A stretch of 64,000 bases of DNA from Haliotis rubra (GCF_003918875.1 NW_025765514.1:1488001-1552000); one strand, 5' to 3'; counted from the first letter of the stretch, positions 1 to 64,000 are shown. The notes: generated from the letters alone by a model not told the origin. Program-made: numbers and translations.

Positions 1-1256
1 GATAAGCCGTGAGTCAGATAATGTTCATAGCTATTTATAAGGTATTACAAATTCCACGTGGAATGCCGTCATCCTCCACGCTGTGTGTGAATTGTCTCAA
101 CATTGGCTGTCATTCAGATCTGATTCCATGACCTTAGTACCATGGTAACATTGATTACAGAATAATCTTCACGTGCCTATTACATTGTCTGTATTTACCA
201 CAAATAACCATGGCGACAAACAGAATATCAGGTTTGCTTTGCATGATCGCCAAAACAATAACATAAACAACTGGTCACAATGTATACATCATCATAACTA
301 TAGAATAAACAAGATATACATTACATACCGGTATAAGCACAGTATTTGTAAAAACTATCACAAATAATCAAACAAGCAGCTTGAAGAAACCATTTGCTAG
401 CACGTAAAAAAAAACATCACATACAGTACAATTAGATGAGAAGTAAGCATAATGTTTAAACTACCCTGAAATAATAAAATAACGATTAAATCATGACACA
501 GTTTATCTGATTAATAATGAACAACAAATCTTGAACAACCAAAACATACAGCCATGCATGCAAGTCTCGTCAAGTATATAGATATATATCACATTTTTGG
601 TATGAGGGTATTCGACTATTCATATTAAACATTGAACGGCATGAAATAAATACATAAGCAATTATTAAAGCAGGTGATAAGTAAAAAATATTACCTCTGC
701 CATCCTAGCTATGGTATCCATCTAATGCTGTGGGACATATAGAGTTAGGGACGATATGGGCGTCCATACAAGCATTAGTCACCCAGTCTCGGTGTGTCAT
801 GCCCAAATTTCCCTAAACATTGCCCATAAACAGGATGTCAACAATGGCTCGCAATGCACGTGGCATGGAATGACCCATGGAATTGAGAATGTCTTGGTTT
901 GAAAATTACTCACCACTTTGATTCAGGAGTAGGGAACGAAGATGCAGGAGTAAATATAATTATTGGTTCTGCTTGAGTGTAGTGTATGACCTTCTTTTAC
1001 CTGTATGACTAAGTCATTCATGATAGTGAGTCACTTCGGCCAACATGACACTGACGAGCCGGCCGCTAAATACAAACATGCCCGCTAGAACGCGGAAAAA
1101 TTAGTTTCAATTTCCCTAAATAAATCAGCATCATGTGTTGGTGTGATTTGAGAAAGGAGAACGGGGGGAAGACGATAAGATGTTAATTGCAAGTCTTTTT
1201 AAAATATTATGGGTGTATTTGTCGTTTATTCAAGTGCGAATCCATGACCTAGTTTG

Positions 1257-1334
1257 TGACGTCATATCACCAGTTTGGTCACGTGGGGTATGGCTCTAGT
1301 GCTGTAAATAGCAGCGTGTTCCCCGAGTATAAAA
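1257..1334 (+). promoter_or_regulatory. Proximal promoter of bZIP gene 1 (CRE, E-box, TATA)
   Basis: TGACGTCA at 1257-1264, GTCACGTG at 1278-1285, TATAAAA at 1328-1334; AP-1 site TGAGTCA upstream at 1027-1033. Confidence 0.75.
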
Positions 1335-1357
1335 CCGCAGGCCGCGTCGGCTGGTGT

Positions 1358-1507
1358 CTAGATTATACTCTTATCCTCGTCCTGTAGCGCATGTCAGCTG
1401 TATTTTATTCAATTTCCTCCATCGTTGTTCTTTCCTTAACAACTGGACTGAATTTACTGTGCTTTCTGTACACGTTTAACACCAGCGAATGTTCTAGAAA
1501 ATAACAG
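1358..1507 (+). other. Non-coding first exon (5' UTR) of bZIP gene 1
   Basis: Begins about 30 nt after the TATA box (start approximate); ends at a perfect donor CAG|GTGAGT; next acceptor at 2735, 2 nt before the ATG. Confidence 0.65.
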
Positions 1508-2509
1508 GTGAGTTTTGTTTATACATGCCACGTGATTTAGCGTAGGCGGTTGGACATAGCTACAGCAGGAATGTCAGTGATGAAATTGTCAACAACATGA
1601 CTTTTACTTATAACTGAATATACTTCATATTTGGTTGACATGGTATTGTGAATACAGTTCGTATAGTGTATTTTGCTACAGCGATAAGCCGTTTCCATTG
1701 AACGCAAACGAAGCGAGTAAAATTGGATTGCGAAATACTACTGAACATTATCCCGCTGTTGTGTTGACTACCATTGTTTAGTGTGTGAAATTGTTATCTG
1801 ATATCATAAACGTATAGATAGCCCAGCTGTGGAGTGCTTCTGTACCGTGTAAGTCGAATACTGGTGTTGCAAAATACAATTTTGAGTTCACATCATAGTC
1901 TCAAATTACGCTCTGGCTGAACCGGCTCATTCATAAGTCGAGTTGTGTCGACGTCAGCATGTCTGATTGCGCAACTCGGCCAGGAAACCCTTTCACCCAC
2001 CCAATTCCAGTCACTGGACCGTGTGTGCTTAGGATGGGGCACCTGTCAGACCACCGTCACGTGCTAGAGCCCCGGGGTCAGAAGGAATGAATCCCCGAAC
2101 CCCGGTACTTGCGTTGCTTGTAGGTTAACACTGGGTCCTTATCGGCTGAGCTCAAAGGGTTTATTCATTTTTCACAACTGTACGTTGTAAACGCGGGCTG
2201 CTTATTTAGTTTATTTACAACTGAGATGTGTTTGGGGTTGTTTTGTTTTTTTATGTCTTTAATATTACAGTTCATTCAGAACACAACCTGGGAGGGGTTG
2301 GGAACCCCTCCCCAGGGTCCTCTTACCCCGTACACCCTTACCTTACCAAATTTCAATGATATATTTCTTTTAGAGACGGTTTAACAAATACGTGAGTGGT
2401 TTTTTTATGTCGTTTTCGGGATTTTGCTGTGGTTTCACTTCGAAGATAACAAGTAGCTATAGAGGCCTTCACACGTGTTATCCAAGTTGTGATTCGAACC
2501 AGGGTGTTA

Positions 2510-2670
2510 GGCAGTGGGGTAGCCTAGTGGTTAAAGCTTTGGCTCGTCACGCTGAAGACCCGGGTTCGATTCCCCACATGGGTACAATATGTGAAGCCCA
2601 TTTTCTGGTGTCCCTCGCCGTGATATTGCTGGAATATTGCTAAAAGCGGCGTAAAACTATACTCACTCAC
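2510..2670 (+). mobile_element. SINE family A (tRNA-Asp-like head) in intron 1 of gene 1
   Basis: A box TAGCCTAGTGG, B box GGTTCGATTCC, tail GCTGGAATATTGCTAAAAGCGGCGTAAAAC + (ACTC)n. Confidence 0.9.
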
Positions 2671-2737
2671 TTAGGCTACCAACTTATCCTATGCAGATTT
2701 GGGGCATTATACATATCTGTTTCTGTTGTCAACAGTT

Positions 2738-3166
2738 ATGAGGGAAACATTGGCGTTTGAGCTGCTGACATCCATCATGAACGACGACTGGCGAGCTGAT
2801 TCTCCCATTCCCTCCACCTCCAACGACACCGTTGAATCCATCGTCAGCTTCGGCCATGAGGAGCTGAGACTTGACACCAGCGAAGTGACCATCGACCCCA
2901 GCTATGAAGAGACGTTACAGAGCTTATACAGTGAAGACGACTCCCAGTCTGACCCTTTGTGGAACCCGAACTCAACATCCGACGCCAGCTCAACATTTGG
3001 GGGAGATAACTCTCTGGACTTCCTGTCACAGGACAGTTTCCTGGATGCGTCTGTTACTGATGTTGTCAAGGGGTCGTTGAAGTCTCGTATTCATGCCAAA
3101 CGACTTGCATCAGGTCAAGAGGAGATCATTGTAGACTTGGAAAGACCAACCTCTCCAAAAGAACCG
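2738..3166 (+). CDS. ATF3/JDP2/Fos-family bZIP transcription factor (gene 1), coding exon 1 of 3
   Basis: Acceptor ttctgttgtcaacag|TTATG; 143 codons MRETLAF...KEP, acidic Ser/Asp-rich, with LKSRIHAKRLASGQEEI motif; donor CCG|GTACGT, phase 0. Confidence 0.85.
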
Positions 3167-3585
3167 GTACGTTTAAATATACATATCCTGAAAATAAGAT
3201 ATGTCCCGACAAGTTCCTTTATGTTCTTTGAATGTATGAAACTACCACCCTGACATTCGATGTCGATGTACTATAGAATTTCAGTAGAGTGGTGCTTTTC
3301 TGAGTTGAGGGGTCAGTAAATCAACAATAGTAGAGAATATTTCAAAAGCAAATATATAATTACGACAAAGAAGCCCCGGCCTGAAAGTAGTATTGCAAAC
3401 TGTCCATATTATTCCTCACGTTTTGATCTTTTGTTTTTGTCTGCGAGGAAGATGATAGCCTTCCACGCGTGTTCTGTCCAACTCATCTAATTTGCAACTC
3501 ATATTATCACTTACTGCTTCTATCAACGTCCTTAGATGTTTCTACCGAGTAAGCTGTTTCCACAATGCAGCCATGTTTGTTTCAG

Positions 3586-3693
3586 CTGACAGAAGAGGCA
3601 CTACAGCTGCACCTGGAGCGGAAGGAGAAAAATAGGGTGGCTGCGCAGAAGTGTCGGAACAAGAAACGGGAGCGCGCAGATCATCTGGAAAAT
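3586..3693 (+). CDS. ATF3/JDP2/Fos-family bZIP (gene 1), basic-region exon
   Basis: tttcag|CTG...AAT|GTAAGT; 108 nt, LTEEALQLHLERKEKNRVAAQKCRNKKRERADHLEN; N-x7-R basic motif; same size and phase as the Fos/ATF3 basic exon. Confidence 0.95.
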
Positions 3694-4084
3694 GTAAGTA
3701 AATGTAGATCCTTTGTTGATGCCATGTGACAAACATTTCTCGCTATTTCAAGGAGGTGGAATCATAATTTGTTTGTGGAAAGTGAATGCGTTTTAATTCT
3801 GTATTATGATTAATAGCTGTATTACGACTATCTATGAATAGTCGAGTCTGGATCTGACAACTTTTTTTTGAAAGCATGACAGGAAAGGGTGCATTGTCAT
3901 AAAGTCATCCAGGAGATGTTACGCCCTGTCAACATTATATTTGTTTGGAAGAGCATAGTGTAGAGTAGGGACCTCAACCACCGTATAATGGATCATTGGA
4001 AGTAGGTATTAGAAGCTTTGTGGATAGGGAACATCCCATTTTTTTGTCAAACGTGACTTTATGGTTTGGTGTATTTGTCAACAG

Positions 4085-4225
4085 GACATTAACCGCCTGG
4101 AGAACAAACAGGACCACCTGAAGGAAGAGATTCAGCGTCTGCAGGACGAGAGAGAACATTTGGAAGAAGTCATCAACATCCACAGTGTCGTCTGCCCAAA
4201 GATCAGGAAGATCTCCGACTCCTAA
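4085..4225 (+). CDS. ATF3/JDP2/Fos-family bZIP (gene 1), leucine-zipper exon with stop
   Basis: caacag|GAC; DINRLENKQDHLKEEIQRLQDEREHLEEVINIHSVVCPKIRKISDS*; heptad leucines followed by the HxxxC motif of Fos/ATF3/BATF proteins. Confidence 0.93.
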   Translation, partial: DINRLENKQDHLKEEIQRLQDEREHLEEVINIHSVVCPKIRKISDS

Positions 4226-5755
4226 GACTCTGAAGGTCAAGGTCATGAACATTTTCAGGCAGTGTCTGATCTAACCTTGTCCCCAACAAGGCGACATGAA
4301 CTATAGCTCAACTGGCAGCACATCTGTGACGCTAGAAACTATATGACGACTCGTATCTATGATAGTTTGTAGTTACCAGGTAACAAGGAAGACAGAAGAT
4401 TGCGTATTCCATAGAAGGAACATTTGGTGGCGAGGTGTCTCTTCTGTGGCTACAGGGGCATAGTCTGCCTTGTAATGGTTGTCACTGGAGACACTAACAG
4501 AACTAACATGGTGTTTAGTACAATAGACGGGTACTCGCCTTGTATTGATGGTTATATATACACCCCTGTGTATTTGACAAGCCAGTAAACAGTACTTAAC
4601 AGGGTTTAGACGATACGCCAAGTACCCAGTACTCTGAGGGGCATTATAGACTGAGGCATGCGTTTATGTAATCTATGTGTCTAGTTTTAGGGTTAAATGC
4701 ATGGGGACATATTGGATTGAAGATATGGATTCTGGATTAATGGCATAGTCAATTCTGGATAAAAGACAGTTCATAGGAATACTGGATTACAGACAAGATA
4801 TAATTAAAGTTAAAGTGTAGAGGAATATAGAAGTGGTTTTATATTCGTTAAAGGTTTAGGAGTTCTGGATGAGAGTCATCAGGTAGAATTACTTCACAAG
4901 ATGCAAAAGACAAAAGTCATTCAGTTGTGTTGCGCCAGTTGCAATAGTCTGAGAAACAGGTTCAAAAAGAAATATGAAGGAAGCCATTTAAGACCTTCAA
5001 GCCTTGTGTAGCCCATGTCTTAATTAGGAGTTATTAATATTTTATATCTTTGTTGATTGAGCGCTCAACTATTACTTCAGTGAAGGTCTTCATGAACGAA
5101 GTAGTGCCTTACTCTGGAAGAGGCAGACCGACAGTTGACCTATGCAAGATTGTGGTGCCATGTTTTTGGTATTTGTTTTTGTATTTTGTGAAACTAGTGT
5201 CAGCTGTAACCAAGAATTTAATAGCATATACCCGTACTCGATCTGTGTAAGACTTGCCAACTGTTTTATCATCATCATTCATCTTATTTCCATTTGAGAA
5301 AGAAATCGTAGTTTTTTTACCCTTTGAAACATTCGTCGGAATCTCTGGGTAATACTCCCTACAAGTGCCGGCCCTGCTGTCCGGAGATGGGGACGAGGGT
5401 GGTATGTCGTCATTACCCGACCCCCGACCCTCGAACCACCCGACAGGTTGAGAACGTGAACGAGATTGAGCGAATCAGTGTGTTTGAAGAATCGCGTGGT
5501 ACGTGACAAGAATGACTCCATGGCTGTTACGACGGTGTCAGAACTTGAAAGATTTAAGAACGAAGAAGAGTAGGCTCAAATAGACTATGAAAGATGTGAG
5601 ATCGACGGTTGTATTTTTTCTATTTATGAATGTATGTTAAGATGGCTTCTCTGTCTGAGCGTGGTGTCACGTAGGTTGAATATGAACGGTGTTATCATTG
5701 TGTTGATGTTGTTATATGTTTGTTTTAAAAATATAAAATTGTTTCTATTATGTTT
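4226..5755 (+). other. Probable long 3' UTR of gene 1
   Basis: Repeat-free sequence after the stop; only a variant poly(A) signal (AATATAAA near 5730) followed by a T/GT-rich tract; end uncertain. Confidence 0.4.
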
Positions 5756-5980
5756 GTTTTCTTGTGTTTATCTATTCTGTATCTACATGTCATTCAACAA
5801 TTTTGTGTGTTGGCTGATACGGACGACGGTACAGATTTGTCCATGATCTATGCGGAAAAGTCCGACCGCAGGCACGAATGCCTTCAACCCTCATTTGGTG
5901 CAGATACTAAAGAATGATGTCATACAGACCCACTGTCAATGTTGCACATATTATATGCACGTATATATATACTATGTACT

Positions 5981-6314
5981 GGTTAGAGCGTCCGCCCGGA
6001 GAGCGGAAGGTCGCGGGTTCGATCCCCGACCGCGTCATACCAAAAGACGTTAAAATATGGTACTGTTGGTCCCTGCCTGGCGCTTGGCATTAATGGGTAC
6101 AACAAGGACTGGTCGGCTCGGAGTCAGTATAATGTGTCTGAGTGGGGTATTCATGCTTCACTGCGGCATGGTATCTCAATGGGCTAGCACTATAAAACCA
6201 GCTTCAGTCTGGGCTAGTACAAGTACCCGCACATAGACATACACACGCATGCGAGTCGTCATATTAGCGATATATTCTCAAGTACGACGTTAAACCCAAT
6301 TCCATCTCACCTCA
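5981..6314 (+). mobile_element. SINE family B (tRNA head, Meta-domain-like body), slightly 5'-truncated
   Basis: Near-identical to 17898-18253; B box GGTTCGATCCC; body CATACCAAAAGACGTTAAAATATGGTAC. Confidence 0.85.
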
Positions 6315-6319
6315 CACAT

Positions 6320-9297
6320 ACTAAGATAATATGCTTTCAACCTCACTCAGAGTGGTACAGGTACTAAGATACATATACTTTCAATCTCATAGAGAGTGGT
6401 ACACATACTAAGATAATATACTTTCAACCTCACTGAGAGTACACATACTAAGATACATATACTTTCAACCTCACTGAGAGTGGTACAGGTACTAAGATAA
6501 TATACTTCCAACCTCACTGAGAGTGGTACAGGTACTAAGATACATGTACTTTCACCCTCACTGAGAGTGGTACAGGTACTAAGATACATATACTTTCAAC
6601 CTCACTCAGAGTGGTACAGGTCCTAAGATACATATGCGTTCAACCTCAGTCAGAGTGGTACACATACTAAGATTCATATACTTTCAAACTCAGTCAGAGT
6701 GGTACATATACGAAGATACATATACTTTCAAACTCACTGAGAGTGGTACAGGTACTAAGATACATATACTTTCAACCTCACGCAGAGTGGTACACATACT
6801 AAGATTAATTTACTTTCAACCTCAGTCAGAGTGGTACACATACTAAGATTCTTATACTTCCAACCTCACTCAGAGTGGTACAGGTACTAAGATACATATA
6901 CTTTCATCCTCAGTCAGAGTGGTACACATACTAAGATTCATTTACTTTCAACCTCACTCAGGGTGGTACCCATACTAAGATACATATACTTTCAACCTCA
7001 CTGAGAGTGGTACACATATACTTTTCTAAGATTCATACTTACTTTCAACCTCACTCAGGGTGGTACACATACTAAGATACATATACTTTCAACCTCACTG
7101 AGAGTGGTACACTGAGAGTGGTACACATACTAAGATACATATACTTTCAACCTCACTCAGAGTGGTACAGGTACTAAGATACATATACTTTCAACCTCAC
7201 TCAGAGTGGTACACATACTAAGATTCATATACTTTCAACCTCACTCAGAGTGGTACACAGGTACTAAGATACATATACTTTCAACCTCACTCAGAGTGGT
7301 ACAGGTACTAAGATACATATACTTTCAACCTCACTCAGAGTGGTACAGATACTAAGATACATATACTTTCAACCTCACTGAGAATGGTACAGGTACTAAG
7401 ATACATATACTTTCAACCTCACTCAGAGTGGTACAGATACTAAGATACATATACTTTCAACCTCACTCAGAATGGTACAGATACTGAGATACATATACTT
7501 TCAACCTCACTCAGAGTGGTACAGATGCTCAGATACATATACTTTCAACCTCACTCAGAGTGGTACAGGTCCTAAGACACATATACTTTCAACCTCAGTC
7601 AGAGTGGTACAGATGCTCAGATACATATACTTTCAACCTCACTCAGAGTGGTACAGGTCCTAAGATACATATACTTTCAACCTCACTCAGAGTGGTACAG
7701 GTACTAAGATACATATACTTTCAACCTCACTCAGAGTGGTACAGGTCCTAAGATACATATACTTTCAACCTCACTCAGAGTGGTACACATACTAAGATAC
7801 ATATACTTTCATCCTCACTCAGAGTGGTACAGGTACTAAGATACATATACTTTCAACCTCACTCAGAGGGGTACAGATACTAAGATAATATACTTTCAAC
7901 CTCACTGAGAATGGTACAGGTACTAAGATACATATACTTTCAACCTCATTCAGAGTGGTACACATACTGAGATACATATACTTTCAACCTCACTCAGAAT
8001 GGTACAGATACTGAGATACATATACTTTCAACCTCACTCAGAGTGGTACAGATGCTCAGATACATATACTTTCAACCTCACTCAGAGTGGTACAGGTCCT
8101 AAGACACATATACTTTCAACCTCACTCAGAGTGGTACAGATGCTCAGATACATATACTTTCAACCTCACTCAGAGTGGTACAGGTCCTAAGACACATATA
8201 CTTTCAACCTCACTCAGAGTGGTACAGATGCTCAGATACATATACTTTCAACCTCACTCAGAGTGGTACAGGTCCTAAGACACATATACTTTCAACCTCA
8301 CTCAGAGTGGTACAGATGCTCAGATACATATACTTTCAACCTCACTCAGAGTGGTACAGGTCCTAAGACACATATACTTTCAACCTCACTCAGAGTGGTA
8401 CACATACTAAGATACATATACTTTCAACCTCACTCAGAGTGGTACATATACTAAGATACATATACTTTCAACCTCACTGAGAATGGTACAGGTCCTCAGA
8501 TACATATACTTTCAACCTCACTGAGAATGGTACATATATGCTAAGACACATATACTTTCAACCTCACTCAGAGTGGTACAGATGCTCAGATACATATACT
8601 TTCAACCTCACTGAGAGTGGTACAGGTCCTCAGATACATATACTTTCAACCTCACTGAGAATGGTACAGGTACTAAGATACATGTACTTTAAACCTCATT
8701 CAGAGTGGTACACATACTGAGATACATATACTTTCAACCTCACTCAGAGTGGTACAGATACTCAGATACATATACTTTCAACCTCACTGAGAGTGGTACA
8801 GGTCCTAAGATACATATACTTTCAACCTCACTCAGAGTGGTACACATACTAAGATACATATACTTTCATCCTCACTCAGAGTGGTACATATACTAAGATA
8901 CATATACTTTCAACCTCACTCAGAGTGGTACACATACTAAGATACATATACTTTCAACCTCACTCAGAGTGGTACATATACTAAGATACATATACTTTCA
9001 ACCTCACTCAGAGTGGTACACATACTAAGACACATATACTTTCAACCTCACTCAGAGTGGTACATATACTAAGATACATATACTTTCAACCTCACTCAGA
9101 GTGGTGCAGGTCCTAAGATACATATACTTTCAACTTCACTCAGAGTGGTACACATACTAAGATACATATACTTTCAACCTCACTCAGAGTGGTACAGGTA
9201 CTAAGATTGATATACTTTCAACCTCACTCAGAGTGGTACAGGTACTAAGATTGATATACTTTCAACCTCACTCAGAGTGGTACAGGTACTAAGATAC
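6320..9297. repeat. 44-bp tandem repeat, about 67 copies
   Basis: Unit TACTTTCAACCTCACTCAGAGTGGTACAGGTACTAAGATACATA; local 88-bp dimer periodicity. Confidence 0.97.
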
Positions 9298-9406
9298 AGA
9301 TATAGATATAGATATATATAGATACACACACACACACACACACCATACAAGCATATACATAAAAACACGGACGACAGTCACACATACACAGACACACACA
9401 CACACA

Positions 9407-9604
9407 TAGTCTGTCTCACAGTCCCTGAACCACATTAATTTCCTTACTGCCAAGCCCCCTTTGCAGTGCTAAAGCCCTAATTAAGGCAAGTCTTGATTTC
9501 CTCAGGTTCTGAATCTCTGGTCTTCCTAGGGCTCCTTTTCAATATAAATGGGCTTGTTTGTTACTATCAAAATTATATATATTCAGAGACTAAGCCTTAG
9601 TCTA
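9407..9604 (-). mobile_element. Non-autonomous DNA element (TAGACT...AGACTA family, subfamily D) inside a (CA)n tract
   Basis: Homologous to 26153-26345 and 58162-58351; ends TAGTCTGT and AGACTAAGCCTTAGTCTA. Confidence 0.75.
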
Positions 9605-9664
9605 ACACACACACACACACACATGGGTATACACACGTTAACATCATTCTCTCAACATTCTCTG

Positions 9665-9742
<78 letters not shown>
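9605..9742. repeat. (CA)n microsatellites
   Basis: Pure CA runs at 9605-9623 and 9674-9742. Confidence 0.95.
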
Positions 9743-9744
<2 letters not shown>

Positions 9745-10489
9745 CTCCATTACACACATTCATTTCAGTAACTGACAGGCCAGTGAGTTATTACTTCAGT
9801 TTCAACGTTATATGAGTTCAAGATTTGTACCTGTTTGTTGATCACATTAACGACAATTGATTCAAAATGCTGGAGGCAAATTATTCTGTACACTCACACC
9901 ACGCTGTCAGAGATCTGATACAAATACTACATTCATACTGGTACAGGTCTTTCGTTCAACACAAGTATGTACCCTTGACAAGGCAACATACTGGGCCGGT
10001 GTCGACACATTCAGCAGGACGACACGTGCCCGCCCTCTCCTTCCCTCTGCCACCTTCCTCATTGTGTAAACTCAACGCTCCGCTGCCTGGTCACAGAAGA
10101 TCCTTCTTATTCGTGACGTCACGGGATCTCGTGACTGTTATTGATCAACAGCTGTTTTGTTATACATAATAGGGGCACTAACTCAGCATATATTCCAGAC
10201 TATCGGTGACTGAACATGGCGGTGAAGTACAAGGTACCACGTGACGGATCTGTGTACATGCAACCAGGCGGGTAATACATATCACACAGGTGTACAGAAA
10301 CTGTAGTATTTTCCTCCTACATTTCGACAAAGGTATATATAAACACGTTTTACATCAGCAGCTGGTAATGATTCATGAAGTAAATAGCTTTCTTTATATT
10401 CAGCCCGATATTCAAACAATATCGGTAGAGTCTACTGCAGTGAGACCATGTTTTCCCGATGGTTATGGTGAAATACCAACATACTAACA

Positions 10490-11470
10490 GACACATACAC
10501 GAAAAGACACAGACGCGTACACAAAAAACGTACACACATTTACACACACACACACACACACACTCACTCAAATACACACATTTACACACACTCACACACA
10601 TTTACACACATAAACAGACCACGTACACACTAAGACACACACAAAACACACACACATACAGACACAACACACACAGACAGAGACAACACACACAGACACA
10701 GCTACACACATACAAACACAGATACACACATACAGACACAACACACACAGACACAGATACACACAGACAGAGACAACATACACAGACACAGATACACACA
10801 TACAGAGACAACACACACAGACACAGATACACACATACAGACACAGATACACACATACAGACACAGATACACACATACAGAGACAACACACACAGACACA
10901 GATACACACATACAAACACAGCACACACAGACACAGATACACACACAGACAACATACACACACACANNNNNNNNNNNNNNNNNNNNNNNNNNNNNNNNNN
11001 NNNNNNNNNNNNNNNNNNNNNNNNNNNNNNNNNNNNNNNNNNNNNNNNNNNNNNNNNNNNNNNNNNNNNNNNNNNNNNNNNNNNNNNNNNNNNNNNNNNN
11101 NNNNNNNNNNNNNNNNNNNNNNNNNNNNNNCATACAGACACAGATACACACATACAGACACAGATACANNNNNNNNNNNNNNNNNNNNNNNNNNNNNNNN
11201 NNNNNNNNNNNNNNNNNNNNNNNNNNNNNNNNNNNNNNNNNNNNNNNNNNNNNNNNNNNNNNNNNNNNNNNNNNNNNNNNNNNNNNNNNNNNNNNNNNNN
11301 NNNNNNNNNNNNNNNNNNNNNNNNNNNNNNNNNNNNNNNNNNNNACACAGACACGCAGGCAGACACACACATCACGTACACACAACACACACATGTACAC
11401 ACATATTCTTACACAAACACCACTTACACACAGATACCAATAAAGTACACACACTCGCGCCCAGACACAC
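10490..11470. repeat. Degenerate CA-rich repeat (20-bp ACACAGATACACACATACAG units) spanning two N gaps
   Basis: Read directly; gaps at 10967-11130 and 11169-11344. Confidence 0.9.
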
Positions 11471-12124
11471 TTGCTAATAAAGAGACCATGTCCACTATAC
11501 CATTCATGTGATTCCTTGTTTTAACGCATTCTGATGACGTTACGCTACTAGTTTCGCGGTTTATACGGAGCTAAAAAATTCAGTTGCCATTGTGTGGGTG
11601 TAAAAGTGACAAATCATAAGGAAATATAAATCATCACATGGTGTAAGTAGGATTTACATCCGTAATGGACAGATTCGCGGTCATTGTGGATTACGACCAT
11701 CTATATACAGAATAATCCAATAATCCAGTAAGTTTACCATTCTACTGAAAGGGATCCCGATACTGTCCCAACTATCAAGATTTAACAGAGTTATTACGAC
11801 GTGCTGTAAGGTATCAGCCTATAACCAAGCTGAAATAACATAAGTCATGAGTCGTGGTATTTGAGGATGATAATCCGTCAACTGGTTGTACCCCGCGGAC
11901 ATCTCTCGTGACGTCATCAGCTACACGTATGTGGTATTCTTGGTACTAGAAGAAATAATTATGTGTCATATTTTGTTGACTGATTTATTAATGTCATTTT
12001 CCTGATGAGGAAAACGTTAATGTCATGATCAGTAATTAATCCTGGAACTGTAAACGTAGTAATTCATTTCGTAGACATGCCGTTGCGTCGAAATTTTATG
12101 TGACAAAAATTACTCTTATTTCGA

Positions 12125-13094
12125 GGGGCGGTTGGGTAGCCTGGTGGTTAAAGCGTTTGCTCGTTACGCCGAAGACCCAGGTTCGATTCCCCACATGTGT
12201 ACAATGCCGTGATATTGCTGGAATATTGCTAAAAGCGGCGTAAACCCAAACTCAGTAAGTCAGTCAGTCTGGTGTCCCCCGCCGTGATATTGCTGGAATA
12301 TTGCTAAAAGCGGCGTAAACCCAAACTCAGTAAGTCAGTCAGTCTGGTGTCCCACGCCGTGATATTGCTGGAATATTGCTAAAAGCGGCGTAAACCCAAA
12401 CTCAGTAAGTCAGTCAGTCTGGTGTCCCCCGCCGTGATATTGCTGGAATATTGCTAAAAGCGGCGTAAACCCAAACTCAGTAAGTCAGTCAGTCTGGTGT
12501 CCCCGCCGTGATATTGCTGGAATATTGCTAAAAGCGGCGTAAACCCAAACTCAGTAAGTCAGTCAGTCTGGTGTCCCCGCCGTGATATTGCTGGAATATT
12601 GCTAAAAGCGGCGTAAACCCAAACTCAGTAAGTCAGTCAGTCTGGTGTCCCCCGCCGTGATATTGCTGGAATATTGCTAAAAGCGGCGTAAACCCAAACT
12701 CAGTAAATCAGTCAGTCTGGTGTCCCCCGCCGTGATATTGCTGGAATATTGCTAAAAGCGGCGTAAACCCAAACTCAGTAAGTCAGTCAGTCTGGTGTCC
12801 CACGCCGTGATATTGCTGGAATATTGCTAAAAGCGGCGTAAAACACAACTCACTCACTCTTTAGCTTCTTTTAAGTAATATATGCTGTTATATGTGATAT
12901 ATGTACAAACAAACAGTCTGATATTATCATCATAGTTATATTACTTAGATAACATGACCTATCAGACACTATTCCCCAGCTGAGTACTTGCTGTAATCGT
13001 CACCTGTGATCATAGTGACCTCCATATTGACCAGGACACAAGTAACGTAAAAGCATTGCCTAAAAGCGGCGTAAAACCATACCCACTCACTCAC
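12125..13094 (+). mobile_element. Composite SINE A insertion: head, 9 tandem tail copies, captured ~185 bp, extra tail
   Basis: 14-bp TSD TACTCTTATTTCGA at 12111-12124 and 13095-13108; 74-75-bp units at 12206-12858. Confidence 0.85.
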
Positions 13095-13132
13095 TACTCT
13101 TATTTCGAAGTAAAAGCTCGGTTCTTTCTTTT

Positions 13133-14745
13133 TTCATTTCTGTGTATTCCTTTTCCATATTCATTACTGTGTATTCCTTTTCCATATTCATTACTGTGTT
13201 TTCCTTTTCTATATTCATTTCTGTGTATTCTTTTTCCATATTCATTACTGTACATTCCTTTTCTATATTCATTATTGTGTATTCCTTTTCTATATTCATT
13301 ACTGTACATTCCTTTTCTATATTCATTACTGTACATTCCTTTTCCATATTCATTACTGTACATTCCTTTTCTATATTCATTACTGTGTATTCCTTTTCCA
13401 TATTCATTACTGTACATTCCTTTTCTATATTCATTACTGTGTATTCCTTTTCCATATTCATTACTGTACATTCCTTTTCTATATTCATTACTGTGTATTC
13501 CTTTTCCATATTCATTACTGTACATTCCTTTTCTATATTCATTACTGTGTATTCCTTTTCTATATTCATTACTGTGCATTCCTTTTCTATATTCATTACT
13601 GTGCATTCCTTTTCTATATTCATTATTGTGCATTCCTTTTCTATGTTCATTACTGTGTATTCCTTTTCAATATTCATTACTGTACATTCCTTTTCTATAT
13701 TCATTACTGTGTATTCCTTTTCCATATTCATTACTGTACATTCCGTTTCTATATTCATTACTGTGTATTCCTTTTCCATATTCATTACTGTACATTCCTT
13801 TTCTATATTCATTACTGTGTATTCCTTTTCTATATTCATTACTGTACATTCCTTTTCTATATTCATTACTGTGTATTCCTTTTCTATATTCATTACTGTG
13901 TATTCCTTTTCCATATTCATTACTGTACATTTCTTTTCTATGTTCATTACTGTGTATTCCTTTTCCATATTCATTACTGTACATTCCTTTTCTATATTCA
14001 TTACTGTGTATTCCTTTTCTATATTCATTACTGTGCATTCCTTTTCTATATTCATTACTGTGTATTCCTTTTCTATATTCATTACTGTGCATTCCTTTTC
14101 TATATTCATTACTGTGCATTCCTTTTCTATATTCATTACTGTGTATTCCTTTTCTATATTCATTACTGTACATTCCTTTTCTATATTCATTACTGTGCAT
14201 TCCTTTTCCATATTCATTACTGTACATTCCTTTTCTTTATTCATTACTGTGTATTCCTTTTCCATATTCATTACTGTGTATTCCTTTTCCATATTCATTA
14301 CTGTGTATTCCTTTTCTATGTTCATTACTGTGTATTCCTTTTCCATATTCATTACTGTACATTCCTTTTCTATATTCATTACTGTGTATTCCTTTTCTAT
14401 ATTCATTACTGTGCATTCCTTTTCTATATTCATTACTGTGCATTCCTTTTCTATATTCATTATTGTGCATTCCTTTTCTATGTTCATTACTGTGCATTCC
14501 TTTTCTATATTCATTGGGGCGGTGGGGTAGCCTAATCGTTAAAGCGTTGGCTCGTCACGCCGAAGACCCGGGTTCGAATCCCCACATGGGTACAATGTGT
14601 GAGGCCCATTTCTGGTGTGCCCCGCCGTGATGTTGCTGGAATATTGCTAAAAGCGGCGTAAAACCAAACTCAGTCAGTCAGTCAGTCTATATTCATTACT
14701 GTGCATTCCTTTTCTGTATTCATTACTGTGTATTCCTTTTCTACA
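13133..14745. repeat. 27-bp minisatellite, more than 50 copies, interrupted by a SINE A
   Basis: Unit TATTCATTACTGTGTATTCCTTTTCTA. Confidence 0.97.
14516..14685 (+). mobile_element. SINE family A, full length
   Basis: A and B boxes, (AGTC)n tail, TSD TCTATATTCATT. Confidence 0.92.
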
Positions 14746-15037
14746 TTGAATACTGCGGATAAATTTACGAAGGTCACTCCACATCGACACATTCGGGTCT
14801 GTGTCGATATCTACGGATATTCAAGATCAACCTTTTTATACATCGGCGACCTACAAATCGATGTGGCCAAATCATCTCTCACAGTGTTCTCTTACGTAAC
14901 ACTCATTGCAATTTATCAATGTGTTTGTATTCAACTCGACTTGACAACAAAGTGGGTGAGTGAGTGAACGTTGCAGTAAGCCGCGGCCAAGAATCCTCGA
15001 CCTACATAACGATGTAACAAGTTTGTGGTTAGAGCAT

Positions 15038-15182
15038 CGATTAGTTAAAACTCGAAGTCGACATACTCGATATAGTGTCTAATCCGATTAGTTAAAACTC
15101 GAAGTCGACATACTCGATATAGTGTCTAATCCGATTAGTTAAAACTCGAAGTCGACATACTCGATATAGTGTCTAATCCGAT
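15038..15182. repeat. 47-bp unit, 3 copies
   Basis: CGATTAGTTAAAACTCGAAGTCGACATACTCGATATAGTGTCTAATC starting at 15038, 15085 and 15132. Confidence 0.9.
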
Positions 15183-16997
15183 GTGGGGGAAACGGCGGTG
15201 GGGTCTCAGTTCGAGAAAGTAGAGATACCGACTGTTCACGGTTTACCCAATCTGAAAACAGCCAGATTATGTGGACTAGTAAATAAACACTTTAGAGAAA
15301 GAATTCGACCCGTTTCTGGTATTCATATGAATTGAAACTGATACCCACAATAGTGTACAATAATATATACTGAGACGTGAGCTTGAATCACGGCGTGAGG
15401 CAGATAGAGATATCAGCCATGGCTGTCTCCCGACCAGGCGGCCTCCACCGCACACACGGATACGTTTGACACTTTGTATAAGTCGAGGTCGTTTAAGGGT
15501 AGGACTTTGGTGATTAATACCCACCAATTTATCACTGACTCACACTCGGGTGTAGGTTTGTGAGTAACTGGTGAGATCATGACCAAAGGTAAACATGACT
15601 GTCAATAATACTGCACACATGTTTACCACCACTGAGATTGTAACTCGTATACTATAACCTATATATGCGTGTACCCAACGCATGAAACTTTACTACATAC
15701 GTTTACACTCTAAGATTTTAATCTATAAATTAATTACACCTTTTAAACAATAAGATCTGGACACCTATGTGTCTTGAAATTAACTGATGATAGGGAACAT
15801 GAATTAACTTTTTTTTAAATAACTAAACAAAATTGATGTCTTTAATAGCACTATTGAGTTGTTACCATAGTTACCACATTCTTTAAACTCACCTAAACAA
15901 AAGCCTCACAAATTATTTTTTTAGTTAATTAACGGCAGAGGCTCTTGAAATTAACGAACTTGTTGTACATAACTGTTTTGAATATATGAGTGAATCTGAA
16001 CACAAATTGGTTAAGACTGTAACTTCTTTGAGTCTCATTTTGTTAAGGCATTGATTAAGGCTATACATCACGTAAAGGCTTTAAAGCCGGTTTCACAAAG
16101 TCTTACATCATAATAGGTTCAGTTTATCTAATTTGATAGTATTCTTTTGACAACACCTCCACTAGACTAACATCTAGTCATGAAATGGACATATACGCAT
16201 GCCAATAATGGTTGTGTCCGTGCCCTACTGTAAGAACGGTTAAGCATTCAATATTGCGAAACAACCTCATAACAATCCCTTTTGGAGCATAGAGGCCATT
16301 GCGCTCAGACACGACCGGGCATTGAAGCCTGTGTATTGTGTGGAACGTTCCAGTAACCATCAGTGAGATTATTCTAAAGTGGATATTGGCCATTGGAACA
16401 AATAACTAAAATTATACTACCTCTAAAAATACCTTTAGCAACGTTAAGCACGTGTTTCAGATATACTTGTGACAGGATGCGCACACGGGATGCTCATCTG
16501 TTGTCTGTGTGTCTGGTCATGAGTCATCGGACACGAGGCATTCCTAATAGCTCGACAAATATGAGACGCTTTTGCATTGCAGAATTGAAGAACGTACACA
16601 AATTCTAAGAATTGTAAAAGCAAATGTTCTATGATCCTATGATCCATATGACTGTGAGTCGAATTCCATATTCGCCATGAATTCCATATTTGACCGATTC
16701 GAGCATTTCTGCTTCAAGCCCACCCGACGTGGGATGCGCTCCTCTCTAAGGCTTTGCATTCATTTCAGACAGAACGATCACAGTGACAGTAAACTTGATT
16801 TTCGTTGTGACTTGTTTACATCTATACGCCGATATTGCGTGTATAGATGCACTGTACTGCTGGAATTCAGTGAGGTTTGAACAGCTCGGTAGTCTTTCAA
16901 GTATCTGTATATGTGAAAAGAAAACCCTAAAAGTTTCACCCTTATCAACCACTTCATTTGTCTTCATGTGCGTGAGCACGTGACAGCTTCTCCATAG

Positions 16998-17150
16998 AGT
17001 GACTTTCGTTTTACGCCGCCTATAGCAATATTCCAGCAATATCATGGCGGGGGACACTAGACAAGGGCTTCACATATGGTACCCATGTGGGAATCGAACC
17101 CGGGTCATGTGGGGAAGCGAACGTTTTAACCACTATGCTACCCCGCCACC
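16998..17150 (-). mobile_element. SINE family A
   Basis: Reverse complement of the family A consensus. Confidence 0.85.
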
Positions 17151-17897
17151 ACTTCGGTGTCAGGAGAACACAGACAGCATTCTGTATTCTAAAAACGATT
17201 CAGCTTCATTTCAGTGCCAATCCGATTCGGAAATGTCGATTTTAACAAAAGAGAAAATCACAAACCAAACATATGTTGAGATGGTTTTTGGTGTAGGTAC
17301 TATCAAGTTCAGAAATGGCACGTTTGCAACATTTCATTTCACATTCGGGACTGGTCGTTTAAGTTCGGTTTCGAGATACAGAAGTCCGATATGCCGGTCT
17401 CAATGCTTTACTCACTCATACCGAACACGAGGCCTCATCCACATGGTGCGATCTGTCCATGAACAGCCATCAGATCTTCACGCAAAGTTATCATATGTCT
17501 GAATTTATGAAATGTCTGATTAATGAGATAAGCAGGTTGGTCAGATGCAGCAGACAAAGCAGTTAGTTTTAATCATCATCAAAAACAATTATGGGATTCA
17601 AACCAGCGGTACCTGGCAAGAATGAGTTCACAGATTGTAGCTGTTATTTTCAAGGTGATTGCAACTGCGCCCTTAACTGTCACACGCACCGTGACATTCG
17701 GGACAACCGAAGTTGGGAGATTCGTGAAAACAGAAGTTGGGAGATGTCGCAGGAAGCTGTCAGAGGTGTTCCTCTCTCTTGTTTTTCTGTAATACATGAT
17801 TTAGATATGTTTCAACGCCATCGAATAAATACAATACTCCTGGAAAGTACAATGCAGTACTCCTGATCCTGAGTCATGACAAACGGCTACCGCATAG

Positions 17898-18253
17898 GAC
17901 CGCCTCCGTGGTGTAGTGGTTAGAGCGTCCGCCCGGAGAGCGGAAGGTCGCGGGTTCGATCCCCGACCGCGTCATACCAAAAAGACGTTAAAATATGGTA
18001 CTTGTTGGTCCCTGCCTGGTGCTCGGCATTAATGGGTACAACAAGGACTGGTCGGCTCGGAGTCAGTATAATGTGTCTGAGTGGGGTATTCATGCTTCAC
18101 TGCGGCACGGTATCTCAGTGGGCTAGCACTATAAAACCAGCTTAAGTCTGGGCTAGTACAAGTAACCGCACATACACATACACACGCACGCACGTCATCA
18201 TATGAGCGAAATATACTCAAGCACGACGTAAAACCCAATTTCACCTCACCTCA
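17898..18253 (+). mobile_element. SINE family B, full length
   Basis: tRNA-like head with A/B boxes; 11-bp TSD CTACCGCATAG; (CACCT)n tail. Confidence 0.9.
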
Positions 18254-18877
18254 CTACCGCATAGCCTAATGGCAGAATACCGTTAATGAACAGCTGGTAC
18301 CGACACCTACAAAAGCTTGCAGATCAAACCTAAAACACTTTAAATAAACCGCATGTTTTAACACAAAGCAAATAAATAATACAACATGCCTGTGCTGGAG
18401 ACATTTCAATGTAAATATTTTAATCGCACATGCTCAGGGGACCATCATAATAGCTGAAGCAAATTGATTGTTGATTTGGTAATCGTGTGTGCTAGAATAC
18501 GACAGCTGTTTCACCAGCTGTTTCCCCAATTAGCGAATATAATAGAATGTAGTCATCAGAAATTATAAATAAATATTTTGCAGCAATTCGGTCGTGCCGA
18601 CTATTGTCTGCATTTATTCATATGGAAGATCTGTATCAGCATGTCACACTCCACAAGATGCGCGTGGTTATGATGACATTTAGAAAGTAGTCATATGTAA
18701 CCTGTGGTATATTTGGGTTTACACTTTCTCATTAAAGAACAGATTCCAGTACTTGAGTCCCATCAGGGATTCGAACCCACGCCATCAGTCACGAGTGATT
18801 GTCGACAAAACGAGTCATCAGTTCCCCATAACGTACTCATGGCCTTTACTATACTATTGCTCGGTGCCACAAAAAAG

Positions 18878-21855
18878 TTACTGAGCTACGTCATTCTACA
18901 CTTTTGTGAGCTACGTCATTTTACATGTTACTAAGCTACGTCATTTTACATATTACTGAGCTACGTCATTTTACACGTTACTGAGCTACGTCATTTTACA
19001 TATTACTACGCTACGTCATTTTACACGTTACTAAGTTACGTTATTTAACATGTTACTACGCTACGTCATTTTACACGTTACTAAGTTACGTCATTTTACA
19101 TGTTACTACGCTACGTCATTTTACACGTTACTAAGTTACATCATTTTACATGTTACTGAACTACGTCATTTTACACGTTACTGAACTACGCCATATTACA
19201 TGTTACTAAGTTACGTCATGTTACATGCTACTGAGCTACGTCATTTTACATGCTACTGAGCTACGTCGTTTTACTCGTTACTGAGCTACGTCATTTTACA
19301 CGTTACTAAGTTACGTCATGTTACATGTTACTGAGCTACGTCAAGTTACACCTTACTGAGGTACGTCATGTTACATGTTACTGAACTACGTCATTTTACA
19401 CGTTACTGAACTACGCCATATTACATGTTACTAAGTTACGTCATGTTACATGTTACTGGGCTACGTCATTTTACATGTAACTGAGCTACGTCTTGTTACA
19501 TGTTATTGGGCTACGTCATTTTGCACGTTTCGTCATGTTACATGTTACTGGGCTACGCCATTTTACAAGTTACTGAGTTACGTCATGATACATGCTACTG
19601 AACTACGTCATTTTACACATTACTGAGTTACGTCATGTTTCATGTTACTGAACTACGTCATTTTACATGTTACTGAGTTACCTCATGTTACATGTTACTG
19701 GGCTACGTCATTTTACACGTTACTGAGTTACGTCATGTTACATGTTACTGAGCTACGTCATTTTACATGTTACTGAGTTACGTCATGTTACATGTTACTG
19801 AGCTACGTCATTTTACATGTTACTGAGTTACGTCATTTTACATGTTACTGAGCTACGTCATTTTACATGTTACTGAGTTACGTCATTTTACATGTTACTG
19901 AGCTACGTCATTTTACACGTTACTGAGTTACGTCATGTTACGTGTTACTGGGCTACGTCATTTTACATGTTACAAAGCTACGTCATGTTACACGTTACTG
20001 AACTACGTCATTTTACACGTTACTGAGCTACATCATCTTACATGTTACTGAGCAACGCCATTTTACATGTTACTAAGCTACCTCATGTTACATGTTACTG
20101 AACTACGTCATGTTACACGTTACTGAGCTACATCATCTTACATGTTACTGAGCTACGTCATCTTACATGTTACTGAGCCACGTGATCTTACATGTTACTG
20201 AGCCACGTGAGCCACGTGATCTTACATGTTACTGAGCAACGTCATTTTACATGTTACTGAGCTACGTCATTTTACACGTTACTGAGTTACGTCATTTTAC
20301 ACGTTACTGGGCTACGTCATTTTACACGTTACTGAGCTACGTCATGTTCATGTTACTGGGCTACGTCATTTTACATGTTACTGAGTTACATCATTTTACA
20401 TGTTACTGGGCTACGTCATTTTACACGTTACTGAGTTACGTCATTTTACATGTTACTGAGTTACGTCATGTTACATGTTACTGGGCTACGTCATTTTACA
20501 TCGTTACTGAGTTACGTCATGTTACATGTTACTGAGCTACGTCATTTTACATGTTACTGAGTTACGTCATTTTACATGTTACTGAGCTACGTCATTTTAC
20601 ATGTTACTGAGCTACGTCATGAGTACGCGATTTTACACGTTACTGAGTTACGTCATTTTACATGTTACTGAGTTACGTCATTACGTTACATGTTACTGAG
20701 CTACGTCATTTTACATGTTACTGAGCTACGTCATTTTACATGTTACTGAGTTACGTCATTTTACATGTTACTGACGTCATTTTACATGTTACTGAGTTAC
20801 GTTACACTGGGACTACGTCATTTTACATGTTACTGAGTTACTGGTTACTGAGCTACGTTACGTCATTTTACATGTTACTGAGTTACGTCATTTTACATGT
20901 TACTGAGCTACGTCATTTTACATGTTACTGAGTTACGTCATTTTACATGTTACTGAGCTACGTCATTTTACACTGAGCTACGTTACTGTTACTGAGTTAC
21001 GTCATTTTACATGTTACTGTTACTGAGCTACGTCATTTTACATGTTACTGAGTTACGTCATCATTTACATGTTACTGAGCTACGTCATGTTACATGTTAC
21101 TGGGCTACTCATTTTACATGTTACTGAGCTACATCATTTTACATGAGCTACGTCATTTTACACGTTACTGAGCTACGTCATTTTACATGTTACTGAGTTA
21201 CGTCATGTTACATGTTACTGAGCTACGTCATTTTACATGTTACTGAGCTACGTCATTTTACATGTTACTGAGTTACGTCATTTTACATGTTACTGAGCTA
21301 CGTCATTTTACATGTTACTGAGCTTACGTCATTTTACATGTTACTGAGCTTTACGTCATTTTATTATACATTACTGGTTACGTCATTTTACATGTTACTG
21401 AGTTACGTCATTTTACATGTTACTGAGCTACGTCATTTTACATGTTACTGAGTTACGTCATCATGTTACTGAGCTACGTTACTTACTGAGCTTACGTCAT
21501 TTTACATGTTACTGAGCTACATCATCTTACATGTTACTGAACTACGTCATTTTACACGTTACTGGGTTACGTCATTTTACATGTTACTGGGCTACGTCAT
21601 TTTACATGTTACTGAACTACGTCATTTTTTACGTTACTGAGCTACATCATCTTACATGTTACTGAGCAACGCCATTTTACATGTTACTAAGCTACCTCAT
21701 GTTACATGTTACTGAACTACGTCATGTTACACGTTACTGAGCTACATCATCTTACATGTTAGTGAGCCACGTGATCTTACATATTACTGAGCCACGTGAT
21801 CTTACATGTTACTGAGCAACGTGATCTTACATATTACTGAGCTACGTCATCTTAC
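18878..21855. repeat. 25-bp minisatellite, about 120 copies, with a CRE-like core; resumes at 23513-23570
   Basis: Unit GTTACTGAG(C/T)TACGTCATTTTACAT. Confidence 0.97.
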
Positions 21856-23506
21856 CACCAATTCTGAGAGAAAATGCTCAATCATCTATTGCTGATGTCG
21901 TTTTGATTTGTATTTTTTAGCAGACGAATAAACACGAATAAAAGTCAAATACGCCTCCAGTACTACCAAGTAAACATGGTAAAATTAGTAGCGTTAATCT
22001 ACGTTACAGAACGTAAAATGCAGCGTACAATGCATGTATATTGACAAACATTTGTTTTGAATGCTCGCAAACATTTTACTATATATATTATATGTACTAA
22101 AAGTGTCATCTTGGAATACATCATACCATTTATAACTGTACACAAACACGAACCCGGTCTATAAAGAGAGTTGCGTTAAGCATGAAAGCTACGTTACCAT
22201 TACTGTACAGAAACATGAATAACAGCTACCAATAAAAGTTATTAGAATGAATGCTTTGTGTTTTTATAGTGTAATAAAACCGAAAAGGGAGTAATATGCT
22301 TCCATATGGTAGTTTGCACACGGTGAAAGTAATCTACGTTATGAAATCTACGTTACCACCTGATATGGAATTCTACAAACAATGACTAGAAATAGAACAT
22401 TCCGCTTCGTAACATAGTCATAGAACTCATGCAATTAATTTAATGACCATCAACAGTTACCACCCTTTGCTGTCACGTGGTCGCAACACTTCAGTAACAT
22501 TTGACAAAATTCAAATTTGGAAGGGAAACTTCATCTTAATTCGGGTAATTCCCAATGAAACAACAGGTAAGAATGTTTGTTTATTTACTTCATTATAGTG
22601 ATGTAGTTTCACAATATTTCAAAACTATTTTTCTGCTGTAGAGAATTTCTTTGGTAGAAGCATTTGGAAATGATGAATGAATATATTTCGGTGTCGTTGG
22701 CCATCATTTCAGTTGATAGAAGTTGTATTTCATGAAGCTTGTATGAAGTCTGCTAACACAACATAATATTTTTAAAGAAATAGTGACATTAACAGTAAAT
22801 GTATGATATTTCGATCTCTTAAGAATACTTCAACATATCTTTCACCTCAATTTTGTACTCGCTCCTCAAAGCATGGTAACGTAGATTGCAATGAATCAAG
22901 TAACACCCTCACAACTACAAAACATGTTTCGGTAACTGTTATAAACATTGTATTTACTGCTAATCTAGTAGCAATAATGACTTTCATATATGGTATACCT
23001 TCATCTATTGGAGGACGATTTTACGTACAATGAATTAGCTTGTAAAGTAACGTAGATTACACAATATCATTTATGAATTCAGAATGGGCAAGAATCATCA
23101 AGTTTATAAGGTAATATTTTCAAGAGCTTTGACTTGATCAAGGTAATAGTTATAGTGTTAACAAACTCAACTGATTGGAGAGTACGTTACATGTACACAA
23201 TGTAATGTTGTTTTCTTAAAGAAACACAACTTTGGAATTAACGACTGAACTGTGTGAATAATATCTCCTTTCAACATGTTATACAGTCATCAAGAAGAAA
23301 AGTCACGTAGATTACAACGATCGTGTAGGGTGGTGTTGTATGAGATATGATGGAATTTTTACAAGCTCCCCTTGAGTCTTACAATTTCTGATTTTCGTTC
23401 TGGACACTTTCTTCAATAAAACAGCAACAACAAGTGACAGAAATAGTGTCGACATTTTTTTACAGTTTGCGTGTTTCCAATTGGGTATTCTCTGTGAGGA
23501 TTGGTG
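21856..23506. mobile_element. Non-autonomous DNA transposon with CAC...GTG ends (Chapaev/CMC-like)
   Basis: Imperfect 28-bp TIRs CACCAATTCTGAGAGAAAATGCTCAATC / AATTGGGTATTCTCTGTGAGGATTGGTG; TTAC duplicated on both sides; splits the 25-bp array. Confidence 0.7.
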
Positions 23507-24097
23507 TTACAGGTTACTGAGCTACGCCATGTTACATGCTACTGAGCTACTTCATGTTACATGTTACTGCTCCAGGTATACTTATATGATACCGTGATAG
23601 GTCATCCTTTATGTAACTGCGCTGTATGTGGTGCTTCAAGTTGCAAGGCCAAGTCGCCTAACGTGTTATTTTACCATGAGCGAGGTCATTTCAAGTCTTA
23701 CTGAGTCTGTGTTACATATTGCACATCTAGGTCATCCCACATGTTACTGTGCTCCGAGTGATCATGTCAACAGGCCTGTTGGCTGCTTACTATAGACTGT
23801 AAGCTAGGGGATACGGCTGGTCCCTTGGTTCGGTCAGGGGATTGGTACAGAGAAACATGCTGGTCAATTGACCATGGACATTGGGCTGACTGGGAGCTGA
23901 TCACGTTTATTTTACGGCAATTCTAAAAAGCAGTTCAAGACGTATTTTTCCTGCCTTCTTATTCTTAAATGTTAGAGAAAACACTTAAAGAAGACAGATT
24001 ATGTCATATTATTACAGTTAACCTGTACCCAGACTGTAACTGTGAGTTTTAATGTCATAAGAGGCCAACTGTAGAGAAATGAAATAATTGGTGTTCT

Positions 24098-24277
24098 TAA
24101 CTTTTTAAAGTAGTATATGACTTTTTTTATCATATACAAACAAACAGTCTGATATTATCATCATAGTTTTATTACTTAGATAACATGAGCTATCAGACAC
24201 GATTCCCCAGCTAAGTATCTGGTGTAATCGTCACCTGTGATCATAGTGACCTCAATATTGACCAGGACAGAAGTAAC
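24098..24277 (+). repeat. Second copy of the segment at 12862-13046
   Basis: Shared sequence TACAAACAAACAGTCTGATATTATCATCATAG...GACCAGGACA.AAGTAAC with few substitutions. Confidence 0.85.
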
Positions 24278-24635
24278 ACGCTGGTGACTGGCCCGCTATC
24301 AGTACCCGTCTCGTACACGTAGGGAGGTCAAACCTCAAGCGTTTGTCTCATTACACATCGCCTTTGATTCATAACTGACTCATGACAGAGAGATAGGGGA
24401 CGTCTTCACACCCGATTCGAAACATTCTTTTTCTGAATTTGTATGTGTCAGAGTTAATACAGGTTCATTGTTTCTGATTTAAACATTACTTTACCTGTGG
24501 GTTTATGTTTTTTGAATATCTGTCTCATGTGAAGTGACAAATAATACAAATAAAAATTGCTGTTTTGCTTCTCAAAAGAGGTTAAAGAAGATCTGATATT
24601 TAAAAAAGTACTACAGTTAGTTAGTAATGGATTGT

Positions 24636-24796
24636 AGGGGTGGTGGGGTAACCTAGTGGTAGTGTTCGCTCGTCACGCCAAAAACCGGGGTTCAATTCCC
24701 CACATGGGTACAATGTGTGAAGCCTATTTCTGGTGTCCCCCGCAGTGATATCTCTTGAATATTGCTAAAAGCGGCGTAAAACTAAACTCACTCACT
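24636..24796 (+). mobile_element. SINE family A
   Basis: Consensus match; TSD GTAATG(G/C)ATTGT. Confidence 0.88.
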
Positions 24797-26152
24797 GTAA
24801 TGCATTGTGAGTATTCCAACAAACGGTGTTTCTGTTATGGGCGTTCATTGATTTGTTTTGTTTAGTATACAATCAGCGGTTTCAAATCAAAATGACATAC
24901 CTTTAAAACTATCACGTGAAAGACATTGTAAAATTTTGGAGCTATATTTCAACTGATACATTATCTGACTGACGTACACTTTCGGACGGCAACGTGTATT
25001 CGCTTAATAGGCACAGTCATTGTAAATTCGCGAATGAGAAAAGTTGTTTTAAAGTTTAACACGATGTTTTAAAGTTAGTGAGTCATGTTTCCTCTCGCTT
25101 TGTAAAGTTTGACAGTAAATCAGAGTAAATAAGGTAAATTGACAGCTTTATGTCGGACGTAAGTCAGAAATTGTACAGGTTGTGGACATTTACAAACTTA
25201 GTGAAACATCGGTCACTGGCGTGGTACAGACAAACCAGGGAACATGGTGAAGCCAAATCTGAGATTCGAACCCACGACCACAGAATCCGTGGTACTGCCG
25301 TACTCCAATTTGGGCGTCTTTGATAACAAAATAGAGGGCTAAAGTACGTGTTAGGCCCGATATAATACCGTACTGAGACAGCTTCCTACTGCGCTTCCAG
25401 TGAACAGACTAAATCCTTTAAAAATTATATTCAGGTGAGATGTGGATGCGGCTGAGCTACCAATTAATTTAGTTGAGAGGCTGATAAAATATGTTTATTT
25501 ATGGATGAGTTTTCCTTGTGGGAATCGAATATGTAATATGGTTTTAGGGGATTGTCATGTTATGTCACAACACGACGCTCCTAAACCTGCTATATAAGAG
25601 TTATCAGCTGACGGGGCGTGTCTGTTTCAAACACAAGTACGTGCGGTGAATATCTAACAGTCAATGGACATACATCAACATGGTGCGGAAACGGATACGG
25701 TTTATGAAAAAAGTTCCATCGGTGCTACATGCTTGATCATACATAAAGTTATGGGAACTGGTTTCGTATTTCTGCGATACTTTTGTGATATATAATTCAC
25801 ATTTATGATATAACGCATATCTTTTTACAAAGCTAATTACATTTTTACGAATTATATTTTGAAGGTAAGTATAATACATAGATATATATGCACACACAAA
25901 GGTATCCCAAAATACGAAACCACAACTTTATGCAAGTATATATTTCTGCACTTCTGATAATGAAGAGTGTCTCTAGTGAAAGATAGTATAGCGAGGTTAG
26001 TGTTAAACTATGTTGCCTTCAAAGTTTTAATGTTTATCACCGGCAGAATAAATATATTTGGATTTTTAAATAGGAGGAAATAAACTCTGCATCCAATGCG
26101 TCACAAACCAGTGGTTGTCGGTCTGAGCATTGGGGAAACACAACCAACCAAG

Positions 26153-26345
26153 TTGTTTGGCTCACAGTCCCTGAACCACATTATTTACCCTACTGTCAAG
26201 CCCTCCCTGCAATACTACAGCCCTGAATGAAGCAAGTCTAGATTTCCTCAGGTGAATTTCATATCTCACCGGGGCTCCTTTTCAATTTAAATTGGGTTAT
26301 TTGTTACCATAATTTTTATATGTTCAGAGACTAAGCGTTAGTCTA
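26153..26345 (-). mobile_element. TAGACT...AGACTA element, subfamily D
   Basis: Homologous to the 9407 copy; degenerate 9-bp TSD CCAACCAAG/CCTGCCAAG. Confidence 0.75.
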
Positions 26346-27770
26346 CCTGCCAAGTTGCAGGTAAGATTTACACCTAATGTGATCACCAATCCAAGTGCTG
26401 GAACCACCTGTCCCATTGAGCTGTGTCTGATTTGGTAAACGGGACCTTTGCGGGGCCGAAATCTCTATTGACACGAGCCCTTGCATCAATTAACGCCAGT
26501 CTAATGGTGTATTAGTTCTCCAAGCCGTGTCAGGAATGTCGATGTGCAGTTAGCCGCCACTATCCTATGTTTGTGGAAGTATTAGCTATCGTTTGTTTAC
26601 TTAAGTCACGAGTTTACTAAGTAGGTCAATGGCAGGCTCGGGGAGATAAGCTGAAGCACTTGTAAATCCCACGTGACAGTGGACATTCAGTACGTTTGTT
26701 ATTGAAGGGTTTTTTCTGGATATATCATGTGNNNNNNNNNNNNNNNNNNNNNNNNNNNNNNNNNNNNNNNNNNNNNNNNNNNNNNNNNNNNNNNNNNNNN
26801 NNNNNNNNNNNNNNNNNNNNNNNNNNNNNNNNNNNNNNNNNNNNNNNNNNNNNNNNNNNNNNNNNNNNNNNNNNNNNNNNNNNNNNNNNNNNNNNNNNNN
26901 NNNNNNNNNNNNNNNNNNNNNNNNNNNNNNNNNNNNNNNNNNNNNNNNNNNNNNNNNNNNNNNNNNNNNNNNNNNNNNNNNNNNNNNNNNNNNNNNNNNN
27001 NNNNNNNNNNNNNNNNNNNNNNNNNNNNNNNNNNNNNNNNNNNNNNNNNNNNNNNNNNNNNNNNNNNNNNNNNNNNNNNNNNNNNNNNNNNNNNNNNNNN
27101 NNNNNNNNNNNNNNNNNNNNNNNNNNNNNNNNNNNNNNNNNNNNNNNNNNNNNNNNNNNNNCCGGGTTCGATCCCCAGCATGGTCAGAATGTGTGAAGTC
27201 GGTGTCAAACCATTATCACTCACTCACACACTCTTTCACGTTGCATTTAGCTCTTGGCCATAATTATAATGAATGTGACTGACTGACAAGTTCTTAACAG
27301 ACCTTTCAGATGGAATGCTGGTTCTGTACAATCAGATGTTTGTTTAGACCATGTACAGCATGCATACGCCTATGTCAAGTCTCGTTTTCGGGAACTCTGC
27401 ATATCTCCCATATAGCCGGTTGTTGTGTGAGGCGTACGTAATGACATCCACCCTGACATAGTAGAACAGGGATAAAACATGGAGTAAAAACATTAACGAG
27501 GGGCAACATGGTACAGACGTCGCCGCACACCCCGTAGCTAATTAGTTGAATCCTATTCTATAACAACTTACTCCAATGAATCCACACAAGATGAAAATCA
27601 GTTTGTCATTGTCTTAGTCGATCTATATGGCAAGATCTCTTCTTTGTTTGTTTCGAGTGTGTGTATTACGTCATGTACAAGGATTGTATGGGCGCTTCAG
27701 ACGGTTTGATTCAGACAGTGGGCTGGATTTTACACCTTCATATGTTCTTTACCTGTCTTTAACAGTCATT

Positions 27771-27929
27771 TGACTGAGTTTGGTTTTACGCCGCTTTTAG
27801 CAATATTCCAGCAATATCACGGCGGGGGACACCAGAAATGGGCTTCACTCATTGTACCCATGTGGGGATTCGAACCCGGGTCTTCGGCGCGACGAGCCAA
27901 CGCTTTAACCACTAGACTACCCCACCGCC
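27771..27929 (-). mobile_element. SINE family A
   Basis: Reverse-complement consensus match. Confidence 0.9.
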
Positions 27930-28404
27930 AGTTCACTGAGTAATGGCGTATTGGGTTTCAATTTCCATAGTTGCTGTCACGTATGCTGGGTATGTGGGTT
28001 TTTTTACTTTGAAAAGACTATTTATGCCGGCATCAAGTAGTTTTTTATTTCATTGATCCCAGGTAAGGGGGTCGTGAAGAGTATCAATTTAAAACAAATA
28101 AATTGGCGAAGATGTATTTTGTTTGTGACTAATCTGAAAGGACAAGTCATTATGACCAACCGTATAAGCTTTAATTACGTAATGAGACAGTGTTTAGACT
28201 TGCAGAGACAAAGATGACGTGTGAAGTCTAAAGTGGGTCAGCAAAATTGATGTAATCTATTTGACATTCGTCTGTAACCCGACTTGTTGGGTATTACACA
28301 GACTTGCACAAGTCTCTAAGGTAATAATTAATAGTTTAAATGATAATTTCTAAGAAATATAAATATCACTGTCCGATTATCCAGACTGGTCCCTCCAAAG
28401 GACA

Positions 28405-28617
28405 GTGAGTGAGTTTTACGCCGCACTCAGCATTTTTCCAGCTATAAGCAGCGGTCTGTAAATAATTGAGTCTTGACCAGACAATCCAGTGATCAACATT
28501 ATGAGCATCGATCTACGCATTTGGGATACGATGTGTCAACCACCCGTTCCCGTTAGTCGCCTCTTTCGACAAGCATGGGTTACTGAAGATCAATTCTAAC
28601 ACGGATCTTCACGGGTC
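28405..28617 (-). mobile_element. SINE-like family C (non-tRNA head)
   Basis: Reverse complement of GACCCGTGAAGATCC...GCTTGTCGAAAGAGGCGACTAACGGG...GCGGCGTAAAAC. Confidence 0.88.
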
Positions 28618-28909
28618 TTTAAAGGATAGAATTACTATACATTAGCGGACTTAGCTTTCACTCCAGCCTTGGAGCAAGTCTATGTATTCCAATACCACAG
28701 TCGGTAGATCGGGGAGGTATTGCCAAACGGTATAGGGTTGGGTAGACTAGTGACGTACCTCCAAAGATACAGTAGTGATAGATCAGTATAGATCCGTAAG
28801 GGTATGCTTGTTGTAGATACGGGTACCCAAGCGGGTGGATGAGGGAGGTATCCACAAGTTGTAGAGCAGGGAATAAACCCAGAGGGTACCGGTTGGTCAG
28901 TGAACTATC

Positions 28910-29404
28910 TAGACTAACATTAGTCTCTGAAATGAACATATTTTACAGAAAAAAAAGTTCATAATACAATAAAATAAAATATGATGTTCAAGAGCCATGA
29001 GACTTTCTTCGTTTTCAGAAACTGTGGAAATCTAGACTTGCCACATAATCTAGACTTGCATTGGCTTTCTTGGATATGTTTGTTTTAGTGTCTGTATGAA
29101 CTATCCAAAAACGGTACTCTAACATCTAGTCTCTGACGGTACTCTAACATCTAGTCTCTGAAATGAACATAAATTACATTCATAACATATTCATAAAATA
29201 TTCATAAAATAATGGTAAATCTTTTTAATTGGAGGGGGTGGGTGTGTGTGTGGGGGTTGACAACTCCATGAGTATAGCGTATAACAAAAAGGACAGTGGC
29301 GACGCTCCCTTTTCTGAAGCTGGTAATCTAGACTGTCCTCATATTTTCGACATGCATGGGCTGTATTGGGTATAGTTTTGTTTCAGGGTCTGTATGACCG
29401 ACCA
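28910..29404 (+). mobile_element. Two adjacent TAGACT...AGACTA elements, subfamily E
   Basis: TAGTCTCTGAAATGAACAT starts near 28921 and 29152; first copy flanked by duplicated TGAACTATC. Confidence 0.75.
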
Positions 29405-31307
29405 AGGGTACCATAATGATAGATGCCATAGTAAGTAGATATGTGAAGTATCGAAATCGTACCCTTGTGGTAGATCAGGGTACCATTTTGGGTAGATCAG
29501 TGAAATATCCCCAAAGAATACGTATTGATAGGTCAGGGTAGATCTCGAGAGGGTACTGTGTTAGGTAAATCATTGAAGCAAGCCAGTGGATATAGCCTTG
29601 AACGATTGCCGGAGGTGAGGGGGATGGATTAACCTAATTTGTAGAGCAGTGTGCGGCATGAGGTGAACTTGGTTGAAACGTTGCATGAAGTCCCTGCTTA
29701 TATTACACACTCTTAAAGAAATGTGTTGAGACACGCCCACCCATAATATGGAAATCTGACATATTCTTTAATTGTTCACAATAATTTTTCAATAAGCCTA
29801 TTTGAAGCGTCAATAAAATCCCTCTGCTTGGCAGATCGATTGCGTTCGTGCGGAATTCCAACTATGTATGGTGTATTGTCAATATTGACACGGCTAAAGT
29901 CGTCGATGACAGCGGCAACCAGGCTGTCACAGTCTGATTACTAGTCGACAGTACATCTCGCTAACAATGCATAGAGCTCGATCGGGGCACGGGTTGAACA
30001 GAGCAGCAGCCCTGATCGAATGCGTTAGATATCCGCCTTTATGCTTGGCCTTCGTTCTCGGCCTTTCACAGTGAGCGAACCTTGGCTGCGTTCCAGCTCT
30101 TCAGCGTTTCTCGGTCAACATAATATATCAGCTGATCACGTGCAGTAATTATACTCCGGTGAACAAATTAACCGTTCAGATGTTCATGTGTGCCTATATA
30201 TATAAGAGTGTTCCAGTTTCGACATCTACTGTTCGATAATAACATCGATCGGTTACCGTTTTCTTGAAAGCTACTTTTTCACTTATTGTGAAAATGCGGT
30301 GAAGGTTAGGGTCTAGACTTCTCGACTTTTGAACCTCTTGTTAAGTGTCAAAATTACACGCATAGTAGAAGTTTTTTAATGACAGAAAAGGCAGTTAAAT
30401 TGTAAGAGATATTAGGTTGGCTAGTTGCAATAACTCTAAAATAGCTGAAAAACATTTGGATTAAGACGTACAACAAGAGATCTGAGAGTTGAGATGGGTT
30501 TGCAGAGAATGCACCGAAACGGAACCGTCAAGGACTACGCTACCACTTGTAAATCGTGCTAAGGATAATGGTATCAAATGTCTGACCGCTACAATGCCCA
30601 AGAAGCTATGTCAAGGATCATGTTTATATTACATATTCATGAATTATTTCTTCTCGAAGCTCACTACATGGTGACCTGTGACATATTTAATTACACGACA
30701 TTTTTGCGCGATATGAATAAAATGCCTATCCCTACTAAAGCATTGTGTGACAAAGTCGTACTTCCGTCAGAGTCATTTGTATGTAGTGATGCTGAATGAG
30801 TTAAAACTACAGCCCCTCTCAGCTAACATTACATCACCGCGCCAGCACTCAGCTGATTCTTGCTCACGGCGGTCACAGCGCAACGCTCAGCTGTCATTGG
30901 CTGGAACGCTCCCGGCATGCTCCGCGCCGGGTATTTGTATCACGGTCTCCGCGCGTGATCACCGATACCGGTTTTGCCCGAGTGCCAGATCTACGTTTAC
31001 GTACAACTATAAATAGGACTGACAGCGATGTGGTTGTTGTACAACCCAGAATAGAGCATTGCGTGTTTAGACTCAACATGTGAATGCAGTGCACATGTCT
31101 CTTAGACAGCCGAGAGGTGAATTAATTGTACATATCCAGTTGACATTCGTCGGAAACTAGTTTCCAGTTTGACATTGATGTAATGTCCAATAAAGCATTT
31201 ATGGGAATAACAGTCTGATATTTTCTAATGAAGTAAAAGGTAGTAAGTAAACCATATATATGACATATATGTTCAAATAAAGATATTGAATTCTTTGATG
31301 TTTACGT

Positions 31308-31469
31308 GGGCGGTGGGGTAGTCTAGCGGTTAAAGCGTTCACTCGTCACGCCGAAGACCCGGGTTCGATTCCCTACATGGTACAATGTGTGAAGCTCATT
31401 TCGGGTGTCCCCCGCTATGATAATGTTGGAATATTGCTAAAAAAGGCGTAAAACCAAACTCACTCACTC
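31308..31469 (+). mobile_element. SINE family A
   Basis: Consensus match. Confidence 0.88.
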
Positions 31470-31936
31470 TATTGCTTACAGTATACTCCCTCGGGAGTTG
31501 AAGCTCACATAGATCAGTTATTCCTTGTAGTGTGTTCTAAGCGTGAATGTTAGATTACAAAGCTATATAAATATAAATACTGTTTTAATACAAACTCTCA
31601 AGTGAGACTCTAACCCTTATGGCGACAAGGTCATGTTTGATAATCTCATGTCAAAATACTCAGTACAACTTTTATATATTTCTGCTTTTGGTGGACATTT
31701 TGATAAATTATCATTTACAATCGAAAAACGTTTTCAAAGTTTACACCACAATGTCCTTACGCGTGAAGTATGGGTTAGAATTCTTACATTCTGGAGTGAG
31801 TGAGGTATACTTGGGTTTGTGAAGCACCATATATGTAAAAAATATGACGGCGGTTTACAAAGAGTGGTCAATACTGGACCAGACAAGCCAGTGTGAAAGC
31901 CAACCTTTCCGTCGGTTTTGACAATGACAATAATAA

Positions 31937-32088
31937 GAGTGAGTGAGTGAGTGAGTGAGTGAGTGAGTGAGAATGGTTTACTCCGCTTTTAGCAATATCA
32001 CGGCGGCGGACATCAACAGTGGACTTCATACAGTGTACTCAAATGAGGAATCGAACCTGGGTCTTCGCTGAGACGTACGAACGCTTTA
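31937..32088 (-). mobile_element. Diverged SINE A with an expanded (ACTC)n tail
   Basis: (GAGT)n followed by the reverse complement of the tail and B box. Confidence 0.75.
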
Positions 32089-32094
32089 AGGCAA

Positions 32095-32502
32095 TTATAA
32101 TAACAATAATAATAATAATAATAATTGACAACATTAACAACAACTCATTTCTTAAGTGCGTAAGTTAAAACTGAGTCCATGCACATGTATACATACAATC
32201 CTGAAAGTCTTGTGAAAGGCTGAGCGAGAGAGGGTAGCTTTGCAGAGAGACGTGTAAATTTTGTGTTTCTAGGTCCCCATTACTGGAGACTGCAAACTGA
32301 GAAGGCTCGGTCAGACATGACAGCAGTAAACAGAGGCTGGTAGAGTAGAGCTCCACTGTAGGATCGAAGTGCACGATCTGGAGAATACAGGGTGAAGGAC
32401 AGTCCTCATTGTGGAGGCAGTCATGGGTGATGGTATACATCTTGGAGATAATTCGAGAAGGGACGGGAAGTCTGTGCAAGATTTTGAGAGCAGGAGTGAT
32501 AT
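32095..32502 (-). mobile_element. L2/CR1-group LINE 3' fragment (decayed)
   Basis: HITPALKILHRLPVPSRIISK resembles the HITPxLxxLHWLPV C-terminal motif; (TAT)n tail. Confidence 0.7.
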
Positions 32503-32706
32503 AAGACTGACAACTAGTCTCTGAAATGAACATATTTTACTGAAAAAAGTTCATAGTAAAATAGTAAAAAAAATATTAAGATATAATGAAAAGGAGCCCT
32601 GAGACTTTCTTCATTTTCAGAGCTGTGGAAATCTATATATGCCACATTTCTAGACTTGCGTGGGCTTTCTTGGATATGTTTGCTTCGGGGTCTGTATGAC
32701 AGACTA
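32503..32706 (+). mobile_element. TAGACT...AGACTA element, subfamily E, inserted in the L2 fragment
   Basis: 9-bp TSD GAGTGATAT at 32494-32502 and 32707-32715. Confidence 0.85.
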
Positions 32707-32722
32707 GAGTGATATGTATGAT

Positions 32723-32870
32723 TTAGATATTTGAGATTTACATATTTGTCAGATTTACATATTAGTCAGATTTACATATTCAAGATTTACATATTGTCAG
32801 ATTTACATATTTGTCAGATTTACATATTTAAGATTTACATATTTGTCAGATTTACATATTTAAGATTTAC
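32723..32870. repeat. Short tandem repeat, 14-17-bp units
   Basis: AGATTTACATATTT(GTC) repeated about 9 times. Confidence 0.85.
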
Positions 32871-33092
32871 AATAATGAAGCCTGGAAGACACAAGGCGCT
32901 GCATCAACAATGTAGCTGTTGGAGTATCCAGTAGATGAAAACATGCTGTTACTTATGATGGAGATACGAGTATCAATAGCCAATGCTGAATTATAAGTGA
33001 CTCCAAGATTAGAAGTACTGGCCAAACAAAATGTAGTATTCCAGACCGAAGACAAATGGACTCAAAGAAGTGGAATCACTCACCCATATAAT

Positions 33093-33397
33093 GAGTGAGT
33101 GAGTATGGTTTTATGCTGTTTTTGCAATATTCCAGCAAGATCACGGAAGGGGACACCACAATTGGGCTTCACACATTGTAGCCATGTGGGGAACATTCAG
33201 TGAGTGAGTGAGTGAGGTTTTACGTCGCCTTTAGCAAAATTCCAGCAATATCACGGCAGGGGACACCAGAAATGGGCTTCACACATTGTACCCATGTGGG
33301 GAACATTTAGTGAGTGAGTGAGTTAGTCAGTTCAGTTTTACGCCGCTTTTAGCAATATTCCAGCAACGTGACGGCGGGGTACACCTGAAATGGGCAG
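33093..33397 (-). mobile_element. Three tandem 3' halves of SINE A
   Basis: Repeated GAGTGAGT...TTTTACGCCGCTTTTAGCAATATTCCAGC...GGGCTTCACACATTGTA. Confidence 0.85.
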
Positions 33398-33436
33398 TGA
33401 GTGCGCTTGATATGCAAACACAACCGGGTTGATCAT

Positions 33437-33650
33437 GAGTAACCCATGCTTGTCGTGAGAGGCGACTAATGGGATCGGGTGGTCAGGCTCGCTGACTTGG
33501 TTGACAAATGTCATCGTATCCCAATTGCGTTGATCGATGCTCATACTGTTGATCACTTGATTGTCTGGTCCAGACTCGATTATTTACAGACCGCTGCCAT
33601 CTAGCTGGAATATTGCTGAGTGCGGCGTAAAACTAAAGTCAGTCACACCC
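33437..33650 (+). mobile_element. SINE-like family C, 5'-truncated
   Basis: GTAACCCATGCTTGTCGTGAGAGGCGACTAA...GCGGCGTAAAAC. Confidence 0.88.
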
Positions 33651-33997
33651 ACTGATTTGCAAATACCAGGGCGCTGGAGATGCAGATTTAGGTGGTGAAT
33701 GCGCCCATCCTCCAACCCCAAGCCCCACCGCATCTTCAGGCATACAAAATGAAACTGACATGAAAAATCACCAAACAATCATATGGGAAGATGTTATATA
33801 CTTTTTAACTTTTTGTTTTTGTACACTAAACAACATAAATTAACCACTTTTGTGCTTATAATGACAAATTGTAAATTATAACAATTAAGCACTAGCATTC
33901 TTATACTTTAAATGCACTTACTTTAAGAATGCCCATGTCATGATCTAGATTTCTTATCAATCAGATGTTCTTTAATTTGTTTCACGTAATATAAATA

Positions 33998-36900
33998 GGT
34001 GGCGCTGCTCTGCTGGCAACAGGTGTCAACAGAGCTCCTATTGTTTTTTGTATTTACACATGTGAATCAGTGCTGAAGGCCATTATTTTTGTGTTTGGCA
34101 ACCCAGCAAATATGGACGGATTCCACCGGTGTGTCATCTTGGCCATGACGTTGAATATGTTAATCCGTTACGAGTCGTCGAATTGGAGGCCGTTATTGAA
34201 CTCAATAACGGCGAACCAAGATGGACGTCATCGGCTCCAGTATGGGCGTGATGAGCTGCTGGCACTGCAAGGACATCTGCTATAGTCTTACCCCCTGAAT
34301 GTAATTCTAGTTTCAAATCTGAAAAGAAACGCTCCAGGAAAAGAGGTAAGCGAGGAGGAGTCCGCCGGCGGGTCCGGGCGCGGAAATCAAGACATCCTCC
34401 ACCGACCTTACTCCTCTCTAACGTTCGATCACTGAGGAACAAATTTGATGAACTTTACCCCAGCACGAGATATCTGTTTGAATATAGAAACAGTTGTGTG
34501 TTGTGTCTCACGGAAACTTGACAGTCAGCAGTGAATCTCTTCGTCTTGAAGGATTCGATTCCCCCATCCGTTTGGATAAAAGTGTGCAGGATACAGGGAA
34601 GACAATTGGATGGAGAGTATGCATGTACATTAACGAGAAGTGGTGTAAGAACGTTGTTGTTAGAGACAAACTGTGTTCAGTTAACATCGAACTGTCATCT
34701 GTGTCAATGCGACCAATATATTAGCCACGTGAATTTGGTCAAGTATTTGTTGTGCTTGTTTATATCCCCCAAGTGCGGACAATAAGAAAGCTGCGGATGT
34801 TATCCACGAGCATGTCCAAAATCTTGACTCAATTTCCCCAGATGCGCCGAAATTTGTGCTCGGCGATTTCAATGGATGTACTTTGAAATCAGTTCTACCC
34901 AATTACGAACAATATGTCAAATGTGAAACAAGGAAAGAAAGAACAATTGATTTGTGCTATGGAAATATACGGAAAGCCTACAAATCATACAAGAAGCCTC
35001 CTATTGGACTATCAGATCACAATAGTGTATTTCTCCTACCAACGTATAGACAGAAGAGACTGAAGTTAAAACAGTGAAATCATGGACTAGTGACTCTATA
35101 GAAAATCTTAAAGGCTGTTTTGATTGCACCGACTGGACTGTATTTTACGTTGACAATAACAACCCTGATAATCTAAATGATGTCATCACAAGTTATATCA
35201 ACTTGTGTGAAGACAATGTGGTACCTACAAAAAATATCAAAATATTCCCAAACAATAAACCCTGGGTCACTAAAGACTTCAAATCCTTGCTTAATGACAA
35301 AAAGCGAGCCTTCATGAAAAATGATATTATTCAACTTAGGCTAACACAGAAAGAAATCAATTTGAAGACACGCCAATGTAAAGCCGAGTACAAAGGACAG
35401 GTGGAACGCCAGTTCCAGCAGTGCAATCTGAAACAAGCGTGGCAGGGGATCAAGACAATGATTGGCGATACAAAGCAACGTGAGGACATTCATACAACAG
35501 ACAACGAAGTCTTTGCAGAAGAATTGAATTCATTTTATTGTCGTTTTGACTGTCATGATTTCAGTCAAGAGAGAGAGGACATATACGATAACATCGAACA
35601 TTCGGACACTTCCGTAACCATCACCATGACGTCCTACAGAGCTTCGCACGTATCAACATCAGAAAGGCTTCGGGACCAGACAAACCGGATGGTATGGTAC
35701 TCAAGGAGTGTAGACTACATCTGGCTTCAGCATTCACACGCCTATACCAACATTCATTGGACAATCACTCCATTCCAAATGTTTGGAAAACGTCAGAGAT
35801 CATACCCATTCCAAAGAAGTGCAAGCCACAAGAACTAAATGATTATCGGCCAGTCGCATTAACCTCCATTGCTAAGAAGTGTCTCGAGCGCATCGTTTTG
35901 TAGTTTCTGAAGACAGAAGTAAACCATCTACTAGACCCTCTACAGTTTGCATACAGATCCAAGCGCGGAGTTGTTGACGCCACACTGTCTCTTTGTCAAC
36001 AACGTATACAATTATCTCGAGACCCCCAAATCCTACGTTAGATTACTATTCGTTGATTTCTCTTCTGCCTTCAACACGATCCAACCGCACATCATGGTAA
36101 GAAAGCTGCAAACTATAGGAGTGAATTCACAACTGATTAGATGGATCTGAGATTTCCTCCATGCAAGATTTCAGTGTGTGAAGTTAACGACAGTGTATCG
36201 GCCATGAAGGTTACCAATACAGGAGTGCCGCAGGGTTGTGTTATGTCACCAGTACTGTTCACTCTATACACCAATGACTGCACTAGCGTAGAAAATAACT
36301 GTATAAATGTGAAGTTTGCTGATGATGCAGCCATTGTTGGTCCGATGTATGATTACGAATCAGAGCGACGATACATAGATAATGTACATAATTTCACATC
36401 ATGGTGTACAGAGAATCATTTGATTTTAAATGTGAAAAAGACAAAAGAACTGTGTATTGATTTCAGAACGAACTCCTCAACAGTACCACCTTTGTTCATT
36501 AATGATGAACCAATTGAGACAGTCACTGGATACAAGTACCTTGGAACCTTTATTGATAGCAGGTTAACGTGGAATACCAACACAGATGCCCTGTATAGTA
36601 AATGCCAACAACGCCTCCATCTAATGCGCAAACTGCGATGTTTTAATGTTTCCCAATCTGTTATGATGTTGTTTTATACAACTTTTATGCACAGAATACT
36701 CACTTTTTCTTCTCAGTGCTGGTTCGAATCTCTTTCAGTCAAAAACAAATAAAAACTTAACAAAATTGTAAATACAGCTAGTAAAATAGCCGGGGTCACT
36801 TTCGATAATCTTTCACTTCTCTATGAGCGGCAAGTACTCTCAACGTCTGAAGAAATCATTAATGACCCAACACATTTTTTAAATCAAGAGTATAAGCTTT

Positions 36901-37143
36901 CACCATCTGGTCGCCGCTACACAGTACCAATCACCGAGACTAAAAGAGCTCGAACGTCTTTTGTACCTAAAAGTATTGCAGTTTTAAACAAATGTTGATT
37001 GTCCAGTTATCATCTTATTCATTTAAATATTTTTAAGCACATATTTATCTCTTTTTATGTTTTTAGTAATTTCATATTTTATGTTGTTATTCTCAAGCTC
37101 TGTGATCCAAAACGAATTCCTTTTAAGGTAATAAAGTATTGTC
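33998..37143 (+). mobile_element. Near-full-length Rex1/Babar-clade LINE (APE endonuclease + reverse transcriptase), inactivated
   Basis: Motifs RKRGKRGG, LLSNVRSLRNK, LGDFN, IDLCY, SDH, YRPVALTS, LFVDFSSAFNTI, GVPQG, KFADD, YKYLG, PSGRRY spread over frameshifted and stopped frames; AATAAA 3' end; possible TSD TAAATA. Confidence 0.9.
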
Positions 37144-37205
37144 TAAATAACACCCACTAGTGAAGATCTGTCCTTAACACAGTTCTGCAGACCACACTTG
37201 CCGTC

Positions 37206-38584
37206 GGTTGAGTCCCATTTCGCCTACATCCCATTTCGCCTACAGTAAAGATGTAGGCGAATAGGGAATACAATATGCACCCCTATTGAGAGAATGGACT
37301 TGACTTAGTGGAATTAAGGAATGTCAGTTCACAATGTATGAGTAAAAAGAGAAGTATACCATGTTGTCTTTAAATGGAGTCAACTTATAACCAGTGTTTA
37401 TATAAGCAATTGGCTTAAGGATTACGGCTATGAAGATCAAAAGTAGCAGTGACATACTTACACCAGTTTGTGATTATAAACAAATATTAATCCTTTTGTT
37501 GCACATGAGTAAAAGGGATTGTGTACATAGTTTTAATTAGCTATTCAATATAAAATTAAAAGATCAAAGTTAAAACTAATTACTTTGTTTAAAATTGAGA
37601 TAGGGTGATCTCATACTGATGTATAAAATGGGAAAGTCAAAAGGCCAGAAAGTCATCGAAAATGGCTAATCTTCAGCAAGCAGAGTTTGTCAGGTCACCG
37701 AGGGGAGCAAGACAAGTGTTACAAGCAGGTCACTTGACTAACAACGAGTCTCTGAAATGAACATATTTTACTGAAAAAATAGTTCATAGTAAAAAAAAAA
37801 TATATAATGAAACGGAGCCCTGAGACTTTCTTCATTTTCAGAAGCTGTGGAAATCTAGACTTGCCACATTTTCTAGACTTGCGTGGGCTTTCTTGGATAT
37901 ATTTACTTCAGGGTCTGTACGACAGACTAGCAGGTCACATATACCGCCTGGATGTGGAGCGTCAGCTAGCTACACACTGGAAGTGTGTGATCCAGGGATG
38001 TAAAGGAAGATGCAGCACCATAATGGTCTGAAAAAAACATGTGGGAAAGCACCATCCGAACATTTATGAATTCATAACAGCTATCAAGAACATTGAATCC
38101 ACCAACAAGATCACTCGCCTTCAGATTGACCATGGTGCAACAACTCGGCCATGCTCACGAGCTTACAGAGATCTTGACCAGCGTCTCAACCGACTGAGAC
38201 AACAACTTGAAAGTGGAAGAAGATCACCTATTCAGCTCCAGGACGCAGCAGATCACTTATTGAAGCTTCAATAAACTCAGACATCCATGAACTCAAGTAC
38301 AGTGTACTAGTTAACAGCCAGTGTTATTTTGATTATTGTATTATATTGTACTATGATTTGCTGTGAATAAAAAATATGAAAGAAGAACAATTTTTTATTT
38401 TAATGCAAAAAGCCATGTTGTCTACATGTGCTACTAATCAAATTAAAGGAAAACTAAGGGGGATTCCATTTATATCTGAAGGGGGTAAACTTATTACTCA
38501 TGCATGAAATAACAGTCACCAGACCATGAATTGTTGTTTTAAGACTGTAGGCGAAATGGGATGTAGGCGAAATGGGAACATCAC
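37206..38584 (+). mobile_element. Internally deleted Mutator-like (MULE) DNA transposon
   Basis: TIRs TCCCATTTCGCCTACATCCCATTTCGCCTACAGT / ACTGTAGGCGAAATGGGATGTAGGCGAAATGGGA; FLYWCH-like N-terminus from ATG 37662; HPNIYEFI C-terminal block at 38041-38274; no catalytic core; ends approximate. Confidence 0.8.
37734..37929 (+). mobile_element. TAGACT...AGACTA element, subfamily E, inserted in the MULE ORF
   Basis: 9-bp TSD GCAGGTCAC at 37725-37733 and 37930-37938. Confidence 0.88.
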
Positions 38585-39099
38585 AGCCGTTACATGTTTG
38601 TCACAGCCTCGAGTACTTGTGTAATGCGCAAGGCCACGTAAGAACTGCTGTGTCAGCGAAAGGTGAAAGCGCTTTAAGCAATAGCTTCTTACATACTTTA
38701 CGATTCACATTGTATTTTTTCCTTGCATGACAGGTGCCTTTTCGCCGACAGTCCTCAGGTCAGCGAGTGTGAACAAACAATGTTGTAAGTAAGGGTATGT
38801 ACTACGTAGATAAACTATTTAAGACTCCGAATAACATGAGAGGCTTGGACACAAGCCAGATGCGCAACTAAATCTGTGTAAGCGGTATACATGTATAGGT
38901 TTGGAGCAAGTCGGGTGACCTCTTCTTGCAATCGGGTGTTGCAATGTGTATTTTTGTTCAAGAGCACGATGACTGATAATGTTCATGTAACAATGTTTAC
39001 ATCTATCATGTTTATATTTAAACCTCTGTCATCTCTGGCCAATCTGAACTAACCCGTGTTGGTTGTGGCCCGAGACTTCAGACCGTAACATATATAGAG

Positions 39100-39531
39100 G
39101 ACCCGTGAAGATACGGGTTAGAATCACAGGCCCTCGTGTCTTTGCGAAGATTAAAGATTTGACTAAAAATATAAAATTTGAGATGACCCCCGACTCGAAA
39201 TGCATCATGATGTATTGTACTGTGAAGAATTTCGAGTCGGGGGTCATCTCAAGAACAATAGTTTTTAAATCATTAATCCTCGCAAAGACACGAGGGCCTC
39301 TTATTAGAATTGTTCTTCAGCAACCCCTGCTTGCCATCAGAGGCGACTAACGGGATCGGTGGCCAGGCTCACTAATTAATGTGGTTGACACATGTCATCG
39401 TATCCAAACTGCGTAGATCGATGCTCATGCTGTTGATCACTGGAATGTCTGGTCCAGACTCGACTATCTACTGACTGCCGCCATACAGCTGGAATGTTGC
39501 TGAGTGCGGCATTAAACAACAAACAAACAAA
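39100..39531 (+). mobile_element. SINE-like family C with (AAAC)n tail, interrupted by a MITE
   Basis: Head GACCCGTGAAGATACGGGTTAGAAT resumes at 39304. Confidence 0.85.
39125..39303. mobile_element. Foldback MITE
   Basis: Outer IR AGGCCCTCGTGTCTTTGCGA, inner IR TTGAGATGACCCCCGACTCGAAAT; TTAGAAT duplicated at 39118-39124 and 39304-39310. Confidence 0.85.
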
Positions 39532-39908
39532 CAGTATATACATTGCCTGGAACAGATTTGTCATCATAAACTGGCCTTCGTAGGAGATATCGTTGCAATG
39601 ACATTGCATCACGATGTTTTACAGACCACTGTGATGTCACCAGTTACTATGACGTCACGATGTAATGACTTCAATAATATTTCTGCCACTTCTGTCTGGT
39701 TAGCAATACACTTTTACAGCCTGTTATCGATTACAAACTGCGTCGGAAACTCTTAGACATTGTGACATAACACCCGCGATATTCTCTGTATATCATGTTT
39801 TTGTCGATGGCAACGCATACTCTGTATATCATGTTCTCGCTATATTACATTGTCAAAAAGTGGATGAATGTCGTAAATCCCAATATATAATCAAGTCCAG
39901 ACATAAAG

Positions 39909-40512
39909 GTGGTTGATAACATGAGACGCATTTTGCCACCCAATTCTCTCTTTATGACCACCCAATTCACTAATCGTCCCTTCCCAAACGTGGGGAACTG
40001 TGCCCTACCCTACAGAGAGTTTGTGCAAAGGTAGATATCACATATATTGTGGTTGATAACATGAGACGAATTCACAGAGTTTTGCCACTCAGTTCTCTCT
40101 TTATGACCATCCAATCCACTAATCGTCCCTTCTCAAACATGGGGAACTGGGCCCTACCCTACAGAGAGTTGGTACAAAGGTAGATATTATATATATTGTG
40201 GTTGATAACATGAGACGAATTCACAGAGTTTTGCCACTCAGTTCTCTCTTTATGACCATCCAATCCACTAATCGTCCCTTCTCAAACATGGGGAACTGGG
40301 CCCTACCCTACATAGAGTTTGTGCAAAGGTAGATATCACATATATTGTGGTTGATAACATGAGACGAATCCACAGAGTTGTCTTGTCGCACGTTTGGCCA
40401 CCCAATTCTCTCTCTATAACCATTCAATCCACTAATCGTCCCTTCCCAAACACGGGGAACTGGGCCCTATTCTACAGAGAGTTAGTGCAAAGGTAGATAT
40501 TACATATATTGT
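39909..40512. repeat. About 149-bp tandem repeat, 4 copies
   Basis: GGTTGATAACATGAGACG at 39911, 40051, 40200 and 40349. Confidence 0.92.
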
Positions 40513-40796
40513 TTACCGTACATGTATCTATTCTTGTCGACTAAGGGATAAAATCACATAAACGTTGTATTCATTATCAGCCCTATCTGACAGTGTTAAA
40601 ACGTGTGAAGCTAACACAAGCTGGCGATAGGATATCATATGCAGGTCACGTGACCAGGGAAATGGATCGTTGGGTTTATTTACAGTTACTGTCGCCTGGA
40701 TCAATACAAAGTCAACCACAGGATAGGTACGCTGTTTGCTTTCCAGTGTGCGAGGCCATTCTTTGATTGCCGCCCAACAAATAATTCTATGACCGC

Positions 40797-41503
40797 CCTC
40801 CCAATACATTCTTTGATTTCATAGAATATTCTCCTGATGCATTCTGTGACAAAACCCAAACACACCACCACGGCATACCTCCCAATGCATTCTGTGACAA
40901 AACCCAAACACCATCACCACCACACCACATACCTCCCAATGCATTCTGTGACAAAACCCAAACACCATCACCACCACACCACCATACCTCCCAATGTATT
41001 CTGTGACTAAACCCAACCACACTACCATACCTCCCAATGTATTCTGTGACTAAACCCAGCCACACCACATACCTCCCAATGTGTTCTGTGACTAAACCCA
41101 GCCACACCACATACCTCCCAATGTATTCTGTGACTAAACGCCACCATACCTCCCAATGTATTCTGTGACTAAACCCAACCACACCACATACCTCCCAATG
41201 CATTCTGTGACTAAACGCCACCACACCACCATACCTCCCAATGCATTCTGTGACTAAACGCCACCACACCACCATACCTCCCAATGCATTCTGTGACTAA
41301 ACGCCACCACACCACCATACCTCCCAATGTATTCTGTGACTAAACGCCACCCATACCTCCCAATGCATTCTGTGACTAAACGCCACCACACCACCATACC
41401 TCCCAATGTATTCTGTGACTAAACGCCACCACACCACATACCTCCCAATGCATTCTGTGACTAAACCCAACCACACCACATACCTCCCAATGCATTCTGT
41501 GAC
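40797..41503. repeat. Variable-length (~35-55 bp) minisatellite
   Basis: Core CATACCTCCCAATG(C/T)ATTCTGTGACTAAAC plus variable CAC runs. Confidence 0.93.
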
Positions 41504-42185
41504 TCCCATACCATTGCAGTCTACGGTTGAGGTATTTTAACTGCCCCACCTTCTTATTGCGTTGTTAACCGAACATATTTCTGAAGTGTTTCTCATTTAC
41601 CTATAAGCAGTAGAATCGCTGCACTTGTACGAAATGACGTGTTACAGAAGTAAGACATTGTTTTAAGTTTCAACTAATCAGCAAATCCGCTGTCATGTAC
41701 CACTGGGCTGTCTGGTTTATAATCAGTGGATTATCTGGCCAAGACTAGTTTGTGTACAGGCCACAGAGGTAGTGTGGCGTAAGGCTTGACAAACACTAAA
41801 CATTTAGGAAAGGCAATGGATACCCTTTTCACCACACAAGGTATCAGGACTGATATTCGGTGATTCATTGATATAATTTCCCCACTATTATGTCTTTTAA
41901 TCTAAAGAATTTGTTCCGGCAGATAACCGAGACGATAGCGTTGACTTTCCATGTATTGACTTTGCAGAAAAGGATAAGAGGACTGCTCCCCTCACAATGC
42001 ATGCGCAATCCTGGACTAGCTGATCTGTCAATGCATTCTTTGATGCACGCACCCCAAACACCCCTCCTCCCGCAATGCTCTCTCGCCTTGTCACGGACTT
42101 CAATGACTGCTCCTCCAGTGCATATCCTGTGATAAAACGGACGATTAGACGGTCGAATAATTCACTTCGCATTCGTGCATCATCT

Positions 42186-42593
42186 TTGTGAAACTCCGTT
42201 TATACTGACTGACTGACTGAGTTTAGTTTTACGACGCACTCGGCAATATTCCAGCTATATGGCGGCAGTCTGTAAATAATCGAGTCTGGACCAGACAAAT
42301 CTGTGATCAACAGCATGAGCATCGATCTACGCAATTGGGAACCGATGACACGTGTCAACCAAGTCAGCGAGCCTGATCACGCAACCCCGTCCGTTTATAA
42401 CGAACTACTGTTATAACGAACACGCTTATAACGAACTACTGTTATAACGAACTACTGTTACAACGAACACGCTTATGACGAACTACTGCTATAACGAACA
42501 CGCTTATAACGAACTACTGTTATAACGAACTACTGTTATAACGAACTAAAATGAGTGGTCCCATTGAGTTCGTTATATCCGTTGTTTACTGTA
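42186..42593. mobile_element. Tc1/mariner-type MITE with internal 16-bp TTATAACGAAC repeats, split by a SINE C
   Basis: Right end GAGTTCGTTATATCCGTTGTTTACTG|TA; left end degenerate. Confidence 0.6.
42205..42389 (-). mobile_element. SINE-like family C, 5'-truncated
   Basis: 10-bp TSD TCCGTTTATA at 42195-42204 and 42390-42399. Confidence 0.88.
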
Positions 42594-44110
42594 CTCAAAC
42601 AGAAGACTGAGGTTAGCCCTTGGTTTCATTGAAATGGAGATTATTGTATTGCAGCATTGTTTCCTGTTTGTAAACGGAGAAGCATGAGAAACTATGCCCT
42701 TTAACTTATTTTTTCATGTTTAATTTTACTTTGAAATAATTCTGAGTTAGTGATAGTCTGTTGAAAGGAACTGTACCGTTAGCCACCGCTCAACGAATAT
42801 TTTTTTAAGTCATCCATAAAGGTTATTCAAATGAAATATGTTCGATGTAGTTTAGATCCAGACCAATAATATAGACAGACTTTATTCGTATATGAAGCCA
42901 CGAGGCCGAGAAGACATGGCAATACAGACTGTTTAGTAGCGTGAGCGCGTGGTCATACATTTCATGTAATCATTTGCAAAGATTCATAAGTATATAAATA
43001 CATGTGGAGGAATGAATATACACATTGAATAATAATATATAGCTAGTGATGTTTAAACTTCTCGAGTAGCAATTTAGACTTGGTGCCTAAACCTGAGGGT
43101 AGACAAATACGCAGCATAATAGTGTCAGGCATACAAAGTCGCACGGTAGGGATTAAACTTAGGTCTCACTAGTCTGGAGAGGCCCCCTGTAATGGCTCAA
43201 CGAATACTTCAACGTGATTATATTCTTTAACACACAATTTCATTTAAAACTAATACTTTTTTCTTAAGAAAATACACTAGGATTGTCTGTTTCACAGACA
43301 AATGTATTTAAAAAGAAATATATTTACTTTTATTTTTGTACAATATAGTAAGGACCATGTTGATGTTGTCCACGTGTACGATGCCAAAGACAACGCCATC
43401 TTTTCGACAGGGGATGGAACACAGTTTGTCTTAACCTTCGGAGAACACGTTCGATGTGTCCATTCACTGACTGATGGTTGGTTGACAGTAGTGAACCACA
43501 GACATTTATGATTACAAATCGCTCAACAAATGATGAAGTCGGAACGTTTCTGACCAGGAGTCATAAGCCTTGGAACCATTGGTCATGCTCGGCTCATCGT
43601 CGATCATCAGTCAGAATATTTCTTCTAACATTTTCCTTAGTGGTGGCGGATGAAGGCGTTCCTGATCTCGGACCATCTTGGGTCTCCCCTTCGAACTCTG
43701 GTGCCGCATCTCCTACCTTGGGGAAAGAGAAGGAGCACAATCCCCTTAAGTTCACACAAAGACCACGTGGGTTGTTAGGTTCGGGCCTGTCAGATGCTTG
43801 ATGAGTCTTCTGTTAACAATGTTGTGCATCCACTTATACTTCATTTTGATACCCGCTGAAATATGCTGCCAGGTTGTGTCTTTGTTGAAACCCAGCCTGT
43901 TTGGAAATTATTGCACTGAACATATGCAAACGGTTAAGGATGTCCTTAAACAACCCTCGCAGTTCAGCGCCTTAATTGCCCCACCGGTCGTACAATTGGA
44001 TACCATACCTAGTGCCTGTATGAAAATGATTGTACTGGATATATGCAAACCTTTAAGTATGTACTACACATCCCCCCACAGTTTAATTGTCCCACCGGGC
44101 CTACAGTAGG

Positions 44111-44350
44111 TACCCGTGAAGGTCCGGGTTAGAATGAACCTTCAGTAACCCATGCTTGTCGCAAGAGGCGACCAACGGGATCGGGTGGTCAGGCTCGCTG
44201 GCTTGGTTGACACATGTCATCTGTTCCCAATTGCGCAGATCGATGCTCATGATGTTGATCACTGGATTGTCTGGTCTAGACTCGATTATTTACAGACTGC
44301 CGCCATATAGCTGGAATATTGCTGAGTGCTGCGTAAAAATACACTCACTC
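44111..44350 (+). mobile_element. SINE-like family C, full length
   Basis: Complete head-to-tail consensus. Confidence 0.9.
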
Positions 44351-44715
44351 ACCCTACAACAGGATACCATACCTAGTGTTGGTACGTTCAGTCAGTAACA
44401 TCCCGAGGACACAGGTATATAGCCCTTCAGCACAGTGAAGGCAACTCTGACCTAAATCGTATCTTGTAATCGAGTCATTATCGCAGTGGGTTCAGAGAGT
44501 GGGTAGGTCACTGATATCGAGCTTCAATGGTCGCGGATATTTCATCACATCATGAAACTCAACTCCAACGATGATTCACAAGTGACTCTCCTGACAAGGC
44601 TCCTATACTAGAGAATGAAATACGTACACCCCCACTCTGATATAGGGAACCAGTCCAGACCTTTCTGTTGTCAATAATACATTCACGCCTTTCCGCGGAT
44701 TTTACACAAATCGCA

Positions 44716-44865
44716 GGGTAGCGTAGTGGTTAAAGCGTTCGCTCGTCACGCCGAAGACCCGGGTTCGATTTCCCACATGGGTACAATGTGTGAAGCCCAT
44801 TTCTGGTGTTCCCCGTTCGTGATATCGCTGTGATATTTCTAAAAGCGGCGTAAAAGCCAACTCAC
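44716..44865 (+). mobile_element. SINE family A
   Basis: Consensus match. Confidence 0.88.
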
Positions 44866-45459
44866 AAATACACCGACGGACAAATGGTAGCATGCAAATC
44901 AATTGGTTTTGAGCAACAACACGAATAAAACGTTATCAAAGCTTAAATGTGCCAACAACAACCGCCAAAACACTGCAAACTTAATGTTGAAACGGTGATA
45001 CCCTCATGAAATACAGACAGACAGATTATTTATTAAAGTCGAATACAACAAGCAGTATCTTATTGTTTCATTCTTGCTTGCGTGCTATCCTGCATGAGTG
45101 AGTGACGGGGCATTGTTTACCTTAGCGTCAGCAATCTTGCAGCTATTCTCAGCGAGCTAAATACATAACGACTTAAGATTAATAATCGCATGCATAAAAA
45201 ATACACTATTCGCTTTCTGTCCCCGTTTACAACCACAGGTTGTTTTCATTGTCACCATGACATTATGTTGTTATCATAACCGCATTACCTGAAGCGTGGT
45301 GAAAGTTTAAATATAAATAAACCCGGATAGTGCAGAACAGACAATGCGGATATATGATTCATAAACAGGAATAATATGCCCAGCAAACTAGATCAGGGAA
45401 AAACTCTTACGGTATTTAGCACTAAAAATTATTCAGCCTTGTATAGTTTGTACAGTTAA

Positions 45460-45629
45460 GGGGCGGTGGGGTAGCCTAATGGTTAAAGCGTTGGCTCGTC
45501 ACGCCGAAGACCCGGGTTCGAATCCCCACATGGGTACAATGTGTGAAGCCCATTTCTGGTGTCCCCCGCCGTGATATTGCTGGAATATTGCTAAAAGCGG
45601 CGTAAAACCAAACTCAGTCAGTCAGTCAG
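45460..45629 (+). mobile_element. SINE family A, full length, young
   Basis: 12-bp TSD TTGTACAGTTAA; nearly identical to the 14516 copy. Confidence 0.93.
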
Positions 45630-46371
45630 TTGTACAGTTAATGTAGATTATGAACAAACATTTCGATTCGTCACCCAAACAAAGAGCTGTTATCAGATAA
45701 GCAATGTGAGTGCGGGGGTGTACTGAAGGTATGCCGAACACTGGGGGCAGATAGCAAGGACCTTGAGAGGCGTTATCTGACCGGAGACAATGTGTGTATG
45801 TGACGGGACGCAGCTAACACACTCCGTTACCACGGACAGGTTAGAGAGAACACGACGAGGGTCAGGTTTACAATCTCTGCCTTTACCTACTCGTGGATTG
45901 TTTAACAAAGTCATGTCCGATTTATGATATTGAAGAGTTGTGAATTAACAGGAGAACTGAGATATCGCTCGGTTAACGATTGGTTTTGCCGTTTTGGTAC
46001 TCACAAAACATAGACTTAGTGAGGTTTGTATATGAATAATATGTTTTGCTATCTCCCTCCCNNNNNNNNNNNNNNNNNNNNNNNNNNNNNNNNNNNNNNN
46101 NNNNNNNNNNNNNNNNNNNNNNNNNNNNNNNNNNNNNNNNNNNNNNNNNNNNNNNNNNNNNNNNNNNNNNNNNNNNNNNNNNNNNNNNNNNNNNNNNNNN
46201 NNNNNNNNNNNNNNNNNNCAAACTTGATAGTTATACAGTATATCTTTACACGGACGAGGGAGCTAGGGTCAATTTTAGTGTTGCATCAGGGAATTAGAGA
46301 TGATTAAGACTAAATATTGGTGTTTGGACTGAGAATATGTGTTGTGTGGAGGCGGAACGGGGTGTTGGAGA

Positions 46372-47999
46372 GTGAGGGTGACTGTTCAGGGTTAGCGTTG
46401 AGGGCTGGATTGAGGCTAAGCGTTGAGGGCTGTTTTGAGGGTCAGCGTTGAGTCCAGGGTTCATGGTGAGCGTTGATGGCTGTTTTGAGGGTGAGCATTG
46501 AGTCCAGGTTTCAGGGTGAGCGTTGAAGCCTGCTTTGAGGGTGAGCGTTGAACCCAGGGTTCAGGGTGAGCGTCGCTCAAGGGCCGTTTTGAGGGTGAGC
46601 GTTGAGGGTAGGGTTCAGGGTGAGCGTTGAGTCCAGGGTTCATGGTGAGCGTTGATGGCTGTTTTGAGGGTGAGCATTGAGTCCAGGTTTCAGGGTGAGC
46701 GTTGAAGCCTGCTTTGAGGGTGAGCGTTGAACCCAGGGTTCAGGGTGAGCGTCGCTCAAGGGCCGTTTTGAGGGTGAGCGTTGAGGGCAGGGTTCAGGGT
46801 GAGCGTTGAGTCCAGGGTTCATGGTGAGCGTTGATGGCTGTTTTGAGGGTGAGCGTTGAGTCCAGGTTTCAGGGTGAGCGTTGAAGACTGCTTTGAGGGT
46901 TTAGCGTTGAGGGTGAACGTTGTTTTGAGGGTTAGCTATTGAGGGCTAGGTTGAGGCTGAGCGTTGAGTGCTGTTTTGAGGGTGAGCTATAGTCCTGGGT
47001 TGAGGTTTGCGTTGAGGGCTGGGTTGAGGGTGAGCGTTGAGGGCTAGGTTGAGGGTGTAAGCGTTGAGGGCTGGATTGAAGGTGAGCTATGAGGGCTGAA
47101 TTGCGGGTGAGCGTTAAGAGCTGGGTTGAAGGTGAGCGTTGAGGTCTGGGTTGAGTGTGAGCGTTGAGGGCTGAGTTGAGGATGAGCGTTGAGGGCTGTT
47201 TTGAGGGTGAGCGTTGAGGGCTGTTTTGAGGGTGAGCTTTGTGTCCTGGGTTGAGGGTTAGCGTTGAGGGCTGAGTTGAGGATGAGCGTTGAGGGCTGTT
47301 TTGAGGATGAGCGTTGAGAGTTGGGTTGAAGGTATGCGTTGACTGCTAGGTTGAAGGTGAGCGTTGATGGCTGTGTTGAGGGTGAGCGTTGAGGTCTAGC
47401 TTAAGTTTCCGCGTTGAGGGCTGAGTTGAGGATGAGCGTTGAGGGCTATGTTGGGCTGAGCGTTGAGGGCTGTTTTGAGGGTGAGCGGTGAGAGTTGGGT
47501 TGAAGGTATGCGTTGACTGCTAGGTTGAAGGTGAGCGTTGAGGGCTGTTTGAGGGTGCGCGTTGAGTCCTGGGTTGTGTGTGAGCGTTAAGGGCTGAGTT
47601 GAGGATGAGCGTTGAGAGCTGGGTTGAAGGTATGCGTTGAGGGCTGGGCTGAAGGTGGGCGTTGAGGGCTGTTTTGAGGGTGAGCGTTCAGGGCTGGGTT
47701 GAGGGTGACCGTAGAGTCCTAGTTTGAAGGTGAGGGTGAACCTTGTTTTGAGGGTGAATTTTGAGTCCTGGATTGAGGGCGAGCGTTGAGGGCTGGATTG
47801 GGGCTGAGGGTTGGGGGCTGTTTTGAGAGTGAGCGTTGAGGGCTGTTTTGAGGGTGAGTTTTGAGTCCTGGGTTGGGGGTGAGCGTTGAGGGCTGGATTG
47901 GGGCTGAGGGTTGGGGGCTGTTTTAAGAGTGAGCGTTGAGGGCTGTTTTGAGGGTGAGCCTTGAGTCCTGGGTTGAGGTTTAGCGTTGAGGGCTGGGTT
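46372..47999. repeat. G-rich ~25-bp minisatellite with a 179-bp higher-order repeat
   Basis: Unit GAGGGTGAGCGTTGAGGGCTG(GG/TT)TT; near-identical blocks at 46461 and 46640. Confidence 0.95.
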
Positions 48000-49278
48000 G
48001 GTGTATATATATAGTGTTAGGTTGAGGACTTGGATAAGGGATATATATATGCACTGCACTAAAGTCACCTCTATCACCAACATGTGGGTGAGTTGTTTCT
48101 TGAACATATATCACTTCTTGTTTAAATTTAGATATGATTCGTGCTGCGCGGGTGGGAGTAGTCGGTGTATACAAGGATATAAATCAAGATACTAATCATA
48201 ATTCCTGCAGATTACAACTCTTTAGGAATACCTGTCAACACGAACAATTTGATTTGATTTGTGAACATGCAGTGCTCGAATATACACCAATACAATGCTT
48301 TTACGTTTTTATGGCATTGAAGTCAAAATTTTCAAACCCGTTGGAAATATGTTCATGTACAAATTCACCCTGATCCATCTTTCTCAGTGTGTGCGTGCGA
48401 GTATCTGCGTATGTGCGTGCGTGCGTACGTACGTGCGTGTTGTAAGTGTCTGTGTGTGTTTGTTTGTGTTACTATTTCAGCTACCTTACTTCATCTGCGC
48501 ATATGTTTCACATCAAAGCTTGCATCAGAAATCGTTTGGACTGTAACCGTCTGCGTTTATGTCCCAGGCCTCAGTCAAGTGCCTTGGTTCTTTAAAAAAA
48601 TCATACTTCATAGCTGATAACAATATCAACCAACACAAGAGCCACTGAGTGCATTGTAATCAATGTACCTATCTCCAATGAACTTCAAAATTAAAGAATT
48701 GTACAAACGAATGAACATTATCGTTTATAGAGCTATCACACGCAACAGTCAAGCATTATTGCACCGTTTGTCGGGACCCACTTATAGCCCATGTACACGG
48801 CGACATTCAGTTATTCAATAGCGAGTGTTATAAACTGTCCTGCCCGTCAAGCCACTCAGCCTCAACACAATAATCACGACTCCATATAACGTATTATTTC
48901 ACTAACAAATGAAATCGATGGGAATATTACGAAACGCAACAACGAATATTTGTTGACAGCGATCTGTTTCAACACAACAAAACAATCGTGCTCTGTGAAT
49001 TGATTCATCGATTACTGACGTGTTGTTCCGAATATAGTAACGGTCTTCCCCACGTTTCCTTCCTCTCATACACGTCATTTCTAACTTCGCTGCCCGTCCG
49101 ACTGGTACAGCTGGGATTTCATCACAAAGAGACATCTAGAATTCATTTCACGAAGGGCAAGGTCGTTTACCTCATGAATATTCATGATCAAACGGGCTTA
49201 AAACGTGATGCAGAAAAGCTATTGGTTGTTGACTGGTTAATAAATATGCAAGTAGGGTCAGAGTTGAAGAGGTTACAG

Positions 49279-49338
49279 TGACGCAAGCCCACTGAATATA
49301 TATACCGGCAAGTAGACCAGCTGATTTCATTGTCAGTT
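49279..49338 (+). promoter_or_regulatory. Proximal promoter of bZIP gene 2
   Basis: TGACGCAA (CRE / C-EBP hybrid) at 49279-49286, TATATATA at 49297-49304, Inr-like TCATT at 49327; no ATG between there and 49443. Confidence 0.72.
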
Positions 49339-49442
49339 TAAGTTTCCTCGTTGAACGGACGGATATTTACCCTGACAGTTCACTTTAAACAACACTGGAT
49401 TTTATTCTGCTTGATCTCAGTATCTAAAAGCTTCATTTCAAG

Positions 49443-49691
49443 ATGGTTCGCGTCGTGTGTCAGAATTTCCAGCGGCCGAGAAGCCGGCATACCTCGGGCG
49501 AGTCGCCTTATTCCGTTGATTCGGACTTGGCACGGAGAGCCGCAGAGGCCTTGACCACGATGACCGCCGCGGAGGGACGCAAGTTTGATTCAGATACAGA
49601 AACATCTAGCGATGCCTGTTGGGAATCGGATGGAGGTACATGTTGGGATGCTGGAACTAGCGACAGCGGAGCAGAGCCACCCAAAGACAAG
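49443..49691 (+). CDS. Divergent Fos/BATF-like bZIP (gene 2), coding exon 1 of 3
   Basis: 83 codons MVRVVCQ...PPKDK, Ser/Asp-rich; donor AAG|GTAGGT, phase 0. Confidence 0.8.
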
Positions 49692-50062
49692 GTAGGTTAG
49701 CTTGACCTAATTCACCGAGTTTCAGCTGACGATCAGCTGTGAGGGGCCGCACGTAGAAACTGCACTCCCGTATAGATAAAGCTGTTTACATGATAACAAG
49801 TGTTGACGACATTCATTAATTGTTAGTGGAGTTGCCTATTCATATATCACCGTCACGGGACTATGCGATTGTGCAATAATAGATCCAAGTCATGCTAAAT
49901 GAAATTGCGCAAAAAGTCTTCCGTCAGCAGTTACGCTCAGCTGATCCGTTGCCGACCCTATTCACCTACTGCGCAGGTTGCATTGAAAAGGGAGGTAACT
50001 CGCTGATCAATATTAGCGCGATATCGGCACACGAAGTATTGATGGATTTGGTTGTATTGTAG

Positions 50063-50167
50063 GACGCGCTGTTGAAGAAACGCAAAGCAAGACGGAGGGA
50101 GCGAAATAAGGTTTCAGCACAAGCTTACCGCCAGCGGAGGAAAGAACAGACACTCTCTCAGCAGAAG
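50063..50167 (+). CDS. Divergent Fos/BATF-like bZIP (gene 2), basic-region exon
   Basis: ttgtag|GAC...AAG|GTAAGA; 105 nt, DALLKKRKARRRERNKVSAQAYRQRRKEQTLSQQK. Confidence 0.92.
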
Positions 50168-51825
50168 GTAAGATATATGAAGCGGGAAGATAATGTCTCC
50201 ATTTTTACATTGGGTGTTTAAAAAAAGGCATTCTGATAAAAAGTTTTAAAATCTTAAATTCGAACAAATTGTTGTCCCTGGTGTAATGGTTTTAACAAAT
50301 TCGATTTGATTATACTTCGTTATTCATTCGTTACCGTCGACATTAATATTAAAACATGATTTTCGCTTCGTTTATTTGTTTCTCTCATAATATGATGGAG
50401 CGGATCACGATGGGTGGGGGTGGGATGGTGTTGGGGGGTGGTGGTGTGTGCTTAGATGTCAGCCTATTCACGTCGTTTGGGGTATTATGTGCAACCCCTT
50501 TTTTCAAAATCCTAGATTCACCTCAGTGATGTATCGTTACCATGGAATGGAATGCGTGATCCAGTCATCATGTCATTTGTCATAACTGTATGACCTGAAA
50601 GATGTCACGTTTCCATCATTACGTGTGGGTGGCTCGGAATAGTGATCGAGGTCATTGTCATCAGTGATAAATTATTTTGAAAGTCAGTTTTCAGATTTCA
50701 GTTTTCGAAGCACCCAAAACACGACAATTCCCACCCCGCATGGTAAATTCCCTGCGTAATTGCATCGGTGATAAATTATGATTCATATTCATATGCAATA
50801 TCTGGGTTAGTGAGTGTAGGCATGTTTTGTGTTTGTTTGTTTTTTGGTTTGTTTTTTAGTGAATGTCAGGGTTGTCAGTAATGCAGTACTGCAGATTCAG
50901 ATGTTTTTGTAGGATAAATAAAGCGAAATCCCTTGAACATTTTGGTCGAGAAAAATGGTTGCTTATTGTAACCTTCATTAAAATAACCCAGAGGCTTGCG
51001 TCACAAATTTTGTCCGTTATGTTGTAACTATTTTAATTTACTGCTCACGTAGAGTCTAGTCATAGCTCTAATACAATGTTGTAAGCGGTAAATGATGTTT
51101 CCGATGGCTAAATGTATCACATCTATATTTTATTGTTTTTACATTAAGCCGCGATCGTAATCAAAATTACTTTGTGAACACTTCTGAAGAGCTTTATACC
51201 ATCGCTGTGTCTATTGTTACTCCGAATAGTTGCTAGGCTTATTTAGTGATGGAATGTAAACTGAAAACTCCTGTCACAGATCAGTTGAGATTTTATACAG
51301 AAGAACTTCCCTCTTCTAATCATATATTGTAACATCTGTTACATTCTGCGAACCGGAATACACTTTTAGAGTCTCGTATGAAACGAAAATCTATTTTGTT
51401 ACATTTTCCGTAGCACCTGTAGGGCAAAGTACAGCTTGATTAATTATGTAGTCATCACAGTGGTGATATAGCTTTTAACAAATGCCGTTGTATCAGTCAT
51501 GTGATTCTCGAGCAGGACATTGATGTGAAAATAGAAACGATAACGAAACTAAATGCTACTTCCGCATTCTCGTGGTCACGTGACAGCTGAGTATGCATCA
51601 GGTGGATTGTTAATGGCATGCTTTATTACATTGTGGACTTGAATTATATTGTTGTCATTTGCATGTTTCAAACTTCTGCGTAAAGTAATAAGGTTATCCT
51701 TTCGTACAAAATGTCACCTCTTTTCTTTCCGAAGGTGCGGATTCGATCCCGTGTTTGCTAGTAATTCCTCATTACAATGACTCCACCACTTGAACAATGG
51801 CTAATCCGGTTATCTCCCCTTGCAG

Positions 51826-52059
51826 ATCCTGACTCAGTTGGAGGACCACAAGAAGGAACTGCTTGAGCAGATCGAGAAACTGCAGAAGGAAAAGTGTCAG
51901 GTTGAGACCTTCCTCCGTAGCTGTTTCACTCGACAGGAGCCAGCCCCTCAGGCTTCTTCATCCATGGATACCATGGCTCATCATTTCCATAATAATCATC
52001 GACATCATGAGAATCTGTGTCGTTCTTCCAACATTCCTGCAATCATGAGCGTATCGTGA
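51826..52059 (+). CDS. Divergent Fos/BATF-like bZIP (gene 2), zipper exon with stop
   Basis: ccccttgcag|ATC; ILTQLEDHKKELLEQIEKLQKEKCQVETFL aligns with the Fos zipper; His-rich tail. Confidence 0.9.
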   Translation: MLTQLEDHKKELLEQIEKLQKEKCQVETFLRSCFTRQEPAPQASSSMDTMAHHFHNNHRHHENLCRSSNIPAIMSVS

Positions 52060-53420
52060 GGAGAAGGCATCATCGGTGAAGGGAGTTCACAGCGGAGCCC
52101 GGCACGGACGGATTGGACCCAGGGTACCACGGAAACCTGGGGTGAGCTGGGATGTCTCGCTGATCTTGGGGAGGGATCCAAAAGGAAGTGACGAGTTCGA
52201 CCACCTCGGTGACCGAATCTTTCTTTATGAGATTTGTGTTTATTGACATTGAATCCCATTTTGAGACAGTCTATATCTCGTCATATATCTCGCGTACCAT
52301 CATCTCGAATCATATCAAGGAGACCCGTAAGTGGACGGAGACTGGTGATGGAGCCCCGAGCGGGGGGCGGGGAACTTGGCAAACCACAGAACGGAATCGC
52401 CTTGTTTACTCATCATCTTTCATGTCAGTGTAGTTACTACATAACCCTACCTCTATGACTTATAGCTGAACATTGCTGTCGTCGTACTTGATCGTGGTCA
52501 ATCTCCATATTGTCTGTCATTCAGTTCGTATTTGGACAGTCTGGTCAATGTCGGACAGTATATTATATTTATCTGCAGATCCAATGTTAGTGACGTCATG
52601 GTATTGTCTTGCCTTATTTGTTTCCTCAGTCGCTCATCGTGATCTGTCAACAGTTATCTCCCATCTTAGCGTGAGGTCACGTGACACTGACGTCACTTAT
52701 TTTAACGATTGCATCAGTCAAAGTCAGTAACCTATGGCAACATGACGCTTTATTCAGAGGATCTTGCATCAGAAAGAGGTAATTATGTCAAGGCCAGCAT
52801 CCGAGATTAACAATACTCGTTCCAATTTACCTCTAGGGATGACAGTAATCAAACACTCCCAGCATTGTAGTGTCATGTCACCATTTTCCTTGCTTTTTAC
52901 AAGATTTACTCGCAATTGATTTGTTGTACATGCTCTTCAGATTTGTACTTCTCATTTTCCTTACCATAAATCTAGAAGTTGTAGCGGTGCTATTCAGTAG
53001 TCGAGAAAAGCTGCACAGACAAAACATTAGGGTTTTGATTGTATGCAGAACACTACTGTTCTAACGATTGGTTGTAAATGCATAGTCTATTTTTATTCAG
53101 GGAAAACCCTGTCAAAGCGTGTTACGAACACAAAATGGCATTTTGAGATTGTTAAAATGTGAATCAACTGACCACTACCTACACAGTGAATCGCCATGCG
53201 CAATACAATGCATGCGGTTACACTGGTTTTCTGGCATCTGTGCGCTCTTCTCCCGACGAATGATCACATGATGGTACAGTAGTGTTGATATACGTTACCA
53301 TGGTAACAGCCAGACTGGCGAAGTGACATGTATTCGTTACTGGATGTATACGTCTTTAATATTCAAATTGCATAAGTCTTTCATATTTTTGTACAATAAA
53401 ACTGTGTTTATTGCACTCAA
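52060..53420 (+). other. 3' UTR of gene 2
   Basis: Repeat-free; AATAAA at 53395-53400. Confidence 0.6.
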
Positions 53421-53458
53421 GTTAACCAAGAAGCGTATGTTATCATTGTTTACGGACA

Positions 53459-53702
53459 GAGTGAGTGAGTTTAGTTTTACACCACACTCAGCAATATTCC
53501 AGCTATATGGCGGCGGTCTGTAAATAATCGAGTCTGGACCAGCCAATCCAGTGATCAACAGCATGAGCATCGATCTGCGCATTTGGGAACCGATGACATG
53601 CGTCAAACAAGCCAGCGAGCCTGACGACCCGATCCCGTTTGTCGCCTCTTACGACAAGCATGGGTTGCTGAAGGTTCATTCTAACCCGGACCTTCACGGG
53701 TT
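53459..53702 (-). mobile_element. SINE-like family C, full length
   Basis: Reverse-complement consensus match. Confidence 0.9.
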
Positions 53703-53959
53703 CATTTCTTACGGGGGTGTGGATGATGCAGGGAGTGAGTGGGTAAGATTAACGCCATTTAAGGCTCCGTGTTTTAACGGGGGAGTAAAGTCACAGGTAA
53801 AGCATGTTCAAGAAGTCAGTAAACTAACAGTGCGGTGCTTACTGACGAAGATCATACTTGGATGCGAACTTTATCCTGCAGATCATTGTTTAAAAGCGAA
53901 ACTCGGCACTACGGCAACGGGACCATACACGTCTCTAGTGATCGAAATCAATCAGTTGG

Positions 53960-55042
53960 TGGTTACAGGGACACTTCTTGTAGTGGGGCACTCCCTGGTT
54001 ACAGGGACACTTCTTGTAGTGGGGCGCTCCCTGGTTACAAGGATACTTCTTGTAGTGGGGCACTCCCTGGTTACAGGGACACTTCTTGTAGTGGGGCCCT
54101 CCCTGGTTACAGGGACACTTCTTGTAGTGGGGCCCTCGGTGGTTAGTGGGGCACCCCTCCAGGGACACTGGTTACAGGGACACTTCTTGTAGTGGGGCCT
54201 CCTCGGTGGTTACACGGAACACTTCTTGTAGTGGGGCACACTTCTTGTAGTGGGGCTCTTCCTGGTTACAGGGACACTTCTTGTAGTGGGGCTCTTCCTG
54301 GTTACAGGGACACTTCTTGTAGTGGGGCTTCCTGGTGGTTGTACAGGGACACTTCTTGTAGTGGGGGCTCTTCCTGGTTACAGGGACACTTCTTGTAGTG
54401 GGGCACTCTTCCTGGTTACAGGGACACTTCTTGTAGTGGGGGGCTCTTCCTGGTTACAGGGACACTTCTTGTAGTGGGGCTCTTCCTGGTTACAGGGACA
54501 CTTCTTGTAGTGGGGCTCTTCCTGGTTACAGGGACACTTCTTGTAGTGGGGCTCTTCCTGGTTACAGGGACACTTCTTGTAGTGGGGCTCTTCCTGGTTA
54601 CAGGGACACTTCTTGTAGTGGGGCACTCCCTGGTTACAGGGACACTTCTTGTAGTGGGGGCTCGGTGGTTACAGGACACTTCTTGTAGTGGGGCACTCCC
54701 TGCTTACAGGGACACTTCTTGCAGTGGGGCACTCCCTGGTTACAGGGACACTTCTTTTCTTGTAGTGGGGCACTCCCTGGTTACACGAACGCTCTTTGTA
54801 GTGGGGCACTCCCTGGTTACAGGGACACTTCTTGTAATGGGGCCCTCGGTGGTTACAGGGACAGGGACACTTCTTGTAGTGGGGCCCTCGATAGTTACAG
54901 GGACACTTCTTGCAGTGGGGCCCTCGTAGTTACAGAGACACTTCTTGTAGTGTGGCCCTCGGTAGATGCAGGGACACTTCTTGTAGTGGGGCCCTCGATA
55001 GTTACAGGGACACTTCTTGTAGTGGGTCCCTGCGTTGTTACA
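53960..55042. repeat. 36-bp minisatellite, about 30 copies
   Basis: Unit GGTTACAGGGACACTTCTTGTAGTGGGGCACTCCCT. Confidence 0.95.
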
Positions 55043-56602
55043 GTGGACGGCAATGGTTACAGTTTTTTCCATGCAAACCCGTGGTTGACCACATGAGCAA
55101 CGAGCCAGACATCGTTCATTGTACTGAAACAATGCGTTTGAAAATAGTGGATAAGCGTGCATGTATGAGTAAGAATCAAATATTCCTTCTTCAGACACAG
55201 GTGATGACAGCCTGCCGAGTTCACTCTAGATACCTGGAACTGTGTAAGTCGGTGACCCGACCCATTCTGTACACTGCCTGCGTTCATGAACAGCATATGC
55301 AGCGCCAATATTGACACACACAGGCTGACATACAAACTCGACGCGCGCATATACAGACACACTGANNNNNNNNNNNNNNNNNNNNNNNNNNNNNNNNNNN
55401 NNNNNNNNNNNNNNNNNNNNNNNNNNNNNNNNNNNNNNNNNNNNNNNNNNNNNNNNNNNNNNNNNNNNNNNNNNNNNNNNNNNNNNNNNNNNNNNNNNNN
55501 NNNNNNNNNNNNNNNNNNNNNNNNNNNNATGAACTTATCGGGTGTTGGCCCGGCCAACCAGTGCCAATGATTCATCCAAAGATATATATTATTAATAATA
55601 TGTACAATTTTCATTCACGGCATTCGCCTGTTTCCCCGGCGCGACCATCCGAACGTTTTTAATTGACTTTCGTAAGTTTTTATACTAGATGGGGAGTATA
55701 GTTGACTGGATGCGTTAAAGGCCGATTTGAAAAATGTTTCAGATTAGAACAGTGCTGTAGGTCTTATTCCATTACCGATTTGGGGGGATTAATATTTATG
55801 GAAGCATTATCAAGCCCAATCTGAGACTCGAACCTACAATCATATATGTTCATATTACGGTACATTAGAAAACGGTACAGTATAATATAATGAATGCATT
55901 AAAAACGTATATGGCATGGTACAGTTGTCAAAAATATTAAAAACACGCAAATTTTTGTTAATGTTTCTGACACTTGGTTTGATATTTTATATCCTGTTCC
56001 TGACTTTAAGTCCAAATGAATTTGTCAAAAAATTCCGTTTTTCATTGTGAGGTTGTGTTCCACAGCTATGTCATAGTGTTGGTAAAATTCATGTTTTAGG
56101 TAAGACGAAATAAATATAATGTTTAGCATACATCTCTCTACTTCTATTATACCTACCTAGTGCTATCAGCCTTAGCATATTAGACAGTATACATAACTCC
56201 ATCATTACACACCTTTGCTTTTAACAGGTATATTTACAGCAATATGGGTAAAACGTGACCAAGAAGGTCTACCAGCGAGCTCTCTCTCACACTTATACAG
56301 GTACCTTGTCAGTTTTTCTTTAGTTGTGTTTAATCGCAATATGTTTTATTCCTAAATACTAGCGATAATGTAAACATGTTCTTGCGTTAAACAGAGTTAA
56401 GTGATTAAATTGTAAACACCAGTACCGTTTAGAAACTAAACCATTGTTTAGTTGGTAAACACTTGTTTATAACATAAACAACGTTTAGGTAATAAACACA
56501 TAGTGTTTAAAAACATAGGACAAATAAATGTTTAATTTTGCGTGTAATATATAAACAATCATTTCTACAGTGCATAACTAAATCCTGGATTATCAGACAC
56601 AT

Positions 56603-57074
56603 TTTGATTTAAACATATTTATTCAAGAGAATGGATTGGGTACAAGTTATGCCAACTTAGTGAAACCCTCTCCTATTTACAGTGCTTACATGCAAAAGTG
56701 AAACAAACTATATGTACAGGGATAGAAAGATACATACTGAAGGATATATACAATACAATGAATACATGAATTATTTGGATCATAAACATTATATCCAATT
56801 ACTGAACCTTTTGGAGTTTGATATATATTTTTGAACATTCCATAAAATAATGATGAGAATTTTCACAGGTAAATTTACAATTACATTCGGGGTTCTCTAT
56901 AAGACCAACCCTATATAGATCACCATTTAATCTACTATTTGAATGTCTTAGCTGGGTAGGAATTACATTGAGTTTTCTATTACCAAATGAGAAATATCCT
57001 GGTGCTTTTGACTTACGCGAGCTTATATGCGAAACTGATTCTTTAACATATAAAGGGAGATTATTCCAAAGTTT
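56603..57074 (-). mobile_element. 5'-truncated CR1-type LINE 3' end
   Basis: Minus frame KLWNNLP...GNRKLNV..TQLRHSNSRLNGDLYRVGLIENPECNC...ENSHHYFMEC (C-terminal Cys/His knuckle), then 3' UTR with AATAAA; flanked by a 41-bp direct repeat. Confidence 0.75.
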
Positions 57075-57619
57075 CTAAAGTGCATAACTAAATCCGGGTT
57101 TATCAGACACATCGTGACGACTTTAGTCTAATCTAAATTAGTCGTGGTGTCGGAGAACAAAGAACAGTTGTAACCTATGCTCTCATTAACTGCCTACATA
57201 CATATATACAGTGTAACAATACACCCACAGACAAGTGACGCTATTGTTACGTCACACACACACGTGGCCGCCAGGAGACAATCACACCACACCGCATACC
57301 TGACAGTGTGTCATGATCTGTAGTTATTGCCAAAGATTTATTTGCCAATTAAAGTATAAACCTTACTGGTTATTATCTCGAAGCTACATATATACAAAGG
57401 TATATATGCCAATATCCACTGACCATTGTTTGACAAAATGCACTTTCATAGTTTCACAGTGACAAGTGAAAGTGTTATTAAATGCTGATGATATTGTATA
57501 TTGAGACTGCAAAGAATTGGATTGTGTTAAAGCCAGAAACATTTACGTGGCCTCCTTCTTTAGTATTTTACAGTCAAAACGGATTCTTGCAGACAAGAGG
57601 AAATCTATATACACACCAC

Positions 57620-57852
57620 GAGTGAGTGAGTGAGTTTAATTTTACGCCGCACTCAGCAATATTCCAGCTTTATGGCGGCGGTCTGTAAATAATCGGATCT
57701 GGGCCAGACAATCCAGTGATCAACAGCATGAACATCGATCTACCAATTGGGAACCGATGACATGTGTCAACCAAGTTAGTGATCCTGACCACCCGATCCC
57801 GTTAGTCGCCTCTTACTACAAGCATGGGTTACTGAAGATCAGCTCTAACCGG
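57620..57852 (-). mobile_element. SINE-like family C
   Basis: Reverse-complement consensus match, head clipped. Confidence 0.88.
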
Positions 57853-57922
57853 GTTTACACAGCACGAATACTTAATGGTGAATTGTGCATCTATGTGTTA
57901 ATACACTATTCATTAAGATTGT

Positions 57923-58092
57923 GGGGCAATGGGGTAACCTAGTGGTTAAAGCGTTCGCTCGTCAAGCCGAAAGCCTGGGTTCGATTCCCCACATAGGCAC
58001 CATGTGTGAAGGCCGTTGCTGGTGTCTCATGCTGTGGATTATGTTTTGGGATTATTGCAAAAATGGCGTAAACCGAAACGCTTTCACTCACT
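57923..58092 (+). mobile_element. Diverged SINE family A
   Basis: A/B boxes and tail recognisable. Confidence 0.8.
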
Positions 58093-58161
58093 CGTTAAGC
58101 TTCAACCGTTATTGTGCTATTCGAATGTACGTCCACACTCATAAATATTGTCACCCAGTGC

Positions 58162-58780
58162 TTGTCTGTTTCACAGTCCCTGAACCGCATTATGTTCCCC
58201 TCTGCCTAGTCCTCCCTGCAATGCTAAAGCCCTAAGTGAAGCAAGTCTAGATTCCCCCATGTTCCAACTCACTGGGGCTCATTTTCAATTTAAATGGGTT
58301 CTTTTTGTTGCTGTCATAGTTATATATATCCAGGGACTAAGCGTTAGTCTAGTCTAGTATGTTGGGGGTGACAATAGTTATATATATCCAGGGACTAAGC
58401 GTTAGTCTAGTCTAGTATGTTGGGGGTGACAATAGTTATATATATCCAGGGACTAAGCGTTAGTCTAGTCTAGTATGTTGGGGGTGACAATAGTTATATA
58501 TATCCAGGGACTAAGCGTTAGTCTAGTCTAGTATGTTATGTTTATATATATCCAGGGACTAAGCGTTAGACAGTATAGTTTATATATATCCAGGGACTAA
58601 GCGTTAGTCTAGTCTAGTATGTTGGGTTATATATATCCAGGGACTAAGCGTGACAATAGTTATATATATCCAGGGACTAAGCGTTAGTCTAGTCTAGTAT
58701 GTTGGGGGTGACAATAGTTATATATATCCAGGGACTAAGCGTTAGTCTAGTCTAGTATGTTGGGGGTGACAATAGTTATA
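58162..58780. repeat. Subfamily D element (58162-58351) followed by a 58-bp tandem amplification of its end
   Basis: Unit ATAGTTATATATATCCAGGGACTAAGCGTTAGTCTAGTCTAGTATGTTGGGGGTGACA. Confidence 0.88.
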
Positions 58781-60289
58781 AGAGTAGGATAATATATAAC
58801 TATCATATCTATTCAAACAACGAAAATATTTCATTCGTCTTGAAGTACGAGAAAAAATACAAAAAGCTGGAATCAAAGATATGGAAAGTCATAAACTTAT
58901 AGTGAGACAAGATACGAATTTGGATTTATCCAACTTAACATCTCACGCAGACACTCGAGCCTATTAGTGCAATCTGTGATTGTTCATGATAGACTCTTCC
59001 AGTTGAGGTGCTGTGACCTCTGACCCTGCTGGCTGATGCAAGCTTGCATCATGTAGACGACTGTCAGGAACAGAAGGCACCTTGAGCAACCTTGACCTGT
59101 GAGACAAACGACGACGCTCAAATCGAATCTACCAATCGGGAAAATATTAGAAGCTGACGTGTCCTTTGAGGACTTTTAGCATGACGAAACAGTTTCATAT
59201 GTTCGGTCACCCCCATTAGACTCATATTTCGTATCAACACTCGCATGAGTGTATGACTAAATTGGAAATGTTCTAGAACTTAATCGAATGCATGTTGGTC
59301 GTTCACTGACGCAATGGTTGAAACAAATGAAACGTTAGGGAAGAAGAGTAAGGGAGGTAACTCTAGGAGTTAAGTCGAGTGTTGCATGGTCTTACGAAAT
59401 TTCTCAAGCGTAAAAAGGAAGGTATATTTATCATAGCGAGGTGAGATGTATTCATAATTGTTTCGAGTTGTTAGTTTGTCCGTTTGACTTACATTAATAT
59501 CAACTGAATAGTTAAATATCTTTATAAATACGAATTAAGATTAAGGTGTCAACACCACGCGACCAGTGTTGTGCGATCATATTAACGTTAATGACACAAC
59601 AGCCTTTGTATATTTGTGAAAATCACTGTCTTACAGAAATATAAATTCACAGTCAAAAATTACTGTAATTGTTTACATGTTAATTCTGTTTTGAATATGT
59701 AGTAGTTCACAAACTGTTTCATATTACACACATTTTTATCTAGAATCAGTGGTTTCAAAAGTAGAAATAATTGATTTATGTTTTACATACAACTCTGGAT
59801 ACCAAATCAACCCCTCAAGTAGAACCTCATTGTACACAATGGGAACTGGTCCTTTAACGTCCCCAACCCTCTCCCTTGTCGCTGATAATAAACAGAATCG
59901 GTTCAACAAACTCATGATTACTACATATTTCCGATATCAAAATAGGGACATGTCAGGGTGAATTTCTTTGTCGCAGTTAATTAAATGTAAATATCAACTA
60001 CCGGATATATGTGTTGGGTGCTAATTTAAACTTTATAAAGTTAGTGGTTGGGAATTTCGTCTTTGTAATGAAAATATGTAGAAGCCCGTGCTGAATATCC
60101 TCCGCCCACTGCATCACGATTAAAATTCCAGTGTACGTACGAATTTAGTCATGTTAACTCCTACACCGAACCATGTTACCGCCTACACCGTTGATGATGG
60201 TTTATATCACATATCTACTGACGTTACAAACTATATATTGTGTTATAGGTCTAAACTTGTATAAAGTAAAACTAATAACTTGACCTTTA

Positions 60290-61033
60290 TTGTGTATAAA
60301 TTTTATTACCAGATTATGAATTTGATTATTACAAACATGAATGGATTAACTTTGTAAAATACAATCTGGATAACCTGGGTTTCAGTAATATATGGCAACC
60401 TAAAGACGGTTTCTTCACCCTTTTGCCAAATAATGTTATTTACACAAGATTATATAGATCAATATCTACAAGCATGGAGAAACGAAATAGAAAATACCTC
60501 GTAATGTACTACATAAAAGCTATTTAAGTATGATATATTGTTTGAGCCATATCTTGAAATATTGGATAATAATTATAGAATACTAATATGAAATTTTAGA
60601 ACTTCAAATCGTCGACTTACAGCTGAAAAAGGTAGATGGAACCGACTACCATAACAAATAGAGTATGCCCATTATGTGACATAAGAGATGCCGGTGACGA
60701 GTTACGTTATATATTTATATGTCCTTGGTTAAAAGAACAGAGAAATACTTGAATACCTATATATTATCGTAAATATCCCAATATTCAGATTCTTTCCCCT
60801 GCTACTATCAGCTAAACAGATTGGATTGTTAACAAAATTAAGTACCTTTTGTAAATTAATTATGCAAACATATCGATCACATGTTAACCTGTATCTTATA
60901 ATTGTATGTATATGTTTTGTTGTAACTGCCTGTCCTCTGAATGCCATGGTATTTGTATCTTTATAATATAGGTATATGTTCTTCTAATGCCGTGCACCAC
61001 GGCTTGAAATTAATGAAGTTCAGTTCAGTTCAG
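60290..61033 (+). mobile_element. RTE-X-like LINE 3' fragment (decayed)
   Basis: LDNLGFSNIW, DQYLQAW, FEPYL, FRTSNRRLTAEKGRW, VCPLCD..GDELRYIFICP with stops; (GTTCA)n tail. Confidence 0.75.
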
Positions 61034-61124
61034 GCTGAGAATTATATGTTATCGTTATTTAACACGAATCCATAGTGTGTAGGCATGAGACCTTAAAGGC
61101 GTGACTTACATCTCCCCTTGTACT

Positions 61125-61358
61125 CACCCGTGAAAGTCCGGGTTAGAATGAATCTTCAGTAACTGATGCTTGTCGTCAGAGGAGACTAACGGTCAGGCTC
61201 GCTGGCTTGGTTGACACGTCATCGGTTCCCAATTGTGTAGATCGATGCTCATGCTGTTGATCACTGGATTGTCTGGTCCGGACTCGATTATTTACAGACC
61301 GCCGCCATATAGCTGGAATACTGCTGAGTGCGTTGTAAAACTAAACTCACTCACTCAC
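61125..61358 (+). mobile_element. SINE-like family C
   Basis: Consensus match. Confidence 0.88.
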
Positions 61359-61411
61359 TCTTCTTGTACTCACACGGACATATGGCATATCTCTCCTCTT
61401 TTGCACATTAA

Positions 61412-63190
61412 GGACCCACGGGGCGTGACGTACCTCTCGTCTTGTGTACTCTAAGGACCCATGAGGTGGGACGTACATCGCGTCTTGCGTACACCAAGGA
61501 CCCATGAGGCGTGACGTACCTCTTGTCTTGTGTACACCAAAGACGCATGAGGCGTGACGTATCTCTCGTCTTGTGTACACCAAGGACCCATGAGGCGTGA
61601 CGTACCTCGTCTTGTGTACATCACGGACCATGAGGCGTGACGTACCTCTCGTCTTGTGTACACCAAGGACCCATGAGGCGTGACCTACCTCTCGTCTTGT
61701 GTACACCAAGGAACCATGAGGCGTGTCGTACCACTCCTCTTTTGTACACCATGGACCCATGAGGCGTGACGTACCACTCCTCTTGTGTACACCAAGGACC
61801 CATGAAGCGTGACGTAGCTGTCGTCTTGTGTACACCACTTTCCTCATGTGGTTTCACGTGCATTCCCCAGTGTGTACACCACTTTCCCCATGAGGCTTCA
61901 CGCGCATTCCCCAGTGTGTACACCACTTTTTTCCATGAGGCTTCACGAGCATTCCCAGTGTGTACACAACTTTCCCCATGAGGCTTCACGTGCATTCCCC
62001 AGTGTGTACACCACTTTCCCCATATGGCTTCACGTGCATTCCCCTGTTTGTACACCACTTTCCCCATGAGGCTTTACGTACATTCCCCAATGTGTACACC
62101 ACTTTCCCCGTGAGGCTTTACGTGCATTCCCCTGTGTGTACACCACTTTCCCCTTCTGGCTTCACGTGTATTCCCTGATGTGTACCCCACTTTCCCCATC
62201 TGGTTCACGTGCATTCCCCAGTGTGTACACCACTTTCCCCATGAGGCTTCACGTGCATTCTCCTTTGTGTACACCGCTTTCCCCATGAGGCTTCACGTGC
62301 ATTCCCCTGTGTGTACACCACTTTCCCCATGAGGCTTCACGTGCATTCCCCTGTGTGTACACCACTTTCCCCATGAGGCTTCACGTGCAATCCCCAGTGT
62401 GTACACCAATTTCCCCGTGAGGCTTAATTGGTGTTCCCTGATGTGTACACCACTTTCCTCGTGAGGCGTGACGGGCATTCCCCAATGTGTACACCACTTT
62501 CCCCGTAAGGTGTGACGTGCATTCCCAATGTGTACACCACTTTTCCCGTGAGGCGTGACGTACTTTGCCCAATGTGTACACCACTTTCCCCGTAAGGTAT
62601 GACGTACCTTCCCTCCGAGTACACCACTTTCCCCGTGAGGCGTGACGTACTTTGCCCAATGTGTACACCACTTTCCCCGTAAGGTGTGACGTGCATTCAA
62701 TGTGTACACCACTTTCCCCGTGAGGCGTGACGTACTTTGTCCAATGTGTGCACCACTTTCCCCGTAAGGTGTGACGTGCATTCCCCTATGTGTACACCAC
62801 TTTCCCGGTGAGGCGTGACGTATTTGCCCAATGTGTACACCACTTTCCCCGTAAGGTGTGACGTGCATTCCCCTATGTGTACACCACTTTCCCGGTGAGG
62901 CGTGACGTATTTTGCCCAATGTGTACACCACTTTCCCCGTAAGGTGTGACGTGCATTCCCCAATGTGTACACCACTTTCCCCGTGAGGCGTGACGTACTT
63001 TGCCCAATGTGTACACCACTTTCCCGGTGAGGCGTGACGTACCTTCCCTCCGAGTACACCACTGTATCCCTTGTGGTGTGACGTGCATTCCCCAATGTGT
63101 ACACCACTTTCCCCGTAAAGTGTGACGTACCTTCCCTCCGAGTACACCACGATCTCCCTTGTGGTGTGACTACTCCTTCTCTGTACACCA
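61412..63190. repeat. 43-45-bp minisatellite with three sequence-variant zones
   Basis: Common core TGTGTACACCA; variants GAGGCGTGACGTAC and GAGGCTTCACGTGC. Confidence 0.93.
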
Positions 63191-63347
63191 GAAGTAACGA
63201 AGCGTGACATACCTCACTGCGTATATGTGCATTCTTAGCTTCAGAACGCTGTCGCCCCATTATGCACATCTAAGCCCCATGAATGAATCTCCCTGGCGTT
63301 TACCAGAGGAGGAGTATACCCTAAGTCCCTGTGTGTGCCGAGGCTTT

Positions 63348-64000
63348 TGTCACTGTATGCCACACACCTCCATCACTATGTCACACCCTACTGTCACTAT
63401 ATGCCACACCTCTCCATCACTATGTCACACCCTACTGTCACTATATGCCACACCTCTCCAACACTTTGTCACATCCCACACCTCTCCATCACTATGTCGC
63501 CGCCATATAGCTGGAATATTGCTGTGTGCGGCGTAAAACTAAACTCACTCACTCACTCCATCACTATGTCACACCCCACTGTCACTATATGCCACACCTC
63601 TCCAACACTATGTCACATCCCACACCTCTCCATCACTATGGCGCCGCCATATAGCTGGAATATTGCTGTGTGCGGCGTAAAACTAAACTCACTCACTCAC
63701 TCCATCACTATGTCACACCCCACTGTCACTATATGCCACACCTCTCTCCAACACTATGTCACATCCCACACCTCTCCATCACTATGGCGCCGCCATATAG
63801 CTGGAATATTGCTGTGTGCGGCGTAAAACTAAACTCACTCCATCACTATGTCACACCCCTCTGTCACTATATGCCACATATCTCCAACAGTATGTCACAT
63901 CCCACACCTCTCCATCACTATATCGCCGCCATATAGCTGGAATATTGCTGTGTGCGGCGTAAAACTAAACTCACTCACTCCTCCATCACTATGTCACACC
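63348..64000 (+). repeat. About 144-bp tandem repeat containing the SINE C 3' tail; runs off the window
   Basis: CGCCATATAGCTGGAATATTGCTGTGTGCGGCGTAAAACTAAACTCACTC four times, separated by CATCACTATGTCACAC sub-repeats. Confidence 0.92.

What the first reader, a model, noticed from the sequence alone, without database searches (positions are those of the whole stretch)
1257..53420. Tandem ATF3/JDP2-like then BATF-like bZIP pair: possible invertebrate counterpart of the FOS-JDP2-BATF cluster
Seen: two same-strand AP-1-type bZIP genes 45 kb apart with no recognisable host gene between them. Gene 1 has a non-coding exon 1 and a 108-nt phase-0 basic exon. Gene 2 has three exons and a 105-nt phase-0 basic exon. 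Known (from recall): Fos/ATF3/JDP2 basic exons are 108 nt, BATF-family genes have three exons with a 105-nt basic exon, and human FOS, JDP2 and BATF lie in that order on one strand, with ATF3 linked to BATF3. Inference: either an ancient bilaterian cluster or a lineage-specific Fos/ATF3 expansion.
Basis: partly seen in the sequence, partly recalled or inferred. Interest (0 to 1): 0.78.

Follow-up and report, generated by a model that had tools for sequence, protein, structure and literature searches.

The report
Old mollusc tandem pair of bZIP genes
Two neighbouring leucine-zipper transcription-factor genes in the blacklip abalone are real and have stayed side by side since before snails and clams split, but the second belongs to a mollusc-only family and cannot be shown to match vertebrate BATF.

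Summary
The window is Haliotis rubra scaffold QXJH01000156.1. It carries two same-strand bZIP genes whose coding starts are 46.7 kb apart. My models equal the NCBI proteins: 'ATF3-like', 225 aa, and 'c-Fos-like', 195 aa. Gene 1 has a non-coding exon 1 and a 108-nt phase-0 basic exon; all three of its splice joints appear in spliced contigs of four runs. Gene 2 has three coding exons and a 105-nt phase-0 basic exon. No N stretch lies inside either gene.

- **The pair is old.** The same order and strand occur in Gigantopelta, the clam Mya and the scallop Mizuhopecten. In Mya it sits in a four-gene bZIP cluster.
- **Gene 1 is ATF3-class** by architecture, N-terminal motif and the Cys in its basic region. 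Its bZIP domain nevertheless groups with human BATF/BATF3 in my trees.
- **Gene 2 is not demonstrably BATF-like.** Its family was found only in gastropods and bivalves and was left unassigned in a published bZIP classification. It has an invariant Tyr where BATF has Ser and is closer to Fos/ATF3 than to BATF or ATF4. Its basic exon varies from 99 to 105 nt.

AU tests on the 63-residue domain reject no placement, so homology with FOS-JDP2-BATF stays open. Interest is moderate.

The parts
1257..1264 (+). Perfect CRE (TGACGTCA) upstream of gene 1. An AP-1 site lies at 1027, an E-box at 1280 and TATAAA at 1328.
   Evidence: Motif scan; sequence read.
1324..1507 (+). Gene 1 exon 1, non-coding. Its 5' end is approximate, because contigs cannot fix a start.
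   Evidence: Spliced contigs of runs X1-X4 cover 1324/1358-1507 and join to 2736 with GT..AG ends.
2736..3166 (+). Gene 1 exon 2, with the ATG at 2738. It encodes 143 aa including the motif VKGSLKSRIHAKRLASG, which begins 49 aa before the basic-region Asn.
3586..3693 (+). Gene 1 basic-region exon, 108 nt, phase 0. It holds NRVAAQKCR, with Cys at position 19.
   Evidence: Pfam bZIP_1 at 28.3 bits on this exon alone. Both joints are seen in contigs.
4085..5705 (+). Gene 1 last exon. It holds the leucine zipper (five heptad Leu), an H-x3-C tail, the stop at 4223-4225 and a 3'UTR of about 1.5 kb.
36141..36749 (+). Reverse-transcriptase fragment of a LINE-type element. It is the only Pfam-recognisable ORF between the two genes.
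   Evidence: RVT_1, E 1.5e-11.
49279..49302 (+). Putative gene 2 promoter: TGACGCAA at 49279 and TATATA at 49297. This is inferred; no RNA evidence was obtained here.
   Evidence: sequence read.
49443..49691 (+). Gene 2 coding exon 1, 83 aa. It carries the family-wide N-terminus (MVR[VI]..PRSRH.SGE) and a Ser/Asp-rich stretch with a conserved Trp.
50063..50167 (+). Gene 2 basic-region exon, 105 nt, phase 0. It holds RRRERNKVSAQAYR, with Tyr at position 19.
51826..53420 (+). Gene 2 last exon. The zipper lacks the first heptad Leu. The stop is at 52057-52059, two perfect CREs lie in the 3'UTR (52591-52598, 52688-52695), and AATAAA is at 53395-53400.

Best explanation
The locus is an old, mollusc-wide tandem pair of Fos/ATF3-superfamily bZIP transcription-factor genes. 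In at least one bivalve it is part of a larger bZIP cluster.

Gene 1 is an ATF3-class gene. Its promoter carries CRE, AP-1 and TATA elements. It has a non-coding first exon, an ATG in exon 2, a 108-nt basic exon, a redox-type Cys in the basic region, a five-heptad zipper and an H-x3-C tail. It most likely acts as a stress or immediate-early AP-1 partner that dimerises with Jun/Fos-type proteins on CRE/TRE sites. That function is inferred from the family, not shown here.

Gene 2 belongs to a bZIP family found so far only in gastropods and bivalves. The family most likely arose by an ancient tandem duplication within this superfamily and then diverged fast. It has an invariant basic region RRRERNK-x-SAQ-x-YR (Tyr instead of Cys or Ser), no first zipper leucine, and its own conserved N-terminal exon. 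It probably binds CRE/AP-1-like half-sites as a heterodimer, with altered regulation at the Tyr position; this too is inferred.

The resemblance to the vertebrate JDP2-BATF and ATF3-BATF3 neighbourhoods is one of arrangement: an ATF3-class gene followed by a three-exon bZIP gene. It is not a demonstrated one-to-one orthology.
For: Gene models and transcript
- The models equal the NCBI proteins.
- The gene 1 splice pattern is seen in spliced contigs.

Distribution of the gene 2 family
- 47 hits with E from 1e-115 to 1e-15; all the named ones are gastropods or bivalves. A gap then follows to Fos/ATF3-like proteins at E of 1e-3 or worse.
- The Lottia member (233905) is listed without family assignment in Jindrich & Degnan 2016, Table S1 (PMC4736632).
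- The SAQAYR motif occurs in no other of the 18 animals of that table.

Affinity of the gene 2 family
- Its profile against PDB scores c-Fos 39.8 bits, FosB 37.6, C/EBP-beta 31, Nrf2 30, ATF4 27.9 and Jun about 18.
- Against named reference domains it scores FOS 39.5-44.6, ATF3 42.6, BATF3 29.3, BATF 27.8 and ATF4 25-27 bits.
- All checked members share three phase-0 coding exons, with the second intron 12 codons after the invariant Arg, as in gene 1.

Conserved pair, same order and strand
- Gigantopelta: 17 kb apart, gap-free, nothing called between.
- Mya: 9.3 kb apart.
- Mizuhopecten: 6.3 kb apart.
- The upstream neighbours form one clade with gene 1 (99/89 to 100/97).

Gene 1 as ATF3-class
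- Cys-19 is the FOS/ATF3 state (PMC1479340).
- JDP2 likewise starts translation in exon 2 (PMC2724284).
- The motif VK..LK..I..KRL..G lies 47-49 aa before the basic-region Asn. Cnidarian Fos/ATF3-like proteins carry the pattern 48 aa upstream, and crustacean ATF3-class proteins carry a looser form at about the same place, seen by eye.
Against: - The 63-column domain cannot place the gene 2 family. AU tests do not reject it with BATF (p 0.35), ATF4 (0.30), gene 1 (0.46) or as the first branch (0.52).
- The word-indexed protein search can miss divergent non-mollusc members, and unnamed hits could come from other phyla.
- The gene 1 bZIP domain groups with human BATF/BATF3 and Capitella 221193 (86/79; 96/94) rather than with ATF3/JDP2. 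The ATF3 label therefore rests on architecture and the N-terminal motif, not on the domain tree.
- The pair was not seen within 10 kb in Lottia, Patella, Solemya, Babylonia, Aplysia or Potamilus. It may simply lie further apart there, as in Haliotis.
- No RNA evidence was obtained for gene 2.
- The functions are inferred from family membership only.
Confidence: 0.62

Rival explanations
1. Deep homology. The mollusc pair and the vertebrate JDP2-BATF and ATF3-BATF3 pairs descend from one bilaterian tandem pair, and the gene 2 family is a fast-evolving protostome co-orthologue of BATF.
For: - Same arrangement: an ATF3-class gene followed on the same strand by a bZIP gene with three coding exons.
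- BATF3 has three exons and conserved linkage to ATF3 in vertebrates (PMC6479329).
- A Fos/Jdp2/Batf locus is recognised in mouse (PMC2724284).
- The pair is at least as old as the gastropod-bivalve split.
- The AU test does not reject gene 2 with BATF (p 0.35).
Against: - Tyr, not Ser, at position 19 in all 19 aligned members; Ser-19 is conserved in BATF (PMC1479340).
- Lowest identity and profile scores among Fos-superfamily references.
- Long, conserved N-terminal exon.
- Basic exon of 99-105 nt, not a fixed 105.
- Jindrich & Degnan label the human BATFs as FOS and place a further FOS-family duplication in vertebrates.
- No non-mollusc member was found.
Confidence: 0.15
2. Swapped roles. 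The gene 1 family, together with Capitella 221193, is the lophotrochozoan relative of BATF or of an ATF3/BATF progenitor. The locus is then a BATF-related gene followed by a mollusc orphan. This overlaps with the main reading rather than excluding it.
For: - Gene 1, Capitella 221193 and human BATF/BATF3 form a group with 86/79 support, rising to 96/94 after long branches are removed.
- Shared residues are EKNR-x-AAQK and a hinge 'AD-x-L'.
- Holding gene 1 with ATF3/JDP2 costs 5.4-7.8 lnL (p-AU 0.27 and 0.10).
- Mya carries a separate gene of 409 aa in the same cluster that is 41-42% identical to ATF3/JDP2.
Against: - The group was named after seeing the tree, from 63 columns, and no AU test is significant.
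- Raw identities of gene 1 to BATF3, JDP2, ATF3 and FOS are all 33-45%.
- Gene 1 has Cys-19, a 143-aa N-terminal exon with the ATF3-type motif, and a non-coding exon 1, none of which BATFs have (BATF features from recall).
Confidence: 0.2
3. Gene 2 is a divergent ATF4-family gene that merely lies next to gene 1.
For: - Tyr-19 is the ATF4 state (PMC1479340).
- NCBI names the scallop orthologue 'ATF-4-like'.
- The AU test does not reject gene 2 with ATF4 (p 0.30).
Against: - ATF4 scores only 25-28 bits, against 40-45 for Fos/ATF3, and identity is 25-27%.
- Lottia has a separate, assigned ATF4 (228997).
- Gene 2 shares both intron positions with gene 1 and the other cluster members.
- Linkage to Fos-superfamily genes is conserved in four lineages.
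Confidence: 0.05

Closest known systems
ATF3 / JDP2 (vertebrates) and arthropod ATF3
   Same: For gene 1: Cys at basic-region position 19, a non-coding first exon with the ATG in exon 2, a basic exon flanked by phase-0 introns, an H-x3-C tail after the zipper, the N-terminal VK..L+..I..+ motif about 48 aa before the basic region, and a CRE/TATA promoter.
   Different: - The basic region reads EKNRVAAQKCR, as in BATF, not ERNK-x-AAAKCR.
- The domain groups with BATF in my trees.
- The annelid relative (Capitella 221193) was left unassigned in the published classification, and no ATF3 was assigned in Lottia or Capitella.
BATF / BATF2 / BATF3
   Same: For gene 2: three coding exons, and a position downstream of an ATF3-class gene on the same strand. 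The 105-nt basic exon in Haliotis matches the size recalled for BATF, which was not checked here.
   Different: - Tyr instead of the conserved Ser-19.
- 192-490 aa with a conserved N-terminal exon, against about 125 aa for a bZIP-only protein.
- No first zipper leucine.
- 27-30% identity.
- Basic-exon length is not conserved in the family (99-105 nt).
FOS family
   Same: Fos gives the best PDB and reference matches of the gene 2 family profile (c-Fos 39.8 bits), and the intron positions are the same.
   Different: There is no Cys-19 and no Fos-type C-terminal region. The family is a separate long-branch clade (100/100).
ATF4 / ATF5
   Same: Tyr at basic-region position 19.
   Different: Similarity is much lower. 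Molluscs have a separate true ATF4. Gene 2 is linked to, and shares exon structure with, Fos-superfamily genes.
Vertebrate FOS-JDP2-BATF and ATF3-BATF3 neighbourhoods
   Same: Physically linked Fos-superfamily bZIP genes, with an ATF3-class gene next to a three-exon bZIP gene. In Mya four such genes lie within 23 kb.
   Different: - No true Fos lies within 10 kb upstream in H. rubra.
- Member-by-member orthology is not shown.
- The mollusc cluster also contains families with Tyr-19 and Phe-19 that have no vertebrate counterpart.

Membership tests
bZIP superfamily (Pfam PF00170/PF07716) | Basic region N-x7-R followed by a heptad leucine zipper | tested here: met
   - Gene 1 basic exon alone: bZIP_1 28.3 bits, above the 27.6 cut-off.
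- Gene 2 basic exon alone: 20.1 bits, below the cut-off. Its orthologues carry precomputed PF00170/PF07716 hits, and the family profile hits c-Fos at E 3.5e-9.
ATF3/JDP2 class (gene 1) | Cys at basic-region position 19 (C19 families include ATF3 and FOS; PMC1479340) | tested here: met
   NRVAAQKCR in gene 1 and all six family members.
ATF3/JDP2 class (gene 1) | Non-coding exon 1 with translation starting in exon 2 (JDP2: PMC2724284) | tested here: met
   Spliced contigs join 1507 to 2736, and the ATG is at 2738.
ATF3/JDP2 class (gene 1) | N-terminal VK..L+..I..+ motif upstream of the basic region | tested here: met
   The pattern lies 47-49 aa upstream in the gene 1 family and 48 aa upstream in cnidarian Fos/ATF3-like proteins. 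Crustacean ATF3-class proteins show a looser form (IKEGLKLQIRSKLQAAG) at about the same distance, found by eye and not by the pattern. Its presence in human ATF3 is from recall only.
ATF3/JDP2 class (gene 1) | bZIP domain groups with ATF3/JDP2 in a phylogeny | tested here: inconclusive
   - With the ATF3 class at 91/83 when no BATF is in the set.
- With BATF at 86/79 and 96/94 when BATF is included.
- AU p 0.27 and 0.10 for the ATF3 grouping.
BATF family (gene 2) | Ser at basic-region position 19 (PMC1479340) | tested here: not met
   Tyr is invariant in all 19 aligned family members.
BATF family (gene 2) | Small bZIP-only protein of about 125 aa | tested here: not met
   Members are 192-490 aa, with a conserved first exon of 83-100 aa. 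The BATF size is from recall.
BATF family (gene 2) | Three exons (BATF3: PMC6479329) | tested here: met
   Three phase-0 coding exons in seven species.
   105 nt only in Haliotis; 102 in Gigantopelta, Mya and Mizuhopecten; 99 in Lottia, Patella and Solemya. The gene 1 family is constant at 108.
BATF family (gene 2) | Closest sequence similarity or clade with BATF | tested here: not met
   - Identity to BATF 27% and BATF3 30%, against ATF3 43% and FOS 44%.
- Profile scores 27.8/29.3 bits against 39.5-44.6.
- The tree is unresolved: AU p 0.35.
ATF4 family (gene 2) | Tyr-19 plus overall ATF4-like domain | tested here: inconclusive
   Tyr-19 is present, but ATF4 scores only 25-28 bits and Lottia has a separate ATF4. 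AU p 0.30.
Conserved FOS-ATF3/JDP2-BATF microsynteny | Same linked families in other phyla, with shared flanking genes | not testable with these tools
   Linkage was shown only within molluscs.

The most novel reading that the evidence does not exclude
The mollusc locus is a surviving piece of a bilaterian Fos-superfamily gene array that also gave rise to the vertebrate FOS-JDP2-BATF and ATF3-BATF3 neighbourhoods. Under this reading the gene 1 family, with annelid Capitella 221193, is the protostome counterpart of BATF or of an ATF3/BATF progenitor, so BATF-type genes would not be a vertebrate invention. The Tyr-19 family (gene 2) would then be a mollusc-specific offshoot of the same array.
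Probability: 0.2. Interest if true: 0.65.

Novelty: new variant of a known kind. Interest (0 to 1): 0.42.

Why it matters
bZIP dimer networks are a textbook case of transcription-factor diversification. The origin of the immune regulator BATF and of the FOS-JDP2-BATF neighbourhood is usually placed in vertebrates.

- A tandem pair that has been held together since before gastropods and bivalves split points to shared regulation or constraint on a stress-response locus. In Mya the pair extends to a four-gene cluster.
- It also defines a mollusc-wide bZIP family that a published classification left unassigned. The family has an unusual, invariant DNA-contact residue (Tyr) and a truncated zipper.
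- That gives a concrete target for studies of binding specificity and dimerisation.
- It gives a defined locus at which the deep-homology question can be tested with chromosome-level genomes of other phyla.

Tried and rejected
- **Representative search with the 35-aa basic exon of gene 2**. It returned only the gene's own cluster and one Nucella protein. It served to get a protein id but says nothing about distant kin.
- **Third homology search, with the gene 1 bZIP region**. It drew only 11 candidates and 4 hits, so it gave no wide sample of ATF3, FOS or BATF proteins. I therefore took reference domains of 57-64 aa each from a paper's supplementary table and from a PDB alignment.
- **PDB** holds no ATF3, JDP2 or BATF chain that matched.
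- **AU tests of six placements** rejected none. The domain is too short.
- **First tree rooted on protist membrane-anchored bZIPs**. It carried long-branch warnings, and I replaced it with a tree rooted on JUN.
- **P0009, an 85-aa cluster member.** It covers only exon 1 of a Haliotis relative, so it is no splice evidence for gene 2.
- **Pomacea model P0049.** It lacks the basic region, probably through a faulty gene model, and was left out.
- **Look-ups around gene 2 orthologues** in Lottia, Patella, Solemya, Babylonia, Aplysia and Potamilus. None showed a gene 1-type neighbour within 10 kb. This is uninformative, since Haliotis needs 45 kb.
- **Literature searches** for invertebrate BATF, for synteny of the FOS-JDP2-BATF cluster and for abalone ATF3 found no study of this pair.
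- **The search of earlier findings by words** returned nothing.
- **The reading 'recent paralogues of each other'** is rejected. Each gene has its own clade of orthologues across two mollusc classes.

Full report
**What is there**

The window is Haliotis rubra scaffold QXJH01000156.1, bases 1,488,001-1,552,000. A six-frame scan finds exactly two bZIP basic regions, both on the + strand.

Gene 1
- Its coding sequence is 2738-3166, 3586-3693 and 4085-4225, giving 225 aa. All splice sites are GT/AG and all introns are phase 0.
- The product is identical to the NCBI protein 'activating transcription factor 3-like' (P0001).

Gene 2
- Its coding sequence is 49443-49691, 50063-50167 and 51826-52059, giving 195 aa.
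- The product is identical to XP_046561987.1 'proto-oncogene c-Fos-like' (P0004).
- Its orthologues in three other Haliotis species are named 'uncharacterized' or 'kayak-like'. That already shows the annotation pipelines cannot classify it.

In both genes the following intron lies 12 codons after the invariant Arg.

**Transcript evidence**

- Four runs of one study each hold one spliced contig of about 2.3 kb. It lies on about 1324-1507, 2736-3166, 3586-3693 and 4085-about 5705, with three GT..AG joints.
- This confirms the non-coding exon 1 and the 108-nt exon of gene 1.
- The runs are recorded only as 'RNA?'. The spliced form is what argues for RNA.
Its support is the NCBI model plus an intact, identically structured gene in seven species.

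**N stretches and the spacer**

- None of the four N stretches in the finding's span touches either gene.
- Record coordinates reproduce the window spacing exactly: 46,705 nt between the two coding starts.
- The record copies fetched around both genes contain no N runs. The stretches at 10967-11344 and 46062-46218 are therefore continuous in the assembly. I did not read their letters.
- The stretch at 26732-27161 was not covered.
- Between the genes lie minisatellites, SINEs and one reverse-transcriptase fragment.
- No gene is called within 10 kb of either gene on the inner side, nor in the 10 kb upstream of gene 1. No Fos gene therefore lies immediately upstream.

**Gene 2 belongs to a mollusc-wide family**

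- A profile of the Haliotis and Nucella proteins finds 47 proteins with E between 1e-115 and 1e-15. Every named one is a gastropod or a bivalve. The score then drops to Fos/ATF3-like proteins at E of 1e-3 or worse.
- The family shares an N-terminus MVR[VI], a PRSRH.SGE motif, a Ser/Asp-rich stretch with a conserved Trp, and an invariant basic region RRRERNK-x-SAQ-x-YR.
- The Lottia member (233905) appears without family assignment in Jindrich & Degnan 2016, Table S1. The SAQAYR motif occurs in none of the other 17 animals listed there.

**Is gene 2 BATF-like?**

Amoutzias et al. 2006 report that basic-region position 19 is Cys in FOS and ATF3, Ser in BATF and Tyr in ATF4, conserved from invertebrates to vertebrates. 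Gene 2 has Tyr.

| Comparison for gene 2 | FOS | ATF3 | JDP2 | BATF3 | BATF | ATF4 | JUN |
|---|---|---|---|---|---|---|---|
| Identity to the H. rubra domain, 63 columns | 44% | 43% | 39% | 30% | 27% | 25% | 22% |
| Family profile score, bits | 39.5-44.6 | 42.6 | 27.5 | 29.3 | 27.8 | 25-27 | about 18 |

- Against PDB the best match is c-Fos at 39.8 bits, with ATF4 at 27.9.
- The 105-nt exon is not a family trait. It is 102 nt in Gigantopelta, Mya and Mizuhopecten, and 99 nt in Lottia, Patella and Solemya. The gene 1 family keeps 108 nt.
- So the defining BATF residue, size and similarity are not met. Only the three-exon structure and the neighbourhood resemble BATF; grass-carp BATF3 has three exons and ATF3-BATF3 linkage is conserved in vertebrates.
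- The domain is nevertheless too short to decide. AU tests do not reject gene 2 with BATF (p 0.35), ATF4 (0.30), gene 1 (0.46) or as the earliest branch (0.52).

**The pair is ancient**

| Species | Arrangement | Distance |
|---|---|---|
| Gigantopelta aegis | Gene 1 orthologue (P0068), then gene 2 orthologue (P0015), same strand; gap-free, nothing called between | 17 kb |
| Mya arenaria | A 308-aa gene with a gene 1-type basic exon and zipper, upstream of the gene 2 orthologue, same strand | 9.3 kb |
| Mizuhopecten yessoensis | A 248-aa gene 1-type gene upstream, same strand | 6.3 kb |

- These upstream neighbours form one clade with gene 1 (100/97; 99/89). The gene 2 family forms another (100/100), whose inner branching roughly follows mollusc classes.
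- The two genes are therefore not recent paralogues, and the arrangement predates the gastropod-bivalve split.
- In Mya two more bZIP genes follow. One is a 409-aa gene that is 41-42% identical to ATF3/JDP2. The other is a 140-aa gene with Phe at position 19, on the other strand.
- Lottia has a 171-aa Phe-19 gene 6.4 kb downstream of its gene 2 orthologue.
- All these genes have the intron 12 codons after the invariant Arg. Molluscs thus carry a cluster of Fos-superfamily bZIP genes.
- Within 10 kb, no gene 1-type neighbour was seen in Lottia, Patella, Solemya, Babylonia, Aplysia or Potamilus. This is uninformative, because Haliotis itself needs 45 kb.

**What is gene 1?**

For the ATF3/JDP2 class:
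- Cys-19.
- A four-exon structure with a non-coding exon 1, as in JDP2, whose start codon is in exon 2.
- A CRE, an AP-1 site and a TATA box upstream.
- The motif VK..LK..I..KRL..G 47-49 aa before the basic-region Asn. Cnidarian Fos/ATF3-like proteins have the pattern 48 aa upstream, and crustacean ATF3-class proteins show a looser form in about the same place.

Unexpectedly against it:
- The basic region and hinge read EKNRVAAQKCR...AD-x-L, as in BATF/BATF3.
- In trees that include BATF, the gene 1 family and Capitella 221193 group with human BATF/BATF3 (86/79; 96/94 after pruning long branches).
- Forcing gene 1 with ATF3/JDP2 costs 5.4-7.8 lnL, which is not significant (p 0.27 and 0.10).
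- I named this group after seeing the tree, so it is a lead and not a result.
- Jindrich & Degnan left Capitella 221193 unassigned and assigned no ATF3 in Lottia or Capitella. They label human BATF, BATF3 and JDP2 all as 'FOS'.

**Verdict**

It is wrong or unproven on the key label, because gene 2 is a member of a mollusc-restricted Tyr-19 family and not a recognisable BATF. Whether the mollusc cluster and the vertebrate FOS-JDP2-BATF neighbourhood share an ancestral array remains open.

**Basis of the functional statements**

The reading as AP-1-type dimeric factors on CRE/TRE-like sites, with immediate-early regulation of gene 1 and altered control at Tyr-19 in gene 2, is inferred from family knowledge and promoter motifs. 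It was not shown here.

Noticed in passing
window 2510-2672 (intron 1 of gene 1): A tRNA-related SINE copy draws thousands of contigs from the four runs. Summed word depth is 5.9e4-1.9e5, against about 6-15 for the gene's exons. Many contigs have loose ends, so this is a very abundant and probably transcribed repeat family.
   Followed up: no
L006 (Mya arenaria CP111022.1, 16885241-16908246): Four bZIP genes lie within 23 kb: a gene 1-type gene (308 aa), the gene 2 orthologue (271 aa), a 409-aa ATF3-like gene carrying the same N-terminal motif, and a 140-aa Phe-19 gene on the opposite strand. All have the intron 12 codons after the invariant Arg.
   Followed up: partly
L005 (Lottia gigantea KB202481.1), 19273-20826: A 171-aa bZIP with Phe at position 19 lies 6.4 kb downstream of the gene 2 orthologue. 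It is Lotgi 164399, unassigned in the published table, and pairs with the Mya 140-aa gene in trees (96/82).
   Followed up: partly
window 3586-4225 (gene 1 bZIP domain): The gene 1 bZIP domain and Capitella 221193 group with human BATF/BATF3 rather than with ATF3/JDP2 (86/79 and 96/94). The group is driven by EKNR-x-AAQK and an 'AD-x-L' hinge. It is not significant in AU tests.
   Followed up: partly
window 10967-11344, 46062-46218, 55366-55528: The public record copies fetched around the two genes (L001, L002) contain no N runs, and the coordinates are collinear. These N stretches therefore look masked rather than true assembly gaps. Their letters were not read.
   Followed up: partly
window 54172-55072 (- strand): The public annotation calls a 179-aa gene with no Pfam hit that lies almost wholly inside a 36-bp minisatellite (53960-55048). 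It is probably a spurious model.
   Followed up: no
window 6314-9302, 13125-14515, 18877-21855, 46384-48000, 61827-63136: Five large minisatellite arrays with periods of 44, 27, 25, 25 and 44 bp and 30-118 copies fill much of the spacer and the downstream flank.
   Followed up: no
window 52591-52598 and 52688-52695: Two perfect CRE palindromes (TGACGTCA) lie about 100 nt apart in the 3'UTR of gene 2. They might be an autoregulatory or downstream enhancer element, or chance.
   Followed up: no
Jindrich & Degnan 2016 Table S1: Sea-urchin ATF3 and one FOS entry have NCBI GI numbers only four apart (390348410 and 390348414). This hints that the two genes are neighbours in that genome.
   Followed up: no
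window 4085-5705: The spliced contigs differ from the window at 58-60 of about 1610 positions in the 3'UTR, at none in the 108-nt exon, and at 10-12 of 435 in exon 2. The runs therefore come from a different individual or a close relative, and the coding part is under constraint.
   Followed up: no
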